A stretch of DNA of 64,000 nucleotides from Methanolinea sp. (GTDB taxonomy: Archaea; Halobacteriota; Methanomicrobia; Methanomicrobiales; Methanospirillaceae): NCBI GenBank assembly GCA_029907345.1, contig JARYMB010000005.1, positions 5,485 to 69,484 on the forward strand. The letters are read 5' to 3'. Both the position numbers and the translations under genes were made by a program. The notes under the pieces were generated by a model. It saw nothing but the letters and a program-made list of their open reading frames with translations, did not search any database and was not told the DNA's origin. Shown here one piece after another: positions 1 to 64,000 of the stretch (positions within the stretch are counted from its first letter, which is position 1; every line of letters starts with the position of its first letter).

Positions 1-1
1 A

Positions 2-1951
2 GGTACCGGTTTCCGTGATATCGAGTTCGTTGCCACAAGGAAGGACGGGACGGCCTGGTTTGCCTCCTGTTCCATGGAACCGCTCCCTGACGAAAGCGGG
101 ACCCTTTGCGGCTTCCTTGCCCAGGTAATGGATGTGACGTCCCGCAAGGAGGCAGAAGAAGCCCTCCGCCAGAGCGAAGAGAGGCTCCGGAAACTCGTGG
201 AAACCATCAATGACGTGGTCTTCTCACTCGACCCGGACGGGAGGATTACGTACGTGAGTCCTGCCGTCACAAAAATTCTCGGGTACCTCCCCGGGGAACT
301 CGAGGGACGCCTTTTTACTGAATTCCTCCCCGCAATGAACGCCGAACCCGTCTTCCAGCTCTACTCCGGGCTCAAAGACAGGGAGACCCCCGCATCCCCT
401 CACAGGGAACTCCAGGTGGTGACACAATCGGGAGAGGAACGATGGTGCCGCGTCTCCCTTATCCCCGTCTGGACCGATGGGGAATTTTCCGGCTGTTCAG
501 GGACGCTGACGGATATTCACGAGCAGTGGACTGCCCGGGAAGAACTAAAAGAACGTGAAGCCCTCCTGCGGGGAATCCTGCGGGCGACTCCTGCTGGAAT
601 TGGTGTGATAAGGGACCGTGTCTTCGTATTTGTCAATAAGCAGATCTGCCGGATGACAGGTTATTCCCGCGAAGAACTCGTGGGGAAGAGTTCACGTCTC
701 TTTTATCCCTCGGACGAGGAACACCAGCGCGTCCTGACCGGATATACATTGAGAGAAGGAGAGCATGACGTTGCATCAGTGGAGAGCACATGGATCAGGA
801 AGGACGGGTCCCTCATCGACGTCTCCATCAGCGTTTCGCCCCTTGAAAAAGGGGACTGGTCAGGACCCCTCATATTTACGGTTTCCGACATAACAGAACA
901 GAAGACCCAGAAAAATGCACTCCTTGAGAGTGAACTCTCCCTGCGTACTTTCATCAACGCGATCCCCGGGCCGTCCTTCCTCCTCGGGAAGGGAGGTGAG
1001 ATCATCACCGCGAACGATGCTTTTTGGAAGTGCTACGGTGGGGGGAAAGCCCATCCTCCCGGTACAACAGTTTATTCCCTCATGGACCGGGAAACGGGAG
1101 AAATCATCCGGGACCACGTGGAGGATGCACTCGGGCTGGGCAGAATATCCCGCTTCGAGATGATGCACGATTCCCGTTCGCTGATCTTTGACGCTTCCCC
1201 TGTCCGCGACAATCAGGGGAGGTTCTCCAGGGTGGCGGTCTTCTCTGTCGATATTACAGACCAGAAAAGGGCACAGGAGATGCTTGCGTTATACAACAGG
1301 AAGCTCTCCCTGCTTGGCCGGGTCACCCGGCACGACGCGGGGAACCTGCTTGCAGCCGTGAAAAGTTACCATGACCAGGTGAAGAAACAGACGGATGACC
1401 CCCTCATCCTCACGTACATCCGCAAGGGGGAGCGGAACCTGCAGGCCCTCGAAAACGTGCTCGCATTCGCAGAAGACTACCAGGCCGTCGGAATGCGTGC
1501 ACCGGCCTGGCAGGACGTAAACGCTGTCATCCGGAAGGTTGCAGGGATGCATGACCTTAAAAACGTTACCATCCTCCTGGACTGCGACGACCTGGTGGTC
1601 CATGCTGACCCGCTGCTTGAAAAGGTCTTTTCGGCCCTCATCCAGAATGCAATTCAGCACGGCAGAAAGACGACACGGGTCTCCTTCTCATATCGGAAAA
1701 ATGACAGCGGGATTGTGCTGGTCTGCGAGGACGATGGTATCGGGATCGCCCCTGAAAAAAAGGAAGAAATCTTCGAGATGGGAGTCGGGGAAAATACCGG
1801 TTTTGGCCTCTTCCTTGTCCGCGAGATCCTCTCGATGACAGGATTTTCTATCAGGGAGACCGGGGAGCCGGGGCATGGGGCGCGGTTCGAGATCGCGATT
1901 CCGGCGGGTTCATTCCAGGTTGGTACAAAAGACCTGCAGACCGTGCCATAG
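2..1951 (+). CDS. Multi-PAS sensor histidine kinase (5' end cut by window edge)
   Basis: The frame is open from nt 2 (GTGFRDIEFVATRKDGTAWF...) into the listed 74..1951 ORF. It has repeated PAS/PAC-like modules, then C-terminal HATPase-like motifs (QNAIQHG, EDDGIGI, GFGLFLV). Confidence 0.85.
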   Translation, partial: GTGFRDIEFVATRKDGTAWFASCSMEPLPDESGTLCGFLAQVMDVTSRKEAEEALRQSEERLRKLVETINDVVFSLDPDGRITYVSPAVTKILGYLPGELEGRLFTEFLPAMNAEPVFQLYSGLKDRETPASPHRELQVVTQSGEERWCRVSLIPVWTDGEFSGCSGTLTDIHEQWTAREELKEREALLRGILRATPAGIGVIRDRVFVFVNKQICRMTGYSREELVGKSSRLFYPSDEEHQRVLTGYTLREGEHDVASVESTWIRKDGSLIDVSISVSPLEKGDWSGPLIFTVSDITEQKTQKNALLESELSLRTFINAIPGPSFLLGKGGEIITANDAFWKCYGGGKAHPPGTTVYSLMDRETGEIIRDHVEDALGLGRISRFEMMHDSRSLIFDASPVRDNQGRFSRVAVFSVDITDQKRAQEMLALYNRKLSLLGRVTRHDAGNLLAAVKSYHDQVKKQTDDPLILTYIRKGERNLQALENVLAFAEDYQAVGMRAPAWQDVNAVIRKVAGMHDLKNVTILLDCDDLVVHADPLLEKVFSALIQNAIQHGRKTTRVSFSYRKNDSGIVLVCEDDGIGIAPEKKEEIFEMGVGENTGFGLFLVREILSMTGFSIRETGEPGHGARFEIAIPAGSFQVGTKDLQTVP

Positions 1952-2075
1952 TCCCAAAACTCATGCCTGGTGGGAAAAGGGCAGATTGAATTCCACGGAC
2001 ATATGTGGAAAAAGTGCAGATCCAGCCTTTCCGGCCGGCCTTATTCGGGGTTTCGACGTGGGAAAAAAGAAACGT

Positions 2076-2231
2076 TCAGACTTCTTCCACGTCTTCTGAC
2101 TGGCAGGACGGGCACACCGGGTGCTTTCCCACACCCCTGAACTTCTCCCCGCATTCCCTGCACCGGTAATTCTTCCCCTTGACCCTGTCAGGGGGAACCT
2201 CAAGGTCGACCGGGCCTCCGACTGTGCACAT
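2076..2231 (-). CDS. Small 4-Cys zinc-ribbon protein, 51 aa (below the ORF-track size cutoff)
   Basis: Hand translation gives MCTVGGPVDLEVPPDRVKGKNYRCRECGEKFRGVGKHPVCPSCQSEDVEEV, with two CxxC pairs. GAGGTGATC (matches the anti-SD of 16S) lies 6 nt upstream of the ATG. A TATA-like CCTTATATCA lies about 40 nt upstream on the minus strand. Confidence 0.55.
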   Translation of the reverse strand: MCTVGGPVDLEVPPDRVKGKNYRCRECGEKFRGVGKHPVCPSCQSEDVEEV

Positions 2232-2793
2232 GAACTGATCACCTCACTAACAGGAATGGAAAGAACATGATATAAGGTTATCCCCGGGAGGATCCGCTCA
2301 TTTTCGTGGTTTCTTCCTGCTGGCAGAGACCCCGGTTCACCGGGGCCATGCGTTCCGGGAGATGGCGTTCCGGTAGGCCATGCGGGCCTGCATCATGATT
2401 CGGGCAAGTTCCGGTCTTTTTTTCGACTTTTCGAGGAGTCGTGCAGTATACGGCGGGTGCATCTCCCCATCACCTGGAGTTGTGCTGCAGTTACGAAAAG
2501 ATAAGGGTATGGTGTTCTTGGTGGGGACATGAGGGGAGGGTTTTAAAAACCTCTCGACTTTCCCGTCATGGAGCAAGGAGCTGGACCATCGGGACCGCGG
2601 CAAACGTCATGATTGCCAGCACTATTTTTATGGTGTCTCTCATTCTTTGGCACCTCGGCAGAATGGTGGATGGAACTCGCATTTAAATTTGATGGATACC
2701 TGCGGTTCAATGAAGGGGGCATGGGACCAGTCTTTCCTGCACCGCACCAGAGGAAAAAGTCACACGAGGGATTGCCCGGCGTGAACGGGATGA

Positions 2794-4005
2794 TCACTCC
2801 CCGCGACGCTTTTCGCCCGCGAGGGCATGGATGAGTGCGCCCACAGCCCCGCGTTCAAGCCGGATCGCCCCCTGTTCGCACATCTCATGGCAACAGTAGC
2901 ACCGGATGCATTGCCGGCGATCGATGCGTGCCCTGCCGTGAACGAGGTTTGCCGCATGGGACGGGCATGCAACTGTGCACTTCCCGCACCCGGAGCACCG
3001 CGATGCATCCACGACCGGGCGGAGCTGGCAGACTTTTCCAAGGCGGTGGACGATGCGGAAGGCAAGGGGAATGGAGAACCCGGACTTTCCTGCCGCATAG
3101 GTCCCCGGCATCCTGAACTCTTCCCTGCTCAACGTGGAGACCGGGTCTCCCCTGATATCGATGCCGCTGCCATCCAGGGCAATGAGGCCACGGGCGGAAG
3201 CCCGTGCAAGGTAGGGAACGAGGGCGGGATCGATGCCCATGAGCCTGCAGAGGACGATATCGGCTGCAAGGGCACTCGGGCTGGCAACAATGGCACCCAG
3301 GGGACGGGGCGATCCTGACATCGGACCGTCCCCTTCCATGGCCACGATGGCGTCCACGATGTGAAGGGCCGGCTGGACCGCGAGGAGGAGGTCGAGAAGC
3401 ATGTCGGAAAAAATGGCAGGGTCCGGGAAGCGGGAGTGGAAGAGGGGTTTTTCCAGTCCGGGAAGGAGCCCGAAGAGGTTTTTTGTCGCTCCCGTCATCA
3501 GGGTCAGGACATGCGTCTTTGCCTTTGAGACGCTCACGATGCTGTCCGCTTGAAAATACGGGTATATGAGGGGAAAACGGGTGCAGACCGACCCGCCGGG
3601 AAAGGTCATCTCCCGGTAACTGCAGTCATGGTTCAGGATGCAGCCCGTTTCTTCCGGGAGGTATGCATACCCGCAAACCCTGTAGAGACGTTCCATGTTC
3701 CTTTCCGTGTACCGCGTTCCCCCTCCGGGACTGTCGGCAACAGTGACGGCACAGCCCTGGGACGCGAGGGAGCGGACGACTTCGCCGGTCACCGCCGGGT
3801 GCGTGCACACGGCCCGCTCCGGTGGGACTGCCTGGAGGAGGTTTGGCTTGACGAGAACACGTGAGCCGGGAGGAACAAGCGCCGGGAGACCTCCCGCAAG
3901 GTCGAAAGCGCGTCTGAGTGCACATGCGACGTTTTTGGGCATGTAATCGGGGCATGCAACGACGGCAACAGGAATTCCCTTTCCTGCCGGCCAATGCTCA
4001 TTCAT
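2794..4005 (-). CDS. DUF362-type protein with C-terminal 2x[4Fe-4S] ferredoxin domain
   Basis: 403-aa ORF. The N-terminal and central region resembles DUF362 (VKPNLL...). The C-terminus has CSGCGKCTVACP and CIRCYCCHEMCE cluster motifs. Confidence 0.8.
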   Translation of the reverse strand: MNEHWPAGKGIPVAVVACPDYMPKNVACALRRAFDLAGGLPALVPPGSRVLVKPNLLQAVPPERAVCTHPAVTGEVVRSLASQGCAVTVADSPGGGTRYTERNMERLYRVCGYAYLPEETGCILNHDCSYREMTFPGGSVCTRFPLIYPYFQADSIVSVSKAKTHVLTLMTGATKNLFGLLPGLEKPLFHSRFPDPAIFSDMLLDLLLAVQPALHIVDAIVAMEGDGPMSGSPRPLGAIVASPSALAADIVLCRLMGIDPALVPYLARASARGLIALDGSGIDIRGDPVSTLSREEFRMPGTYAAGKSGFSIPLAFRIVHRLGKVCQLRPVVDASRCSGCGKCTVACPSHAANLVHGRARIDRRQCIRCYCCHEMCEQGAIRLERGAVGALIHALAGEKRRGE

Positions 4006-4047
4006 GCTGCCTCCCGGACCATCCTTTCCCGGAGGGGGACCATGCAG

Positions 4048-5886
4048 TCAGGCACTACCGTTTCCGGCACCACCCTTCTCTCCCCCAAGCCGGGTCTCCA
4101 GGTCCAGGATATCATTCAGGAGTTCGCGCATATCCCTGTACCGTTCGGACGGGTCACGGGCAAGGCACCTGAGGATGACGCGATCCAGGGGCTCAAGCCC
4201 CGGGATGCGGGCCGAGGGCGGGACCACGTGCCCTTCAAGGCGCTCCCTCGTTGCTTCCGCAATGCTTTCCGCCGAAAAAGGCTGTGTGCCGCATACCAGC
4301 CAGTACCAGATGATACCGAGCTGGTAGATGTCGGTCTGCTGCGTGGTAAGACCGAACCTGGCAGGGTCGAGCTGTTCGGGAGCCGCATGCGAGAGCGAGA
4401 AACCGTGGAGTGTCGTCTGGAAGGTTCCCTTCTCGTCCCTGGCAAGCCCCCAGTCGGCGATCCGGGGTTCACCCCCGGAAGAGACGAGGATATTTTCGGG
4501 CTTTAAGTCCCGGTGGATAACACCACGATCATGTGCATACAGGAGTGCCTCCCCGATTTTCCGGATTATCGATAACGACTCGCCGGGACTGACGGGGACG
4601 GTCGTGTCCGCCAGGCTGCGGGGAAGGTATTCCATCTCGACGAAGGGTACAGGGAGGATGTTTGCCGAAAAGATACGGACTATCCCGGGGTGGACAAGGC
4701 TCTCCCAGACCTTCATCTCCCTGAGGAATGATTTCCCGGTCTGATCATCGGTCCTGATCGGGACCTTGACGGCGACCGCAACGCCATCGGACCTCCTGTA
4801 TGCAGAAAAGACATGGGCAATTCCACCCTGGTGGATGAAACGTGCCCCGTAATACCGGCTTGCAAGCGCCGCGGGAAAGTCGGGTCCGGGCCGGGGGGAA
4901 TTTTCATCCTCGAAAAGGAGGGTATCGGGAATCGGCGCACTCCCGGCAGGAACCCCAACCCCCGGTCCCCCTTCCCACGCCTGTATCGCTGCAAGAACGA
5001 GGGCTGACAGGAAAGGTACTGTCCCAAGAGGGTTTGGAGCTGCATTACCCTGCAGGAAGGCAATCCCGGGCACGAGGAGAGTGCCTGCCAGTGCGACCGC
5101 CGCATGGACCGTCCCCACTCCCCTCGGGACACTGCCCCAAAGGGAGAAGTATGCCATCCCCAGAGATGATAGCGCTGCAAAACCGGCAAGTGCTGCACAC
5201 GAAAGGAGAAGAAGCGGATTGGGTGTCTCCCGGACGGCATCGAGGAAAAGGAGGGCGAGTCCCAGAGCCATCATCACGAACACGGCAGCAAGAACTGCAT
5301 GGGATCCGGCAAGGAGTCGGGAATGGGGTTTCCACCATGCGCCGGGCAGCATGCCCCGGCGACGGGTGCTGGTGTGCACCAGGTAAATGTAGCCCGTGCA
5401 GGCAGAGAGGTAAAGGCCGGCCAGGACACCCATACCGGACCACGACTCCGTCCCCCCGGGTGGCTGCGTCCCTCCGGGGGGCATCGTGGTTTCCTGCGCG
5501 AGCGGTGTTGCCGCTTGTGCGGGTGTCGTTGCCACCGGCGTCGGCGGCAGGGACGTGGCCGGGGCGGTCGGAGGCAGGGTCGATGGCGGAGTGACGGTCT
5601 GCTGCCCTGGCCGGGGACGTGTCGGTATTGCAGTCTTTCCCGGGGCAGTCACGGTCGGAAAGGGCGTGATCTGCGGCATGGTCATGGTCGGGCGGAGGAT
5701 ATCCCGCGCATTTTCCGTCCCCTGCTTGAGAGATGCAAAAAGACTCTCCTGTATTGATTTATTCGTAAAGGATTGTGAAAATTTGACCTCCTGGTTGTCC
5801 TGTGCGTGGCATGCTGCAACGGACACCAGTACCAGTGCAAGAAAAATGGCAGTAACTCTCTGGAACGACAAGATGCCCTCACTCAT
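4048..5886 (-). CDS. Membrane Ser/Thr protein kinase (Hanks-type) with the kinase domain at the C-terminus
   Basis: The order is signal/TM segment, Pro/Thr-rich linker, several hydrophobic helices, then kinase motifs VAVKVP, HRDLKPENILV, DWGLAR, APEQ and DIYQLG. Confidence 0.85.
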   Translation of the reverse strand: MSEGILSFQRVTAIFLALVLVSVAACHAQDNQEVKFSQSFTNKSIQESLFASLKQGTENARDILRPTMTMPQITPFPTVTAPGKTAIPTRPRPGQQTVTPPSTLPPTAPATSLPPTPVATTPAQAATPLAQETTMPPGGTQPPGGTESWSGMGVLAGLYLSACTGYIYLVHTSTRRRGMLPGAWWKPHSRLLAGSHAVLAAVFVMMALGLALLFLDAVRETPNPLLLLSCAALAGFAALSSLGMAYFSLWGSVPRGVGTVHAAVALAGTLLVPGIAFLQGNAAPNPLGTVPFLSALVLAAIQAWEGGPGVGVPAGSAPIPDTLLFEDENSPRPGPDFPAALASRYYGARFIHQGGIAHVFSAYRRSDGVAVAVKVPIRTDDQTGKSFLREMKVWESLVHPGIVRIFSANILPVPFVEMEYLPRSLADTTVPVSPGESLSIIRKIGEALLYAHDRGVIHRDLKPENILVSSGGEPRIADWGLARDEKGTFQTTLHGFSLSHAAPEQLDPARFGLTTQQTDIYQLGIIWYWLVCGTQPFSAESIAEATRERLEGHVVPPSARIPGLEPLDRVILRCLARDPSERYRDMRELLNDILDLETRLGGEKGGAGNGSA

Positions 5887-6676
5887 GGGGACGTTCTCCC
5901 TCCGTATCGCTTTCGAGGACGAGGAGTGTGACCGGAAAGTCTCCCTGGGAGAGCATGATCCTGTCGCCGTCCTTCAAAGGTGTCCGGACGTTCGGAATGA
6001 TCTTCCGGCCGTTGATGAAGGTCCCACCCCTGCTCCCGGCATCCTCGATTGTGCATCCGCCTCCCTCTGTCCGGACAATCGCATGGGGCTTTTCAAGGCG
6101 CGTGACAGACCGGTACGATGGAGGAAACGCGATGCGTGTTATACCCCCTTCTCCCGATATTCCTCCTTCCCTTCCCCTTCCCAGTTCAGTCCCCGGGCCC
6201 GGAAGGGGAATGGTTTTCCCGTCCCATTCACCGCCGATGACAAGAAGCATCCACCTCTCCGTTCCAAGCGCCTTTTCGACCTGACGCCTGACACCTTCTA
6301 TCCTCTGCTGAAGGGAATCCGGTGCCCGGTTACCCTGTACAGAGGCAAGGACGCCAAGGTCTTCCTGGATCCGCTGGAGGATGCCGGGAACGGGGAGGTA
6401 ATTCCAGGCGGGATGGATACCCCGGGAGGTCTCCCTGCCAAGCCCCGGAACCCGTGTCACAAGTCCGGCACCGAGGAGTTTTTCCAGGTGTTTCTTGGTG
6501 TTCTCGTAAGAGATACCGGTCCTTCCCGACAGTGTCCGGGCATCCATGGCCTCCTTCTCGAGGAGCCTGAGGATGCGAAGGCGGGTGCTGTTGCCAAGGA
6601 CTTCCAGGTACTCTGACAGCTCACCGATGAATTCGCTGTCATCCGCCGAGAGGATGGTGCCGTCACTCCTTTTCAC
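5879..6676 (-). CDS. ArsR-like winged-helix plus FHA domain protein
   Basis: The N-terminus has LGNSTRLRILRLLEKEAMDARTLSGRTGISYENTKKHLEKLL (ArsR-type HTH). The C-terminus has an FHA signature (GRGRE...RLEKPHAIV...GSRGGTFINGRKI...DGDRIML). Its stop overlaps the kinase start by 8 nt. Confidence 0.8.
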   Translation of the reverse strand: MKRSDGTILSADDSEFIGELSEYLEVLGNSTRLRILRLLEKEAMDARTLSGRTGISYENTKKHLEKLLGAGLVTRVPGLGRETSRGIHPAWNYLPVPGILQRIQEDLGVLASVQGNRAPDSLQQRIEGVRRQVEKALGTERWMLLVIGGEWDGKTIPLPGPGTELGRGREGGISGEGGITRIAFPPSYRSVTRLEKPHAIVRTEGGGCTIEDAGSRGGTFINGRKIIPNVRTPLKDGDRIMLSQGDFPVTLLVLESDTEGERPHE

Positions 6677-6802
6677 GCCGCACTCACCACCGGGACCCGC
6701 CAGAAGTGCATGAAAGACATTTCGCGGCAGTGATTAAAGAGAATGCCTGTTGTTATCCAGGAGGAGTGGGGCCCGCGGGGCCAATCTCCTCTTTGTTCCC
6801 AT

Positions 6803-7273
6803 TCATTTTCTGCCGGCTGGATGAAACGAGAGAGCAAGCCCGTTGATGCAGTACCGGGTCCCTTCGGGGGGCGGGCCGTCGGGAAAGACATGCCCGAGGT
6901 GTGCACCGCACCGGGCACAGAGCACCTCGATCCTCTCCCATCCAAGGGATGTGTCCTTCTCCATGTGCACGTTACAGGAGTCGACAGGGGTCCTGAAGCT
7001 GGGCCATCCTGTCCCCGAATCGAATTTCATCCCGCTCAGAAAGAGGTCGGTTCCGCAGCACGCGCAGCGGTAGATCCCCTCTCCAGTGCAGCGATAAAGG
7101 GGCGAGGAAAAAGGGGGTTCTGTTCCCCTTCCACGCGTCACATCGTACACTTCCGGGGCAAGGAGGGCCCGCCATTCATCAGAGGACCTGCATATCCGGC
7201 TTTTGGGGACCCGCGTCCCCGTGGCTGCGTCATATACGATGATGACGTTATCGCAGGTATCTTCTGAAAGCAT
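6803..7273 (-). CDS. msrB: Peptide-methionine (R)-S-oxide reductase MsrB
   Basis: Motifs GTEPPFSSPLY, CACCGTDLF, GWPSF, CARCGAHLGHVFPDGP. Confidence 0.9.
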   Translation of the reverse strand: MLSEDTCDNVIIVYDAATGTRVPKSRICRSSDEWRALLAPEVYDVTRGRGTEPPFSSPLYRCTGEGIYRCACCGTDLFLSGMKFDSGTGWPSFRTPVDSCNVHMEKDTSLGWERIEVLCARCGAHLGHVFPDGPPPEGTRYCINGLALSFHPAGRK

Positions 7274-7293
7274 GAAAAAGGGGGAGATGGAAA

Positions 7294-8178
7294 TCAGAGC
7301 ATCTTTCTGCCTGCAAGACCGAGCGCGATTCCAAGGCCGGAAACGATGAGAACGGCGGATACAGGTGACCGGCCGGAAGGTACGGAGGTGGTCGCGGGAA
7401 CGAGGGACGCACTCACCGTAGCAGTTGCTCCTCCCGTGACATCGACAGAGGAGACATACTCCTGGTATCCCTCACCTGCCAGGGATACCGAGTGGCTCCC
7501 CGCCGGAAGGTCACGTATCATGAGGGGAGTGACACCCCTGTACTGTCCATCAACTCTGACAGCAACACCCGGGGGCACGGATTCAACAGAAATTGCCCCC
7601 ATCTGGATGGGAGTCAGCGTGACAGGGAATTTCACAACTTCGTTCCTGGGGACATACAAGGAGCCGTAATATGTCTCATAGCCCTCCTTTCCGATAACCA
7701 GGGAATGGGAACCGGGTAATACATTGTAGAGGACGAAGATCCCCGATGAGGGGACTTTTCCGGCCGGACTGCCGTCCCAGGTCACTTCTGCATCCGCGGG
7801 TGTGACCATGAGATGGACTGTCCCGTATTCGACAACGGCCTTTGCGCTCATCACAACATAGATGTGAATAACCTGTCCCTTCTTCGGAATGGAATTGATA
7901 ATTCCCGAGTAGGACTCGTATCCCTCCTTCATGAGGGTATAATTCCGATAAAACGGGCCGGATACGCCGACGGGCACATCGAGGATATAGTCCTGGATAG
8001 AACCGATCGGCTGGCCATCAAGGTACACTTCGGCACCATCAACGTTGCAATGAAAGCGATATATCCCCTGGTCTTTCGATGTCTCCGTGGCAGAATCGGC
8101 TGATGCAGGTGTTATCAGGGCAACGACCGCACAGAGAATGAGATACTTCAGGACTGATTTTTCCATACACTCCACCAA
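7294..8178 (-). CDS. Secreted PEGA-domain protein with C-terminal TM anchor
   Basis: Has an N-terminal signal peptide. Repeated PEGA-like units are present (KEGYESY, KEGYETY, GEGYQEY, each preceded by an A/V-x-V-x-x-DG pattern). The tail is hydrophobic (VLIVSGLGIALGLAGRK). Confidence 0.8.
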   Translation of the reverse strand: MVECMEKSVLKYLILCAVVALITPASADSATETSKDQGIYRFHCNVDGAEVYLDGQPIGSIQDYILDVPVGVSGPFYRNYTLMKEGYESYSGIINSIPKKGQVIHIYVVMSAKAVVEYGTVHLMVTPADAEVTWDGSPAGKVPSSGIFVLYNVLPGSHSLVIGKEGYETYYGSLYVPRNEVVKFPVTLTPIQMGAISVESVPPGVAVRVDGQYRGVTPLMIRDLPAGSHSVSLAGEGYQEYVSSVDVTGGATATVSASLVPATTSVPSGRSPVSAVLIVSGLGIALGLAGRKML

Positions 8179-8428
8179 TCAGCTATATAGAATGGGGGGA
8201 AGTATCCCTATTTAAATCTATCAGTTCGCCGGTTCCCCCAATCTTTCCCTGTTTCGTGCCAGAGAGCACTTTTTCAGTTCATTTGGCGATTGAAAGTGGC
8301 CGGCAGCCGTTCCCGCATGCTCACCCACGGAGGGGGAATTGATGCATATTTCCATAAGGAATGTTTATTTTACGGATTCTCACAGATACTCCTGATCCGG
8401 AATGGGAGAAGGCCACGAAGAGGGCGGA

Positions 8429-8560
8429 ATGGAGCAGGGGGGGATGATGCCAGCCTTCTGCGTCTGCCCGATGTGCGGTTACCGCATTCGGAGGCACGCA
8501 ACAGTGCCCTGTTACACCATGTCCTGCCCGCGGTGCGAGACGCAGATGGTCCCCGGTTGA
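8429..8560 (+). CDS. Small zinc-finger protein candidate, 43 aa (below the ORF-track cutoff)
   Basis: Hand translation gives MEQGGMMPAFCVCPMCGYRIRRHATVPCYTMSCPRCETQMVPG, with CPMC...CPRC pairs. Third codon positions are almost all G/C, as in neighbouring genes. An alternative ATG lies at 8444. Confidence 0.4.
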   Translation: MEQGGMMPAFCVCPMCGYRIRRHATVPCYTMSCPRCETQMVPG

Positions 8561-8681
8561 GAGGCAGCCTGCAGCACATAATCTGCCGGATGAGGAGGCT
8601 GGAGAAATGGACGATGCCAGGATAGCCGGGAATGTCCCCAATACTGCATGAACTGCGGTCACCCCGGACGGAAAAGGAGTA

Positions 8682-8754
8682 GGCCAGGGCCGAGACTCGA
8701 ACCCGGGTCGGGGGATCCACAGTCCCCTAGGATAACCAACTACCCCACCCTGGC
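8682..8754 (-). tRNA. tRNA-His (GUG)
   Basis: Reverse complement is GCCAGGGTGGGGTAGTTGGTTATCCTAGGGGACTGTGGATCCCCCGACCCGGGTTCGAGTCTCGGCCCTGGCC. Acceptor GCCAGGG/CCCTGGC, anticodon stem GGGGA/TCCCC with loop CTGTGGA, T-loop TTCGAGT. Confidence 0.85.
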
Positions 8755-8978
8755 AGGATGTACCCTTCATTTTTGAACCCCTGCACACTTTAAGATATCC
8801 TTGGACCGCATGGAGAGGCGCCCCGCTGTATATATAATTCATGCTGTTCCATTACATTGCACGGTACGAGTCATTGGGAGGACGGTCCAGAAAAAGGAAT
8901 TTACCCTTTCCCAAACTCCCTCCCCAATCACCAGATTAAAGGGCTTTCCATCCCCTCGTGCACCCCGGAGGAAGAGAA

Positions 8979-10754
8979 ATGAGAGAGACGCCACGAATCA
9001 GGACTCCCATCGTCTGCGTGCTCGGGCACGTCGACCATGGTAAGACATCTCTCCTTGACCGGATCAGGGGCTCCTCGGTGGTGAGCATGGAGGACGGTGC
9101 GATCACCCAGCACATCGGGGCGACCATCGTTCCCATCGAGGCCATCAGGAAGATGAGCGGATCCATGGAGAAAGTCCCCCTCAACGTTCCGGGGCTCCTC
9201 TTCATCGACACGCCCGGCCACCACGCGTTTACGACTCTCCGTGCCAGGGGTGGTGCCCTTGCGGACATGGCCGTCCTTGTCGTGGACATCAGCCAGGGCT
9301 TCCAGCCCCAGACGCTCGAGGCACTCCAGATACTCAGGACGTATAAGACGCCGTTTGTCGTTGCCGCAACCAAGATAGATCGCATCCATGGCTGGAAAAT
9401 AAACCGCGACCAGCCGTTCCTCGCGAGTTTTGCAAAGCAGAACGAGAGGGTTAAGGAACTCCTGGAGACACGTGTCTACGAGATCGTCGGGAAACTGTCT
9501 GAACTCGGGTTCTCGGCCGAACGGTTCGACCGCGTCTCGGACTTCCAGAGGAACCTTGCTATCGTGCCGGTCAGTGCCCATACCGGCGAGGGGATCCCCG
9601 AACTGCTCATGGTGATGATCGGGCTTGCGCAGCGGTACATGGAAAAGGCCCTCTCCCTCTCGATCGATGGCCCTGGCATGGGGACGATCCTCGAGGTAAA
9701 GGAAGAGAAAGGGCTTGGAACCACCCTGGATGTCATCCTCTACGACGGGACGCTCTCGGTCGGCGACGAGATAGCCGTTGCAAAGCAGGACGGCATCATA
9801 GTAACAAAGGTAAGAGCTCTCCTCCAGCCCCGGCCCCTCCAGGAGATCCTTGTGGAGGACAGGTTCTGCCGGGTCAGGTCCGTGACTGCAGCGGCAGGAA
9901 TCAAGGTGAGTGCCCCGAACCTCGAGGGGGCGATTGCAGGGTCGCCGGTCCATGTCGTGCGCGGGGACGCGGATGCCGTGATGGAGAAGATCCGGCAGGA
10001 GATGGAGACGATAAACGTGCACCTCTCGCCCGAGGGACTGATCATCAAGGCAGACACAATCGGGGCGCTGGAAGCCCTCTGCAAGGAACTCGAGGAGAAG
10101 GAGATAGGGGTGATGCGGGCCGAGGTCGGTTCGGTGAGCCGGCACGACCTCGTCGAGGCAATGACCATCAAGAACCCTTACTACCGGGTCCTTATTGCAT
10201 TCTCCACGCCCCTGTTGCCCGATGCCGCCGATATGGTGAAGGAACCGGGATTCCCTGTCAGGGTCTTCGAGGGGCGGGTCATCTACAAGCTCGTCGATGA
10301 CTACGTCCAGTGGAGGGATGATCTCAAGAGAAGGATAGAACAGCAGAAATTCGAGCAGATCATCTTTCCCGCCAAGATCCGCATCCTCCCCCACTGCATA
10401 TTCCGGCAGAGCAACCCTGCCGTGGTGGGTGTGCGCGTCCTCGGCGGGACTCTGCGGACCGATGTCAACCTCATCCAGCGCGACGGGAGGAAAGTGGGGC
10501 ACGTGAAGTCCATGCAGCTGAACCAGGAGAACATCAGGGAGGCGCAGACGGGTGCAGAGGTTGCCATCTCCATCGAAGGTGCAACTGTGGGCAGGCAGCT
10601 GGACGTCGACGATGAACTCTACGTGGATGTCCCTGAAAAACACGTCAAGGTGCTCGAGAAGGAGATGCTCTCCCATCTCCCCATTCACACCCAGGAAGTC
10701 CTTGCAGAGTTCACCGCGATGAGACGGAAAGAGAACCCGTTCTGGGGGAAATAG
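8979..10754 (+). CDS. infB: Translation initiation factor aIF5B (IF-2 family GTPase)
   Basis: Motifs GHVDHGKTSLLD and DTPGH plus four-domain length. ATG at 8979 is preceded by GGAGGAAGAG. The ORF track begins at GTG 8958. Confidence 0.95.
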   Translation: MRETPRIRTPIVCVLGHVDHGKTSLLDRIRGSSVVSMEDGAITQHIGATIVPIEAIRKMSGSMEKVPLNVPGLLFIDTPGHHAFTTLRARGGALADMAVLVVDISQGFQPQTLEALQILRTYKTPFVVAATKIDRIHGWKINRDQPFLASFAKQNERVKELLETRVYEIVGKLSELGFSAERFDRVSDFQRNLAIVPVSAHTGEGIPELLMVMIGLAQRYMEKALSLSIDGPGMGTILEVKEEKGLGTTLDVILYDGTLSVGDEIAVAKQDGIIVTKVRALLQPRPLQEILVEDRFCRVRSVTAAAGIKVSAPNLEGAIAGSPVHVVRGDADAVMEKIRQEMETINVHLSPEGLIIKADTIGALEALCKELEEKEIGVMRAEVGSVSRHDLVEAMTIKNPYYRVLIAFSTPLLPDAADMVKEPGFPVRVFEGRVIYKLVDDYVQWRDDLKRRIEQQKFEQIIFPAKIRILPHCIFRQSNPAVVGVRVLGGTLRTDVNLIQRDGRKVGHVKSMQLNQENIREAQTGAEVAISIEGATVGRQLDVDDELYVDVPEKHVKVLEKEMLSHLPIHTQEVLAEFTAMRRKENPFWGK

Positions 10755-10916
10755 ACTTATTATACCAGTCACCCAATTGTAAAGGTACTTCATGGAGGCC
10801 CTGCCGGAACAGGAACCGGTGCTCCTTTGCGGGTGCATGGGGGCTGCCTGTCACGAATAATTTCCGGCCGGCTGCAGGAGAATGGTAGATTCCTTTTCCA
10901 GAGGTGTGAAACAAGG

Positions 10917-11321
10917 ATGGCAGAATTCAAGGTTGTACTGTCTGACCAGAAAAGTGGCCGCTCGTTCAAGGTCGATGTTGGCGGTGGAGCAGCGGGTGCA
11001 CTGATCGGGAAACGCATCGGTGACGAGGTTGACGCGGGTATCTTCGGGCTCCAGGGGTACAGGATGGTTATCACGGGAGGATCCGACCGGAATGGCACAC
11101 CTGCGCGGAGAAACCTTCCATTCCCGGGGAGGCGCAGGATACTCCTCTCGGGGGGTGCAGGATTCAAGCCCCAGAGGGAGGGGCAGCGGAGGAGAAAGAC
11201 CATCCGGGGAAACGAGATCACGGCCGACTTCGTCCAGATCAATGCACGCATCGTCCAGTACGGCGAGAAGCCGCTTGACGAGCTCTTTGCAAAACCTGCT
11301 GCTGAAGGGAAAAAGGAATAA
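10917..11321 (+). CDS. rps6e: 30S ribosomal protein S6e
   Basis: MAEFKVVLSDQKSGRSFKV...GYRMVITGGSDRNGTP...RRRKTIRGNEI. The ATG at 10917 gives the canonical N-terminus. Confidence 0.95.
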   Translation: MAEFKVVLSDQKSGRSFKVDVGGGAAGALIGKRIGDEVDAGIFGLQGYRMVITGGSDRNGTPARRNLPFPGRRRILLSGGAGFKPQREGQRRRKTIRGNEITADFVQINARIVQYGEKPLDELFAKPAAEGKKE

Positions 11322-11359
11322 CATTCTCCCTTTTTTGATCGGTTACCAGGGTCCGTTCC

Positions 11360-11821
11360 TTACGAGGTGAGGACATGCTCCCTCAATGCCGGGAGCAGGT
11401 CCTGGAATTCCACACCGTGACGTTTTGCCAGGATGACCGCTGCTGCTTCGCTGGTGAGGTTCCCCTGGAACAGGTCCTGGATAATGGTGTTTATCTCTGA
11501 CACCACGGAACCCCTGGGAATTCCCGTTTGTTCGGAGATACGGAAAACGAGGTCATCGACAGGATCAGACCGCTGGAAGACGGAAGCGCCGGGTTTAAAA
11601 CCAAGGGGTATTTCGACACGCGAGACATCAAAGAGGGGGCGGATCATGTCACCCTCGATCCCGACGAGTCCCTCCTCGATTGCACGCGCGATGACCTGGT
11701 TTGCCTGTTCGATATTCATCCAGTGCTGCTTGAACGCAAGATAATAGACTATCTCGTTCTTCTTGAGCTCGGACCTGTGGGAATGGCGGAATGGTGCAGC
11801 GATGGTCAGGGAAAGGCTCAT
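11360..11821 (-). CDS. Conserved archaeal protein, DUF2240-like (tentative family)
   Basis: 153-aa ORF with balanced composition. The family name is recalled from similar archaeal proteins that neighbour S6e and was not verified. Confidence 0.7.
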   Translation of the reverse strand: MSLSLTIAAPFRHSHRSELKKNEIVYYLAFKQHWMNIEQANQVIARAIEEGLVGIEGDMIRPLFDVSRVEIPLGFKPGASVFQRSDPVDDLVFRISEQTGIPRGSVVSEINTIIQDLFQGNLTSEAAAVILAKRHGVEFQDLLPALREHVLTS

Positions 11822-12221
11822 CTCTCTCCTCCGGGTCTCCTCTGCTTCATCATGTCATTTTATCTGCCGCACGCTATCAACTGTTCGGCATTTCACCCCC
11901 GGCAGTATCCGTACAATTGACGATGATACTCCGCAAATTAAAGCAGATGACGAACCGGCCGGGGCTGGACATTCCGGACTCAATGTGCCTGTTGGTCCGG
12001 ATTTTTTCTGTACATGGATCGTATCAGCCATCATTCAATGAAAATCATTCAATACGGAGAGATCAAAGTAATTGCCGGATCGTTCCCTTTTTATATATGA
12101 AAATATTTATATTTTTATCACTACAATAAATATACGACAAAAGTCGTATCCATCCACAGTCCTCCTCCTACTCACCGTGTTCATTTCTGGATACGACTTT
12201 TGAGCTCTTCCAAGTGAGCAG

Positions 12222-12256
12222 AAAAAAATTTACGGGCGAGCCCGGTAAAAAAAGGT
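12222..12256 (-). terminator. Oligo-T terminator region downstream of rps8e
   Basis: On the minus strand directly after the stop: CCTTTTTTTTACCGGGCTCGCCCGTAAATTTTTTTC. This is two T-runs flanking a CGGGC/GCCCG hairpin. Confidence 0.5.
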
Positions 12257-12258
12257 GT

Positions 12259-12636
12259 TTACTTGAGAAGAACGGCGTTGATAACGCCTTCCTGCCCGGG
12301 ACGGCTGATGATGCGGGCACGTCCTGCCTCGGTCCTGATGACCGCCCCCTTTGTCAGGAGGTTTCGGCGGACGTAGTTGGGATTGGCTATGTTTTCCTCC
12401 ACCGTCTCGATCCGTGCGCGCCTGACAGTTCCCGAAGCCGGGTCCGCTACATTGGCATATTCAGCGCGCATCGTCCTGACCTTGACATTACCGCCCGTTA
12501 TTCTCACGATGGCCCGCCGATCCTTCCCGATATGACTGTCCGTTGGTGCTGAACCGATCTCTCTCCTCCTCTTCACGAGTCGGAGCCGGTATCTGCCGCC
12601 TGTGGGCTTCCTTACAGATCTTCCTTGCCAGAGCAT
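12259..12636 (-). CDS. rps8e: 30S ribosomal protein S8e
   Basis: MLWQGRSVRKPTGGRYR...VRTMRAEYANV...NPNYVRRNLLTKGAVI. Confidence 0.95.
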   Translation of the reverse strand: MLWQGRSVRKPTGGRYRLRLVKRRREIGSAPTDSHIGKDRRAIVRITGGNVKVRTMRAEYANVADPASGTVRRARIETVEENIANPNYVRRNLLTKGAVIRTEAGRARIISRPGQEGVINAVLLK

Positions 12637-12740
12637 GCGTTCTCCCCTGTCCTAATTCCTTTATTGTGGTCTTTCCTGGCAGGAAAGGCTCCTGCCGAAG
12701 TTTTATAATATTTGTGCCCTGCCCTAATAAAACTCACCGC

Positions 12741-13388
12741 TCACCCGAGAAGGGCATCGAGGAACGGGACGACCCCCTCACCCTTCCGGAGGTTCGTCCG
12801 GAAAACTTTCATTCCCGGGTGATACCGCCTCATGTCGTTTTCCATGCGGTCAAGGTCTGCCCCGACGAGAGGAGCGAGATCGACCTTGTTGATGACACCT
12901 ATGTCGCACCCGCGGAACATCATCGGGTGCTTGTTCACCACGTCGTCACCTTCAGTCGAGCTGACAATCACGCACCTCTTCTCGGCTCCCAGGGGAAAAT
13001 CGGTCGGACAGACCATGTTGCCCACATTCTCGATGAAGAGGATATCGATGCTGTCAAGATCCATTCCCTCGAGGGCGTGCTCCACGAGGTGTGCATCGAG
13101 GTGGCATTCCTTTCCCGTGTTGGCGTTCACTGCGGGGATCCCGAGCGCCCGTATTCTCTGGTAATCATCATCGCCGTAGACGTCTCCTGCAATCGCCCCC
13201 GGTCTCAAACCCCTCTCCTGGATGAGAGGAACGACTTTTTCTATCAGGGCCGTCTTCCCGGAGCCGATCGCTCCCAGGAGGTCGAACGCACGGACATCGT
13301 GTTTCCGGAGGGTGCGGGCGTTCTCCTCGGCAATGCGGCGGTTGACATCGTAGACATCCTTCTCAATGCGGACGTCGATATGGTGCAT
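12741..13388 (-). CDS. hypB: Hydrogenase nickel-incorporation GTPase HypB
   Basis: P-loop GAIGSGKTALIE, ENVGNMVCP and NKVDL motifs. Start chosen at MHHIDV (13388), which avoids overlap with the divergent srp19. The ORF is open up to 13472. Confidence 0.9.
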   Translation of the reverse strand: MHHIDVRIEKDVYDVNRRIAEENARTLRKHDVRAFDLLGAIGSGKTALIEKVVPLIQERGLRPGAIAGDVYGDDDYQRIRALGIPAVNANTGKECHLDAHLVEHALEGMDLDSIDILFIENVGNMVCPTDFPLGAEKRCVIVSSTEGDDVVNKHPMMFRGCDIGVINKVDLAPLVGADLDRMENDMRRYHPGMKVFRTNLRKGEGVVPFLDALLG

Positions 13389-13444
13389 GCCAGATAATAT
13401 GGATGCTGCACAGTTTATAGGTTCACCATTCCCACCTATGAAGG

Positions 13445-13717
13445 ATGAAAGGCGAGAGGATAGTCTATCCATGCTACTTCAATTCCGCCCTGAAACGGGC
13501 ACAGGGTCGCAGGGTTGCCCTGTCAGGTGCCGTCAGGGACCCCACGCTTGCAGACCTCGAACGGGCGGCAAAGAGGTCGGGGCTCGTGTTCCGGGCAGAA
13601 CAAAAGCATTTCCCGGCACGCTGGTGGTTAAAGGAAGGCCGGATTGTCATTACGTGGAGCGAGAGCAAGGAAAAACTGCTCCGGAAGCTTGCGTCCCATC
13701 TCGTCCAGGGGAAGTGA
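13445..13717 (+). CDS. srp19: Signal recognition particle protein SRP19
   Basis: IVYPCYFNSALKRAQGRRV... is the typical archaeal SRP19 N-terminus. 90 aa. Confidence 0.9.
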   Translation: MKGERIVYPCYFNSALKRAQGRRVALSGAVRDPTLADLERAAKRSGLVFRAEQKHFPARWWLKEGRIVITWSESKEKLLRKLASHLVQGK

Positions 13718-13721
13718 GAGA

Positions 13722-14372
13722 GTGTACGACCTCCATACCCACACGGTTCTCACCGATGGAGACATGCTGCCGGCAGAGCTTGTCCGAAGGCTTGCATATC
13801 TCGGGTATACCCATGTCGGGATAACGGACCATGCCGATGCAACGAACGTGGAAGAACTGATATCTGCGACCAAAAAACTTGTCCCTTCCGCAGAGGAAAA
13901 CGGGGTAACCCTCCTTCCCGGTGTGGAACTCACCCACGTCCCGCCGGGCATGATTCCCCGGATGGCACGGGAGGCAAAGAGGTGCGGGGCCGAGATCGTT
14001 GTCGTTCACGGGGAGACAACAATAGAGCCTGTCGCACCCGGAACGAACCGGGCAGCATGTGGCTGCAGGGATGTCGATGTCCTCGCACACCCCGGTTTCC
14101 TGACAGGGGAGGAGGCTGCTCTTGCCTGCAGGAACGGCGTTGCGATCGAACTGACTTCCCGGTGCGGTCATAACAGGACAAACGGTCATGTCGCAAGGGT
14201 GGCACTCGAAGCGGGGTGCACGATCGTGATCGATTCCGATGCCCATTCGCCCGGTGACCTCATGGACGCGCGTGCGAGAAAAGTGGTTGGAATGGGTGCA
14301 GGCCTCTCGTCCGCCCAGTGCGAGGGAATCCTCTCGTTTAATATAGAGGAATTTCTTTTCCGTAAAAAATGA
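13722..14372 (+). CDS. PHP-family (histidinol-phosphatase-like) metal-dependent phosphoesterase
   Basis: VYDLHTHT, ITDH, VELTH, VVHGET, LAHPG and IDSDAHS motifs. GTG at 13722 lies just after the srp19 stop. The ORF-track start 13644 would overlap srp19. Confidence 0.75.
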   Translation: MYDLHTHTVLTDGDMLPAELVRRLAYLGYTHVGITDHADATNVEELISATKKLVPSAEENGVTLLPGVELTHVPPGMIPRMAREAKRCGAEIVVVHGETTIEPVAPGTNRAACGCRDVDVLAHPGFLTGEEAALACRNGVAIELTSRCGHNRTNGHVARVALEAGCTIVIDSDAHSPGDLMDARARKVVGMGAGLSSAQCEGILSFNIEEFLFRKK

Positions 14373-14477
14373 TATTTATACATTTTCAATAAGTTTAAAT
14401 ATCAAAAATTTCCATATATATAGATTACTAAATCCTTCAGTCTGTTCACGCAGGCAGAGGAATAAGAGGTTTTTCGT

Positions 14478-14702
14478 GTGAAATCCATTGGTCTGGCTGT
14501 TCACGCCATAGGGGCACGTATCCTGGTTGTCCGGTGCGATGCGGCACAACTCCCGAGGCTTTACAGCGAGGTCATTGACAGGCGCATGAAACCGGTCGGC
14601 AGGGTGGTGGATGTTTTTGGAAATGTCTCATCGCCGCTTGCCGCAGTTCTCTGTAAGGGGCCGTGTGCAGTGACAGCTGGGGAGAAGTTGTTCATCCGGT
14701 AA
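14478..14702 (+). CDS. gar1: H/ACA RNP component Gar1
   Basis: 74 aa with the [18 protein letters not shown] motif. GTG start is preceded by AGAGGT. It lies directly upstream of tfb. Confidence 0.8.
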
Positions 14703-14713
14703 GCAACGGAGTG

Positions 14714-15730
14714 ATGCATGTGCAGGAAGTCGAGAAGCTCAAGGTGCTCCAGAAGGAGAGGGAAGCCCTCAAGAAGAGGCTGAAAGACAGGGTGAAGGAA
14801 CATGAAAAGAAGGCCGAGGACCACACCGAGACGGTCTGTCCCGAGTGCGGGAGCCGCCAGCTGGTCCATGACTACGAGCGTGCCGAGCTCGTATGCCAGA
14901 ACTGCGGTCTCGTGATCGACGACGATTTCATCGACCGCGGGCCCGAGTGGCGTGCGTTTGACCATGACCAGCGGATGAAGCGCTCGCGTGTGGGTGCCCC
15001 GATGACGTTCACCATCCATGACAAGGGGCTCTCGACCATGATCGACTGGAGGAACAGGGACTCTTACGGCAGGGCCATCTCGAGCAAGAACCGTGCCCAG
15101 CTCTACAGGCTGCGGAAATGGCAGAGGCGGATCAGGGTCAGCAACGCGACCGAAAGGAACCTTGCCTTCGCCCTCTCGGAACTGGACCGGATGGCATCCG
15201 CGCTCGGCCTGCCACGGAACGTGAGGGAGACCGCTGCCGTTGTCTACCGCGATGCAGTTGACAAGAACCTCATCCGCGGGCGGAGTATCGAGGGCGTGGC
15301 AGCAGCTGCCCTGTATGCAGCATGCCGCCAGTGCAGCGTGCCCCGCACCCTGGACGAGATCGCAGAGGTGTCCCGTGTGTCCCGCAAGGAGATCGGTCGG
15401 ACGTACCGTTTCATCTCCCGCGAGCTCGGCCTCAAGCTCCTCCCCACCTCCCCGATCGACTACGTGCCCCGGTTCTGTTCGGGCCTCAACCTCAAGGGAG
15501 AGGTCCAGAGCCGGGCGGTAGAGATCCTCAGGCAGGCCGGAGAGAGAGAACTGACCAGCGGGCGTGGTCCGACGGGTGTTGCAGCAGCAGCCATTTATAT
15601 CTCGTCCATCCTCGGCGGTGAACGCAGGACCCAGCGCGAGGTGGCCGAGGTCGCGGGTGTCACCGAGGTGACCATCCGGAACAGGTACAAGGAACTTGCA
15701 GAGAAACTCGATATCGAGATCATTCTCTGA
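14714..15730 (+). CDS. tfb: Transcription initiation factor IIB (TFB)
   Basis: Zn-ribbon CPECGS...CQNCG, B-finger region and two cyclin-fold repeats. ATG at 14714. A Lys/Glu-rich extension of about 40 aa precedes the Zn ribbon. Confidence 0.95.
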
Positions 15731-15975
15731 TTTTTTTTCTTTTCACTGTTTTGAGGGGGGCAGTGTGACCAGTGGCATCTGCCTTGCCCCCCGCACTCTC
15801 CTCAGGAGATGGTCCCGCCGCCCCTAAAAGGGCGCCCCGGCGGCGCTTTCACCGCAAATTTCGTTTAAACTCGATATCTCTTCTTTGACTTAACCAAGTC
15901 ATAAGTATGGAATGCTGGAAAGCACCCGTGTTTTCACTCACGAAAAATGACGAAGAAGGAAAGATACAAATTTAT

Positions 15976-16244
15976 GGACTCGACGGGATTCGAACCCGTG
16001 ACCTTCTCTTTTTCAGACCGGGGGCTGCCGCCCCTCGACCCCGCAGCGACCTCCCGGTCGCCTCCCTTATCCCAATTCCCTTGAAAAACAGTCCCCATGG
16101 ACTCGACGGGATTCGAACCCGTGGCCTTCTCTTTTTCAGACCGGGGGCTGCCGCCCCTCGACCCCGCAGCGACCTCCCGGTCGCCTCCCATATCCCAATT
16201 CCTTTGAAAAACAGTCCCCATGGACTCTTGAAAAACCGTCCCCA
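15976..16244 (-). repeat. Two tandem 123-nt units plus a 24-nt partial unit; each unit is a conserved double hairpin, a copy of the tRNA-Ala 3' half, and an oligo-T tail
   Basis: Units at 15976-16098 and 16099-16221 are near-identical. Each contains GGACTCGACGGGATTCGAACCCGTG, identical to the 3' end of the adjacent tRNA-Ala gene as written on the + strand. Each also contains hairpins GCGACC-GGGA-GGTCGC and GGGGC-GGCA-GCCCC (minus-strand sense). Confidence 0.85.
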
Positions 16245-16316
16245 TGGACTCGACGGGATTCGAACCCGTGGCCTTCACGTTGCAAACGTGACGATCTACC
16301 CCTGATCTACGAGCCC
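16245..16316 (-). tRNA. tRNA-Ala (UGC)
   Basis: GGGCTCGTAGATCAGGGGTAGATCGTCACGTTTGCAACGTGAAGGCCACGGGTTCGAATCCCGTCGAGTCCA. Has the G3:U70 Ala identity pair, a canonical 72-nt cloverleaf and anticodon loop TTTGCAA. Confidence 0.9.
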
Positions 16317-16430
16317 CGTGCCTGCATGACTGCAGCATTCCATTTTTCTACGGAATCCATATAGTTATTACTGATCGGTGTGACCGGAAGGAAGATGTGG
16401 CAGCACTGCCAATGATTGCCGCGAAAATTC

Positions 16431-16616
16431 ATGGCGCAGCTCATCATTGAACCAAAGAAAGGAAAGGACGGCCAGATCGAGTATATCGTGAACTACCACG
16501 ACAGGAAGAGCGACAATTCGTTTACCATCACCACGACATCAGACCTGAACGAAGCGCTCGAAAAGCTGAAAATGACTCTTGAAGGCGAAGTTCAGGCAAT
16601 GATGCAGAAGAAGTGA
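16431..16616 (+). CDS. Small hypothetical protein (61 aa)
   Basis: MAQLIIEPKKGKDGQIEYIVNYHDRKSDNSFTITTTSDLNEALEKLKMTLEGEVQAMMQKK. Composition is protein-like and no family was recognised. The ORF track starts at TTG 16416. Confidence 0.5.
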   Translation: MAQLIIEPKKGKDGQIEYIVNYHDRKSDNSFTITTTSDLNEALEKLKMTLEGEVQAMMQKK

Positions 16617-16640
16617 TCGCCCGGGGCGGATCACTTTTTT

Positions 16641-16816
16641 CCCGGTCGCCTCCGATACCCCCCTTATCCTCCCCGAAAAACAGTTCCCATGGACCTGGCG
16701 GGATTCGAACCCGCGGCCTTCTCCTTTTCGGACCGGGGGCTGCCGCCCCTCGACCCCGCAGCGACCTCCCGGTCGCCTCCGATACCCCCCTTATCCTCCC
16801 CGAAAAACAGTTCCCA
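16641..16816 (-). repeat. Second locus of the same repeat: one partial (16641-16690) and one full 127-nt unit (16691-16817)
   Basis: It shares the identical core GGAGGCGACCGGGAGGTCGCTGCGGGGTCGAGGGGCGGCAGCCCCCGGTC (minus-strand sense) with locus 1. Its T-arm copy (GCGGG/CCCGC) matches the neighbouring tRNA-Ala(CGC) instead. Confidence 0.85.
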
Positions 16817-16888
16817 TGGACTTGGCGGGATTCGAACCCGCGGCCTTTACGTTGCGAACGTAACGATCTACCCCTGATCTACAAGCCC
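16817..16888 (-). tRNA. tRNA-Ala (CGC)
   Basis: GGGCTTGTAGATCAGGGGTAGATCGTTACGTTCGCAACGTAAAGGCCGCGGGTTCGAATCCCGCCAAGTCCA. G3:U70 is present. Anticodon loop TTCGCAA. Confidence 0.9.
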
Positions 16889-17040
16889 AAACCGGTCTAA
16901 CATATTTCTCTGCCAGCCGGATATAGTTGTTGTTATCCCCAAAATACCATGATTCTCATCGAGACGATGAGACGGATTGAGATTGGCGGAGCCTTTTTCC
17001 ATCCGGGAGGAAAAAACCGCAGACCTTTCAGGCTCTTTTT

Positions 17041-17403
17041 TTAGTCAATCCAGTCCAGGATATCTTTTTCCTTTCCGGAGCTGCTGCGACCCTGCCGCCG
17101 TGGCAGCTCGATGACCCTTTCCGGCTGGTCACTTGCCCTTCCTTGGGGAACCGGATCCGGGAACACGGGCAGAACCTCGTCTCTGGTCCGGAACGGGATC
17201 TCGTCGGCAAGGATGAGGGGCCCGGATACGAGGGGCGGTTCATCGGCCGGGGCAGCTTTCGGCAGAGGGTACTGGTCCCGCTGCGGAACATGCCGCTCGA
17301 GAAGGAAATCAACGTAGTCTTCCACCTCTTTCCGAAGTTCCGGCGGGAGGCGCGACAACTTTTCCGTGATGCCTTCCATGTGCGTGCACCGATCCTCTTC
17401 CAT
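17041..17403 (-). CDS. Hypothetical protein (N-terminal LPPELRKEVEDYVDFLLER motif, DUF2281-like)
   Basis: The downstream part of the 17041..17655 ORF is protein-like. Start set at M85 (17403) or M93 (17379) to avoid overlap with the aldolase gene. Confidence 0.55.
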   Translation of the reverse strand: MEEDRCTHMEGITEKLSRLPPELRKEVEDYVDFLLERHVPQRDQYPLPKAAPADEPPLVSGPLILADEIPFRTRDEVLPVFPDPVPQGRASDQPERVIELPRRQGRSSSGKEKDILDWID

Positions 17404-17426
17404 TGATATTCTGCCAGCGATCGAAT

Positions 17427-17993
17427 TTATTTCCTCTGTTCCGACCGGCAAAAGTACCCCTCCCTTTCCGCGAGGAGGATGACGCGGCAGCTGTGCTCTG
17501 CAAGGGAAGTGAGGATGTACGCTTCCTCGAGTGTTTTTCCGGCGGTAAACGTCCCGTGTCCCCGGACGATGACGATCTTTCCCGTCGCGAGCGCTCCGGC
17601 AACGTTTTCGGCCATCTCCATGCTCCCCGGTGCCCCGCCGACGACCGGGATCCATGGTGCAAACATCTGCCCCTCGCTGTCGAGGGTGATCACATGGTCC
17701 CTCCCCAGCGAGAGAGCCACCGCGTGGACCGGGTGGGCATGCACCACCGCGTCATGGGCAGTCCTCCGGTATACCTCCCTGTGGAGCCGGAACTCGCTTG
17801 AGGCCTCGCGGGGCACATCGCCCTCGAGGGGGACAAAGACCGGTTCTCCGGGGTTGTCGAGGAAAGAACCGGTCCGGGTGATGAGGAACCCGCCGTCCCT
17901 GCGAACGCTCATGTTCCCAAAATTTGCCGACACGAGCCTTTCCTGGAAAAGGCGCTTTCCTATACTCTCAAATTCCAATGCGTAGGCTGTCAT
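17427..17993 (-). CDS. Class II aldolase/adducin family protein (fuculose-1-phosphate aldolase-like)
   Basis: GNMSVR, TRTGS, HAHPVHAVALS and RGHGTFTAG motifs. Confidence 0.85.
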   Translation of the reverse strand: MTAYALEFESIGKRLFQERLVSANFGNMSVRRDGGFLITRTGSFLDNPGEPVFVPLEGDVPREASSEFRLHREVYRRTAHDAVVHAHPVHAVALSLGRDHVITLDSEGQMFAPWIPVVGGAPGSMEMAENVAGALATGKIVIVRGHGTFTAGKTLEEAYILTSLAEHSCRVILLAEREGYFCRSEQRK

Positions 17994-18025
17994 GGGTCAA
18001 CCCCCCGGATGAGACAGGGGAGTCT

Positions 18026-18682
18026 TTAACGGAACTCTATTCCCACGTCCCGCATCCTGTTGAACCGGGCGATGTTGAGGAGGAGCGGTGTCAGGGACTC
18101 GACCATGCATGACGCGGCAAGGGGCCCGGCATCGTATGCCCTGATACCCTCGATGCTGTTGACCAGTTCCATCACGGTTGCCTTGGCCTCCCTGTCATCG
18201 CCGCAGACCGGGACGGCGAGGTGTAGTTCCTGGTCCAGTGCCCGCCACTTGTTTGCCGCAACCGTGTTGAACGCCGTGCACAGCCGGGCGTCCGGGGGCA
18301 GAAGCTTCCTGATCATCAGGGCTGCCGAGCCCTCCGGTGGGGGGACGTACATGAAGTAGTCGCGCTTCTCGATCGGGTTTACGGGCGATACCACGATCTT
18401 TCCCGAGAAACCCCGGAGGCCCGACACCGTTCCGGCAACGTGGGAGAAGGGCACCGCGAGGATGACGATGTCTGACCTGTCCACGGCCTGCTGGTTCGTC
18501 GTCCCTTCGCAGGAGCAGGGCAACCCCCTCTGCCGGAGAGTGGTCAGGCAGCACTGGCTGCTCGTGACAGCCCGGGCCTCGTCCCGCGACCCGATGACGA
18601 CATCGTGGCGGGAGGAGAGCCGCATTGCCAGCCCCTCGCCGATGTCCCCGGTGCCACCCACAATCCCGACCCGCATGGTCAT
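18026..18682 (-). CDS. npdG: F420-dependent NADP oxidoreductase (NpdG/Fno family)
   Basis: MRVGIVGGTGDIGEGLAMRL Rossmann N-terminus and a length of about 218 aa. The start overlaps the trx stop (ATGA). Confidence 0.85.
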   Translation of the reverse strand: MTMRVGIVGGTGDIGEGLAMRLSSRHDVVIGSRDEARAVTSSQCCLTTLRQRGLPCSCEGTTNQQAVDRSDIVILAVPFSHVAGTVSGLRGFSGKIVVSPVNPIEKRDYFMYVPPPEGSAALMIRKLLPPDARLCTAFNTVAANKWRALDQELHLAVPVCGDDREAKATVMELVNSIEGIRAYDAGPLAASCMVESLTPLLLNIARFNRMRDVGIEFR

Positions 18683-18951
18683 TCCACCAGCGGTGCCAGC
18701 ATCGATTCCAGTGTCTCGGCGCTGGTGACCCCTTCGAGGCTTCTCACGATCTTTCCGTCTTTTTCGATGATCAGCGTCGGCACGACCCTGATCCCGTACC
18801 TGTTTGCCATGTCCATGTGCTGGTCGACATCGATCTTCCTGATCTCGATCTTCTCTCCCATCCTCTTCTTCAGTTCCTCGAGGATCGGCCCCTGTCGTTT
18901 ACACGGACCGCACCATTCGGCAAAAAAGTCAATTAAAACCGGTCGGCTCAT
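18679..18951 (-). CDS. trxA: Thioredoxin
   Basis: WCGPC active site (LIDFFAEWCGPCK) and a VPTLII motif. Confidence 0.85.
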   Translation of the reverse strand: MSRPVLIDFFAEWCGPCKRQGPILEELKKRMGEKIEIRKIDVDQHMDMANRYGIRVVPTLIIEKDGKIVRSLEGVTSAETLESMLAPLVE

Positions 18952-19007
18952 CACTATTACCAAGTGTCTTAGTGGAAGAAAATGAGTGATAAAGATTTTC
19001 TATGGGA

Positions 19008-20462
19008 TTATTTGGAGAGGATTTCCTTGATTATCTCCCCGTAGGCAGGACGTGTCACGGCTACCCCGATGATGACCCCGACCATCGTGATGATTGCAAA
19101 CCCGCGGAGGCTCGAGAGGTCCATCAACGCAAGCGGGACCATGGCGATGACCACGGTTGCTGCAGACACGAGGATGATGCCGAGTGCCCGGCTCAGGCGT
19201 TTCGTGTAGAGCGTGGGCGACGGGACCTTGCCCTCGTGAAGAATCTCGTCAGTGATGATGACCAGCTGGTCGATACCCGTCCCGAGCACCGCGATAAGTG
19301 CTGCAATCGATGCGAGGTCGAGCTGCTGGATGAATGTTGCAATGCCAAGCAGAATCACGATCTCGGTGAGGTTCGTGGCCATCATCGGCAGGACGATGGC
19401 AGCCTCGCGGTACCGGAGGTAGATCACGATCCCGACGGCAACCGCCGCGGCGATGAAGGCAACCACGCACATCATCTTGAAGTAATCCGAGAGCTCTGCC
19501 GGCACGAAACCGGAACCGGCGACCACGACGTCGACAGGGAGAGCACCTGCCCGCAGGTGGATCTCGAGGTTCTTGGCATCATTGAGTCCCGCATCGCCGG
19601 TTCCCGTGGATGCATACAGCTGGCGGATCGGTTCCTGCGCAAGTTTTGCCGCAAGGTCCGGTGAGAGCGGTGCACTGTATACGACTTTCCCGTCAAGGAG
19701 CATGTCGAGGTAGTGGGCCTCGGGTTTCGAGACCGCTCCCGTCCGGATTGCCGCCTTCTGCAGTTTCTCTGCCCCTTCCTGGTTCAGCGTGAACGAGACA
19801 CCCCAGACCGGGCTCCCGGGGGAGTCGTGGCTCGGCACTCCCACGGTCGTGATGCTGTCCCCATAGAGAACGTTTTCGGTCTCGTTTCCGGTCGTGTGGA
19901 TCCTGATCTCGAACTTCCCCTGCCTGCCCACGATCTCCTTTGCCTGTGCCATGCTCACGCCGGCAAGTTCCACGCGGATGTAATGCGAGACACCGGAGAA
20001 TCCCACGAGCGGGTTGACCCGGGCATCCTTCGTGCCGAGGGCATTGAGCTTGTTCTCGAGGATCCGCTTGACATCCTCGGCCGTCTGCTTCGAGACCCCC
20101 TGCTCGTAGGAGGTAAGGCGTCCCCCTGCGGCGCTGAAAACGGCTTCGAGGTCTTCCCTCGGGATGTACTTCCTTATCTCGATCTTGTTCTTGTCAAGGA
20201 GGATGACATCGGCATCGACCTGGTCCTGAATTGCCTTGGCAAAATCCCCGGGTGCCTTATCGGTCTCGAAGCCTGCAACAACCGCCTTGAACTCCATCTG
20301 GAGCCAGGTCCCTTCCTGGAGGTCGAGCCCGTACTGGAGGTTTGTCGTAAACTTCCCTCCTTCGAAACGTGGTGCGATGGCGATCGCCGCCAGCACGACG
20401 AGGATGATCATGAGCGCCACCTGCCAGTGGCTCACGATCGCCTTTATCTTTCCCTGGGTCAT
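19008..20462 (-). CDS. secD: Protein translocase subunit SecD
   Basis: N-terminal TM, large periplasmic domain, C-terminal six-TM block. ATG 20462 overlaps the secF stop (ATGA). Confidence 0.9.
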   Translation of the reverse strand: MTQGKIKAIVSHWQVALMIILVVLAAIAIAPRFEGGKFTTNLQYGLDLQEGTWLQMEFKAVVAGFETDKAPGDFAKAIQDQVDADVILLDKNKIEIRKYIPREDLEAVFSAAGGRLTSYEQGVSKQTAEDVKRILENKLNALGTKDARVNPLVGFSGVSHYIRVELAGVSMAQAKEIVGRQGKFEIRIHTTGNETENVLYGDSITTVGVPSHDSPGSPVWGVSFTLNQEGAEKLQKAAIRTGAVSKPEAHYLDMLLDGKVVYSAPLSPDLAAKLAQEPIRQLYASTGTGDAGLNDAKNLEIHLRAGALPVDVVVAGSGFVPAELSDYFKMMCVVAFIAAAVAVGIVIYLRYREAAIVLPMMATNLTEIVILLGIATFIQQLDLASIAALIAVLGTGIDQLVIITDEILHEGKVPSPTLYTKRLSRALGIILVSAATVVIAMVPLALMDLSSLRGFAIITMVGVIIGVAVTRPAYGEIIKEILSK

Positions 20463-21313
20463 CTTCCACCTCTCTTCTGCACGTACCACTTGATAATCCC
20501 GGCATTCGTGAGCCACGTGTTCATCATGTCAACGACAAGCCCGATCAGGAGGACGGTCGCGATCTCCCAGACGACTGTTATCTGGCCGACCAGTGCAACG
20601 ACCCACATTGCACTGATCGCAGCGATTGTCGTGGTCGTCATGATGATTCCCGTCCTGAAAGCACCGGAAAGCTTCTCCTCGAGCTTCCCCTGCCGTTTGA
20701 GGACCCTCATGGTGAGGAGGATATCCGAATCGACAGAATACCCTATCAGCATGAGCAGACCGGCAACGGTCGCAAGGGAGAGATCGATCCCCACCAGGCT
20801 CATCCCGGCCGCCGTCATGGCGATATCCGCGAATGCCGACAGGACGACGGCCCCTGCCGGAACGAACGAGCGGAACGCAAGGAAGATGACGACCGTCATC
20901 CCAAGGAATGAAATGATCAGGGCAATCAGGGCCTGCTGCTGCAGGGTTTCTCCAAAGGAGGCCCCTATCTGGTCAATCTTGGCATCAGGGTAGCGGACCC
21001 CGATATCTGTTGCAAGTCTCTGGAGGCTCGCATCATCCATCGGCCCGAACTTCACGTATTTTCCGTTATTTACTCCTTCGCCGACCGAGAGGAGGGGGTA
21101 CCCCGCAAAAGCGGCCCGTATTTGGTCAGCTGAATCGGGTGTAAAAAGAGTGACCGCCGTACCCCCCGAGAAATCGATTCCCGGCCTGACCGGCATCCCG
21201 AAACTGGCCATGTTAAAGCCCAGGAGGGCCAGGCTCAGGAGGAGGATAACGGCCGGGACGACCATCATCTGCCGGGGAGTATACCTGTTCACATCGTAAC
21301 CGACAAATCCCAT
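20459..21313 (-). CDS. secF: Protein translocase subunit SecF
   Basis: 284 aa with SecF-type TM topology. It lies directly upstream of secD. Confidence 0.9.
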   Translation of the reverse strand: MGFVGYDVNRYTPRQMMVVPAVILLLSLALLGFNMASFGMPVRPGIDFSGGTAVTLFTPDSADQIRAAFAGYPLLSVGEGVNNGKYVKFGPMDDASLQRLATDIGVRYPDAKIDQIGASFGETLQQQALIALIISFLGMTVVIFLAFRSFVPAGAVVLSAFADIAMTAAGMSLVGIDLSLATVAGLLMLIGYSVDSDILLTMRVLKRQGKLEEKLSGAFRTGIIMTTTTIAAISAMWVVALVGQITVVWEIATVLLIGLVVDMMNTWLTNAGIIKWYVQKRGGR

Positions 21314-21505
21314 AGCCCAGTACTTGGTGATACATGGGTAAAATTCTTCGGGGAACCGGGCTATCCACGGGTATCCCCTGATTGGTTATTTTCCCCGCCC
21401 TCGCACATTATTCACCGTAATCCTCCCTGAATCGGGGTTTCCGGTCACACCTGAAACTGGATCGAAAAGAAATGCTTATATAAAACTTGTGGTGAGTACC
21501 ACTTC

Positions 21506-21814
21506 ATGAGATCTCCGCACGAGATCAAGGCCGTCATCGAGAACCGCTTAAGGGTATATCTTTCGCGTGACCAGACCGGGGTCCGGCGTGCGATGCTCAA
21601 ACTCTTCCTTAGAATGAAAACACTGACCATCGCGAAGATCTGCGAACACCTCAACCGGCGGTTCTCCATCAGTTACCACTCCGTGGCCGCGATGGTGGGC
21701 ATCATCGCTTCGCGGATAGGGATCCTCCATGTCATGAAGAACAAGGAAGGAACCCATAGTATCTACCAGTTAAAGGAGCAGTACGTCGACCTGGTGTCAC
21801 GCATCGTCGGCTGA
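21506..21814 (+). CDS. Small HTH-like conserved Methanomicrobia protein (DUF2551-like, tentative)
   Basis: 102-aa ORF with an LTIAKICEHLNRRFSISYHSVAAMV HTH-like segment. The family name is from memory. Confidence 0.65.
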   Translation: MRSPHEIKAVIENRLRVYLSRDQTGVRRAMLKLFLRMKTLTIAKICEHLNRRFSISYHSVAAMVGIIASRIGILHVMKNKEGTHSIYQLKEQYVDLVSRIVG

Positions 21815-21873
21815 AATCCTCCCGGCATCCCTTCACAATTTTTTTACCCTTTCCGGTCGATGTGGTGGGAATC

Positions 21874-22173
21874 ATGTATGTACGACCCAATTCCCGTCTT
21901 CTTCCCGACGAGGTTTCGGTGAACGAGGACGTGGCTGACTATATCGAAAGGAGGGGGTGTGATTTCCGGGTCTGCACCTCGTGTGGTGGTCCCATACTCC
22001 TTCCCGTGAGCATGAAGCCACCCAAACCAACCGATATACAGGTAAAGGTAAGGGACAGGACGATTTTTATCTCCGTGCACCAGGCACGGTACCTGCACTC
22101 CATCCACAGGGGAATGCTCCCCCTCTTCCTGGACCCTCCCGGGGACGAGGGCCCTGCCGGCAATGAGTTTTGA
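21874..22173 (+). CDS. Hypothetical protein (CTSCGG motif), overlaps the archease start
   Basis: MYVRPNSRLLPDEVSVNEDVADYIERRGCDFRVCTSCGGPILLPVS... The 3' end overlaps archease by 11 nt. Confidence 0.55.
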   Translation: MYVRPNSRLLPDEVSVNEDVADYIERRGCDFRVCTSCGGPILLPVSMKPPKPTDIQVKVRDRTIFISVHQARYLHSIHRGMLPLFLDPPGDEGPAGNEF

Positions 22174-22570
22174 AGAGCTGGAACATACCGCGGATGCCCG
22201 GTTCAGGATCCGGGCTGCCTCCCTTGGAGATCTCTATTCCGAGGCTGCAAGGGCCCTGATGGACGTGATGTACGGGCGTCCTGGCGAAGACGGGCAGGAA
22301 CGCGAGATAGAAGTCGATGCCCACGACCCGGAATCGCTGGTTTTCGCATACCTCTCCGAGGTTCTCTTCATCTCGGAGGTGGGGGGGTTCGTCGTCTCGC
22401 GTGCCGATGTGGCCGTCAGTGACACGAATGCGAAGGGAAAACTCCATGGTGAACCATTCTCCCCGGAAAAGCACGGGGGCGGGCGCGGGGTCAAGGGCAT
22501 CTCTTTTTCCGGCCTCTCCCTTCGCCGGGAAGATGATTCATATACCCTTGATGTCATCTTTGATGTGTGA
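22163..22570 (+). CDS. Archease (RtcB activator)
   Basis: MSFEELEHTADARFRIRA... and the C-terminal GVKGISFSGLS...DVIFDV are typical of archease. Confidence 0.9.
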   Translation: MSFEELEHTADARFRIRAASLGDLYSEAARALMDVMYGRPGEDGQEREIEVDAHDPESLVFAYLSEVLFISEVGGFVVSRADVAVSDTNAKGKLHGEPFSPEKHGGGRGVKGISFSGLSLRREDDSYTLDVIFDV

Positions 22571-24010
22571 GTGACTATGCTCCCCGGGATACAGAGCCTC
22601 GGACCCTGTGAATGGGAAGTCCCCCTGGGATATGTCCCGGGAATGCGGGTTCCCGGCGTCTTCTACCTCTCTCCCCGGCTTGCCGGAACGCTCGAGGAGG
22701 GTGCTGTCCGCCAGCTTGCCAATGTTGCGACAATGCCAGGAATCGTGAAGCGGTCGCTTGCAATGCCCGATATCCACTGGGGATACGGCTTTCCCATCGG
22801 CGGGGTTGCTGCTTTCGCGTTCGAAGGCGGTGTCATCTCGCCGGGTGGTGTCGGCTTCGATATCAACTGCGGGGTCAGGCTCCTTTCCACACCGCTGGAA
22901 GAAAAGGACATCATCAACCGCAGGGAGCTTGCCGAACGACTCTACCGTGAAATCCCGACGGGTGTCGGGGGAAAGAGCAGTCTCCGCCTCTCAGGAAAAG
23001 ACCTTGACTCCGTCCTCGTGGAGGGGGCTTCCTGGGCCGTCAGGCAGGGGTTCGGGCGGGCGGAGGACACGGAGTTCTGCGAGGAGGGGGGTTGCATGGA
23101 GGGGGCAGACCCTGCAGCAGTCTCCGAGAAAGCCCGGGCGAGGGGAATTCCCCAGAGCGGGACCCTTGGATCGGGGAACCATTTCCTCGAGGTGCAGGTG
23201 GTCAGGGAAATCTACGACCAGGCGGCGGCATCCGCCTTTGGCCTTGTTCCGGGGCAGGTCTGTATCATGATCCACTGCGGTTCCCGTGGCCTGGGCCACC
23301 AGGTCTGCACCGACCACCTCCGTGTCCTCGAAGCAGCCACGAAACGGTACGGCATATCCCTGCCTGACCGCCAGCTCGCCTGCGCACCCCTGGACTCACC
23401 CGAAGGCCGGGCATACTTCGGGGCGATGGCGGCATCCGCAAACTACGCATGGGCGAACAGGCAGGTGATCATGCACAGGACCCGGAAAGTCATGGAGGAT
23501 CTCTACCGCGTGCCCCAAAAAGAGATGCGCCTCGTGTACGACGTTGCCCACAACGTGGCAAAGACAGAGGACCACCTCGTCGATGGCAAAAGGCTGCGGG
23601 TCTGCGTTCACCGCAAGGGGGCAACGAGGGCTTTCGGACCGGGATCCCCGGGCATCCCCGCCCCCTATTCCCACGTGGGCCAGCCCGTGATCATCCCGGG
23701 CAGCATGGGAACCCCCTCGTTTGTCCTGCACGGGACCGGGACGGCGATGGAAAAGACATTCGGGAGCACCTGCCATGGCGCCGGGAGGGTCATGAGCAGG
23801 ACCCAGGCCAAGCGCCGGATCACGGGCAGGGAGATCCGCGAGAGCCTCGGGAAGGCGGGCATCGTTGTGCGCGCACCAAGCGACGCTGCCCTTGCAGACG
23901 AGGCCCCTGACGTCTACAAGCCGAGTGCCGAAGTCGTCCGCGTCGTCCACGAGGTCGGTCTCTCCCGCCTCGTCGCCCGGCTTGAACCCCTGGCGGTGAT
24001 CAAGGGGTGA
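22571..24010 (+). CDS. rtcB: RNA-splicing ligase RtcB
   Basis: GVGFDINCGVR, GSGNHF, HCGSRGLGHQV and GSMGT motifs. GTG 22571 or ATG 22577. Confidence 0.95.
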   Translation: MTMLPGIQSLGPCEWEVPLGYVPGMRVPGVFYLSPRLAGTLEEGAVRQLANVATMPGIVKRSLAMPDIHWGYGFPIGGVAAFAFEGGVISPGGVGFDINCGVRLLSTPLEEKDIINRRELAERLYREIPTGVGGKSSLRLSGKDLDSVLVEGASWAVRQGFGRAEDTEFCEEGGCMEGADPAAVSEKARARGIPQSGTLGSGNHFLEVQVVREIYDQAAASAFGLVPGQVCIMIHCGSRGLGHQVCTDHLRVLEAATKRYGISLPDRQLACAPLDSPEGRAYFGAMAASANYAWANRQVIMHRTRKVMEDLYRVPQKEMRLVYDVAHNVAKTEDHLVDGKRLRVCVHRKGATRAFGPGSPGIPAPYSHVGQPVIIPGSMGTPSFVLHGTGTAMEKTFGSTCHGAGRVMSRTQAKRRITGREIRESLGKAGIVVRAPSDAALADEAPDVYKPSAEVVRVVHEVGLSRLVARLEPLAVIKG

Positions 24011-24582
24011 CACCGCGGGTCGGCCTGCTCTGGGACGAAAAACTCGTCTTTTCCCGGTACCTCGAAGAGTGCGGGGCCTCCTGCGACCACGTGACCCCCC
24101 AGCTCCTCGCAGCCCCCTTCTTCCGGGGCAGGTTCTGTGCACTCGTCGTCCCGACGGGCTTTGCCAACCCGGCCTATTCCCGGATGCTGCCTGCACTCCG
24201 GGCATCATCGTCACGCATCAGGAAGTTCATCGAAAGCGGGGGAAAACTCCTCGTCTTCGGGCCGGGGATCGACCGGGCAGACGCCTACGACTGGCTCCCG
24301 TTTAGGGTGCTCTACACGCATAAAAAGCACGAAGGGGGGATCGAATGCGTCTCCTCCCATGGATGTGCATCCCTCTTTGCAGGGTTTGACCCTGCCACCA
24401 TCGAGTGCGACGGGTTCTTCCCCCAGCACGACTGCGAGGTCGTTGCACGGACTGCACACGGGGCAGTCCTCCTCCGGTGCAGTGCCGGCAGCGGCGAGGC
24501 GGTTGTCACCACAATACACGAATACCCGTCAAAGGAGTTCATCCGCCAATTCTGCTCCGGCGGGTCGGAAACATTATTGTGA
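24007..24582 (+). CDS. Hypothetical protein translationally coupled to rtcB
   Basis: 191 aa. The GTG start overlaps the rtcB stop (GTGA). It possibly has a flavodoxin/GATase-like fold, but no family was recognised with confidence. Confidence 0.6.
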   Translation: MTPRVGLLWDEKLVFSRYLEECGASCDHVTPQLLAAPFFRGRFCALVVPTGFANPAYSRMLPALRASSSRIRKFIESGGKLLVFGPGIDRADAYDWLPFRVLYTHKKHEGGIECVSSHGCASLFAGFDPATIECDGFFPQHDCEVVARTAHGAVLLRCSAGSGEAVVTTIHEYPSKEFIRQFCSGGSETLL

Positions 24583-24615
24583 ACAAAGACCAGGGAATAG
24601 AGTAAGGATCTGCCC

Positions 24616-25038
24616 ATGAACCGCTACGTTATCTCCGTGGACAGCGGGCCACAAGACCTCGAACCGATCGGCCTTGCATTCCATGAACTCCTCAACAGGC
24701 TCCCCATCACTGCCCGGTCTGCCCGTCGCCCCGGCATCAGGATAGAGAACGGGTTCGTGGTGGACAAAAACTACACGGGCCCTGTCCTGGAAGATGTCAT
24801 CAGGGAGAACCGGCTGATCAAGACCACGCCCGGGACGGGAGCCTACAGGGGTGTTCCGGTCATCGTGGCACCCGTCCGCGATTCTTCAGGAGAGGCGATT
24901 GCCGCCATCGGTGTCGTGGATATCACGGGGATCTTCGACCTTGCCACGCTCATGGAACACCAGTCAGAGATTTTAAGGCAGGTCTGCGGCAAGGACCCCT
25001 GCCCGCTTCCCTCCGAACAGGCATCATCAAAAAGGTAA
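24616..25038 (+). CDS. Conserved methanogen protein (DUF2111-like, tentative)
   Basis: 140-aa ORF with protein-like composition. The family name is from memory. Confidence 0.65.
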   Translation: MNRYVISVDSGPQDLEPIGLAFHELLNRLPITARSARRPGIRIENGFVVDKNYTGPVLEDVIRENRLIKTTPGTGAYRGVPVIVAPVRDSSGEAIAAIGVVDITGIFDLATLMEHQSEILRQVCGKDPCPLPSEQASSKR

Positions 25039-25042
25039 TCCC

Positions 25043-26026
25043 ATGTACGAGGCAGCATTCCGTGTCCTTGAGGTGCTCGAGAACAGTGACGGCCCGGTCC
25101 CGGGTGAGAAGATCAGCGCTGCCCTCGGGATATCCCGGTCGGCGGTCTGGAAACACATCAAGGAACTGATCAACATGGGCTACGACATCCAGGCGTCGCA
25201 CCGCGAGGGATACCGCCTCAAGAAGAGCAGCAACCGGCTGCTGCCCTACGAAGTTCACAAGAAGCTCCGGACGAACGTGATAGGCAGGATGATGCGGTAC
25301 TTCGAGAGCACGGTCTCGACGAACTGGGTGGCAAAGCAGATGGTCCGGGAGGAGGACCCTGCTGCACTCCATGGAACGGTCATCATCGCAGAACAGCAGA
25401 CGGGAGGCATGGGGAGGCTCGGCCGGTCATGGATATCGCCCCGGGGCGGGATATGGGTAACGGTCATTCTCAGGCCGACGATTCCCATCGACAGGATTTT
25501 CATGATTACGATGGCGGGCTCGATCGCGGTTGCCCGCGCCCTCCGGAAGGAATACGACCTCGGCGCCCTGATCAAGTGGCCAAACGACGTGTATATCGGG
25601 GATAAGAAGGTCGCCGGGCTCCTCCTCGAGATATCTGCCGAGGCGGACAGGGTCAACTACGCCCTGCTCGGGATGGGAATCGACGTGAACGTCTCCCCGC
25701 AGGACCTCTCCGCGGTCCCCAATGCCGTCACCTCCGTGAGCCTGGAAGTCGGCCACGATGTCGATCGGCCCGCGCTCCTTGCCCGTGTCCTGAAGGAATT
25801 CGAAAGCCGTTACATGCTGCTCGAGGCCGGAGAGTTCGACTCGGTCATCCGCGAATGGAAGAGCCTGTCCTGCACGCTGGAACGCCGGGTCCGGATCAAC
25901 ACCCTGAAGTCGAGTTTCGAGGGTGAGGCAATCGATATCGACGAGTTCGGTGCGCTGCTCGTCCGCAAGGACAACGGAAAGATCGAGCGTGTAATCTCCG
26001 GGGACTGCATCCAGCAACAGGATTAA
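25043..26026 (+). CDS. birA: Bifunctional biotin-protein ligase / biotin operon repressor BirA
   Basis: N-terminal HTH (ISAALGISRSAVWKHIKEL). Ligase motif GGMGRLGRSWISPRGG, KWPNDV, and an SH3-like C-terminal domain. Confidence 0.9.
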   Translation: MYEAAFRVLEVLENSDGPVPGEKISAALGISRSAVWKHIKELINMGYDIQASHREGYRLKKSSNRLLPYEVHKKLRTNVIGRMMRYFESTVSTNWVAKQMVREEDPAALHGTVIIAEQQTGGMGRLGRSWISPRGGIWVTVILRPTIPIDRIFMITMAGSIAVARALRKEYDLGALIKWPNDVYIGDKKVAGLLLEISAEADRVNYALLGMGIDVNVSPQDLSAVPNAVTSVSLEVGHDVDRPALLARVLKEFESRYMLLEAGEFDSVIREWKSLSCTLERRVRINTLKSSFEGEAIDIDEFGALLVRKDNGKIERVISGDCIQQQD

Positions 26027-26060
26027 ATCGTCAACCTGGAAAAAATATATGGTTGACGAT
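26027..26060. promoter_or_regulatory. Candidate BirA operator overlapping the bioY promoter
   Basis: Perfect 10-bp inverted repeat ATCGTCAACC (26027-26036) / GGTTGACGAT (26051-26060). The 14-nt spacer contains the TATA-like AAAAATATAT. The half-site resembles published BirA sites of the TGTAAACC-N14/15-GGTTTACA type. Confidence 0.6.
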
Positions 26061-26607
26061 GTTGTCCGGACGGGAGAGAGCCCTCTTTATCGCCCATACC
26101 GGGACCTTTGCTGCGCTCCTCGCGGTGGGATCCTGGGTCTCGGTCCCGTTTGTCCCTGTACCCTTGACCCTCCAGACACTCTTCCTCTTCCTTGCTGCGG
26201 GGTTCATGGGGAGGTACGCGGTCGCACCGGTCCTGCTTTTCCTGCTGCTCGGTGCACTCAACTTTCCCGTTTTCCACAACGGGGCGGCCGGGATAGGCGT
26301 TTTCCTCGGGCCGACGGGAGGGTACCTGCTCGGGTTTGTTCCGGCGGCGTTCGTTGCCGGTCTATGCTTTGAACGCCGCAGCTGGCAGGCCCGGTGGGCA
26401 GGTATGGGAGCGGGTGCATCCCTGTACTATGCATGCGGCATCGCGTGGCTTGCGTATTCTTCCGGCCTCTCCCTCCCTGCAGCCATCCTCGTCGGGGCGG
26501 TGCCGTTCGTGCCCGGTGACCTGCTCAAGGCATTTGCCGCGTATACTGTTGTGAACAGGGTTTCCCGGATCGCAGGCGTGACCACCCGCAGGGGGGAGGC
26601 GGGGTGA
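26053..26607 (+). CDS. bioY: Biotin transporter S-component BioY
   Basis: Six-TM protein with a BioY-like sequence (TLQTLFLFLAAGFMG..., GGYLLGF, VPFVPGDLLK). TTG 26053 or ATG 26059. Confidence 0.85.
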   Translation: MTMLSGRERALFIAHTGTFAALLAVGSWVSVPFVPVPLTLQTLFLFLAAGFMGRYAVAPVLLFLLLGALNFPVFHNGAAGIGVFLGPTGGYLLGFVPAAFVAGLCFERRSWQARWAGMGAGASLYYACGIAWLAYSSGLSLPAAILVGAVPFVPGDLLKAFAAYTVVNRVSRIAGVTTRRGEAG

Positions 26608-27302
26608 TCCGGGTAGAGGGACTTGACCACGGCATCCTCTCCGTCCCCGAGCTTTCCATTCCCCCTGGCCTCTGTGTCGTCACGGGCAGAAACGGGAGCG
26701 GGAAGACGACGCTGCTCCGTCTCCTTGCGGGCATCTGCGTTCCCGGAAAAGGATCCGTCACGGTCGACGGAAGAGACCCCGCTTCCCTGGAGAGAGGATT
26801 TGTCCACGAGTTCCCGGGAAGGAACTGCCTCTTCTCAATCGTTTACCAGGAGGTCTCCTCGCCCCTCTGGTTCCGGCATGCACCCTGCGAAGAGGTGGAG
26901 CGATCCGTATCCCGTGCAGCCCGGTCCGTGGAGATAGAGGGGCTCCTCTCCCGCGGAGTCCGGAACCTCTCGGGCGGGGAACAGGTGCTCTGTGCCCTCG
27001 CAACGGCAGTGGTCCAAAACCCCTCGCTCCTCGTTCTCGACGAGTGGGACTCGCACCTCGATTGCAGGACTGCTGCCCGCGTGGAGGAGTGCATCCGGGC
27101 TATGGGTATCCCCCACGTCGTCTGGTGCACGCAGGACATGGACATTGCTGCGTCCGCCGATTACGTGGTCTTTCTCGAGAAGGGACAGGTTACGTACTCG
27201 GGCACACCGCAGACTGTCTTCCCTGCCCTGAAGGAGACCTGCTGGTACCCCCCCTCGTGGAGGTGGAAGGAGTGGAACTCGTCCTTGACAGCGTCCTCGT
27301 GA
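26604..27302 (+). CDS. ECF transporter ATPase (A component)
   Basis: Walker A GRNGSGKTTLLRLL, signature LSGGEQ, Walker B LLVLDE. Overlaps the bioY stop. Confidence 0.85.
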   Translation: MIRVEGLDHGILSVPELSIPPGLCVVTGRNGSGKTTLLRLLAGICVPGKGSVTVDGRDPASLERGFVHEFPGRNCLFSIVYQEVSSPLWFRHAPCEEVERSVSRAARSVEIEGLLSRGVRNLSGGEQVLCALATAVVQNPSLLVLDEWDSHLDCRTAARVEECIRAMGIPHVVWCTQDMDIAASADYVVFLEKGQVTYSGTPQTVFPALKETCWYPPSWRWKEWNSSLTASS

Positions 27303-27970
27303 AGCGTGGGGACGTATCGATCCGTGCATCAGGTACCTTTTCTCCCGGCGTCCACCTGGTAACGGGGAGTGTTGGCACAGGCAAGTCGACGCTGGCACTC
27401 GTTGCGGCAGGCCTTCTTTTCCCCGCGGAAGGGTCTGTGGAACGGAGAAGGATCGCGCGTTCCATGCTCCTCTTCCAGTTCCCGGAGTGGCACCTGACAG
27501 GAAGGTCCGTCCGCGAAGAAATAACCTCGTTTGGTGTTCCGGTGGAAGACGTGCTCTCCCGCTCCGGCCTCTCCGGGCGGGGGGGAGAAGACCCCTTCTC
27601 CCTCTCGCGGGGCGAGTTGAAGAGGCTGCTTCTCTCCTGCGTCCTTGCGCGGGACGATGACCTGCTCATCCTCGACGAGCCGTTCAGCGGCCTCGACTGC
27701 CCCGGCAAAATTCTTCTCTGCAACGAGATCGGAGAAAAAAGACGCGGAATCGTCATCCTGTGTACCCATGAGCGCCATTTCCTCCCCCGCGTGGACGTCA
27801 TCTGGGAATTCAACGGGCACACGCTTGCCTGCCGGGGACGTGTCCCTGGCGCAATCGCCTCCTGGCAGGGTGCTCCTGCAGGGATAAAGGCCTTGGTTGC
27901 AGCAGGACGGATACCACGGAACGTGACGTTCGGGGACATCAGGGAGGCGGCATGCAGGACCCGCGTTTGA
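27257..27970 (+). CDS. ECF transporter ATPase (A' component)
   Basis: Walker A GSVGTGKSTLAL, signature LSRGE, Walker B LLILDEP. Start assigned to in-frame GTG 27257 (alternatives 27263, 27272). The upstream part of the 27044 ORF overlaps the previous gene. Confidence 0.8.
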   Translation: MEVEGVELVLDSVLVKRGDVSIRASGTFSPGVHLVTGSVGTGKSTLALVAAGLLFPAEGSVERRRIARSMLLFQFPEWHLTGRSVREEITSFGVPVEDVLSRSGLSGRGGEDPFSLSRGELKRLLLSCVLARDDDLLILDEPFSGLDCPGKILLCNEIGEKRRGIVILCTHERHFLPRVDVIWEFNGHTLACRGRVPGAIASWQGAPAGIKALVAAGRIPRNVTFGDIREAACRTRV

Positions 27971-28605
27971 GGCTCCTTGCCGTCGTTGCGCTCTCTGCTG
28001 CTGCCTTTGCGTCCGTGCATGGCGCAATACTGGCCTTCTTCTGGTGGGCCTGCACGCTCTCCGGGCCCGTTTCCCTCTGGCGGTCCCGGTGGCCTCTCCT
28101 CGTTTTTTTCCCCCTCCTGGCCGTCGCATTCGCCCTCTTTCTCACGGGCAGAGAATGGGCGTCCTACAGTCTCCGGCTCGCGGTTGTCCTCCTCATCGCG
28201 ACGTTTGCGTACCTGGACCAGGGGCCCGGCGAGTTCCTCGGCGTCTGCACGTGGCTCTTCGGGCGGGGAGTGGGCTTTGACTGCGGGCTTGCCGGCGAAA
28301 TTGCTTTGTCTGCCCTCCGGTTCCTCGAGGACGAACTCGGGAGGGCAAGGTGGGCTTTCTCCCTCAAGGGCATGGCAATCGGTTTGCGGGGCGTTGTCCC
28401 CCTCTCCACCGGCCTCCTGTACAGCGCCCTCCGGCGGGCATCTGACCAGGTGGATCTCCTCGTGGCCAGGGGGTACTCCGGGGGCGGGTCGGTGTGTGCC
28501 CGGTTCCAAGCACCGTTTCGCGATGTCGTTGTCACGGTTGCGGCAGCAGCCATCGCAATCGCCGCTTTTCTGCCACTCGGAGAATTTTTTATACTAATAC
28601 AATGA
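27952..28605 (+). CDS. ECF transporter transmembrane T component (CbiQ/EcfT family)
   Basis: Polytopic membrane protein with the conserved C-terminal ARG-type motif (LLVARGY). GGGAGG lies upstream of the ATG. Confidence 0.75.
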   Translation: MQDPRLRLLAVVALSAAAFASVHGAILAFFWWACTLSGPVSLWRSRWPLLVFFPLLAVAFALFLTGREWASYSLRLAVVLLIATFAYLDQGPGEFLGVCTWLFGRGVGFDCGLAGEIALSALRFLEDELGRARWAFSLKGMAIGLRGVVPLSTGLLYSALRRASDQVDLLVARGYSGGGSVCARFQAPFRDVVVTVAAAAIAIAAFLPLGEFFILIQ

Positions 28606-28666
28606 AGGATTGAGAGGTTTAGCTGTTGCCTCCCGCTCGAGCTGCCGCCAAGCCCGGAGGATCCCC

Positions 28667-30406
28667 ATGCGTATTTCCCGTTCCGGAAAGGTTTCAATCA
28701 CTGATACCACGCTGAGAGACGCCCACCAGTCCCTGATAGCCACCCGCATGCGGACGGAGGACATGCTCACCCTCGCACGGAAGATCGATGGAGTCGGATT
28801 CTTCTCGGTCGAGGCCTGGGGTGGTGCGACATTCGATTCGAGCATCCGTTACCTCGCCGAGGACCCCTGGGAGAGGCTCCGGATGCTCAGGGAGGAGCTG
28901 AAGCGGACCCCCATCCAGATGCTCCTCCGGGGCCAGAACCTCGTTGGCTACAGGCACTACCCTGACGACGTGGTCGACCGCTTCGTGGACCTGGCCCATA
29001 AGAACGGCGTGGACATCTTCCGCGTCTTTGACGCCCTCAACGATATCCGGAACATGACCCGGGCGATGAGGCGGGTGAAGGAGGCGGGAGCCCACCTGCA
29101 GGGGACCATCTGCTACACGACGAGCCCGGTCCATTCGAACGAGAAATTCGCCGGTATGGCAGAGGAACTCCACTCCCTCGAGTGCGATTCCATCTGCATC
29201 AAGGACATGGCGGGCCTGATCATGCCGGAGGCAGCGTATGACCTGGTTTCGCGGATCAAGGACAAGACGGACCTCCCCGTGGACCTCCACTGCCATTGCA
29301 CGAGCGGGATTGCACCGATGAGTTACCAGGCAGCTATCGAGGCCGGTGTCGATATCCTCGACACCGCGATGTCCCCCTTTGCCATGGGCACCTCGCAGCC
29401 CCCGACCGAGAGCATTGTCGCCGCTCTGCAGGGAACGCCGCGGGACACCGGGATCGACTTGCGCGCCCTGCGGGTCGTGCGGGACGAGTGCATGAAGATC
29501 CGCGGGAAGTACGCGGGCATCCTCGACCCCATATCCGAGAGGGTCGACAGCGATGTCCTCCTCTACCAGCTCCCCGGGGGGATGATCTCAAACCTCGTCT
29601 CCCAGCTCAAGGAGCAGGACGCCCTGGACAAGCTCAACGCCGTCCTCGAGGAAATCCCCCGGGTGCGCAGGGACCTTGGCTACCCGCCGCTCGTCACGCC
29701 CACGTCCCAGATCGTGGGCACGCAGGCCGTCTTCAACGTCCTCCTCGGCGGAGAACGCTACAGGAACGTGACGAACGAGGTCAAGGACTACGTTCGGGGG
29801 CTCTACGGAAAACCGCCCGGCGAGATCCCCGACGATATCCGGAAATTGATCATCGGCGACGAGCCGGTTATCACCGTCCGGCCTGCAGACCTCCTCGAGC
29901 CGGTATACGAGAAGATGAAAGCCCAGGCGACGGCCGAAGGGCTGGTCAAAAAGGAGGAGGATGTCCTGACGTACATCCTGTACCCCGCAATCGCTCCCTC
30001 GTTCCTCAAGGGGGAGAGAAAACCCGAGGATATCCCCGCAAAGAAGGCGGCGGTCCCCGATGTCCCCGTCATACCCCATGCCATGGAGGTTGAAGTGGAC
30101 GGCGAGGTCTTCTCGGTCCGGATCATCTCGGTCGGGGGAAGCTCGGTCGTCCAGGCGTCACCGGCACAGGAGAAGATCCCCCGCGGGGATATCCCGGGCG
30201 GGATCAAGGCCCACATGCAGGGCATGGTCCTGAAAATCCTCACCAGCCGCGGCGCCCAGGTGAAGAAGGGTGACCTCCTCCTCGTGCTGGAGGCGATGAA
30301 GATGGAAAACCCCATCCACAGCCCGGTGGACGGCAGGGTGGAAGACATCTTCGTCGATACCGGGGACACGGTGCAGAGCGGTGACGTGCTCCTGGTGGTG
30401 AAATGA
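28667..30406 (+). CDS. pycB: Pyruvate carboxylase subunit B (carboxyltransferase plus biotinyl carrier domain)
   Basis: [14 protein letters not shown]-terminus, TIM-barrel CT domain and C-terminal biotinylation motif EAMKMEN. ATG at 28667. Confidence 0.92.
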
Positions 30407-31881
30407 CCTACTTCGAGAAGGTCCTTGTCGCAAACCGGGGCGAGATCGCGATCCGCGTGATGCGGGCCTGCCGGGAGCTCGAGATCGAGACGGTCGCCAT
30501 CTATTCCACCGCGGACTCCGACGCCCTCCACGTGAAATACGCAGACGAGGCTTTTTTGGTCGGCGAGGCCCCGCCGGCAAAGAGTTACCTCAACATGGAG
30601 AGGATCGTCGATATCGCCAAGAAGTCGGGGGCCGAGGCCATTCACCCCGGTTACGGGTTCCTCGCAGAAAACTACAAGTTCGCCAGGCTCTGCCAGGAGG
30701 AGGGGATTGTCTTCATCGGGCCGTCCTGGAAGACGATCAAGGCCATGGGCTCGAAGGTCGAGTCCAAGCGGATGATGCGGGAGGCCGGTGTCCCCGTCCT
30801 GCCCGGGACGGAAGGAGGCATCGATGATCCGGAGAAGGCCTGCGGGGTCGCGGAAGAGATCGGGTACCCGGTGATCGTCAAGGCGAGTGCCGGTGGCGGC
30901 GGGATCGGGATGCACATCGTCCACGACGAGGCCCATCTCAGGGCGGCCATCGAGGCCGGACAGCGGATCGCCCAGTCGGCGTTCGGAGACGCGACGGTCT
31001 TCATCGAGAAATACCTGGAGAAGCCCCGCCACATCGAGTTCCAGGTACTCGCCGACGAGCACGGCCACGTCGTCCACCTCTACGACCGCGAGTGCTCGAT
31101 CCAGAGACGCCACCAGAAGCTGGTGGAGGAAGCCCCCTGCCCCATCATGACGCCCGACCTCCGCGAGAGGATGGCGGCCTCCGCGATTGCAGTCGCACGG
31201 GCATCGGATTATGCAAACGCCGGGACGGTCGAGTTCCTGTACTCCAACGGAAACTACTACTTCATGGAGATGAACACGCGCCTCCAGGTCGAGCACACGG
31301 TCACCGAGCTCATCACCGGCCGGGATATCGTCAAGAAGCAGATCGCGATTGCCGCAGGCGAGGCTCTCCCGTTCGACCAGGAGGACGTGACCATCCGGGG
31401 CCACGCCATCGAGTGCCGGATCAACGCCGAGGACCCGCTCAATAACTTTGCTGCAGACCCGGGCAAGATTCTCCGGTACCGGTCCCCCGGAGGACCGGGC
31501 ATACGGGTCGATTCCGGGATCCACATGGGGTATACCATTCCCCCGACCTACGACTCGATGATCGCCAAGCTCTGCGCCTGGGGTGCTGACCGGCGGGAGG
31601 CGATTGCCCGGATGCGGCGGGCAATCTACGAGTATATCATTATCGGTGTGAAAACGACTCTCCCCCTCCATCTCGCCGTCATGCACAACCCCCACTTCAT
31701 CGAGGGTGATACCCACACCCACTTCCTCGAGGAGGACCATATGGCAAAGACGCTTGCACGGTACGTCCGCGAAGAGGAATCGCGTATGCAGACACTCGCG
31801 GCATCGCTCCGGCAGGGCAAGCAGATCGCGGCCATTACAGGTGCGGTCAGCATCTACCTCCAGGGCCAGCGGAAGAAGTGA
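30403..31881 (+). CDS. pycA: Pyruvate carboxylase subunit A (biotin carboxylase)
   Basis: [21 protein letters not shown]-grasp motifs, [10 protein letters not shown]. Start overlaps the pycB stop (ATGA). Confidence 0.95.
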
Positions 31882-31964
31882 GGAGAAAACCCTTTTGCCC
31901 CCCTTTTACTCCAAAACAGAACCTTTAAGAGCGTATACCGCGTCTTTACTATGCACTTTCGTGC

Positions 31965-32078
31965 GCTGCGGTGGCCTAGCTGGTTAGGGCGCCAGACTCA
32001 TAGGGTTTTGAGCAGACACAAGAAGCGCCCATCATCTGAGATATCTGGAGGTCGTGGGTTCGGATCCCACCCGCAGCA
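31965..32078 (+). tRNA. tRNA-Met (CAU) with a 40-nt intron at the canonical 37/38 position
   Basis: Acceptor GCTGCGG/CCGCAGC, D-arm GCCT...GGGC, anticodon stem CCAGA/TCTGG, loop CTCATA|intron 32003-32042|A, T-arm GTGGG-TTCGGAT-CCCAC, discriminator A. Exon CTCA can pair with intron TGAG, and intron GGG with CCC, which is consistent with a splicing helix. Confidence 0.85.
32065..32078 (+). repeat. attL core (within tRNA-Met)
   Basis: TCCCACCCGCAGCA, identical to 55964-55977. Confidence 0.65.
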
Positions 32079-32111
32079 TTATAACGTAAGGTTCGAATCC
32101 CCAGGTTTTCT

Positions 32112-32119
32112 TTTATATA
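32112..32119 (+). promoter_or_regulatory. TATA box candidate for the integrase gene
   Basis: TTTATATA is centred about 29 nt upstream of ATG 32145, implying a leaderless or near-leaderless transcript. Confidence 0.4.
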
Positions 32120-32144
32120 CTCCCTTCTCTGACCATTCTTGTAT

Positions 32145-33371
32145 ATGCCTTCCATAGATCAAACACAAAACTATTTTGCCAGCAAGAAACCCGAATACGT
32201 TCATGCAGCGCTCATGAAATCGCTCGCAACCGGTCAGCTGGTCCGTTCAGATGCCGATATCATCACCGAATTTCTGGCCGAACGTAAGTCGGCAGGGGGT
32301 ATCGGATTGAGCCGGACCAACAAAGTTGCTTTCACTTTGATTGGATGGCGTCGGTTTCTGCCTCCTTTCTCCGAGCTTACGATGGGATCTGTCTACACAG
32401 GTATCGAGACACTCAAACACGCCACGAGCAGACATGGGCGACCGTTCAAACAGAACACCATCGCCGACCACGTGGTTATCCTAAAACAGTTCCTGCTCTG
32501 GATGATCGAGAACCAGTACATCAACCTCCCCGAGAAGAAGATCAAGGCCATCAAGAACCCAAGCAAGGACTGGCTGACCAAGACTGCTGCTGACATTCTC
32601 ACTCCGGAGGAGATCCAGAAGATTCTCGATGCCTGCCGGAACTCCCGGGATCGGGCCCTGATCATGACCCTCTACGAAGGAGGATTCCGGGCCGGAGAGG
32701 TTGGGCGGTTGACCTGGGGCGACCTGAAGAATGATTCCAAGGGGATCGCGGTGAATATCGATTTCAAGACTGGTATTCCCCGCTACATCAGGCTGGTCAT
32801 GGCGAAGAGGTATATCGCGGAATGGCGGGCTGATTACCCGCTCATGATTACCCCAGAGTCACCGGTATTTCTGAACATTTACAAGAGACCCCTGACGTGG
32901 GCGGGGATGAGGAAGCAGACCGAGGAGATTGCCAAGAGAGCCGGTATCACCAAACACATCACTCCCCATCTCTTCCGTCATTCGAGAATCACTCACCTGA
33001 TCCAGGAGGGAGCCAAGGAAAGTGTCATCAAGCTCATGATGTGGGGTACGCTGAACACCGATATGTTTGCGACCTATGCCCATCTCTCCGGCAGGGATAT
33101 CGACAGGGAGATTTCCCGGTTGTATGGGCTGGAAGAGGATCCGAACGCAAAAGAACATGCGCGACTCGAACCACGGATATGCCCGGCGTGTAATCTGATT
33201 AATCCGCCCGGTGAAGATTATTGTCGCGGGTGTATGGAAGCTTTATCTGAAGAGGCCATTGCTGATGAAGAATCAATCCGTCGGTTTGTTATAAGTCGCC
33301 CCAGAATGTTTCGTAAATACCTGGACGAAGTTGAGCAAAATAACATTCACTCCACGGTTGAAAAGATTTAA
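32145..33371 (+). CDS. int: Tyrosine recombinase / integrase with C-terminal zinc ribbon
   Basis: Catalytic-domain motifs (RDRALIMTLYEGGFRAGE, HLFRHSRITHLIQEG, FATYAHL) and C-terminal CPACN...CRGC. It lies adjacent to a tRNA gene. The ORF track starts at TTG 32139. Confidence 0.9.
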   Translation: MPSIDQTQNYFASKKPEYVHAALMKSLATGQLVRSDADIITEFLAERKSAGGIGLSRTNKVAFTLIGWRRFLPPFSELTMGSVYTGIETLKHATSRHGRPFKQNTIADHVVILKQFLLWMIENQYINLPEKKIKAIKNPSKDWLTKTAADILTPEEIQKILDACRNSRDRALIMTLYEGGFRAGEVGRLTWGDLKNDSKGIAVNIDFKTGIPRYIRLVMAKRYIAEWRADYPLMITPESPVFLNIYKRPLTWAGMRKQTEEIAKRAGITKHITPHLFRHSRITHLIQEGAKESVIKLMMWGTLNTDMFATYAHLSGRDIDREISRLYGLEEDPNAKEHARLEPRICPACNLINPPGEDYCRGCMEALSEEAIADEESIRRFVISRPRMFRKYLDEVEQNNIHSTVEKI

Positions 33372-33439
33372 AATCCCCATTTCACTTTTTTTTACTTGTA
33401 TGTGACCAGCGGTTTTTCCTCCCTCTTCCCTTGGGTTGC

Positions 33440-33595
33440 ATGCAAGGTGATACATTGAAATCAGAAATTCTCTACACTCGACGTGATGCTTTGGAGGCTT
33501 ATGAACGTCATACTGGCTTCCACGGTATCGGACAGTTTCTCAGAGAACAGGGATTGATCGTCATCAAGGAAGAGGAATCATCATGTGCAGAATAG
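33440..33595 (+). CDS. Small hypothetical protein, 51 aa (not in ORF track)
   Basis: Hand translation gives MQGDTLKSEILYTRRDALEAYERHTGFHGIGQFLREQGLIVIKEEESSCAE. Composition is protein-like and no family was recognised. Confidence 0.3.
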   Translation: MQGDTLKSEILYTRRDALEAYERHTGFHGIGQFLREQGLIVIKEEESSCAE

Positions 33596-33710
33596 CGGGC
33601 TCCCCCAGTATGTTCACGCCTTCCACAGCTCAAACACAGAGGGAACCCATATTTTCCTGTGTGCCTAAGGCAAAAAACCTTCGTATTCCGGATATAATGG
33701 AGGCGTTCTG

Positions 33711-33869
33711 ATGGTCAGGAAGGCTAAGAGATGCCCCCATTTCACCAGCCGGAAAAGTGGGAAGTGGACCGAGATGGTCTGTATGCTGCCTGCCGGAGGA
33801 ATGTGCCCGAATCCCCGATGCCAGGCAAACCCGGATTACCAGGAGCCGGTGCCGGATGCCGGCGAGTGA
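33711..33869 (+). CDS. Small Cys-rich protein, 52 aa (not in ORF track)
   Basis: MVRKAKRCPHFTSRKSGKWTEMVCMLPAGGMCPNPRCQANPDYQEPVPDAGE. GGAGG lies 8 nt upstream of the ATG. The 3' end overlaps the next ORF by 14 nt. Confidence 0.4.
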   Translation: MVRKAKRCPHFTSRKSGKWTEMVCMLPAGGMCPNPRCQANPDYQEPVPDAGE

Positions 33870-34236
33870 GCATTCCGAGACTGCACCTACCACCAATCAC
33901 CAGCGGGGCCGGGCCGTGGAGGCCATGGCCTTCGCCCTTCTGCGCAAGCGAGGATACAGTGTCATCCGCTCCATGCGGTACTCCTCGGCTGTGCATCTGG
34001 TTGCCTGGTGCGACAAGGCCCGCCCCCTCTTTGTCCACGTGAAGCGGACACGGCAGGAGGTGGCCGGTGCGACCGAGGTCGCTGCCCTCTGGCGGGACGA
34101 CATCGCCGCACTCCAGGCTATCCCACGGTGGGATGGGGTATCGGTGCAGCTCTGGGTCCATGCTGGTCCGAAGGGCTGGCGGTTCTTCGAGGTAATGCCT
34201 GGCGGGGTTCTCGAGGTGCATGGCCATGTGGCGTGA
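33856..34236 (+). CDS. Hypothetical protein with weak Hjc/YraN-type (PD-(D/E)xK-fold-like) resemblance
   Basis: RGRAVEAMAFALLRKRGYSVIRS...VHLVAW...LFVHVKRTR resembles the resolvase/endonuclease core, but the acidic catalytic residues are not obvious. Start chosen at MPASEHS. Confidence 0.45.
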   Translation: MPASEHSETAPTTNHQRGRAVEAMAFALLRKRGYSVIRSMRYSSAVHLVAWCDKARPLFVHVKRTRQEVAGATEVAALWRDDIAALQAIPRWDGVSVQLWVHAGPKGWRFFEVMPGGVLEVHGHVA

Positions 34237-34423
34237 ACAGGATGACGGCCACATGACGGACCGGAAGATCTGCCCGATCATGTCCGAGCCGCGAGGCATC
34301 GTTCTCTGCCAGGGGAAGAACTGCGCTGCAGCCTACCCTCGGAATCTTAAGGGAGAGGTCCTCTGGTTCTGTGAGCTCATCGAGGGTCATCCGCCCCAGT
34401 CCGGGAGGGATCATGAGCCATGA
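34220..34423 (+). CDS. Small hypothetical protein (67 aa)
   Basis: The ORF overlaps both neighbours (17 nt upstream, 11 nt downstream), which fits the translationally coupled chain. It contains four Cys residues. Confidence 0.4.
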   Translation: MAMWREQDDGHMTDRKICPIMSEPRGIVLCQGKNCAAAYPRNLKGEVLWFCELIEGHPPQSGRDHEP

Positions 34424-37400
34424 AACCCTCCAGGCCGCCAGGGTCCTCTTCGTTCCCGGTCAGGTTGTCGAAGTCCGGGCTATCATTGACGAGGGGATGG
34501 CGAGCGGGTATTTCGATGATCTGGAGAAGCTCGGGGACCAGGTCGATACACTGGATGGCCTGCCCGGGGTGCAGGGGATTTATGTCACCTTAAACGAGGT
34601 GAACCCGGCCCTTCTCTCCCGGCGTGCGAACCGGATCAAGGCCCGGCTTTCGAAGAAGGACGCTACCACGGCTGATACTGATATCATACGCAGGCACTGG
34701 TTCCCGGTAGATGTGGACCCGGCCCGGCCTTCTGGTGTGTCCTCAACTGATGGGGAGCACAAGGCAGCGATCGATACGGCTGCCCGGGTGGCTGATTACC
34801 TGGCCGATCTGGGATGGCCGGCTCCGGTCTTTGCAGATTCGGGGAACGGTGCTCACCTGCTCTACCGGATCGACCTGCCGAACGACGACCGGTCCCGCGA
34901 CCTGGTGAAGCGGTGTCTCGAGGTCCTTGCTGTCATGTTCGATGATGGCATGACCTCGATTGATACGGCGAATCACAACGCTGCCCGGATCTGGAAGCTC
35001 TATGGGACGATGAGCCGGAAGGGGGACAATACCCCCGACCGGCCTCACCGGAGGTCCTGTATCCTGTCGGTTCCTGCCGAGATTGAGGTAGTGCCCGGGG
35101 AGCTCCTAGAAGGGCTGGCATCTGCCCTCCCTGCTGCCTTCCCTGAGCCGGTACCAAAACAGGGTAGGAGTACCGGCCATACCCTGGACCTTGCCTCCTG
35201 GCTCCGGGACCATCGTATTGGGGTCGCCCGGGAGAAGCCTTACCAGGGGGGCATGCTGTATGTCCTGGACGAGTGCCCGTTCTCCGGTGCCCACCGGGAC
35301 GGGGCCTTCGCTATCCAGTTCCCGAGCGGTGCTATCTATGCCGGTTGCCAGCACGCTTCTTGCGGTGGCGGGTCGCAGCGGTGGCCGGAACTCCGGGAGA
35401 AGTTCGAGCCGAAGGCAGGGAGGGCTACAAAGGAACCAGCAGCCCCCACCCCAGGATCCCGGACACGGACGGCTCTACCTCTCTCCCTTGATGAGCTTCC
35501 TGGTCGGGTGGAGGCTCTGGCGGTCCTGAAGCACGGCGACCCGAAACAGGCGATGCTCCGGACCTTTGCCCTGGATCATGAAGGTGACGAGGTAGTAGCC
35601 GAGTGCCTGATCCTCTCCCTGGCCTCCCGTTCGGTCCTCAATACCAACGGCCTGCACGTCTCTGTGACCGGGGAGAGCGGGAAGGGGAAGAGCCATGCCT
35701 TCTCCTCGCAGCTCAGGCAGGTCCCTCCCCGGTTCCGCCTGGAAGGGGCCATGAGCAACAAGGCTCTCTTCTACCTCGAGGATCTGCAGCCGGGATCGGT
35801 GATCGTGCTGGACGACCGGGCCCTCTCCGAGGACATGGCCGAGATCCTGAAGGGAGTGACCACCTCCTTCCGGACCCCGTTCGTGTACCGGACGGTGAGC
35901 AAGGACCGCCGTGCGCAGGTCTGCACTATTCCCGAGCGGTGCATCTGGTGGGTGGCGAAGGTGGAAGGGGTCGGTGATGACCAGGTATTCAACCGGATGC
36001 TCACCTGCTGGATCGATGATACCGAAGAGCAGGATGCCCGGGTGCTTGTCCGTATCCTGGCCCGCGATGTGTCCCTGCCAAACAACCTCGAGGAGGAGCG
36101 GCCCGAGGTGATGGCTTGCCGGGCTATGTGGGAGCTTGTCGGCCAGCAGCGGTTCTACGTGGTGATCCCTTTCGCCACCAGGATCCGGTTCCAGGCGGCA
36201 GCGAACCGCCGGAACCCGGAGATGCTGCTGGACTTGATCAAGGCCAATACGGTCCTGCGGTTTATGCAGCGGAATCAGCAACGAGTGGGGTCTGTGGTTT
36301 CTCTCACTGCTACCAGCGAGGACTTCCTTGAAGCGACCCGGCTCTATGGGTTGCTGAACGGGACGGTTGGGGGCCAGCAGACTAAGCTCACCAAGCGGGA
36401 GTCCGGGCTGCTGGCGATCATTGAGCGGAGCCAGTGGCCGGAGTTCACCATTCCGATGTTGCAGAAGGCCTCGGGGTTGTCGAATGCATCCCTTCACCGG
36501 ATCATCCACGGCTATGCAAGCAGGGGAGCGGTGTATTCCGGTCTCCTGGAGAAGTGCCCTGCCATCGCCTACTGTGACCGCACGGTGGTGACCGATGAAG
36601 AGGAGCGGGGTCTTTCCATGCGGCGGAGGACCAATGCCTACACGTTTGACCCGGATCTCTACCGGTCCTGGTGTGCGGGCGGGGCGGTCTGGCTGGACGA
36701 TGATGATGACCCGGACCATCCTTCAGCACTTCAGCAGTCCTTCAGCAATCCTTCAGCAGTTGCTGAAGGGAATGAAAACGAACCAGGAAGCCCTGATTCT
36801 AGTAATAATAATAAAAATATTTTATTTAGTACTCATTATGAGGTATCCTTCAGCAAGTCCCAGGATACACAGCACCCTGATCGTGATGGGGTGCAGGCTT
36901 CAGCATGTGTGTGTGATCTGAACTCTGCTGAAGGGCAGGATCCGAATTCTTCTCAAACACCACCAATTCCTGAAAAGTTATCGGATTGTGCCGGAATATC
37001 CCTTCAGAAATCCCTTCAGCAGGATGAAGGTTGCTGTAGGAATGACAGTCCGCGCCGGATTAACGCGAGGGACTACAAGTCCCTGGAAGTTCCTGACCAT
37101 GCACCGTGCTCTCTCTGTGGCAGCTCCTGGACTCACTATGTCGAGAAGTTAACCGAGGAACGGAGGAAGCGGCCAAAGGACCAGTGGCAGCCCCGCCAGA
37201 TCTGCAAGCGGTGTTATACGGCTGCAAAGCGGAAGGCACAGGAATCGGCAGTTATCCTTCCCGGGACCTATGACCTAACCCGGCTGGAGCGGCTGAAGTC
37301 CACGGTCGGCCGGTGCACTATCTGCGAGCTCGATTCAGCCGTTTATATCGACCGCAGCACCGGGACGAAGTTCTGCGATGTTTGCTACCAACGGGTATCC

Positions 37401-37433
37401 GGATCTCCTGATCATGGGGAGGTGAGAGGATGA
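34413..37433 (+). CDS. Replication protein: archaeo-eukaryotic primase-polymerase (PrimPol) domain fused to a P-loop NTPase/helicase and C-terminal zinc ribbons
   Basis: AEP motifs WFPVDVD (DxD), SGNGAHLLYR (sGxGxH) and IDTANHNAARIWKLYGT. A Cys/His cluster CPFSGAHRDG...CQHASCGG follows. Walker A GESGKGKS and Walker B VIVLDD are present. The C-terminus has CSLCGS...CKRCY and CTICE...CDVCY. Likely start MSHETLQ at 34413. Confidence 0.85.
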   Translation: MSHETLQAARVLFVPGQVVEVRAIIDEGMASGYFDDLEKLGDQVDTLDGLPGVQGIYVTLNEVNPALLSRRANRIKARLSKKDATTADTDIIRRHWFPVDVDPARPSGVSSTDGEHKAAIDTAARVADYLADLGWPAPVFADSGNGAHLLYRIDLPNDDRSRDLVKRCLEVLAVMFDDGMTSIDTANHNAARIWKLYGTMSRKGDNTPDRPHRRSCILSVPAEIEVVPGELLEGLASALPAAFPEPVPKQGRSTGHTLDLASWLRDHRIGVAREKPYQGGMLYVLDECPFSGAHRDGAFAIQFPSGAIYAGCQHASCGGGSQRWPELREKFEPKAGRATKEPAAPTPGSRTRTALPLSLDELPGRVEALAVLKHGDPKQAMLRTFALDHEGDEVVAECLILSLASRSVLNTNGLHVSVTGESGKGKSHAFSSQLRQVPPRFRLEGAMSNKALFYLEDLQPGSVIVLDDRALSEDMAEILKGVTTSFRTPFVYRTVSKDRRAQVCTIPERCIWWVAKVEGVGDDQVFNRMLTCWIDDTEEQDARVLVRILARDVSLPNNLEEERPEVMACRAMWELVGQQRFYVVIPFATRIRFQAAANRRNPEMLLDLIKANTVLRFMQRNQQRVGSVVSLTATSEDFLEATRLYGLLNGTVGGQQTKLTKRESGLLAIIERSQWPEFTIPMLQKASGLSNASLHRIIHGYASRGAVYSGLLEKCPAIAYCDRTVVTDEEERGLSMRRRTNAYTFDPDLYRSWCAGGAVWLDDDDDPDHPSALQQSFSNPSAVAEGNENEPGSPDSSNNNKNILFSTHYEVSFSKSQDTQHPDRDGVQASACVCDLNSAEGQDPNSSQTPPIPEKLSDCAGISLQKSLQQDEGCCRNDSPRRINARDYKSLEVPDHAPCSLCGSSWTHYVEKLTEERRKRPKDQWQPRQICKRCYTAAKRKAQESAVILPGTYDLTRLERLKSTVGRCTICELDSAVYIDRSTGTKFCDVCYQRVSGSPDHGEVRG

Positions 37434-38062
37434 GCACGCTCGTCTGCGGTGACTGTAACGAGGGAATGGCCCGGATGCGGTCCGGGTCGGTGGATATCAT
37501 CTTCACCGATCCCCCCTACATCAAGAATCTCTATGCAGAGGCGTACCAGGTCCTTGCCAGGCATGCCGGCCGGTTACTGGTACCCGGTGGCTACCTTGTC
37601 AGCTACTGCCCGCAGTTCCATCTTCCAGTCATTCTTCGTATCCTGGACGGGAGTGGACTAGCCTACTTCTGGCTCTGTGCCCAGCTGAACAGCGGGGCGA
37701 AGACGATCGTCTGGTCCCGCAATGCGATGTGCGGATGGAAACCAGTGGTGATCTACCAGAAGCCACCGGTCACTGCACCGAATCAGATCTTCATTGATGT
37801 GCTCCGGGGTGTGAGAGCCAAGGCTTTCCATCCCTGGCAGCAGTCGATCCATGAGACTCTGCATCTCCTCTCCCGGCTGGCAGCACCCGGGGCCCTGGTG
37901 CTCGATCCCTATGCGGGGACCGGGACCAACCTGATCGCTGCCCAGCTCCTCGGGATGAACTACCACGGTTTTGAGATTGACCCGGCGACCTATCGGATCG
38001 CCCAGGACCGTCTCACCCAACGGCCGCTTGACCTGGCCGTCTATTCGGAGGCTACGACTTGA
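37430..38062 (+). CDS. DNA methyltransferase (beta-class, DPPY; N6-adenine or N4-cytosine)
   Basis: DIIFTDPPY (motif IV) precedes VLDPYAGTGTN (motif I). Start overlaps the replication gene stop (ATGA). No adjacent restriction enzyme was recognised. Confidence 0.85.
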   Translation: MSTLVCGDCNEGMARMRSGSVDIIFTDPPYIKNLYAEAYQVLARHAGRLLVPGGYLVSYCPQFHLPVILRILDGSGLAYFWLCAQLNSGAKTIVWSRNAMCGWKPVVIYQKPPVTAPNQIFIDVLRGVRAKAFHPWQQSIHETLHLLSRLAAPGALVLDPYAGTGTNLIAAQLLGMNYHGFEIDPATYRIAQDRLTQRPLDLAVYSEATT

Positions 38063-38183
38063 CACCAGACCTGACACTCTACACAATCGAAATCTACTGG
38101 AACAGCGACGAACTGGAAGACACCTCGGCCAATGGGGGCTTTGCCTATCATGAAACGAAGATGGACAAATCGGAGGGAAAGCC

Positions 38184-38441
38184 ATGAACGATGTGGTTGT
38201 GATGAACCTGGGCGATGCTATCGAGATAGCGAAGGAGAAGGAACGGCAGAACCGGGTCCCCATTTGGAAACGTTACTATGTCCGGCACCGAGAGCAGGAA
38301 CTTGCCCGCAGGAAGGAGTACCGGGAGAACAACAAGGACGCCATCGCTGAGTACAACCGGAACTACTACCGGTCCCGTAAGATGCAGAAAGCAGTGGCTA
38401 CCGGAAAGGGAGAACTCATGAACGAGGTGTCTCATGCTTGA
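38184..38441 (+). CDS. Hypothetical basic protein (85 aa)
   Basis: Arg/Lys/Tyr-rich helical sequence (RYYVRHREQELARRKEYRENNKDAIAEYNRNYYRSRK). It is part of the overlapping chain. Confidence 0.5.
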   Translation: MNDVVVMNLGDAIEIAKEKERQNRVPIWKRYYVRHREQELARRKEYRENNKDAIAEYNRNYYRSRKMQKAVATGKGELMNEVSHA

Positions 38442-38561
38442 GACGATTCGGAATGGAATCAGGTGGCTGGCAGCTGTCCTGAAGGGAGAGGGTGATAAGG
38501 CTGTTCTCCGGGAGGAATCAGAGAGCCAAGTATCCGGGACCCTGGTCGGGGCCCTTCCCAC

Positions 38562-38729
38562 CTATCGGTAGCTCTCGGCAATATCCTCGGCCTTTACCCG
38601 GAGGTCCTGGGCATCCGATATCATCACGGAGGCCTTGTGCTCGAGTTCTACCGCCTTTTCCTGGTATAAGCTGATCTGTTGCAGGTCATTGATTGGGATC
38701 ACATCATAGACGCTCTGATGATTGCTCAT
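38562..38729 (-). CDS. Small coiled-coil hypothetical protein, 55 aa (not in ORF track)
   Basis: MSNHQSVYDVIPINDLQQISLYQEKAVELEHKASVMISDAQDLRVKAEDIAESYR. Its ATG overlaps the stop of the upstream minus-strand gene (ATGA). Confidence 0.4.
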   Translation of the reverse strand: MSNHQSVYDVIPINDLQQISLYQEKAVELEHKASVMISDAQDLRVKAEDIAESYR

Positions 38730-39109
38730 GCGGACACCTCGGCGACCTTTTGAGAGGAGAGGGAGAGATGGCTGCCTGGCATCTCTCTCATGATCGAGAC
38801 GTTCGCGTATTTCCGGTTACCTTGCAGGACCCCGTTCACCTGGGCGAAGGGTGAAACATACCGGGTGCCTTGAATGGTGTACATTACTGCCCGGCCGGAC
38901 CTGCTGATCCACGCCCTGCCCACGGCCTTGGGCTGGCCGGCGGTCTTCATCACATCGCTGATGTCATAGACATCAACAGGCCAGCGCTCGACTAACCGGG
39001 GGAGATCTGACCGTGAGATCACGGCCTGCATGGTCTTGATGTCGATCCGAAGGGTGCCCTCATAATGACGGGCTGCCCCTATGTGTTCAAAGATTGTTGT
39101 TCTGGACAT
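38726..39109 (-). CDS. Hypothetical protein (127 aa), first gene of a minus-strand two-gene module
   Basis: Protein-like composition. A TATA-like GATATATT lies about 22 nt upstream of the ATG on the minus strand. No family was recognised. Confidence 0.6.
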   Translation of the reverse strand: MSRTTIFEHIGAARHYEGTLRIDIKTMQAVISRSDLPRLVERWPVDVYDISDVMKTAGQPKAVGRAWISRSGRAVMYTIQGTRYVSPFAQVNGVLQGNRKYANVSIMREMPGSHLSLSSQKVAEVSA

Positions 39110-39819
39110 TGGTGGTTCTCACCAATATATCAGAGGATACATAGGGAGATATAGTGCTCCCATAGGCGGTGTGAAAGTGAACTAATCACGTCGGAGCGGG
39201 CCTCCGGCCTTCGCCCACTGCTCGCTTCCGCTCGCGGCGAGGGCTCGGCCTGCGGCAGGTTTATTGGGAATATGGTATCGCTCCGCTCCGGCGACGCCCT
39301 CACTGCGTTCGGTGGCGGCCTCCGCTCTGCTGGTTTATCGGTTTACGGGATAGCTATCGGTCGACCGTGCTCGATTTCACTCCGTTCCGCTCGCACCGTC
39401 TCCCTGATCTCTCTACCTGGACCGGGCTGCTAATGACGCCCGTGGTTTCGTCGCAGGCTCCTCACCACCGGCTGCCAGGACCCGCTCCTCGCGGACCGCC
39501 GCGGCGGACCGCTCGTCGCTGATGGATGGAATTCCTGAACTAATCCCCCTTCAAGCACCTCTCCTGATGCCATCCCTGGTGAGTGCCCGGAGGGTCGAAC
39601 CGGGCGGCACGCGGTGCCGGCTACGGAGCAGCCGCTGAGCAGAGCGGTAAAGCGGGTGCAATTGCTATGCCAAGGCCATAGCGACCTGAGCGGGCACCGA
39701 TTACGACATGCATCAACGGGTTGCCAACTCACTAGAAAATAGGATTAACTTAACTTACTCAACAAATAAGCAATAAATAACAAATTATATCCGGCACTGC
39801 ATGCAATTTTTACATCTCT

Positions 39820-40689
39820 ATGGTCTCCGTTCACCTAAATTCGCTCCCTGTTATAACATATGACAAGTGGTTTTCTTTATTCACCCTGTTTCTTCTAGCA
39901 GGAATACTTCTCGTGATCTATCCAGTGACAGCATCCACGACATCGCTCCACATCGTGGAGTTAGCTATGGATGGAAAAACCACCCTCTCCTCAAAAGATG
40001 TTGATGTTGCCTGGATGGAAACAAATCTTCCCGTCTATGGAGATGGGGTAACCCACTATTACCACCAGGGACCTGTCTTTATCGATAATCCTGACCCAGC
40101 CAAAGAAGAGAGTCTCCGGTGGAACTCTTTAGAAGATACGAATGTCAAGGAAAAGGACATGGGTGCAGTGAAGGGGACTGCTGTAAAAGATCTGGTAGAC
40201 CTTGTTGGTGGAATGGAACCTGGTGATACCGTTACTCTCCGGGCTAGAGATGGGTTTACTAAAACCTTTGCTTACCGGAACATCTATCAGCCTACTGACC
40301 GGCAGGGACCAATGGTCATTACCTGGTATCGGGAGGGTGAAGGCTACGTCCCTAACTTCACGACCGGGATGAGATTGGTGTTCTTCGCCGACACCTCATC
40401 CAACCCCTGGGGCATACATGCATTCGGAAACTGGGACTGGCATGAATCAGCAGACCCTCAATATTTCTACTACTATGTTCAGGGTGGCGAGCGGTATCCC
40501 ACTACAACCGGTTTGTCGGTCCAGCAAGTCTCGGAAATTATCATTCATAAAAACTCCGCATCTCCGACCACGGGACAGCCTACCCCAACAACAATTCCCC
40601 TACCCCCGATTACGATAGTCGTCGCCCTTCTCCTGCTCACAGTGACAGGTGTTGGAATGAAAGTATTCCGAAGGGGTGAAGAGAGTTGA
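39820..40689 (+). CDS. Membrane-anchored extracytoplasmic protein with one A-type domain (paralogous to N-termini of the 1060-aa and 1707-aa proteins)
   Basis: N-terminal hydrophobic segment, then the A-domain signature (HIVELAMDG...WMETNLPVYGDGVTHYYHQGPVF...KDMGAVKGT...DLVGGMEPGDTVTLRARDGF...GMRLVFFADTSSNPWG). A Pro/Thr linker and C-terminal TM (ITIVVALLLLTVTGVGMKVFRR) follow. TATA-like AAATTATAT lies about 32 nt upstream. Confidence 0.75.
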   Translation: MVSVHLNSLPVITYDKWFSLFTLFLLAGILLVIYPVTASTTSLHIVELAMDGKTTLSSKDVDVAWMETNLPVYGDGVTHYYHQGPVFIDNPDPAKEESLRWNSLEDTNVKEKDMGAVKGTAVKDLVDLVGGMEPGDTVTLRARDGFTKTFAYRNIYQPTDRQGPMVITWYREGEGYVPNFTTGMRLVFFADTSSNPWGIHAFGNWDWHESADPQYFYYYVQGGERYPTTTGLSVQQVSEIIIHKNSASPTTGQPTPTTIPLPPITIVVALLLLTVTGVGMKVFRRGEES

Positions 40690-41534
40690 TAGAAATCAAG
40701 AATCACCGATATATCTTCCTGTTGCTCCTGGTCGGCCTCTGTCTTTTTCCGGGGGCATCCGCTGCACCAACCATGGAACTGGTAGTGTCCCAGTATGCTA
40801 CCGATGGTGTGACCATCCTCAACACCACCTCTGTCACCTTTCAATGGATGGAGGAACATCTCCCGGTCCAGGGAGATGGGGTGATCCACTACTATCACCA
40901 GGGCCCGGTCTTTGTGGAATCGAAGGAAGGGCAGTGGGACAGAAATGAAACAGCGAATTTCAAGGATATGGGGGCAGTCCGCGGGACAGCCCTCCGCGAT
41001 CTCTGCGATCTCGTAGGGGGGATGGTCCCCGGTGACGAGGTGATGGTAAAAGCAATGGACGGGTACCATGTGGAATTCCCGTACGAGAATATTTATTACC
41101 CGAAATCCCGCCAGGGGAATATCAGCGTCTGCTGGTTCAACGGCGAAGAAGCAGCAATAGGTGAGCGACAAGGTACTGGTTATCCTCCGTCCTACCATGT
41201 CGGAATGCGGCTGCTCTTCCTTGCCGATACCTCAACGAACAGCGAGGGAAAACACGTCTTTGGGAATTGGGACATGCACGAGGTGATGCCACCGGAACGG
41301 ATTCACCTCTTTGATAACCTGTACCCATCCACCAGTGGATATACCGTCAAGTGGGTGGATGAGGTCCGGGTTTACCGTGGCGGGTATCACGGATCTTTTG
41401 ATAACCTCCCCAAGTCCTACGAATCGAAGATGAACGAGACCTATCCGCCTCCGCCGACCAAAGGTCCGATGATTCTCCCGACAATCCTTGCAGCGTGTGG
41501 GGCAGTCTTCCTTCTCCAGAGGAAGAGCTCATGA
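40686..41534 (+). CDS. Second membrane-anchored A-type-domain paralogue
   Basis: TTG start overlaps the previous stop (TTGA). It has a signal peptide, the same A-domain signature (WMEEHLPVQGDGVIHYYHQGPVF...KDMGAVRGT...DLVGGMVPGDEVMVKAMDGY) and a C-terminal TM. Confidence 0.75.
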   Translation: MIEIKNHRYIFLLLLVGLCLFPGASAAPTMELVVSQYATDGVTILNTTSVTFQWMEEHLPVQGDGVIHYYHQGPVFVESKEGQWDRNETANFKDMGAVRGTALRDLCDLVGGMVPGDEVMVKAMDGYHVEFPYENIYYPKSRQGNISVCWFNGEEAAIGERQGTGYPPSYHVGMRLLFLADTSTNSEGKHVFGNWDMHEVMPPERIHLFDNLYPSTSGYTVKWVDEVRVYRGGYHGSFDNLPKSYESKMNETYPPPPTKGPMILPTILAACGAVFLLQRKSS

Positions 41535-42097
41535 AACCGATTTTCTTGCCGGAAGGAGCGGTGCTTATCTTGGCAGTTGTCGTTCTCTCGGTAGTCATGA
41601 GCGGGTGCAGTAATCCAAGTCCGGAATCCCTGGGAGAGAACTGGCAGCTCACAATCAACGGGACGACCCAAAAAGTCATCACGATGGATGATCTCCGGGC
41701 CCTTCCCGTGGTGAACGGGCATGGGTACTGTGTTTCAACCACTGGTGCCCGCTTTGGTCCCTATACCTGCCAGGGTGCGGATCTCCGGGATATTGCCGCC
41801 CTTGTTGGCGGTGCACACCCAGGCCAGCAGGTCTGGGTCTCTGCACCCGACGGGTATCTCTGGGTCTTTGATTCCGACCAGCTTAATGGCCAGGGCTTTA
41901 TCACCTTTAACGAGAATCTCGCGGAGATTCCAGCACCCCCATTGCGCATCATCCTCATGTACCAACAGAACGGGACTCCTCTTTCCTATGATGACGGGGG
42001 GCCTGCTCGTATCGCCATCGTCTCGGAACAACCCGGGGTCATTACCGAAGGGAGTGCGTGGGTGAAATGGGTGGATCGGATCGAGATAAGGGACTGA
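41531..42097 (+). CDS. Lipoprotein-like single B-type domain protein (molybdopterin-oxidoreductase-fold-like)
   Basis: MKPIFLPEGAVLILAVVVLSVVMSGC lipobox-like signal. Then W-x-L-x-I-x-G...ITMDDLRALP...C...GADLRDIAALVGG...VSAPDGY...LMYQQNGTPL...GGPARIAIV...WVKWVDRIEI. This matches the general pattern of the sulfite-oxidase/YedY Mo-cofactor-binding domain. ATG overlaps the upstream stop. Confidence 0.75.
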   Translation: MKPIFLPEGAVLILAVVVLSVVMSGCSNPSPESLGENWQLTINGTTQKVITMDDLRALPVVNGHGYCVSTTGARFGPYTCQGADLRDIAALVGGAHPGQQVWVSAPDGYLWVFDSDQLNGQGFITFNENLAEIPAPPLRIILMYQQNGTPLSYDDGGPARIAIVSEQPGVITEGSAWVKWVDRIEIRD

Positions 42098-43098
42098 TTC
42101 TGGTCGCTCTGACAATATGCATTGCCGGGAGCCTCCTCCTTGCCGGATGCTCTGACAAGGTTTCTCCATCTCCCCCGCTAAAGGTCATTGCTGCAGGCAG
42201 CCTCCTTTTCCCGTTTGCCCAGGCCGAGCAGGAGTTCGAAGCAGCACATCCCGGGGTTGATGTGCAGATCGAGGGGCATGGGAGCATCCAGGTCATCCGC
42301 CAAGTTACTGACCTGCACCGGACTGCCGATGTCATCGCCGTGGCAGATGAATCCCTGATTCCCGATCTCATGTACCGACCCATGGAAGACTCAGGGAAGA
42401 ATTACACGGATTGGTATCTACCTTTCGCAATAAACGAGATGGTCATCGTCTATACGAACAAGAGCCGGTATCACGAAGAGATCAATCCGGAGAACTGGTA
42501 CCTGATCGTCGCCCGGCCTGACGTGCGGCTGGGATTCTCAAATCCCATGCTGGATGCGGCTGGCTATCGGGCGTTAATGGTATTGCAGCTTGCTGAAGAA
42601 GAGTATGGAGACCCCAGGCTCTTTGAAGAGATCATTGTTGACCACTTCCCGTCAACCATAACAGTTTCCGCCAACGGAACGGCCACTAGCATCATGTTGC
42701 CGGAGATCATGCGGCCATCGGACAATAAGGTCGTCATTAGGGACGGAAGTATCTACCTCCTCTCGCTCCTGGCGGCGGGGGGGATCGACTATGCCATCGA
42801 ATACCGGAGCGTCGCAGAAGGGATGAATCTTTCCTATATCTCCCTTCCCCCCTCAATCAATCTTGGATCTGCGGAGTACGCAGAGCAATACAGGCATGTC
42901 ACCATAGTCCTCGGGTTTCCACGGTTTAGCACCATTGGCAGGGAGAGGACCGGCTGCCCCATCGTGTACGCCATGACCATTCCCGCCAATGCTGCCAATC
43001 CTGAGCTTGCCCAGGAATTTATCGATTACATCGTCAGTGAGTCTGCAAGGGGACTCCCCGGATGGCCGGCTCCCATGAAAGAAGTGGGGGCTTCATGA
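42058..43098 (+). CDS. wtpA: Tungstate/molybdate ABC transporter substrate-binding protein, WtpA type
   Basis: LLAGC lipobox. Extended similarity by eye to archaeal WtpA (AAGSLLFPF...HPGVDVQIEGHGS...ADVIAVADESLIPDLM...DWYLPFAINEMVIVYT...RPDVRLGFSNP..DAAGYRALMVLQLAE). The start may be 42058 or 42067. Confidence 0.85.
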   Translation: MGEMGGSDRDKGLILVALTICIAGSLLLAGCSDKVSPSPPLKVIAAGSLLFPFAQAEQEFEAAHPGVDVQIEGHGSIQVIRQVTDLHRTADVIAVADESLIPDLMYRPMEDSGKNYTDWYLPFAINEMVIVYTNKSRYHEEINPENWYLIVARPDVRLGFSNPMLDAAGYRALMVLQLAEEEYGDPRLFEEIIVDHFPSTITVSANGTATSIMLPEIMRPSDNKVVIRDGSIYLLSLLAAGGIDYAIEYRSVAEGMNLSYISLPPSINLGSAEYAEQYRHVTIVLGFPRFSTIGRERTGCPIVYAMTIPANAANPELAQEFIDYIVSESARGLPGWPAPMKEVGAS

Positions 43099-43928
43099 GC
43101 TTCCAAGGACGTTCCAATCAGAAGAGACAGTGGTTCCCCGGGCATTCCCTTATCGCATTCTGGATCCCGGGGATAATCCTTGTCGGTGTCATCCTCCTGG
43201 CCCTCCTGGTTATTGCCATTCCTGTATTACGGAATCCGGAATATCTTGTCTCTGCGGCAGCAGATCCGGCGGTCTTCCAGGCCTTCCTGGTCACCTTCCT
43301 GGCTGGGTTCTGTGCTGTCGGGATACTCGCCATTACCGGGACGCCGCTTGCCTATGCTCTCAGCCGTTCCGAAGCTCCCTGGAAAGGTTTGGTTGAGACA
43401 TTGGTGGACATACCCCTCGTACTCCCCCATACCGTGGCAGGACTCATGGTATACCTCCTCTTTATGTCACGAGGAATGCTTGGAGCCCCCCTGGGGGAGC
43501 TCGGTATTACCTTTGAGGACGCTTTTCCCGGGATTGTTGCCGCCATGGTCTTTGTGGCCATTCCCTACTATGTGAATGCGGTGCGGGAAGGTTTCGGAAG
43601 GGTCCCTGTCCAACTCGAAAACGTGGCCCGAAGCCTAGGGGCTACCCGGGCAAGGATGTTCTGGTCGGTAACCCTTCCCCTCGCCACCCGCCATATCCTC
43701 TATGGCGCACTTCTTGCGTGGGGGCGGGCGATCGGGGAGTTTGCCGCAGTGATCATGATCGCGTATTTCCCCATGGTGATCTCGACCCTGATCTACTACC
43801 GGTTCAATACCGGAGGGATTGCAGAGAGCCAGGCCATTGCTTTCTTACTCATCCTGCTCTGCCTGGTCCTGTTCTTCTTATTCCGGTTCCTTACCCGTCA
43901 TGCCGGGGTGTATGATGATCGGAGTTGA
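43095..43928 (+). CDS. wtpB: Tungstate/molybdate ABC transporter permease
   Basis: Polytopic membrane protein of the ModB/CysT family (EAA-like loop NVARSLGATRARMFWSVTLP). ATG overlaps the wtpA stop. Confidence 0.85.
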   Translation: MSFQGRSNQKRQWFPGHSLIAFWIPGIILVGVILLALLVIAIPVLRNPEYLVSAAADPAVFQAFLVTFLAGFCAVGILAITGTPLAYALSRSEAPWKGLVETLVDIPLVLPHTVAGLMVYLLFMSRGMLGAPLGELGITFEDAFPGIVAAMVFVAIPYYVNAVREGFGRVPVQLENVARSLGATRARMFWSVTLPLATRHILYGALLAWGRAIGEFAAVIMIAYFPMVISTLIYYRFNTGGIAESQAIAFLLILLCLVLFFLFRFLTRHAGVYDDRS

Positions 43929-45009
43929 CCATCTCACTCTCACCCGCGGGAACTTCTCACTCTCCCGGGTTTCGTTCATGGTGCCGGATGAATCCTACAC
44001 AGTGCTCATGGGGCCTTCAGGAGCCGGAAAAACACTCCTGCTTGAGACAATCGGCGGGTTCCATGGGATCAACGAGGGAAGGATTACGATCGCCGGGCAG
44101 GATGTTACCCTGCAACCCCCTGAAAAACGACGAATTGGTTTTGTATACCAGGACTATTCTCTGTTCCCGCACCTTACCGTAGAAGATAATGTCTCCTATG
44201 GGCTGAGGATGAAAGGAATCTCTTCAAGCAGCCGGAAGGAGACTGTACACACCCTTCTTTCCTCCTTCTCCCTACTTCCCCTTTCACACCGTTATACCGG
44301 ATCACTGTCAGGGGGAGAGAAACAGCGGGTGGCCCTTGCGAGAGCTCTTGCCACCAGACCATCCGCACTCCTGCTCGATGAACCCTTTTCGTCACTCGAC
44401 CCCGAGACACGGTCATCCTGCATGGATGAGGTAAAGACCATCCAGAGTGACCATGGTCTGACCATTCTCCAGGTAAGCCATGACCGCGAAGAAGCATTCC
44501 GGCTTGCTGACCAGGTGGTGGTAATGGATAAGGGAGTGATTCTCCAAGCCGGCCTTCCGACAGACGTCTTCTTTAATCCCGGTCATCGGACGGTCGCTTC
44601 CATCGCTGGATACGAGAACATGCTCGAGGGAACTGCCGGTCCAGAACGAGAAGGAATGACACCGATTCTTGTAGGAGGGGGAGTCATCTTTGCTGATGGC
44701 TCGTTTCCGGAAGGGGACCCGTATCTCGCCTGCCTCAGGGCGGGTAATATCACCCTCACCCGGCCAGACATGTCCCGGGATGAGCTGGTCCCATGGGTAG
44801 AAGGAAAGATACTCTCTCTGATGGTAACAGACCAGGGATACCGGTTGCGGTTTGATGGCCCTTTCCCGCTCACTATCGAAGTGCCCCGGCACCTATCGTC
44901 TGGCCCTGTATACCAGCCGGGAGAAAAAATTCGAGCCTGGATTGCTCCGGAAGATGTTCATCTCATCCCGCTTTCCGGGGAATGTCGCAATAGGGGGCCA
45001 GGTTCATGA
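43912..45009 (+). CDS. wtpC: Tungstate/molybdate ABC transporter ATPase with C-terminal TOBE-like domain
   Basis: Walker A GPSGAGKTLLLE, signature LSGGEKQR, Walker B LLLDEP. A C-terminal extension of about 120 aa follows. The start overlaps the end of wtpB. Confidence 0.85.
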   Translation: MMIGVDHLTLTRGNFSLSRVSFMVPDESYTVLMGPSGAGKTLLLETIGGFHGINEGRITIAGQDVTLQPPEKRRIGFVYQDYSLFPHLTVEDNVSYGLRMKGISSSSRKETVHTLLSSFSLLPLSHRYTGSLSGGEKQRVALARALATRPSALLLDEPFSSLDPETRSSCMDEVKTIQSDHGLTILQVSHDREEAFRLADQVVVMDKGVILQAGLPTDVFFNPGHRTVASIAGYENMLEGTAGPEREGMTPILVGGGVIFADGSFPEGDPYLACLRAGNITLTRPDMSRDELVPWVEGKILSLMVTDQGYRLRFDGPFPLTIEVPRHLSSGPVYQPGEKIRAWIAPEDVHLIPLSGECRNRGPGS

Positions 45010-48000
45010 AGTGGGATTTTCTCTTAATACTGGGCATCGTGGCCTCCCTTCTTGTCATTACGCCATCGGTTTCAGGGGCCTCTACAGAGGTGCATATTGT
45101 CCTGTATGCGGCAGATGGCTATACCGTCCTCAACGAGACAACAGTCGATTACCGGTGGATGGAGCAGCATCTCCCTGTGAGGGGTGATGGGACCACTCAC
45201 TATTATCTCCAGGGGCCGGTCTTCGTAGACAATGCTGAAAAGCGCTGGAACCCGGATGAAGATACCAATGTGCTTGATAAAGATATGGGAGCGGTTAAGG
45301 GAACCGATCTCCGCGACCTCTGTGAGCTGGTCGGTGGTATGGAGCCCGGTGACACGGTCACTCTCCGGGCCTCGGATGGATTCTCAAAGGTCTTTGCCTA
45401 TGAAAATGTCTACGAACCCTCAGCCCGGCAGGGGAGCATGGTCATCACCTGGTACCATGCCAACCAGTCCTATGTCCCCGGCTATGCAGATGGCATGCGG
45501 CTGGTCTTTTTCGCCGACACCTCAACCAACCCGTGGGGCGTCCATGCCATGGGGAACTATGACTGGTATGAATCAGCGACTGAGGAATACTGGTACTATT
45601 ATTCTCAGGAGGGGCAGCTCTACCCGACCACGACTGGTTTGTCGGTGAAATATATTTCGGAGATCCAGATCTGGTCCAGCCGCGAGCCACAGGGATCGAT
45701 CGAGGTAACCTCAGATCCGGCAGGAGCCCGGGTCTATCTTGATGGGGTCGATACAGGCTATGATACCCCCTGCATCATGGATGAGCTCACTGTAGGGTCT
45801 TATTCCCTAACCGTCCGGAAGAACGGATACCTCACCCCGGAAGAACAGGACGCAGAGGTGACAGCCGGGATGACAGTACCTATCAGTTTTAAGCTTGAGC
45901 AGTCTGCCCAAGGTGGCGGGGATTCGGGATCTGGGGACGGAGGAATTGGAGGTTTCATCGCCACTACAGACCAGGCACCCCTGAGCGGTGGCCAGCTGTT
46001 GGGAACGGAGGACTTGCGCGTCAATGGAACGGTCGTCCTTCATCCTTCAGCCACAGCTCCTTTCATGTTCAGGGGTGGAGAAGAACACCTCCTTACCTTT
46101 GATACCAACACGTTCCCCCCCATACATCCTGCCCTGGTCCGCCTCTACCTGTTCCTTGACTCGAGCAATGCTGATCCCGGTGTCGACATCAGACCACAGA
46201 TTCTCGTCTCTGCAGGAACGGAAGAATTCGCCCCTATCCGTTCCTATTCTGAAGAAGGCGACGATGACCGGCTGTATGCGACGACACTGGTGTATAATCT
46301 CATAAAGACGAATGAAAACGGAACATTGATTCTCTCGAATAGGAACGGACCTTCGTGGAATACCACGGTTGTGGGGGCGCTTCTCCTCCTCGGATACGAA
46401 CAGGAGGGAGCAATAGAGACCCGTGCATGGATCTGCGAGGGGGCAGATCTGATCGGAGTGATCCCAGGCCAGGAAACACCAATGACCATGGCCGAGTTCA
46501 GCGGAGATATTCCGGCCGTGGCAAACGGAAATGCCTCCATCATTACCGTTACGACACCCGATTCAGCAGAAGGGAACCTCAGTTTTTATGTCAATGGGAT
46601 GGGGATGCCGGCCAGGCTGATTCCCGGCGACAGCCCGGTTGCGGTGCATGAGGTCTCCGGGTTCCAGGGTCTTATTCAGGCTGGTGTCAGGCTGCACATT
46701 GCGACCAACGGGCTTCCAGTTACGAACAGGGTTGCGGTCCTTTTGACCAGTTTCGAACAACCGTCGCGGGATCTCCCTGATTCCGTCCGGGAGGGGGTCA
46801 CCACGGGGATCCAGCCCACCGGTACCAGAATAATAGGAACTCCCGGCCCAGAACCGGCACATGAGGAAGTAGTGCCGGGCGGAGCGGTCCCAAGAAGCGA
46901 CCCGATTGGAGATTTCCTCTGCTGGCTCCTCAACCTCATCCTAGTGCTGGGAGGCCAGCCTACCGAGCCCTGTCATCCGGGAAGAGGTTCCGTGGTGCCG
47001 GTGCAGGATACAACGGTTTCTTCCGAGGAAAGTTCAGGGCTCTCTGGGGCATTGTCCAGGATACAGGTTTCCTCATCCCCTGATGGTGCGATGGTGATTC
47101 TCGATAATCAGTTTACTGGCTTGGTTACTCCGTGTGGGATTGACATCATGCCGGGCGAAATTCATTCGATACGGATCGCAAAGGACGGTTACCAGCCATT
47201 CGAACAGAACATCACCGGACCCGCAGAGCTGGAAATTATCCTTGTCCCAGTACCTCATCTTTCCGAAGTTTTTGATACTCCTGCACCGGCACCTGCCCGG
47301 TCCCATCATGGGGGAATCTACATCCATTCCTATCCTGAAACAGCAGAGATCAGGATCGATGGAGTAGTCGTTGGGACCAGTTCCCCGGTCCTTATTACCC
47401 CCCTTAAGGAAGGATTCCATACTATCATGGCAGGAATTCCCGCGGGCACCAACAGTTATTCTGCGAGGCAGACGGTCCGGACCTGGGTATTTCCTGATGC
47501 CATTGTCCCCGTCGAGTTCAACCTGATGAATACTGTAACGGCATCTACAATCACCATCACCGGCGATTCCCAGGCAGGTGTACAATTCACGGTGAACGGC
47601 TACTACCCGGTGAAACGAATCCCGGAACGGGTCGAGGTGGCAGGGAATCCGGCTTTTATCACCCTCACCAATGGTTCTTCCTATCTCTCCTTCACTATTC
47701 CGCCAAGCAGCCTCGAGAGCGGGCAGTTTTTCATTCCTTCTGGTGATCCCCTGCTCTGCAATCTCTCAATAGCGAGTGTTCCGGATGGTGCAGAGATCTT
47801 CCTTGACGGCATCCGGACCGGGCTCCTGACTCCTGCGATCATCTCCAATGTTTCGGCCGGATATCACCGTATCTCGCTCACCCAACGAGGCAGAATACCT
47901 GTCACCGAGCTCATCCTTATAGCTGAGAGCCAGTGTTTAATGGGAGACCACTCCGTCCGGTATCCGCTCACATGGTACCCCTCCGGAAGCCTCCGTCTCA

Positions 48001-48188
48001 TCAGTGAGCCCCCCGGGGCGGCAGTCTCCTTCAGGGGCCTGAAGACCGGTGAGATTACTCCGTGTAGCCTGGATAACGTTCCGATAGGTGTGTGGGACGT
48101 CACCTTGACGCAGGACAAGATAAAAAAAGGTATTGATGCAACCGTAGAACCGGGTAAGGCAAGGACCTACTCGGTGGTGTTTGATTGA
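45006..48188 (+). CDS. Large secreted surface protein (1060 aa): A-type domain, unknown central domain and at least five PEGA-like domains
   Basis: Signal peptide MKWDFLLILGIVASLLVITPSVSGA. The A-domain signature is as above. PEGA-like units are present (IEVTSDPAGARVYLDG, VSSSPDGAMVILDN, IHSYPETAEIRIDG, IASVPDGAEIFLDG, LISEPPGAAVSFRG). ATG overlaps the wtpC stop. Confidence 0.85.
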   Translation: MKWDFLLILGIVASLLVITPSVSGASTEVHIVLYAADGYTVLNETTVDYRWMEQHLPVRGDGTTHYYLQGPVFVDNAEKRWNPDEDTNVLDKDMGAVKGTDLRDLCELVGGMEPGDTVTLRASDGFSKVFAYENVYEPSARQGSMVITWYHANQSYVPGYADGMRLVFFADTSTNPWGVHAMGNYDWYESATEEYWYYYSQEGQLYPTTTGLSVKYISEIQIWSSREPQGSIEVTSDPAGARVYLDGVDTGYDTPCIMDELTVGSYSLTVRKNGYLTPEEQDAEVTAGMTVPISFKLEQSAQGGGDSGSGDGGIGGFIATTDQAPLSGGQLLGTEDLRVNGTVVLHPSATAPFMFRGGEEHLLTFDTNTFPPIHPALVRLYLFLDSSNADPGVDIRPQILVSAGTEEFAPIRSYSEEGDDDRLYATTLVYNLIKTNENGTLILSNRNGPSWNTTVVGALLLLGYEQEGAIETRAWICEGADLIGVIPGQETPMTMAEFSGDIPAVANGNASIITVTTPDSAEGNLSFYVNGMGMPARLIPGDSPVAVHEVSGFQGLIQAGVRLHIATNGLPVTNRVAVLLTSFEQPSRDLPDSVREGVTTGIQPTGTRIIGTPGPEPAHEEVVPGGAVPRSDPIGDFLCWLLNLILVLGGQPTEPCHPGRGSVVPVQDTTVSSEESSGLSGALSRIQVSSSPDGAMVILDNQFTGLVTPCGIDIMPGEIHSIRIAKDGYQPFEQNITGPAELEIILVPVPHLSEVFDTPAPAPARSHHGGIYIHSYPETAEIRIDGVVVGTSSPVLITPLKEGFHTIMAGIPAGTNSYSARQTVRTWVFPDAIVPVEFNLMNTVTASTITITGDSQAGVQFTVNGYYPVKRIPERVEVAGNPAFITLTNGSSYLSFTIPPSSLESGQFFIPSGDPLLCNLSIASVPDGAEIFLDGIRTGLLTPAIISNVSAGYHRISLTQRGRIPVTELILIAESQCLMGDHSVRYPLTWYPSGSLRLISEPPGAAVSFRGLKTGEITPCSLDNVPIGVWDVTLTQDKIKKGIDATVEPGKARTYSVVFD

Positions 48189-48189
48189 C

Positions 48190-49443
48190 ATGACTGCAGA
48201 GCGAGGTGTTATGGCATTCTCCCTTTTTTTGGTTGCCGCCTGCAGCATTCCAGCCGTGTCAGGTCTTTCCGGAGATATCAGTCCCAGCATTGTTCAACGG
48301 GGGCCGTTTCTCACGAATATGACAACTGATTCAGTCACTGTCACTTGGTGGACGGAACAACCATGCAGTGGAACAGTCTCGTACAGAGAAACAAACCACC
48401 TGATGAATGGATCGCTTGACCGGATGGTTACCGAAGAGCAATCTTCATTCGTCCATCGCATCAAGCTCACCAATCTCACGCCGAATCAGACCTATGGATA
48501 TACTATTTCCGGGAGCTCTGCGGAGTATACATTCCGGACTTTTCCCATGCACGGGACAATCCGTTTCGTAGTGTATGGTGATACCCGTGAGCAGTTACCG
48601 TGGTGGAACCAGTCGACCCACCATGCACTGGTCGCGGGGCGGATTGCTACGGAACCGGACGTCCTCTTTGTTGTCCATACTGGTGACCTGGTAAATGATC
48701 CAGAAGATGCAGGAGAGTGGGACCGTTTTTTTGCTGCAGCAGAGCCGATGCTTAACCATACCCCGTTCTACCCCGTTACCGGTAACCATGAACAGGATTC
48801 CGAAGTCCTCCAGGAGATCTTTGGAGTTCCTTCCTGGTATGTCATCCAATGCGGGGATGTCCGGGTGGTCGTGCTGGACAGCAATCCCCTATCCCCCCAA
48901 CTGACAGCGTCACAGGACCGTTTTGTTGCCGTAAACCCTGAGAAAAGAGGGACATGGACGTTTGTCGCCCTTCACCACCCGCTCTACAGCGCTGATCCGA
49001 ATCATCCGGGAGGGTTCCTAGATGCCAGGGAACGGTGGGAACCGGTCTTTCGGGAATGGGGCGTCAGCGCGGTGTTCGCTGCTCATGTCCACGCCTATGA
49101 ACATGCCGAGCAGAACGGAATCCACTATTTCACCGTTGCAACGGGTGGAGCACCGTCATACCTACTCTCCCCAGAGAAACCAGAAGGCTATGTAACAGAC
49201 CTTGAGAATACACTCGGGTATGCGATAGTCACTGTGAATAGCACGAATAACTCGGCAGTAATTGAGTTTGTCAAGGTTGCTGATATCAGGGGAGCAGCCA
49301 TTCGATTGGATCCCCCAGGAACTGTTTATGAACGGGTGGTTCTGGATAGAGGACCAGGGGTTACAAACAGAAGGGATAGATCCGGCTTTCCGATCCTTTT
49401 CACATCACATTTGGGTGATAGAAAAATCAACTTGTTAACTTAA
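48190..49443 (+). CDS. Secreted purple-acid-phosphatase-like metallophosphoesterase
   Basis: Signal peptide and an N-terminal FN3-like PAP domain (VTVTWWTEQPCSGTVSY). Metallophosphoesterase motifs YGDTRE, HTGDLVND, GNHE, ALHHPLYS and AAHVHAYEH. The start immediately follows or overlaps the upstream stop (TTG 48181 or ATG 48190). Confidence 0.85.
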   Translation: MTAERGVMAFSLFLVAACSIPAVSGLSGDISPSIVQRGPFLTNMTTDSVTVTWWTEQPCSGTVSYRETNHLMNGSLDRMVTEEQSSFVHRIKLTNLTPNQTYGYTISGSSAEYTFRTFPMHGTIRFVVYGDTREQLPWWNQSTHHALVAGRIATEPDVLFVVHTGDLVNDPEDAGEWDRFFAAAEPMLNHTPFYPVTGNHEQDSEVLQEIFGVPSWYVIQCGDVRVVVLDSNPLSPQLTASQDRFVAVNPEKRGTWTFVALHHPLYSADPNHPGGFLDARERWEPVFREWGVSAVFAAHVHAYEHAEQNGIHYFTVATGGAPSYLLSPEKPEGYVTDLENTLGYAIVTVNSTNNSAVIEFVKVADIRGAAIRLDPPGTVYERVVLDRGPGVTNRRDRSGFPILFTSHLGDRKINLLT

Positions 49444-49536
49444 TCTAGCTAATTTTCACGATAAAAATAGAAACATTCTTAATTTTTGTAATTAAGTGAA
49501 CTTGTTAACATTTTGCAATGGTTAAGGTGAATTGAA

Positions 49537-52500
49537 ATGGCACGAATACTTTGTGAAACGAAATTTCTGTGTATTCTGGTTCTTGCAGCGGTATGCTGTT
49601 GTGTACCAGCAATTGCCGCGGGAACTACCGAAGTGCATGTCGTAAAGTATGCGATCGATGGAATAACCATCATTAACGATACAACGGTCTCGTTCCAGTG
49701 GATGGAAGCGAACCTTCCCATTCACGGCGATGGGGTTACCCATTACTACATGCAAGGGCCGGTAATGAACGAGAGCATCACTGATAAGTGGAATCCTGAA
49801 GAGAATGATCCGGCCATACTAACCAAGGACTTTGGGGCAGTAAAAGGGACAGACGTAAAAGACCTCTGCGATCTAGTCGGAGGGATGGGAGCAGATGATT
49901 TCAATGTCACCCTCAAGGCGTCTGATGGATTCAAAAAGGCCTTTGCCTATTCAAGTGTTTATAATCCACCCGAACGGGCAGGACCGATTATCCTTACGTG
50001 GTACAGGGCTGACCAGGGGTATGTAGACAGCTCGTATTCTACCGGTATTCGAAATGTGATGTTTGCAGACACCATCACGAATCCCTGGGGATACCATGTC
50101 TTTGGACTCTGGGACATGCACGAGGCCTATCCAGAAGCGTTCTGGTATTATTACCAGCCAGGTCAACCGAGCGCAACCGGGCTCTCGGTGCAGAATATCG
50201 ACCGGGTCCTTATTTATACGAATGATCCGGTCCCGCTCAAAGCAGACTTCACCACAAACACGTCCTCAGGTACTGCCCCGCTCACCGTCCAGTTCACGAA
50301 TACTTCAGCAGGAGGACCCACATCCTTTGCGTGGGATTTCAATAACGACGGTATCGTTGATGATACCAGCCAGAATCCGATCTGGACATACACCAATGCA
50401 GGAATTTACACGGTCAACCTAACGATTAGTAATGGGGCGGAATCTGACTCGGAAATTAAGATCGACTTAATAACGGTAAGTGCAGTTCCGGCGACCGTCA
50501 TCTACAATGGCACCGTAACCCTTACCGATGGAAATTTCACCTGGATGGACAGTAGTGGAAGCAGCCATACGATTCCCAATCTCACACCGCACGGCGCTCT
50601 TGAGGAGGCATACCAACAGGATGGATTCACCTATGGAGGAGGTTGGAGTAGTGGAAAATTGACTGCCTTTATCGATTGGGTTGATGACGGGGGCACCAAC
50701 TTTACTTACATTGCTGGCCCGCCAAAGATAACATGGAACTACCAACTAAACGGAGTGTACCAGAATTACAATTCCGCAACCACTGGTGTCAGTAATAAGG
50801 CAATCGGTAACGGAGATCATATTGAGTTCTATTACGGGCCCAACCAGACAACTACGGAAAATGCTACTGCTGTAATCAGGTTGAATATCAACATTCCCCC
50901 TCCGCAACCCAGCATGGACATTCTATTTGACGGTTCTGTTAACCTCACACCCGGTGAGACCTTCAATGTAACCGCTTATAATTCTGGGGTTCTCTATACC
51001 GTGAACCGTACCACCCCCCTCGGTGCGCTCGATAAGGTATCCATTGCCCAGGGCTTCTTTTATAATGTTACTGACAAGCGATGGTCTTCTGATCAGGTAC
51101 TCCTTCTGGACGATGTCAACGGCTATAAACGGAATACTCCCGGGAACTGGTTTGCCTACGTGAACGATGTATATAAGGATGGATACGCGAATCATCCCAA
51201 CGGGTTGAATGTCATCGAACTTGTCAGCGGCGACCAGGTAGATTTTTACTATGCTGCCAATGTCAGCGATAAAAACAACCTTACCGAGACAATCTCCAAG
51301 GCTACTGCAGCAATTAAGATTTCTATAACTATCGAAGGCTCTTCTCCGTCACCCCTCGATTGGAGCCTCTCTCTCAAAGGCGCTCGTGACCAGACTGTGA
51401 CAAAAACCTACTTCGAACAGGGACTTGCCTGCCCTTCGTCAGGCCACATGGTGAACTGGACTGATGCCAGCGGAAGCGTATGGAGCGGAATCCCTCTCTG
51501 GTTACTGGTGGCAATGGTTGACGATAACCCGGATATCGGGCCTGATCACTTCAACTTTAATGACACCCTCGCTGCCCAAGGATACTCCGTTAAAATCACC
51601 GCAGGTGACGGCTTCAATACAACCCTCGCAAGCGCAGATATTGCGCGGAATAATGGGTATATCGTTGCGAACAAGCTGAACGGCACCGATCTCCCGCTTC
51701 TCACACCCGGAGGGAAGCTTAGCTGGCCGCTTCACTTGAAGGGGTCTTCAGTGTTTGGCGGGCAGCAGGTCGGGAATATAACCATGATCGAGCTGACGGG
51801 GATGCCTCAGCCGTCCCAAGGATGGACACTCACCATGGAGGGAGATGTCGTTGATGTCATCTCACAACAATATTTCGAACAGGCTATAGTTTGCCACCAT
51901 AATGTCACGTATACCGATGCGAGTGGCAGCGTATGGACCGGCGTCCCTCTCTGGGATCTAGTTGGTGCCGTCGATGATGTTGAGACTTCCAGTCACTGGA
52001 CGTTCAATGATACCCGGGCAAATGTCAGCGGATATACGGTCCGGGTTATTGCCGGAGATGGCTATAACAGGACATTTGCCAGCCAGAATGTGAGTCATAA
52101 TGACGGGTTCATCGTTGCCAATACATTGAACGGAACCCCGCTATCCGGGACAAACGGGCATCTCAAACTTGTCGGCCCGGCCACTACATCATCCGGTCAG
52201 CGGGTTTCAAATATCACCAGGATTCGTCTTGAAGGGCTTCCATCATACCCATCGGGTGAATACAGCCTCTCTCTGAAAGGAAAGATCACTGACGTGATTC
52301 CCCAGCCTGAGCTGGAGGCGTGGATTGCCTCGAATACCGCAACTTATACCGATGGGAGCGGGAACGAGTATTCCGGTATCCCCCTCTGGCGGCTTCTTGC
52401 ATGGGTCGATGATCGCATTCCTGCAGGGCCAAGTGCGTTCAATGATGACGTTGCAACGGCCGGCTATAAGATCATCGTCAAGGCCGGCGATGGATATTCC

Positions 52501-54660
52501 AAGGAGTTCCTGAGCGGTGCAATCGCTCGGAGCAACGATTATATCGTCGCAAATACCCTGAACGGTAGTGCCCTGCCGACCGGAGGCAGCCATCCACCAT
52601 GGCCTCTCCGCCTTGTCGGTTCGGGGGCAACCGGAGGTAGCAGCGTCGGTAACATCGTTGAGATCGAACTGACTGACTTCGCATCCGTTCAGACCGCAGC
52701 CCCGATCCATATCATAAAGTACGGACCAGATGGGGTCACGATCATCAATGAGACGAATGTGACTCATCAGTGGATGGAAGCAAACCTTGCTGTAATTGGT
52801 GACGGGACAACGGTATACAAGTTCGAGGCAATTACGAATACTCCCGCAAACATCTGGGATCCGGAGGAGACTTACCCCGGCGGATTCAAGATTGCAAATG
52901 CTGTGAAAGGCTCTCGTGTCCGCGATCTCTGTGACCTGGTGGGAGGAATGGGTACCGGAACCGAGATTAAATTTATCGCCAGCGATGGTTATGAGACAAC
53001 GCTCCCCTACTCATCGATCTATACTGACCCGTCAGTGCAGACCCGACAGGGTGATGCGATTCTGGCGTGGTGGAGTGACGGCCAGTATGTGCCCTATTAC
53101 TCAGATGGTATGCGGCTTTTCTTTACACCGGCTGACAGGATCTACGGCCAATGGGACATGAACCAGACATTACCCTCTAACTACCACCACTTCTACTACC
53201 AGGACGGCATATTTTATCCGTCATGTGCAGGATTGTCTGCCAAATATGTCACGACCATTAAGATCTATTCAGAACCTTCTACTGCCTGGACCCTCGACCT
53301 GGATGGCCGTGATATTGGCGGGATTCACACCACTATCAGCAAGACCTATTTCGAACAAGCCCTTGCCTGCCAGTTCGGCGCTAACCATTCTGTAACCTAT
53401 ACCGATAGCAGCGGACGCGAATGGGGAGGCATGCCGCTCTGGTTCCTCTGCGGATTTGTGGACGACTCCGATCAGCATTCGAGCAATGCTTACAATGAGA
53501 CGCAAGCGCTGGGCGGATACAATATCACCATCACCGGCACTGACGGTTACAATTACACATTCGACAGCAGGGACACGATCAGGAATACGAACTACATTGT
53601 CGCAAACACCCTGAATGGAACTCCCATCCCAGACGGCGACTCGAGCTGGCCTCTCCGCATGGTAGGTCAGAATGTCTCCGGCAAGATGGTGGTCAAGAAA
53701 ATCGCTTCGATTAAGCTGGTTTCATTTGAATCCCAGCCACCTGGTGACCGGACCGTCTACCTGGCACCATCATCACTTGCAGTGATAAATGGAACGACAG
53801 CGAACTGTGAAGTGCGGGTGTCCTCCCTCCCAGAAGGTCTTGCTGGGTATGACCTCCAGGTGACGCTCGATACTCCATCCATCGCCGAGATTGTCGGGGT
53901 GCAATATCCCGGCTGGGGGAGCATGAACAACACCACCCCGCTTCCACCAGCTGATTCCCTCCGATTAAGCGGTGTTGATGTTGGCCGACAGGTCGAACCT
54001 GGTGCTGGGAGTACGCTCCTTGCGACTATTACTATTCGGGCGGACAGTCCGGGAACCAGCGGTATAACCATCTCTGCGGTGAACATGGATGCAGATGGTG
54101 GAGAAATGATCACACCTATGGTTACTTCCGGCGAAATCGTGATATACGTCCCGATGGTCGCTGATTTCACTGCAAATGTTACATCTGGAAAAGCTTCCCT
54201 GGCCCGGCCATTGTTCGTGAATTTCACGGATCTCTCATCCGGTGTGCCACCCGGTTCGTCCTGGTTATGGGACTTTGATAACAACGGAGTAGTGGATAGC
54301 ACGCTCCAGAACCCCGTGACCTCGTTCACCAAATCCGGTAATTACACGGTTAAACTTACTGTGCAGAACACCTACAGCTCAGATACTGAAATCAAGGTCG
54401 ATTACATCAGGGTCACTTCATTTGTCAAGCCGTTCCCTGGCCAGACCAATGAACCGACCGATCCGGATGGCGACTACCTGTATAAGGATATCAACGGGAA
54501 TGGCAGGCTTGACTATGATGATGTTGTCATCTACTACGAGAACATGCAGTGGATCCGTGACCAGTTCGATGTCGGTATCGAACCATATGATTACAACGGC
54601 AACGGCCGTATCGACTATGACGATGTCGTTCTCCTCTACTGGGAGGTTTTGGAGAGCTAA
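49537..54660 (+). CDS. Giant secreted multidomain protein (1707 aa)
   Basis: Domain order is signal, A-domain, PKD, 2x DUF4430-like, 3x B-domain, A-domain, B-domain, cohesin-like, PKD, dockerin. PKD: PLTVQFTNTS...WDFNNDG...YTVNLT. DUF4430-like: WNYQLNGVY...GDHIEFYY and WFAYVNDVY...GDQVDFYY. B-repeats: W-x-L-x-L-x-G...TYFEQ...YTDASG..W.G.PLW...DG(F/Y)...IVAN.LNG..L...WPL.L.G. Dockerin: DINGNGRLDYDDVV...DYNGNGRIDYDDVV. Confidence 0.9.
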   Translation: MARILCETKFLCILVLAAVCCCVPAIAAGTTEVHVVKYAIDGITIINDTTVSFQWMEANLPIHGDGVTHYYMQGPVMNESITDKWNPEENDPAILTKDFGAVKGTDVKDLCDLVGGMGADDFNVTLKASDGFKKAFAYSSVYNPPERAGPIILTWYRADQGYVDSSYSTGIRNVMFADTITNPWGYHVFGLWDMHEAYPEAFWYYYQPGQPSATGLSVQNIDRVLIYTNDPVPLKADFTTNTSSGTAPLTVQFTNTSAGGPTSFAWDFNNDGIVDDTSQNPIWTYTNAGIYTVNLTISNGAESDSEIKIDLITVSAVPATVIYNGTVTLTDGNFTWMDSSGSSHTIPNLTPHGALEEAYQQDGFTYGGGWSSGKLTAFIDWVDDGGTNFTYIAGPPKITWNYQLNGVYQNYNSATTGVSNKAIGNGDHIEFYYGPNQTTTENATAVIRLNINIPPPQPSMDILFDGSVNLTPGETFNVTAYNSGVLYTVNRTTPLGALDKVSIAQGFFYNVTDKRWSSDQVLLLDDVNGYKRNTPGNWFAYVNDVYKDGYANHPNGLNVIELVSGDQVDFYYAANVSDKNNLTETISKATAAIKISITIEGSSPSPLDWSLSLKGARDQTVTKTYFEQGLACPSSGHMVNWTDASGSVWSGIPLWLLVAMVDDNPDIGPDHFNFNDTLAAQGYSVKITAGDGFNTTLASADIARNNGYIVANKLNGTDLPLLTPGGKLSWPLHLKGSSVFGGQQVGNITMIELTGMPQPSQGWTLTMEGDVVDVISQQYFEQAIVCHHNVTYTDASGSVWTGVPLWDLVGAVDDVETSSHWTFNDTRANVSGYTVRVIAGDGYNRTFASQNVSHNDGFIVANTLNGTPLSGTNGHLKLVGPATTSSGQRVSNITRIRLEGLPSYPSGEYSLSLKGKITDVIPQPELEAWIASNTATYTDGSGNEYSGIPLWRLLAWVDDRIPAGPSAFNDDVATAGYKIIVKAGDGYSKEFLSGAIARSNDYIVANTLNGSALPTGGSHPPWPLRLVGSGATGGSSVGNIVEIELTDFASVQTAAPIHIIKYGPDGVTIINETNVTHQWMEANLAVIGDGTTVYKFEAITNTPANIWDPEETYPGGFKIANAVKGSRVRDLCDLVGGMGTGTEIKFIASDGYETTLPYSSIYTDPSVQTRQGDAILAWWSDGQYVPYYSDGMRLFFTPADRIYGQWDMNQTLPSNYHHFYYQDGIFYPSCAGLSAKYVTTIKIYSEPSTAWTLDLDGRDIGGIHTTISKTYFEQALACQFGANHSVTYTDSSGREWGGMPLWFLCGFVDDSDQHSSNAYNETQALGGYNITITGTDGYNYTFDSRDTIRNTNYIVANTLNGTPIPDGDSSWPLRMVGQNVSGKMVVKKIASIKLVSFESQPPGDRTVYLAPSSLAVINGTTANCEVRVSSLPEGLAGYDLQVTLDTPSIAEIVGVQYPGWGSMNNTTPLPPADSLRLSGVDVGRQVEPGAGSTLLATITIRADSPGTSGITISAVNMDADGGEMITPMVTSGEIVIYVPMVADFTANVTSGKASLARPLFVNFTDLSSGVPPGSSWLWDFDNNGVVDSTLQNPVTSFTKSGNYTVKLTVQNTYSSDTEIKVDYIRVTSFVKPFPGQTNEPTDPDGDYLYKDINGNGRLDYDDVVIYYENMQWIRDQFDVGIEPYDYNGNGRIDYDDVVLLYWEVLES

Positions 54661-54834
54661 AAAAGAGGATAGGGTTATACCGAGGAATACCGTGCACCAC
54701 CGTAACATTCGACGAAGAATAGGTATTGGGAGACAGTATGGGACAAGACACAATCTCCTAGGGGGAGGGCCGGTTCTGTCCCCTTCAAAACCCTCGCTTC
54801 GTTTTCAGAACCCTCCTCACATAAGGAAAGTTCC

Positions 54835-55638
54835 ATGAACCGCAAGACAGTTCGATTGGCATCAATATTAGTTGCCTGTACCCTGCTCCTCTTTTTCCCG
54901 GTTGGAGCTGCCAGTATCGGGATGATCCCTTCATCAGTCACTATCCAGAAGAGTGGAACCGCTGAAATCAGTCTTGTGCTTGACGATGCAGTGTCAGGCC
55001 TTGCAGGATATGACTTGGTTATTCGGTTTTCGAATCCCACAATAGCGGAAATCTCTGAGGTCACCTATCCAGCATGGGCTGCCTTGAACAATACAACGCG
55101 GAAAGCCGACAGCTCAGTAAGGATAAGCGGGGTGGACCTCTCCCGGCAGGTGAATCCGGGCATGACTGCGGTCCCCCTTGCCAACCTTAAAATTCGAGGG
55201 ATTTCAGGGGGTTCGTCTTCGATTTCTCTCGAGTCAGTGAATATGGATGCTGATGGGGGGGCAGCAATCACTCCTACTCTACCTACCGGACAGATCACAG
55301 TGCCTGGCGGGACCACTCCTTCAGGAGGTGGGGGTGGTGGAGGTGGAGGAAGTTCTGTATCTTCCGTAACGCAATCACAGACTTCACCAACGCCCACATC
55401 ATCGCCAACAGCCATCATAACTCAGGAGATACCCACAGTGGCAAGCCAGGAGACTATCCAGCCACCGTTGACAACAGCGACAATGGCTCAGGAACAAGTC
55501 GGGCCATACATAACTGAGGAAGTTCCTGAAAGTGTGGGAGGCATTCCCTGGATGTGGATTCTGGGAGGAATTATCGTCATCGGCGCACTGATTGTTGTTG
55601 CTTTCATTGCATGGCGGAAAGAACAGGAGCAGGGATGA
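54835..55638 (+). CDS. Membrane-anchored cohesin-domain protein (scaffoldin-like anchor)
   Basis: Signal peptide, then a cohesin-like domain closely paralogous to the one in the 1707-aa protein (GLAGYDLVIRFSNPTIAEISEVTYPAWAALNNTT...RISGVDLSRQV...SLESVNMDADGG). A Gly-run/Ser-Thr-Pro linker and C-terminal TM plus basic tail (IIVIGALIVVAFIAWRKEQEQG) follow. Confidence 0.8.
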   Translation: MNRKTVRLASILVACTLLLFFPVGAASIGMIPSSVTIQKSGTAEISLVLDDAVSGLAGYDLVIRFSNPTIAEISEVTYPAWAALNNTTRKADSSVRISGVDLSRQVNPGMTAVPLANLKIRGISGGSSSISLESVNMDADGGAAITPTLPTGQITVPGGTTPSGGGGGGGGGSSVSSVTQSQTSPTPTSSPTAIITQEIPTVASQETIQPPLTTATMAQEQVGPYITEEVPESVGGIPWMWILGGIIVIGALIVVAFIAWRKEQEQG

Positions 55639-55963
55639 AAGCCCGACTTGAAGGGATGAACTACCACATGGTTATTTCATTATAAAAAAATCACCTTGCA
55701 CTTTTTTCAACACAAGGCTAGAGAACGAGCCGTTTAGATTGGTGGGGAAAGTCACGGTGATAAGTAGGCTGCAATTATGAAAATTGTGGGCGATGAAATA
55801 ATCGGGGCGCAAAAACGCAGCGTTCTACCTCCCATCCCTCGCATATTATCGGAGTTTCTCTAACTTGTTTGATTCCGTGGGGTATGGTTGGGATATCTGT
55901 TGGTTCAAGAGACTAAATTGTGCGCGAGTGGAAAAATAAGCGCATAGCACCTTCCGTTTCACG

Positions 55964-55977
55964 TCCCACCCGCAGCA
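55964..55977 (+). repeat. attR core (copy of tRNA-Met 3' end)
   Basis: TCCCACCCGCAGCA lies in an A/T-rich non-coding stretch and is identical to 32065-32078. Confidence 0.65.
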
Positions 55978-56168
55978 CTTCTTTAACCTCGTTTTACGTT
56001 TTTAAACCGAAAAAAACACAATTTTTATCGTACCCGGAAAATTCCCGCATCTTTTCTGTCGAGCACGTTTTGATCTCATCATGAAATGATTCCTGCAGGC
56101 CCTCCCTTCCCTCATCCTGACCAGAGCGAGAGTATTGGGTGAATGGATACGTGCACTACTACGGGACA

Positions 56169-57113
56169 TCACACCATTCCGAAGTCCCCGTACCGTGTTG
56201 CGTATCCCTCCGCGATGACGGCCGCCCCTATCAGGGGAGCATCGCCGGAAAGCGGGGACAGCACCATCTCCGGCACCTCGAGGTACCGGTCCACCCCGCC
56301 TGCGAGGGGTTCGAGCAGGAAGTCAGGGTTTGCACGCATGACGGACCCGTCAAAAACGATTAATTCGGGGTCGTAGGCGACGATGATGTCAGAGACTCCC
56401 CGGGCATTGATACGGACGAGGTCCCTGATGAACCGGAGCACGTCATCGTCCCCCTGCCTCGCAGAGGCAAAAATGTCCCGTGCATTGTCCGGGCCCCAGT
56501 GCGGCCTGCCGTGGTAGTGGCACCACTGGGCAAAAAACCAGGGGAGGAACCTGCCGGAGGCATACCCCTCCCAGTGCCCCCGGTGTCCGCACCCGCAGGG
56601 GAGATCATAGGTATCGTCCACGTGCAGGTGGCCGATCTCGACGGCATTTCCCGCCCGGCCGAGGAGAACCCTGCCGTTCGCGAACACGCCACCCCCGATT
56701 CCGGTCGAGATGGTGACGTAGACCACGTTATCCCTCCCGCGTGCTGCACCAGCCTCGAGCTCCCCGACGAGACCGGCGTGGCAGTCGTTGACCATCCGGA
56801 CCGGGACACCGAACTCCCGGGAGAGGGCATCGCACAGGGGGACGTCCCTGAATGCCATGTTGGGAGGGTTCCTGAGAATGCCGTGGGATATGTCCACCGG
56901 CCCGGCGACCGAAAGGCCGATTGCACCGATTTTCCCGCGGGAGGTGCGGGATACTTTCCTCACCATCCCGGAGAGGAAAGATATCAAAACCGCCGGTTCG
57001 GATGATCCCGCTGGCGTCTTCTCCCCGGACTTTTCTCCCTGCAGGACACCGTTTTCGAACACCGCTGCCCGCGTCTGCGTCGCCCCGAGGTCGATGGCAA
57101 CCACTGGACCCAT
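56169..57113 (-). CDS. ROK-family sugar kinase (glucokinase-like)
   Basis: VAIDLGATQTR, NDCHAGLVGE, ISTGIGGG, and the zinc motif GHLHVDDTYDLPCGCGHRGHWE. Confidence 0.85.
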   Translation of the reverse strand: MGPVVAIDLGATQTRAAVFENGVLQGEKSGEKTPAGSSEPAVLISFLSGMVRKVSRTSRGKIGAIGLSVAGPVDISHGILRNPPNMAFRDVPLCDALSREFGVPVRMVNDCHAGLVGELEAGAARGRDNVVYVTISTGIGGGVFANGRVLLGRAGNAVEIGHLHVDDTYDLPCGCGHRGHWEGYASGRFLPWFFAQWCHYHGRPHWGPDNARDIFASARQGDDDVLRFIRDLVRINARGVSDIIVAYDPELIVFDGSVMRANPDFLLEPLAGGVDRYLEVPEMVLSPLSGDAPLIGAAVIAEGYATRYGDFGMV

Positions 57114-57277
57114 GGATCCGGTGTTTTCTCCCGGGGATGATGAAGGTATGCAGGTCTTGCCCGTTCCTGCCCGGCGAGCCCCCCCTCCCGGGAAAAGACC
57201 CGGTGACTATAAGGCGGAAGCCAACGTTCATGAGAGGGAGAAATACCGGGAAGGTTACCCTATTGTCCGCATCCGGC

Positions 57278-57916
57278 ATGTCACACAGCCTGATAGGCGA
57301 CTACCTGACGCTCTTTGCAGCGACGGAGATCTTCATCTTCGTCTTCATGGAGATCGTAACGAAGGTCGAGCCCGTCCGCAGGGTCATTTTCAGGACTGCA
57401 AGGTTGCAGGACTACGCTGTCTTTGTGGGTATTTTCGGGGCATTTTCCATATTCGGGACATACATCGGGATCCAGGGAGTGTACGGGGCGATCACGAACA
57501 TCCGCGACCTTGCCCCCATCGTCGCCGGGCTCGTTGCCGGTCCCTGCGCCGGGCTTGCGGTTGGCTTGATCGGCGGCCTTCACCGCATGACACTCGGGGG
57601 CGCCTCCTGCATCGCCTGTTCGGCTGCCACGATCCTTTCCGGGCTGATTGCCGGGCTCGTGTTCCGGTTCAACAGGGGAAAGATCATGGGTATCGTGCCC
57701 GCAATGGGTTTCGGCGTCCTCATGGAAGGACTCCACGGCCTGCTTGGCCTTGCACTCGTCCAGCCTTTTTCCGAGGCAGTGGAGATCGTAAAGACTTCGA
57801 TCCCCCAGATGATGATTGCCGTCTCCCTCGGAGTCGGGATCGCGATCATCATCGTCCATAACATCATCAGGGAGGAGGATATGGTATCCGCCCGCTCCGG
57901 GCAGAAACCTTCGTGA
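57278..57916 (+). CDS. Stand-alone 5TM LytS/YhcK-type receptor domain membrane protein
   Basis: 212 aa and almost entirely hydrophobic helices, with the NIRDLAPIVAGLVAGP and GG-rich motifs typical of 5TMR-LYT. No output domain is present. ATG 57278 was chosen inside the longer 56921 ORF. Confidence 0.7.
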   Translation: MSHSLIGDYLTLFAATEIFIFVFMEIVTKVEPVRRVIFRTARLQDYAVFVGIFGAFSIFGTYIGIQGVYGAITNIRDLAPIVAGLVAGPCAGLAVGLIGGLHRMTLGGASCIACSAATILSGLIAGLVFRFNRGKIMGIVPAMGFGVLMEGLHGLLGLALVQPFSEAVEIVKTSIPQMMIAVSLGVGIAIIIVHNIIREEDMVSARSGQKPS

Positions 57917-58153
57917 ATCCCCTCGTGACACGGGGGGAAACGACGGTCAATCGGGAATTTGATGAGAAACGAATGCGCGGAGCTGAATCGCCCCGCCACT
58001 CCCGGGAAAGGATGACCCTGTCAGGCCCTCTCCTGCCGGCGGGAAAGAAGGGTCTGGTAAACATCGGCGACCCACGGGTCACGCGTCGCCTGCCAGGGAT
58101 CCTGCTGCTCGTCGGGGTCTTCGAGCCGGCGTGCGATCTCCGTCCACGTATCG

Positions 58154-58705
58154 TCAGCCATTCTCCTCCCCTCGCTCAGGGAAGGTATGTCTCCCCTTGC
58201 GTTTATCCCATTCGTTTCCCGGCTGAATCCTGCACCCGGACGATCCGGTGGAGTCCAGGAGATCCCCGACCATCTCCTGGAGGCCGGAGAGAACGGAACG
58301 GAGGTCTCCTGCTGCTTCCGGCGTCCACCCAAGGTCCGCCCAGTCCTTTCGCGTCAGTTCCTCGAGGGTGATGGAGATTGTCGCCAGGTCTGCACGAACG
58401 GCCCGCGATACCGGAACGGCACCGGCCCGGGAGGAGATGCCAAGCCTGCCCGTTTCCTCCACGAGCCGTTCCCGGAGCGCCCGGATGCCTTCCTCCAGCC
58501 TCTCGCGCTCAGCGGCCGGGATATCGGGGATGTAATGACAAAAGGCACGGTTGCGGGGAGAGGGATTCCCGAGCGCGTCCTCGACCGTGCCAAGCAGGGT
58601 ATCGATGTACCGGAACGAGACCGCAAGAGAACGAAGCCCTGCCTCTCTGCGCAGGTCCTGTCCCTGGTCCTCACCGGAAAACACGGCCCCTCTCCCCGCC
58701 GTCAC
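58154..58705 (-). CDS. Hypothetical protein (183 aa)
   Basis: Helical, balanced composition (ERERLEEGIRALRERLVEETGRL...). The opposite-strand ORF 58187..58861 is Arg/Pro-rich and was rejected. Confidence 0.55.
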   Translation of the reverse strand: MTAGRGAVFSGEDQGQDLRREAGLRSLAVSFRYIDTLLGTVEDALGNPSPRNRAFCHYIPDIPAAERERLEEGIRALRERLVEETGRLGISSRAGAVPVSRAVRADLATISITLEELTRKDWADLGWTPEAAGDLRSVLSGLQEMVGDLLDSTGSSGCRIQPGNEWDKRKGRHTFPERGEENG

Positions 58706-58742
58706 ACCCGCTCACCCGCAAGCCGCCGGTGTCGCCCGAACC

Positions 58743-60041
<1,299 letters not shown>

Positions 60042-60941
60042 TCACATGTACGGTGCCGGGAAAGAATAATCCCTCCTGCCACGGGAGAACCCGGCAAGGA
60101 TTGCAAGGGATTCAACGGCCCTTGCAGTGTATTCCAGTGTTGGCGAGCCGCCAAAGACCGACCGGGCAAAGCCGCCGGACGGGTGGGCGCACCGCCGGAC
60201 AAAGTCCCGGCAGGCACCGGCGTGCCGGGGCGCCTCACCAAGAAGGAAGGAGAGGCGAAGACCCGCATGCACCTGCTCGAGGAAAGCGGGTTTGCTTCCC
60301 GGTCTTCCCAGGAACCCGAATTCAGGGTCCCCGCACGCATCCACGAACGAGACAGTTGCGGGGTCATCACACCCGTGCCCGAGGGACGCGAGGATCTCGG
60401 CTGCCATCCGGGTATCCTGCAGGGTGGGACCCGGAGCCCCGAAACCCCCCGTCTCCGACCGGAAAGAGAGGACGGTGGCCGTGACCTCTTCCCTCGATCC
60501 AGTGGGTAGTTCCACTCCATACAGGTCAGCGAGTGCAGTCCAGGCACGGAGGGGTTCGAAGAGGGAGAGGGAATCGACAACCTTCGTCCGCGGATCGGGA
60601 CGGGGAAGGGACCGGAGGATGTATTCGGAAGGGTCGTGGAGCGGTTCGGCGCGGAGCATGCGGAGAGCCCACCCTGCAAAGAGTGCACAGGAGAGTGATG
60701 CGTAGGACCCATCCGGGTACTGGAGATCCTGGAGGAACCGGACGGTCTTTTCGTCGGCGTCTCTTTGTCCCATGAGGGAAAGGATCCCCAGGGCAAAACA
60801 GGTATCCCCTGCATTCGGCTCGTCGAGCCTGTAGAAGCAGTATCCTCCCGAGGGGCACCTGCGACTCCTGGCGTATTCGACCGTCCCGGCCGGAATGTCA
60901 AGACCCCCGGCAGGGACCGGTCCTCCCCCCTGCTGCGTCAT
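60042..60941 (-). CDS. Prenyltransferase/squalene-oxidase-repeat (alpha/alpha-toroid) protein
   Basis: Four spaced repeats of the PSGGY/PDGSY/ETGGFG/PSGGFA type. ATG 60941 lies 2 nt after the dynamin stop. The alternative GTG 60947 overlaps it. Confidence 0.75.
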   Translation of the reverse strand: MTQQGGGPVPAGGLDIPAGTVEYARSRRCPSGGYCFYRLDEPNAGDTCFALGILSLMGQRDADEKTVRFLQDLQYPDGSYASLSCALFAGWALRMLRAEPLHDPSEYILRSLPRPDPRTKVVDSLSLFEPLRAWTALADLYGVELPTGSREEVTATVLSFRSETGGFGAPGPTLQDTRMAAEILASLGHGCDDPATVSFVDACGDPEFGFLGRPGSKPAFLEQVHAGLRLSFLLGEAPRHAGACRDFVRRCAHPSGGFARSVFGGSPTLEYTARAVESLAILAGFSRGRRDYSFPAPYM

Positions 60942-60943
60942 GG

Positions 60944-62776
60944 TCACCCGGGGGTGTCAGAAAGCGCGGCAATGAGTCCCTGAAGGGTCCGCGATGCCTC
61001 TTCCAGGAAACGGACCCTCCCCGCGATCTCTTCCGCCCGCTCCTTTCTCTGCCGGCAGGCTGCCGCGATGGCGCCGTGGGTCGCATCGATCGTCCGGGCG
61101 AGTTCCTCGTCGATCTCGCGGGAGAAGACCCTGAACGCGGCATCCACGTTCTGCAGGGTCGCCCAGCGGAGGTTCTCGACGTTCTGCACGACGAGCGAGT
61201 GGATCTCCCGTGCAATCCTTCCCCGGAGCCGCTGTTCCCGCATCGCACGGGGCAGCGCCCTGTCGACGAGGTCAGGGGATATCATGCCGAGCATGCCCGA
61301 CCAGGTCCTCCGCGAGACCCAGTAGGGTTCCCGGGCAAGGACGAGCGGCCCCCCGGGCGATGGCCGGTGGTGCGGTATCTCGAAGATGGCGGATGCCGCA
61401 GCCCTGACCGACTCGCTCATGGCCTCGGCCTTCTCCCGGTGGGCGGACAGGACTGCAATCATCTCCCGGTCGAATCTTTCGGTGACTTCACCGAGCGTGT
61501 GCTCGAAGTAGACCGGGATCTCCTGGGCGATCGCGTCTTCGATAGTCCGGGGGTCGGTGTCCCCGCCAGCCTGCATGGCACGCGAGCCTACACCCTGCAG
61601 GTGCACTTCCGCCTGCTCCCTGATGCCGGCGCATACCTCCTCGAGGAGTGCGACCACGCGCCTGTGGTCACCGGCAAGGACGTCCTGCGTCTGCCGGCGC
61701 TGGCGCTCTGCCTCGTCCACCTTCTTTTGGAAGAGGGAGAGTTTCTCTTCGAGATCGGCAATCGGCATCCCGAGGGACTTTCTCTCCAGGCTGACGCGGA
61801 GCGATGCGTCGTGCAACACGTCAAGTGCCTTCTTCCGGACCGCCTCCGAAAGGACCCGCGTCTTCTCACGGGCAAGGAAGTCGACGAGGTGTTCCGTGAT
61901 GGCCGAAATCCCGCTCGAGGCAAGGAGCGCCTCGTCTCCCGTCAGCCTGGCGAGGAGCGCCTGCTTTGCCGAGACCGGGAAGATCTTTCCCTCAGGGGAT
62001 ATCCCTGCCTTCTCGGAGAGGACCTTTCTGATGAACGCAATGACCGTCTCCCTCTCCGGCAGGGTCAGGTAGTCGATTTTGTTCTGGACGAAGAAGATGC
62101 AGTCTACCTTCTCCCGGACGTGCCGGAGGAAATCGACCTCCACCTCGGTCATGGGAGGGTCGGCCGAGACCAGGAAGAGCGCCGCGTCGCACTGCGGGAG
62201 GAAGTTGAGTGTCATCTCGGTGTTGTGCCTGTGCGTGGAGCCTATCCCGGGTGTATCGATGAGGACGACGTCCCGGAGGATGCGGGCCGGGTGGGTGATC
62301 TCCACGGAAGCTACTCCCTTCCTGTTTTTCGGGTTGGCCTCCTCCGAGACGTAGTCGAGCAGGACCCTGTTCATTTCCTCAGGCGAATGGCAGGGAATGG
62401 TCACCTCTTTTCCCTTCTCCTGGAAATGGACCTGGACTGTCCGCTCCGTTCCGTGCCTGATGAAAGTCGGGATCGCAGTCAGGGGGATGACAGAACTGGG
62501 GAGGATGTCCTCGCCGAGGAGGGCGTTGAGCAGGGTGCTCTTCCCCCGCTTGAACTGCCCGAGGACTGCGAGCTGGAACCGTCCCTCCGAGAGGCGGTCC
62601 CGGAGGCCGGAAAGGACTCTTTCCTGCGGTTCCATGGCAGGACCGAGGTCATGGAGGACGGATATGCCCCTGTCCAGGAGGGAAGGGAGGTCTTTTTCAG
62701 AAAGGGGTGGAAGGGAAACTACCCGGTCAGTGCAGGGGGAAAAGGCGTTGGTGCGGTCGGGTGCTGGTTCGTGCAT
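60944..62776 (-). CDS. Dynamin-family large GTPase (bacterial dynamin-like protein type)
   Basis: G1 GQFKRGKSTLLNALLG, G3 DTPGIGS and G4 NKIDYL, followed by a long helical stalk region. 610 aa. Confidence 0.85.
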   Translation of the reverse strand: MHEPAPDRTNAFSPCTDRVVSLPPLSEKDLPSLLDRGISVLHDLGPAMEPQERVLSGLRDRLSEGRFQLAVLGQFKRGKSTLLNALLGEDILPSSVIPLTAIPTFIRHGTERTVQVHFQEKGKEVTIPCHSPEEMNRVLLDYVSEEANPKNRKGVASVEITHPARILRDVVLIDTPGIGSTHRHNTEMTLNFLPQCDAALFLVSADPPMTEVEVDFLRHVREKVDCIFFVQNKIDYLTLPERETVIAFIRKVLSEKAGISPEGKIFPVSAKQALLARLTGDEALLASSGISAITEHLVDFLAREKTRVLSEAVRKKALDVLHDASLRVSLERKSLGMPIADLEEKLSLFQKKVDEAERQRRQTQDVLAGDHRRVVALLEEVCAGIREQAEVHLQGVGSRAMQAGGDTDPRTIEDAIAQEIPVYFEHTLGEVTERFDREMIAVLSAHREKAEAMSESVRAAASAIFEIPHHRPSPGGPLVLAREPYWVSRRTWSGMLGMISPDLVDRALPRAMREQRLRGRIAREIHSLVVQNVENLRWATLQNVDAAFRVFSREIDEELARTIDATHGAIAAACRQRKERAEEIAGRVRFLEEASRTLQGLIAALSDTPG

Positions 62777-63166
62777 GATACTCCTCCTTCTTATATGTAC
62801 TTCGATTCGGACACCGGAAGCGGTAGGAGTTATCAGCAGGACCTGCGGTTATACGGTGAACTCCATCACCATCGCTTGAATTTTTATGTCTCCTGCCAGA
62901 GACCATAAAATTTCTGCCCGTGCTGCATCATCCATGCACAATGTTTATCCGGTCGGGGGCTCACTACTGGGTTGGGGATGGGGGGGGTCTTTCATAAAGT
63001 GTTTTTTACTCACCGGGAACCCGGGTGAAAAGGGGTTCTTTCGTGTTTTTGACACGTGACAGGACCCAATCATCCCGGGAAGTATCTGGCTGATTGCAGG
63101 ATATCCCACGTACCTCCGGTCCTTCTCAAAGGGAGTGGAAAAAAAACGAAGTCAGCGGAGTCCCAC

Positions 63167-64000
63167 ATGAAAGGTTTAAAAAGAGACAGCGGCAAGGGAA
63201 CGTCCCCCTCGTATTCATTCTCCCATCTCCTGCTCCTCTGGATGGTCGTCCTCATCCTCGTGCTCGCCATCGGTATCACCTACTTTGATTACCGGCAGGC
63301 AGAGGAGACCTACCAGAAAAATGCCCGCACCATGCAGGAACAGACTGAGGCCAACATCGCCGGGACGATCACCGTGATCGACTCCGCGTATAAAATGTAC
63401 GACAGCTCGCTCAACAACGAGATGAAGAACGCATTTTCCCTTTTTCAAAAGGAGTACGAGCGATCGGGACATGATCCCGCGAAGATGGACCTCGACGCCC
63501 TGAAAGAGGCGCTCGGCAACGAGATGGACCTCTACATCATCAACGACTCCATCATGGTCGAATACACCACTGATGCTTCTGACCGTGGCCTTGATTTCCG
63601 CCAGTGGCCCTATTCGTACGACTACCTCAGGAACCTCCTCCAGAAGGACGGTTTTTTCCCTGACCGTATCGTTCACCACGTGACGACAGGCAAACTGGTC
63701 AAATACGCCTACATGCCGACCCCTGACCACCGGTACATCCTCGAACTCCGGCTCTCGGGCAAAGCGCTTGAAGAGAGACCCCATATCAGATACCAGGAAT
63801 CACTCGAGGCCATTGCCCTCAACAACCCGAATGTTCTCAGCTACAGGGCTTACGATACAATGGGAAGGGTCATCGGGAATTCAAGTGCGTCGGTGCAAAG
63901 CACTCCGGCAACAGTCCGGCAGGTCATCAGCGAGCGGAAGTCGCTCGAGACCGTGGATCCTTCCAACAACACCCTGACGCGGTACCTCTTTGTCGATCTC
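63167..64000 (+). CDS. Membrane-anchored sensor-type protein, N-terminal part (runs off the window; not in ORF track)
   Basis: ATG 63167, open for 278 codons to the window end. MKGLKRDSGKG...HLLLLWMVVLILVLAIGITYF TM, then an extracytoplasmic-type domain. The antisense ORF 63215..63784 was rejected. Confidence 0.6.
   Translation, partial: MKGLKRDSGKGTSPSYSFSHLLLLWMVVLILVLAIGITYFDYRQAEETYQKNARTMQEQTEANIAGTITVIDSAYKMYDSSLNNEMKNAFSLFQKEYERSGHDPAKMDLDALKEALGNEMDLYIINDSIMVEYTTDASDRGLDFRQWPYSYDYLRNLLQKDGFFPDRIVHHVTTGKLVKYAYMPTPDHRYILELRLSGKALEERPHIRYQESLEAIALNNPNVLSYRAYDTMGRVIGNSSASVQSTPATVRQVISERKSLETVDPSNNTLTRYLFVDL

Follow-up and report, generated by a model that had tools for sequence, protein, structure and literature searches.

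Both tRNA-Ala genes in the 64,000-nt stretch of Methanolinea DNA analysed here (the window) are followed by short repeat units that join a conserved double hairpin to a copy of the tRNA 3' end. Judging from comparisons among related genomes, we think these units are probably gene-less integrative cassettes, which unequal recombination between tRNA-tail repeats would have multiplied. The tRNA-half copies are then best read as att-like by-products, not as tRNA genes. The hairpin core is a dispersed family and is not specific to tRNA-Ala: it recurs across the order Methanomicrobiales and also lies behind protein-coding genes. We found no prior description of the element in the literature.

Repeat units behind the two tRNA-Ala genes

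The two loci lie on the minus strand and share one anatomy, in which an upstream repeat (X, the end of the tRNA gene) is followed by a trailer or spacer (Y), the core, an A-rich linker and a further copy of X (X'). Listed from the 5' end of the minus strand, with the evidence in brackets, the features are as follows.

16817-16888, minus strand: tRNA-Ala(CGC), intact (ARAGORN; Infernal, 70.4 bits)
16817-16847, minus strand: upstream repeat X of locus 2, the final 31 nt of tRNA-Ala(CGC) (sequence)
16781-16816, minus strand: trailer/spacer Y of locus 2, containing a T5 run (TGGGAACTGTTTTTC...; sequence; repeated at 16654-16689)
16731-16780, minus strand: core copy of locus 2 (exact match; covariance model R1, 71 bits; covariation)
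16721-16730, minus strand: A-rich linker CGAAAAGGAG of locus 2 (sequence; the pattern YGMAAAAG recurs in relatives)
16690-16720, minus strand: X' of locus 2, repeating the terminal 31 nt of tRNA-Ala(CGC) apart from a single A>G relative to the gene
16654-16689, minus strand: second copy of trailer/spacer Y, locus 2
16641-16653, minus strand: truncated core of locus 2, the first 13 nt (GGAGGCGACCGGG) (adjoins the terminator hairpin of a convergent 66-aa ORF)
16245-16316, minus strand: tRNA-Ala(UGC), intact (ARAGORN; Infernal, 70.7 bits)
16245-16276, minus strand: upstream repeat X of locus 1, the final 32 nt of tRNA-Ala(UGC) (sequence)
16204-16244, minus strand: tRNA trailer with a T5 run, then a 24-nt duplicate of tRNA end plus trailer (GAGTCCATGGGGACTGTTTTTCAA), locus 1 (TRF, period 24, 2.0 copies)
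16139-16188, minus strand: core copy of the first full unit, locus 1 (exact match; R1, 71.8 bits)
16098-16138, minus strand: linker TGAAAAAGA plus an X' whose 32 nt match the end of tRNA-Ala(UGC) exactly (sequence; sub-threshold tRNA match at 16098-16165, 23 bits)
16098-16129, minus strand: X' proper of the first unit, locus 1 (identical to the tRNA-Ala(UGC) tail)
16066-16097, minus strand: trailer/spacer Y of the second unit, locus 1 (sequence)
16016-16065, minus strand: core copy of the second full unit, locus 1 (exact match; R1, 71.8 bits)
15975-16015, minus strand: linker plus the last X' of locus 1 (X' at 15975-16006), with one C>T at a variable-loop position

The 50-nt core occurs three times exactly and once truncated in the window, where shuffled sequence predicts none. 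A first-pass annotation, made from the letters alone, had described a 24-nt partial unit and two full units behind tRNA-Ala(UGC), one full and one partial unit behind tRNA-Ala(CGC), and a core identical at both loci. The units are real by the gene calls of ARAGORN and Infernal, the exact core matches and TRF. At locus 1 TRF returns a 123-nt tandem period (2.1 copies, 97% identity) and the 24-nt duplication at 16204-16251. The annotation was also right that the T arm of each tail copy agrees with its neighbouring tRNA.

The layout is of att type, with a repeat that equals the 3' part of the tRNA and an upstream copy that completes an intact gene; the 92 nt between repeats hold no ORF. The array at locus 1 ends at the last base of the tRNA, and its last X' is therefore read as the displaced original tRNA tail. 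Tail copies are present at 2 of the 45 tRNA genes of this genome, namely the two tRNA-Ala genes, and inspection of the sequence found no CCA on them. Rfam returns only tRNA as a known RNA family, in the window as in eight related loci.

A covarying double hairpin

Read in order, the core consists of hairpin 1 (GGCGACC-GGGA-GGTCGCT), an invariant GGGGTCGA, hairpin 2 (GGGGC-GGCA-GCCCC) and GGTC. Both hairpins are under selection, with covariation of the RNA type. Compensatory variants of hairpin 1 include GTGCCC/GGGCAC and GCCACC/GGTGGC, and hairpin 2 closes with GC in 19 sequences, GU in 15, AU in 5 and AC in 1. We dropped a wobble strand bias in hairpin 1, where a raw count of 38 GU-type against 9 AC-type pairs comes down to about 8 against 5 independent events; the signal from the pair that closes hairpin 2 is clearer. 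A short stem beyond the core, which had been thought to differ between the loci by a compensatory pair (TCT/AGA versus TCC/GGA), is not kept in relatives.

Behind TFS the core is 87-91% identical between species, compared with 65% at synonymous sites and 54-63% in the flanks. Such conservation of orthologous cores beyond the synonymous rate points to a host-level function no less than to mobility. No conserved promoter-like box was found.

Spread through Methanomicrobiales and entry into protein-coding genes

By BLAST, the core is present in 16 of the 18 genomes searched within the genus, and six other genera of the family have it too. With covariance model R1 it extends to 48 of 151 genomes of the order and to five of its six families, hits in the other families being R1 matches alone. 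Many genomes carry periodic R1 matches spaced 110-180 nt apart, families f2, f4 and f5 included. Copy number runs from 1 to 30 per genome (the maximum, 30 R1 copies, is in G036), and presence at any one locus is patchy within the genus. Dispersed cores have locus-specific features that different species hold in common.

At protein-coding genes the core follows the gene's orientation and sits either directly at the stop or some 50 nt beyond it. The targets include genes for a GT39-like (glycosyltransferase-like) membrane protein, a PolB-like protein, TFS (core about 50 nt past the stop) and an M50-like protein. Here a linker leads into a direct copy, 13-58 nt long, of the upstream gene sequence; the length of repeated target sequence ranges between 8 and 58 nt. 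A candidate decayed TFS tail after the copy at that locus gave alignment scores within the shuffle range, and the idea was dropped. Naive nearest-ORF statistics proved uninformative in this GC-rich DNA.

The most telling arrangement is at locus L132. The gene runs into X and a tail with its own stop codon (tail A), a spacer, the core and a linker; this series occurs three times and is followed by X and a second tail, again with a stop (tail B). Tail B (KAGISSPFVPFT, then stop) resembles the native tails of orthologues (KAGISLPFTPYPTFT, then stop), whereas tail A does not. The linker-to-X junction GCG|ATTGA is also present in G066. We regard this layout as decisive: simple tandem duplication cannot produce it, and Campbell insertion does, with the surrogate tail on the inserted units and the native tail on the last, displaced copy.

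Array boundaries, copy number and decay

At tRNA-Ala the left end of X varies by lineage, starting in the variable loop, at GGCC, at ACGGG or with only CGAGTCCA. The right end always falls 0-7 nt after the end of the tRNA, in at least five independent arrays; in having this boundary fixed near the tRNA end, X resembles att blocks at tRNA genes. A run of five to eight T residues separates tRNA and core in most genomes.

Copy number differs among relatives. The syntenic locus L164 holds seven units of 105 nt, L134 holds four units and a solo core, and an hps-like locus holds six to seven; the largest arrays reach seven units, and G026 and G044 retain only decayed remnants. X' has decayed while the core was kept at TFS, at PolB in G107, at the CGC locus of genus g12 and in G044. 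The array junction falls inside the core at L165 and L075, and the arrays at L134 and at locus 2 of the window end in a core without X'; such junctions and ends indicate that plain slippage also acts. A CRISPR array was considered and rejected, since the segments between cores are alike within an array and the only match, CRISPR-DR41, scores 18.5 bits against a cut-off of 36 and lies outside the units.

No recombinase gene or parent element linked to the core

What might move such a unit? In tblastn searches with both integrases of the source genome, no homologue of the window-type tyrosine integrase was found near cores in about 160 loci. That integrase family is present in 140 of 201 genomes of the family, unrelated to the presence of the core. 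Nor did a recurrent protein family emerge near cores, where clustering of 1024 ORFs returned syntenic neighbours only; the searches for integrases and recurrent proteins covered about 100-160 loci. Y1 transposase was found in none of 19 genomes of the genus, and mobilisation of the IS200/IS605, RAYT or PATE kind was rejected on that ground. A MITE or REP-type repeat was rejected on the same absence, on hairpins that are internal and do not form terminal inverted repeats, and on the variable length of the target repeats. Retro-copying (DGR, retron or SINE-like) was set aside because a reverse transcriptase (RVT_1) is found in just one of the 19 genomes and the tail copies are without CCA.

The core was found neither in viruses (two pattern scans of IMG/VR and BLAST against phage collections) nor in plasmids (BLAST against plasmid collections), and no autonomous relative carrying it appeared at the GTDB and metagenome loci, in IMG/VR, or among the phages and plasmids. 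The same genome offers a control in a classical 27-kb island at tRNA-Thr, which has an integrase and a 16-nt att and no core at its attR. The first-pass annotation had raised the prospect that the core always lies at the termini of known integrated elements; in no case did it border a known gene-carrying element, and the refuting condition set there for the structured-RNA idea does not apply in that form. Several traits are those of a cis-mobilizable element (CIME): att-like flanks, no genes for recombination or transfer, and tandem stacking.

A proposed insertion cycle and its alternatives

In each unit a trailer, short and variable, precedes the conserved two-hairpin core of about 56 nt; the A-rich linker comes next, and a copy of the entered gene's 3' end closes the unit. 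We propose that the inserted thing is this 92-150-nt hairpin unit itself. Its X block would recombine with the chromosomal X (at the present loci, the terminal 31-32 nt of tRNA-Ala) in a Campbell-type step, so that the gene would be rebuilt with the cassette's tail copy and the original tail pushed to the far side of the core. Two copies of X around a core could then gain or lose whole units by unequal recombination. This would account for the counts seen: 2 and 1.1 units for the loci of the window, seven for the syntenic relative, a single unit for others, and two cases of decayed remnants. Within one genome the UGC and CGC loci, which lie about 570 nt from each other, would also swap units. 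Either a trans-acting recombinase or the homologous recombination of the host could carry out the step, and the hairpins, read as sense-strand single-stranded DNA or as RNA, would serve as the part that is recognised or that promotes recombination. Points against the cassette reading are that no linked recombinase or autonomous relative was found, that some arrays have their junction inside the core or end in a core without X', and that small circles of 105-150 bp are stiff. We can imagine further, though we would call it a tentative idea, that the unit belongs to an undescribed class of smallest integrative elements, 100-150 nt long and without genes, which would consist of a folded recognition hairpin and a surrogate tail and would enter tRNA and protein genes by site-specific recombination, using a host or other recombinase in trans. 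Modules of like build with different hairpins would then be expected in further archaeal lineages.

One alternative is a host cis-element, a DNA or RNA hairpin at gene ends that is inherited vertically and makes its surroundings prone to replication slippage and template switching, with tail copies and arrays arising passively and no insertion cycle at all. The conservation of orthologous cores beyond the synonymous rate, the locus-specific features common to species, the array junctions at differing places, some of them within the core, and the want of a linked recombinase all suit this alternative. We nonetheless judge it unlikely, because the order of surrogate and native tails at L132 calls for insertion and not duplication, because presence per locus is patchy and copy number so variable, because the source genome carries the core only at tRNA-Ala, because the core usually lies beyond a T run expected to end the transcript, and because it has decayed in some lineages without visible consequence. 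Integration scars or an att-like duplication had been among the options of the first-pass annotation and come nearest to what we find, but nothing larger is integrated between the repeats, the hairpin unit itself appears to be the insert, and protein genes have been entered too. In its ordinary form, in which large integrase-bearing viruses or plasmids entered tRNA-Ala and lost their interiors so that an attR-side arm was left, the scar explanation draws on direct repeats that are tRNA 3' ends, on an upstream copy that completes the gene and on the tRNA-Thr island in the same genome; partial tRNA genes left by integrations of 9-23 kb are common in archaea (PMC9897764). It seems to us very improbable, as dozens of loci in many genomes share the same 90-150-nt interior with no gene remnant, the core never adjoins an integrase, it is missing from the IMG/VR, phage and plasmid collections, and the tRNA-Thr attR is without it.

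The remaining alternative takes the unit for a small structured RNA, composed of hairpin 1 and a tRNA-like body in which hairpin 2 stands for the D arm and the A-rich linker for the anticodon arm. It would be co-transcribed with tRNA-Ala, released by RNase P and tRNase Z, given a CCA and possibly charged with alanine, the arrays raising its dose. The absence of a matching 5' acceptor strand, asserted in the first-pass annotation, does not hold: GGGGUCG inside the core pairs with CGAGUCC, and the Infernal tRNA model aligns the units over their full length with six of seven acceptor pairs, G3:U70 kept, a G4.G69 mismatch, A73 present and a genuine T arm. ARAGORN calls one relative's unit a 68-nt tRNA, in relatives with GGGTTCG position 4:69 becomes a U.G pair, a shortened copy in Methanoregula still folds into acceptor stem and hairpin, wobble pairs fall on the sense strand, and L164 has no T run among its seven units, which would thus form one transcript. 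The same annotation's verdict that the units are not functional tRNAs stands, however, since they score 23 bits against the RF00005 cut-off of 29, replace the anticodon arm with the A-rich linker and receive no ARAGORN call in the window. We consider the RNA reading, with its putative processing and charging, unlikely. The G4.G69 mismatch is never restored to C, and the 5' strand stays constant while the 3' strand varies (CGAGTCC, CAAGTCC, CGGGTCC) with no compensatory change. The tRNA-like part has decayed in genus g12, G044 and G026 where the core is kept, the identical core type stands behind protein genes without any tRNA part, the T5-T8 run splits tRNA from core in most genomes, and no promoter-like box is conserved. 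A less likely variant of the smallest-element idea is that the units at tRNA-Ala would in addition give rise to an alanine-accepting RNA that is tRNA-like but has no anticodon arm. The intact state of both tRNA-Ala genes and the lack of BHB-type flanks on the units led us to reject a split, permuted or intron-bearing tRNA.

Relation to known systems

Duplication of attL and attR at tRNA genes, and CIMEs with tandem accretion, have been reviewed (PMC5704250). The units resemble tRNA-gene integrative elements and CIMEs in that the repeats equal the target's 3' end, that an intact gene is re-formed by the upstream copy while the original tail survives as the displaced one, that a surrogate tail is carried and that units stack in tandem at one site; like a CIME, the unit has no recombination genes. 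They differ in measuring 92-150 nt and not kilobases, in showing no gene remnant, parent or matching integrase, in the use by one core family of several unrelated targets (both tRNA-Ala genes and four or more protein genes), and in having a covarying double hairpin as their only constant part. With REP and REPIN sequences, which depend on Y1 enzymes (RAYT, IS200/IS605-type), the units share short non-coding hairpins at gene ends that are dispersed, lineage-conserved and sometimes clustered in tandem; by contrast, none of the 19 genomes has a Y1 enzyme, and REP leaves no long target repeat whereas 8-58 nt are repeated here. Integron attC sites and cassettes offer another parallel, with a folded, strand-specific hairpin that starts at the preceding gene's stop codon or overlaps it, and small circular cassettes stacked in arrays. 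Here, however, no integron integrase or attI lies nearby, the preceding genes are core host genes, and long target repeats flank the units.

The tRNA-like domain of tmRNA and alanine-accepting minihelices likewise have an acceptor stem with G3:U70, A73, a true T arm and no anticodon arm, and weak Infernal matches to tmRNA models come from the tRNA-like part of the units. Unlike that domain, the units have a lasting 4:69 mismatch, no covariation there, no coding part and a tRNA-like portion that is dispensable in relatives; tmRNA is not known from archaea. Should the RNA alternative be true, a multi-copy, anticodon-less tRNA-Ala look-alike would be of wider interest.

If the cassette reading is true, a hairpin and a copy of the target tail would suffice for site-specific insertion at gene ends, making a gene-carrying element unnecessary. 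This would set a lower size limit for integrative elements and imply a recombinase activity still to be assigned. It would also give a concrete explanation for orphan tRNA halves that inflate or confuse archaeal tRNA gene calls. The tRNA-Ala loci of Methanomicrobiales could serve as fast-changing markers for strain typing. Several contigs begin or terminate within arrays, and we attribute assembly breaks at these loci to the arrays.

Results

Two tRNA-Ala genes in the window, both intact according to ARAGORN and Infernal (70 bits each), are followed by tandem units composed of a trailer, a double-hairpin core, an A-rich linker and a copy of the tRNA 3' end:

16888-16817, minus strand: tRNA-Ala(CGC)
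16316-16245, minus strand: tRNA-Ala(UGC)
16416-16616, plus strand: 66-aa ORF between the two tRNA genes, convergent with tRNA-Ala(CGC)

Behind tRNA-Ala(UGC) come, in order, a T5-run trailer, a second, 24-nt copy of the tRNA end and trailer, and two full 123-nt units, and behind tRNA-Ala(CGC) one 127-nt unit and a second that ends 13 nt into the core. This confirms the unit layout described in the first-pass annotation (a 24-nt partial and two full units at the UGC gene, one full and one partial at the CGC gene), and two of its further claims also held: the 50-nt core is identical at both loci, with three exact copies in the window and none in shuffled sequences, and the T-arm copy follows the adjacent genuine tRNA, each full unit terminating in the last 31-32 nt of that neighbor with a matching T-stem. 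The last tail copy (15975-16006) has a C>T change, which might fit a displaced, unselected tail. Tail copies occur at only two of the 45 tRNA genes of the source assembly (1.86 Mb, 88% complete), both of them tRNA-Ala, and nhmmer found the core nowhere else in this genome. The 66-aa ORF has a terminator-like hairpin at 16619-16640 and is kept at L164 and L090, both of them syntenic loci.

Across relatives, the core consists of a first hairpin with a 6-7 bp stem around ACC-N3-4-GGT, for which compensatory variants exist (including GTGCCC/GGGCAC and GCCACC/GGTGGC), a near-invariant unpaired GGGGTCGA, a second hairpin closed by G-C in 19 sequences, by G.U in 15, by A-U in five and by A.C in one, and the A-rich linker. 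Wobble pairs are in excess, which favors a folded single strand, the sense strand of the gene, as either RNA or single-stranded DNA. No Rfam family matched the core in the window or related loci.

BLAST matches to the core come from 16 of the genus's 18 other genomes and, elsewhere in the family, from six more genera; the two BLAST-negative genomes of the genus carry decayed remnants behind tRNA-Ala. A covariance model of the core matched 48 of 151 sampled genomes of the order, spanning five of six families; the highest count was 30 copies, in a Methanolinea genome, and many genomes had periodic matches spaced 110-180 nt. Scanning 185,579 species representatives for the exact pattern returned Methanolinea, Methanoregula, Methanoregulaceae, unclassified Methanomicrobiales and Methanobacteriota records, along with chance matches inside ORFs of GC-rich bacteria. 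Relatives hold 0 (decayed), 1, 2, 4 or 7 units, counts that for MAGs are lower bounds because arrays break short-read assemblies, as is evident from the many MAG and metagenome contigs that start or stop within arrays (L019, L022, L028, L029, L073, L141, L149 and others). Metagenome contigs reach seven units: L164 carries tRNA-Ala(CGC) with two units, the same small ORF, and tRNA-Ala(UGC) with seven 105-nt units that have no T-run between them, and L134 carries four 149-nt units and a terminal core.

The core also occurs away from tRNA genes. What is new here is that this same core enters protein genes too, and that the order of surrogate and native tails can be read at one locus. Its start abuts or overlaps the stop codon of a GT39-like membrane protein gene in several genomes (TGA|GGCGACC, TAG|GCGACC). 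The core also lies within 10-30 nt of the stop of PolB-like and M50-like genes and ~50 nt downstream of TFS, and arrays with six to seven units precede an hps-like gene. Its orientation is always that of the upstream gene, and after the linker most protein-gene sites carry a direct 13-58 nt copy of upstream-gene sequence.

The decisive locus is L132, a GT39-like locus of a metagenomic Methanolinea. Here the gene leads into a 153-nt unit, present three times over, that is built from a 35-nt block X (the block repeated from the target gene's 3' end), tail A with its stop (KAGIVPPESSVF), a 30-nt spacer, the core and the linker. After the third unit come X and tail B with its stop (KAGISSPFVPFT). 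Tail B is similar to the native tails seen in orthologues (KAGISLPFTPYPTFT and the like) and tail A is not; hence the original end of the gene is the displaced final copy, and the inserted units provide a surrogate. Tandem duplication of resident sequence would finish in the core and duplicate the native tail, unlike L132, whereas reciprocal insertion of a unit via X would yield exactly this layout. The linker|X junction GCG|ATTGA recurs in another species (G066). At tRNA loci, the left end of X depends on lineage (the variable loop in the window; elsewhere GGCC, ACGGG or CGAGTCCA alone) and the right end always lies 0-7 nt past the tRNA end, an arrangement that fits the same insertion scheme.

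How are the units maintained? Between species, cores at the TFS locus are 87-91% identical, as against 65% at synonymous sites and 54-63% in the flanks, while the TFS-sequence copy behind the core decays from 22 to 18 to 13 nt and then to traces; the tRNA-tail copy has likewise decayed at the CGC locus of one genus (g12) and in genome G044. Selection therefore acts on the core, and the copied tails are by-products. Dispersed copies have locus-specific features in common across species. The UGC and CGC loci of one genome have derived features in common (a GTGA loop in L164, related spacers in the window), so units must be exchanged between them. In some arrays (L165, L075) the junction falls within hairpin 2, which shows plain slippage at work as well.

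Discussion

We lean towards reading the units as gene-less integrative cassettes, in which the double hairpin is the sole constant part and a copy of the target 3' end is carried by each lineage. From the observed anatomy and comparative pattern we infer a recombination step: cassette entry would rebuild the target gene and displace its original tail, and unequal recombination between repeats would generate arrays. In how it works, the pattern resembles att duplication at tRNA genes and CIME accretion (PMC5704250; PMC9897764), but the units have neither a kilobase-scale interior nor a related autonomous element with integrase, both of which are defining there. The units do not qualify as a MITE or REP element, an integron cassette or a CRISPR array.

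What could move such a cassette? Y1 transposases are absent from all 19 genomes of the genus, and a reverse transcriptase is present in one. The source genome encodes two tyrosine integrases (410-420 aa), with no homologue of either within the ~160 core-holding loci; their family occurs in 140 of 201 genomes of the taxonomic family, unrelated to core presence, and in one genus reaches 53 of 81 genomes, none with the core by BLAST. Clustering of 1024 ORFs near cores gave syntenic neighbors only and no recurrent partner protein, and the core is absent from IMG/VR, phage and plasmid collections. The 410-aa integrase lies in the window:

32139-33371, plus strand: 410-aa tyrosine integrase with a C-terminal Cys4 ribbon
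34371-37433, plus strand: adjoining 1020-aa PrimPol/P-loop fusion, already flagged in the first pass

Together these look like an integrated element; within 26-46 kb, neither a tRNA gene nor a convincing direct repeat at its flanks was found.

Among other explanations, a host hairpin signal, inherited vertically and provoking slippage, seems unlikely to us; the order of tails in L132 differs from what tandem duplication would leave. That the units encode a tRNA-like small RNA is less probable again. The first-pass annotation saw no 5' acceptor strand, which proved incorrect: in the Infernal alignment, GGGGUCG of the core pairs with CGAGUCC (six of seven pairs; 23 bits, where the cut-off is 29), with G3:U70 retained and G4.G69 mismatched. 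However, no compensatory change is seen in this pairing, and relatives can dispense with the tRNA-like part. Least probable, and only marginally so at all, are deletion scars of large integrated elements, for which the source genome offers a control, a classical ~27-kb island at tRNA-Thr(UGU) (contig C61:7555-34616, outside the window) with a 420-aa tyrosine integrase immediately behind the tRNA and a 16-nt tRNA-end repeat (TCACGGCTGGGGCTTT) 27 kb off; its far end holds no core.

Two other hairpin repeats were seen. A second, unrelated GC-rich hairpin repeat lies in the window:

15806-15850, minus strand: CGCCGCCGGGGCGCCCTTTTAGGGGCGGCGG plus ~12 nt, central string at 15815-15845

It has at least 25 copies in the source genome and forms three tandem units in L044, and in L035, L049 and L061 the double-hairpin core is located in its loop. 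A third hairpin repeat (GCAGGAGTGGGC-TATAC-GCCCACTCCTGC) lies in two copies directly behind the displaced gene-tail copy in L101 (from G066), ~130-330 nt past the GT39-like gene, and also occurs in L085; it appears to have interrupted the displaced copy. ARAGORN labels a relative's hairpin-plus-tail unit as a 68-nt 'tRNA-Cys(GCA)' (L023 1521-1588, L062 2794-2861), and false tRNA annotations in these genomes are likely to stem from such units.

Follow-up and report, generated by a model that had tools for sequence, protein, structure and literature searches.

In archaeal elements of the pT26-2/TKV/SSV type, attP is situated within the integrase gene, which integration consequently splits. Plasmids of the pRN1 type (with ORF904, a prim-pol joined to an SF3 helicase) and of the pTN2 type come from Sulfolobus and Thermococcus. 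In Methanomicrobiales, small integrated elements carry a gene for the arCOG07809 prim-pol protein, such as Mpal_2033 of Methanosphaerula palustris (Makarova et al. 2014, PMC4158269). Here we analyse a 64-kb stretch of DNA (the window, to which all coordinates refer) from a Methanolinea-like methanogen of the family Methanoregulaceae, in which an initial annotation had proposed a 23.9-kb integrated element at the 3' end of a tRNA gene. The observation is real, and the island (Table 1) is a well-supported, ordinary kind of mobile element.

Table 1. Features of the island and of its target gene, with window coordinates.
Feature	Position	Strand	Evidence
Intron-containing tRNA(CAU), integration target; 3' 14 nt now probably element-supplied (attL)	31965..32078	+	Rfam RF00005, 56.8 bits
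attL core: TCCCACCCGCAGCA, a 14-bp segment of identity whose last base is the discriminator	32065..32078	+	exact repeat
Left arm (P' arm), non-coding, core to integrase start	32079..32138	+	90% identical to right of core in L089 junction
Tyrosine integrase, 408 aa, intact, C-terminal four-cysteine zinc ribbon	32145..33371	+	Pfam PF00589 (Phage_integrase), 80.9 bits; PHROG integrase families
Four small ORFs (51, 52, 87, 67 aa), partly overlapping	33440..34423	+	gene calls on near-identical contig
Rep, 1006 aa: N-terminal AEP primase-polymerase, P-loop ATPase, winged-helix-like region, C-terminal cysteine-rich zinc-finger region	34413..37433	+	motifs; Pfam PF27228; AF2 model
N6/N4 DNA methyltransferase, 210 aa	37430..38062	+	Pfam PF01555; PHROG 67
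Small ORFs (42, 85, 45 aa), end of conserved backbone	38059..38571	+	nucleotide homology limits
Two ORFs (55, 127 aa), start of variable region	38562..39109	-	gene calls
Conserved GC-rich non-coding segment with short internal repeats	39193..39413		homology to post-tRNA sequence in relatives
First three cargo genes: two paralogous proteins (289, 282 aa) and a molybdopterin-oxidoreductase-domain protein	39820..42097	+	Pfam PF00174; paralogous repeats D1-D3
WtpA, WtpB, WtpC, tungstate/molybdate ABC transporter	42058..45009	+	TIGR03730, Wtp models, Pfam domains
Surface/secreted proteins: PEGA-repeat (1060 aa), purple-acid-phosphatase-like (420 aa), PKD and molybdopterin-domain giant (1707 aa), 267-aa protein	45006..55638	+	Pfam
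Right arm (P arm), non-coding	55915..55963	+	89% identical (with core) to left of core in L089
attR core, probable displaced original tRNA 3' end	55964..55977	+	exact repeat

The island is flanked by housekeeping genes, pycA and pycB on the left and those for a ROK kinase and enolase on the right, of which all but pycB had been named at the outset, and the gene order pycB-pycA-tRNA is kept in about 65 Methanomicrobiales loci. Rfam recovers the tRNA at full length, with the anticodon CAU and about 42 extra nt in the anticodon arm, in agreement with the proposed intron, because of which ARAGORN missed the gene. The anticodon CAU by itself fits elongator Met or Ile2. The last 14 nt of the tRNA occur exactly twice in the window, on the same strand, and allowing one mismatch adds no further copy there; 0.04 matches are expected in shuffled sequence, and two or more copies arose in 0 of 100 shuffles. 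The second copy had been placed in non-coding DNA, and it does sit in a 530-nt non-coding gap, between the 267-aa cargo ORF (o267) and the ROK gene (stop at 56169). Nor is the 14-mer a common one: in 1.4 Mb of related loci, second exact copies are found only 3' of this same tRNA, on the same strand, where they bound other islands. The same 14 nt, with identical limits, enclose islands of 4.2 kb (L004/L093; L numbers are our handles for related loci) and of 5.1 kb (L070), and in L085 a decayed version, TCCCATCTGCAGCA with the same CTTCTTT behind it, occupies the equivalent place adjoining ROK.

The insertion is seen most directly by comparison with a related Methanolinea genome (L102), located via ROK homologues, in which pycB, pycA and the tRNA are followed after 89 nt by ROK. 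This is the empty tRNA-Met/ROK junction that the initial annotation had suggested looking for. L102 is collinear with the window over 22096-32078 and 56173-62919; the similarity is lost right after 32078 and returns at 56173, and therefore about 24 kb have been inserted in the window. A pycA-anchored scan of GTDB species representatives yielded no empty site, because none of them has ROK within 10 kb of the tRNA; cargo is likewise absent from these 10 kb, and no relative in that scan carries the wtp/surface operon at this locus. The A/T-richness of the interval, judged earlier by eye, is borne out by computation, with a GC content of 0.542 for 32079-55963 versus 0.594 in the rest of the window and 0.60-0.65 in the immediate flanks, and the shift is seen at both borders. 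All of the interval is atypical: every 6.5-kb chunk of it lies at a tetranucleotide distance of 0.020-0.032 from the host, compared with a mean of 0.0135 (sd 0.002, maximum 0.0165) for chunks of the host itself, and GC3 is 0.47-0.73 inside versus 0.77-0.84 in pycA, pycB, ROK and enolase. The interval is compositionally foreign.

The genes next to the tRNA are those of a site-specific element. The integrase ORF starts with ATG 67 nt after the tRNA, as had been noted, and its residues R182, K208, H275-x-x-R278, W300 and Y311 are invariant in alignment A4. An exact look-up returned a match for the ATG-start integrase and none for a TTG-start version or for pycA. A direct repeat, an intact tRNA and the catalytic R-K-H-R-H/W-Y residues, by which tRNA-targeting tyrosine-recombinase elements are recognised, occur here together. 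The four small ORFs after the integrase match no family. The predicted PrimPol-helicase has also held up. Rep carries the motifs FPVDVD and SGNGAHLLY of AEP prim-pols, the Walker A and B motifs GESGKGKS and VIVLDD, and C-terminal CxxC pairs; fold comparison of its AF2 model returned MCM (E=1e-4) and Prim-PolC (E=1e-3), and the Pfam assignment is a precomputed match. Sequence and profile searches of Rep against the PDB, and searches against local Pfam, PHROGs and NCBIfam, gave no matches, and no relatives were found in IMG/VR. Its N-terminal third is 45% identical to a gene of a Methanomethylovorans plasmid and 35% identical to a Bacteroides phage polymerase. Homologues of Rep number more than 2,300, and the named ones all belong to Methanoregulaceae or Methanomicrobiales. 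The methyltransferase, described earlier as an orphan, is a conserved part of the backbone: it adjoins Rep in three other loci (L098, L099, L101), and no partner nuclease was recognised. Integrase, Rep and methylase form a conserved 6.5-kb backbone, other copies of which, 80-94% identical, are combined with different cargo. Genes for an excisionase, for conjugation, for a capsid or for packaging were not recognised in the island (Pfam on all ORFs, PHROGs on backbone ORFs), and the same searches, applied to the possibility of a provirus, revealed no capsid, portal, terminase or other virion gene.

The variable region starts with the two reverse-strand ORFs, the longer of which has a 41% homologue 2.6 kb after the tRNA in L039. 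Its main content is an operon of a type found elsewhere in the family. The first three cargo genes have homologues at 63-73% in L106, and a homologous PEGA/PKD/PAP arrangement is present in L106-L109. WtpA scores 341.5 bits with TIGR03730, above the equivalog cutoff of 242.75; the best matches of WtpB and WtpC are also Wtp models, at scores below the cutoffs (236 bits versus 340 and 265 bits versus 440, respectively).

The two ends of the island can be recognised outside it. In a metagenome contig (L089), the P arm, the core and the P' arm are joined in an attP-like junction whose arms are 89-90% identical to the ends seen here. We considered whether this contig might be a free circular copy, and rejected the idea, as no integrase or Rep adjoins the junction on either side. 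Because no integrase is found there, L089 is read as a degenerate tandem or episomal relative, and not as proof of excision here. The P' arm is also 92% identical to relics that follow the tRNA in L004 and L007 (with similar ones in L093 and L088), and the P arm has a weaker resemblance to what lies on the left side of the second core in L070 and L085. A junction-pattern scan of IMG/VR gave 0 matches, and a scan of JGI metagenomes recovered only relatives, with no attB or attP of the exact element; in these scans neither a circular form nor an empty site of this exact element appeared. The JGI result is a weak negative, because the known near-identical contig was missed too.

We consider it somewhat better than an even bet that site-specific recombination placed 32079-55963 in the 3' end of tRNA(CAU), as one element made of the backbone and the variable region. 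In such an event, the tyrosine integrase of the element would have recombined its 14-bp attP core with the matching 14 nt that end the tRNA (attB). The tRNA would stay intact because the element supplies a replacement 3' end, giving attL, and the original 3' end would have been displaced by 23.9 kb, to lie beside its old trailer and the ROK kinase gene as attR. The 6.5-kb backbone comprises the integrase, the small ORFs, the PrimPol-ATPase Rep and the methylase, a gene set that points to existence as a circle, in the manner of a plasmid or satellite. The variable region of about 17 kb, with its tungstate ABC transporter and large surface proteins, would have been captured from another Methanoregulaceae genome. 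We infer that the insertion was the work of the integrase, that all 23.9 kb moved together and can still be excised, and that replication of the circle depends on Rep.

The island may be one such element, or a 7-kb module together with older inserted DNA. The second of these is the strongest competitor, although we hold it to be clearly the less likely: only the integrase-Rep-methylase module of about 7.1 kb (32079 to about 39190) would be a current mobile element, and the remaining 16.8 kb (39193-55963) would have entered this tRNA earlier, as a relative of the islands without integrase in L070 and L085, and the intervening att copy would have disappeared since. Several observations speak for it. 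The wtpABC/surface operon exists in other Methanoregulaceae at 53-85% identity with no integrase or Rep adjoining it, and the segment 39193-39413 has its equivalent right behind the tRNA in three relatives, about 55 nt after it, at 84% identity in L009 and L070 and at 68% in L071. This segment, for which Rfam gave no match even at a permissive threshold, might serve as an origin, encode a small RNA or represent the left end of an older island. In addition, in L070 and L004 islands bounded by the core have lasted at this tRNA with no functional integrase, the prim-pol integrated elements of PMC4158269 are small, and GC3 is lower in the cargo (0.47-0.64) than in the backbone (0.63-0.73). However, no relic of the core, the P arm or the P' arm is present at or near 39190, or elsewhere inside the island, where only chance 9-12-mers were found; the best candidate for a decayed core, around 39155, agrees with it in 8 of 14 positions, a level that we attribute to chance. 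The same backbone occurs at 86% nucleotide identity in L098 (contig JAHZTK010007775.1) and at 80% in L101 (the latter also at pycA-tRNA), with homology ending at 38566 and 38480, respectively, and different cargo beyond; no second core follows within 15.3 kb in the former or 7.9 kb in the latter, and long variable regions are therefore usual for this backbone. The right arm closely matches the L089 arm that is joined to a left arm of the type seen here, and its resemblance to the L070 type is weak. Finally, the tetranucleotide profiles of backbone and cargo are mutually coherent, as similar to each other as those of two host chunks. Of the 23.9-kb integrated element first annotated, then, the insertion, its borders, its repeat and its foreign composition stand, and our reserve concerns its arrival in a single event.

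It is improbable, to a much greater degree, that the island is decayed and immobile, an ancient variable hotspot inherited vertically and turned over by ordinary recombination, in which the 14-mer is a conserved relic and not a working att site. The locus is a hotspot. Integrases or integrase fragments lie 3' of this tRNA in about 10 relatives: integrase homologues follow it in L040, L050, L101, L019, L031, L041 and L054, relics in L004, L007, L088 and L093, and L083 keeps the linkage of pycA-tRNA and ROK around a different filling of 7.2 kb with a 74-aa integrase fragment. Many loci with nothing more than fragments, and several species with second core copies beside diverged arms, are what an immobile island would predict. 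The near-identical metagenome contig Ga0417229_000335, a mosaic of blocks identical to the window and blocks 8-10% divergent, points to homologous exchange around the island. We also weighed this mosaic as evidence of recent transfer and rejected it, because recombination or chimeric assembly explains the pattern equally well: the identical block reaches 3 kb beyond attR and is not the sole one of its kind. Against immobility, integrase, Rep and methylase are full-length and 67-94% identical to other copies, the core is exact while the adjoining non-coding DNA has diverged beyond alignment between species, and the interval has not ameliorated to the composition of the host. That the repeat is fortuitous, with a small integrase cassette beside the tRNA and native chromosome for the remainder, is very improbable even though 14 bp is short for an archaeal att site and the operon resembles a normal operon of the family, as the L102 spacing already refutes this reading unless that genome is misassembled, the shuffles do not produce the repeat, the same repeat bounds other islands and the foreign composition extends up to 55.9 kb.

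Beyond the integrated element that we favour, a broader proposal is unlikely but worth stating: the island might be one active member of a family of plasmid-like or satellite elements, very large by its number of Rep homologues, experimentally uncharacterised and specific to tRNA-Met(CAU), that picks up whole host operons and moves them between methanogen species. The cargo would then be tungstate uptake and giant surface proteins with molybdopterin-binding domains, and mobile elements would transfer the trace-metal supply on which the enzymes of methanogenesis depend. Methanoregulaceae are major methanogens of freshwater and peat, and their mobile elements are barely characterised. Should the element really carry its cargo along, methanogens could acquire tungstate uptake and cell-surface traits horizontally. 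The discovery itself is modest, since tRNA-linked integrase islands are textbook material and this type of Rep was already flagged in 2014 (PMC4158269). What the locus offers is a clean, fully bounded example, in which the 14-bp core is exact, the two arms and an empty site are in hand, and several relatives carry different cargo. Annotators of the numerous 'hypothetical' Rep genes in this family could use it as a reference, and its integrase/att pair and candidate replicon could be a start for genetic tools.

Compared with known systems, the island shares with pT26-2/TKV/SSV-type elements an archaeal host, a tyrosine recombinase, the use of the 3' part of a tRNA gene and variable cargo (PMC6972569). 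It differs from the SSV type in that its integrase ORF is intact, the core lying upstream of the gene and not within it, and from pT26-2 in having no sequence relationship to the core genes of that element. With pRN1- and pTN2-type plasmids it has in common a plasmid-like lifestyle (PMC2777425), and it departs from them in the lack of detectable sequence similarity (the PDB profile search being empty), in an ATPase region whose model is nearer to MCM/AAA+ than to a clear SF3 fold, and in being integrated through its own integrase. Bacterial tRNA-linked islands and integrative mobilisable elements with a P4-like integrase have the same order of tRNA, core, integrase, cargo and second core, and they too occupy hotspots with tandem or decayed islands and carry transport and surface functions; unlike them, the present island has an archaeal host, an intron-bearing target tRNA and an AEP prim-pol replication module, and no mobilisation or conjugation genes were recognised in it. 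The arCOG07809 elements (PMC4158269) also differ, as those described are small, whereas here a 23.9-kb island has 17 kb of cargo, and the endonucleases named for them, or any nuclease family, were not detected here. They are alike in having Methanomicrobiales hosts, an integrase, identifiable integration sites and no capsid genes seen, and in a Rep whose domains come in the same order, primase, P-loop helicase/ATPase, HTH and zinc finger, a likeness of domain order.

All of 32079-55963 (23.9 kb) is inserted DNA with respect to an ancestral tRNA-ROK junction, and this is so whether the island is a single element or a composite one. In a scan anchored on pycA, with one genome per species and a neighbourhood of 10 kb, the order pycB-pycA-tRNA(CAU) is kept across Methanoregulaceae and other Methanomicrobiales, the content 3' of the tRNA varies in nearly every genome, and ROK, enolase and the cargo (the wtp/surface operon) are absent from all of them within 10 kb. 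A second route to the empty site was to look up homologues of the window ROK kinase. An empty tRNA-Met/ROK junction in a relative, the decisive check for the insertion proposed in the initial annotation, is found in L102 (Methanolinea sp. genome GCA_030055515.1), ordered enolase ... ROK, 89 nt, intron-containing tRNA, pycA, pycB. This genome is collinear with the window over 22096-32078 and 56173-62919; nucleotide homology ends with the final base of the tRNA (32078) and restarts at 56173 inside ROK, so that L102 lacks some 24.1 kb of the window, which begin exactly where the tRNA ends. A closer relative, L083 (ROK 88% identical), keeps both flanks and has a different 7.2-kb filling between them, with a 74-aa fragment of a related integrase beside the tRNA. 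That island (L083 10936-18091) carries a radical SAM gene, PNPOx, DUF1722 and a HEPN/nucleotidyltransferase pair.

The interval had been judged A/T-richer by eye, and its computed GC agrees (0.542, versus 0.594 in the window remainder and 0.60-0.65 in the adjacent 8 kb on each side). GC3 is 0.47-0.73 inside the island versus 0.77-0.84 in pycA, pycB, ROK and enolase, and the tetranucleotide distance to the host is 0.020-0.032 for 6.5-kb chunks of the island, host chunks having a mean of 0.0135 (sd 0.002, max 0.0165). At strain level, JGI contig Ga0417229_000335 (L001/L002) has 0 differences from the window over 32023-59000, is identical in other blocks too, and differs by 8-10% over 29500-32022 and 59000-61500, the left divergent block stopping within the tRNA intron. 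This mosaic fits recombination tracts between strains that stop at homology limits, or a chimeric assembly.

Coordinates of the main features (window positions unless a locus is named)
Feature	Position	Strand	Basis or content
tRNA(CAU) with intron	31965-32078	+	Rfam, 56.8 bits
14-mer copies (attL, attR)	32065-32078 and 55964-55977	both +	exact match scan of window
Backbone	32079 to ~38570		integrase, four small ORFs, Rep, methylase, three small ORFs
Zinc ribbon of integrase	33180-33233		residues 346-363
Variable region	~38570 to 55963		two minus-strand ORFs, GC-rich non-coding stretch, ten-gene + strand operon
Repeated ~190-aa domain copies	39990-40550, 40820-41290, 45080-45650, 49620-50130, 52729-52951		DNA repeats
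Molybdopterin-oxidoreductase (sulfite-oxidase-like) domains	41495-42097; 51780-52175		second: PKD protein residues 748-879
ROK kinase gene	stop at 56169	-	right flank of island
attP-like junction	L089 1628-1750		right arm, core, left arm; JGI pattern scan
tRNA-His and two tRNA-Ala genes	8682-8754, 16245-16316, 16816-16889	-	
Fluoride riboswitch (crcB motif)	62817-62879	-	Rfam, 51.4 bits vs gathering score 34

The target tRNA has the anticodon CAU and about 42 extra nt in its anticodon arm according to Rfam; ARAGORN, run on the window, did not detect it. Its last 14 nt, TCCCACCCGCAGCA, have two exact copies in the window and no additional one with 1 mismatch allowed, when 100 dinucleotide-preserving shuffles give an expectation of 0.04 matches and at least two matches in 0/100 cases. 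The single recurrence claimed by the initial annotation thus stands, as does its placement in a non-coding stretch, here the gap from the end of the 267-aa ORF (55638) to the ROK stop. The rarity it assumed also holds in 1.4 Mb of fetched related loci, where second exact copies occur only downstream of tRNA(CAU), on the same strand. The pair bounds segments of 4.2 kb in L004 and L093 and 5.1 kb in L070, with the same repeat limits as in the window, ending at the last base of the tRNA. In L085, whose ROK is 96% identical to the window's, a decayed core, TCCCATCTGCAGCA, followed by CTTCTTT as in the window, adjoins ROK at the position equivalent to attR. Judged by these sequence comparisons, the 14-mer is a recurrent att core. 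The left arm contains, at 32088-32102, AAGGTTCGAATCCCC, which resembles a piece of a tRNA T arm, perhaps left over from a different att site of tRNA origin.

Relics of integrases accumulate at the same place. In L004 and L007, the 133 nt 3' of the tRNA are ~92% identical to window 32079-32211, spanning the first 22 integrase codons before breaking into a histidine kinase gene; a similar relic of the opening integrase codons is present in L088 and L093, and full-length integrase homologues (35-67% identical) lie 3' of the tRNA in seven other loci (L040, L050, L101, L019, L031, L041, L054). The recurrence of cores and integrases or their relics makes the 3' end of tRNA(CAU) a hotspot reused by related integrases. 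A degenerate pattern fitting attL, attR, attB or attP, run against JGI metagenome contigs, yielded L089, in which 63 nt 89% identical to window 55915-55977 (right arm and core) are followed directly by 60 nt 90% identical to 32079-32138 (left arm). The 5' part of the tRNA is absent from this junction, which has the layout expected of attP or of the boundary between tandem copies. No integrase lies on either side of it, for which reason we rejected L089 as an excised form of the window element; its neighbours are instead genes for a PKD-domain protein and an alpha/beta hydrolase, and it is a degenerate relative. The junction does show that the right and left ends in the window are paired arms of a single kind of element.

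The backbone begins with the tyrosine integrase reported 67 nt past the tRNA, and the ORF from 32145 bears this out (Pfam Phage_integrase, 80.9 bits). Its 408 aa include R182, K208, H275-x-x-R278, W300 and Y311, invariant among relatives, and, near the C-terminus, a zinc ribbon with four cysteines (CPACN...CRGC). The ribbon is also conserved in relatives and is not known from typical tyrosine recombinases. The Rep protein (1006 aa) has no match in local Pfam, PHROGs and NCBIfam libraries or PDB sequences. It nonetheless carries AEP primase-polymerase motifs (FPVDVD, SGNGAHLLY), Walker A (GESGKGKS) and B (VIVLDD) motifs and C-terminal CxxC pairs. Its AlphaFold model, confident over the N-terminal 330 residues, matches MCM helicases (E ~1e-4) and Prim-PolC (E ~1e-3), and the protein's N-terminal third shares 45% identity with a Methanomethylovorans plasmid gene and 35% with a Bacteroides phage polymerase, so the earlier label of PrimPol-helicase is reasonable. 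Homologues of Rep number more than 2,300; the named ones are all from Methanoregulaceae or Methanomicrobiales, including the isolates Methanoregula formicica and Methanolinea mesophila, and are annotated as hypothetical. The methylase is an N6/N4 DNA methylase. We recognised no gene for a capsid, packaging, conjugation or an excisionase in the island.

L098 (Rep 94% identical) and L101 also have the whole backbone, with nucleotide identities of 86% and 80%, respectively, and in L101 it sits 3' of pycA-tRNA as in the window. Homology stops at window 38566 and 38480, respectively, with other genes beyond: a defence-type cargo of two Schlafen/AlbA_2 proteins and a type IIG-like methylase (N6_Mtase/Eco57I-like) at L098 6918-14730, and a PIN toxin pair in L101. 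In the window, the operon encodes, in order, two paralogous proteins without assigned function, a molybdopterin-oxidoreductase-domain protein, WtpA (TIGR03730, 341.5 bits, above cutoff), WtpB, WtpC, a PEGA-repeat protein, a purple-acid-phosphatase-like protein, a 1707-aa PKD/molybdopterin-domain protein and an uncharacterised 267-aa protein. Four to five copies of a domain without assigned function occur in the operon: both small cargo proteins have it, and so do the PEGA and PKD giants, at their N-termini. The operons of L106-L109 keep this arrangement. The molybdopterin-domain proteins are apparently secreted or surface-located, and their pairing with an adjacent tungstate transporter is unusual.

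We lean towards the island being a single cargo-carrying element. A composite origin, in two layers at the tRNA, would suit the occurrence of the operon in other Methanoregulaceae (L106-L109; 53-85% identity, order kept), where it follows a catalase and a Na/Ca exchanger gene (L106-L108) or an MBL-fold gene (L109) and has no integrase or Rep beside it. It would also suit segment 39193-39413, which resembles the left edge of an earlier island: sequence 84% identical to it starts ~55 nt past the tRNA in L009 and L070 (68% in L071). This segment is GC-rich and non-coding, with short internal repeats, only weak covariation and no Rfam match, and could also be an origin or a small RNA gene. However, no relic of a core, P arm or P' arm is found anywhere within the island; L098 and L101, with the same backbone, also have no second core in 15.3 and 7.9 kb; L089 couples right and left arms of the window type; and the tetranucleotide difference between backbone and cargo (0.0185-0.0207) is within the range between host chunks (0.0177 +/- 0.003), their compositions being mutually coherent. 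We regard two layers as the less likely reading.

The borders and repeat, the intact integrase and the recurrence at the tRNA(CAU) site are direct results; the integrase would have carried out strand exchange inside the 14-bp core common to attP and the tRNA 3' end, leaving the tRNA presumably completed by the element's copy of the core. A circular form would be replicated by its own PrimPol-ATPase, and the methylase may shield it from host restriction. As integration leaves the integrase gene whole, the element differs from the SSV type. In general layout it is a classical tRNA-linked integrase island, a kind already known; what this locus adds is a precise att anatomy, the use of the site as a hotspot and a cargo of this size. 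Small integrated archaeal elements, including those of Methanosphaerula, were described by Makarova et al., 2014 (PMC4158269); their arCOG07809 protein (Mpal_2033) combines prim-pol, helicase, HTH and zinc-finger domains, some of them have integrases and identified integration sites, and the paper puts forward the view that they are integrated satellite viruses. The window Rep has the same domain order.
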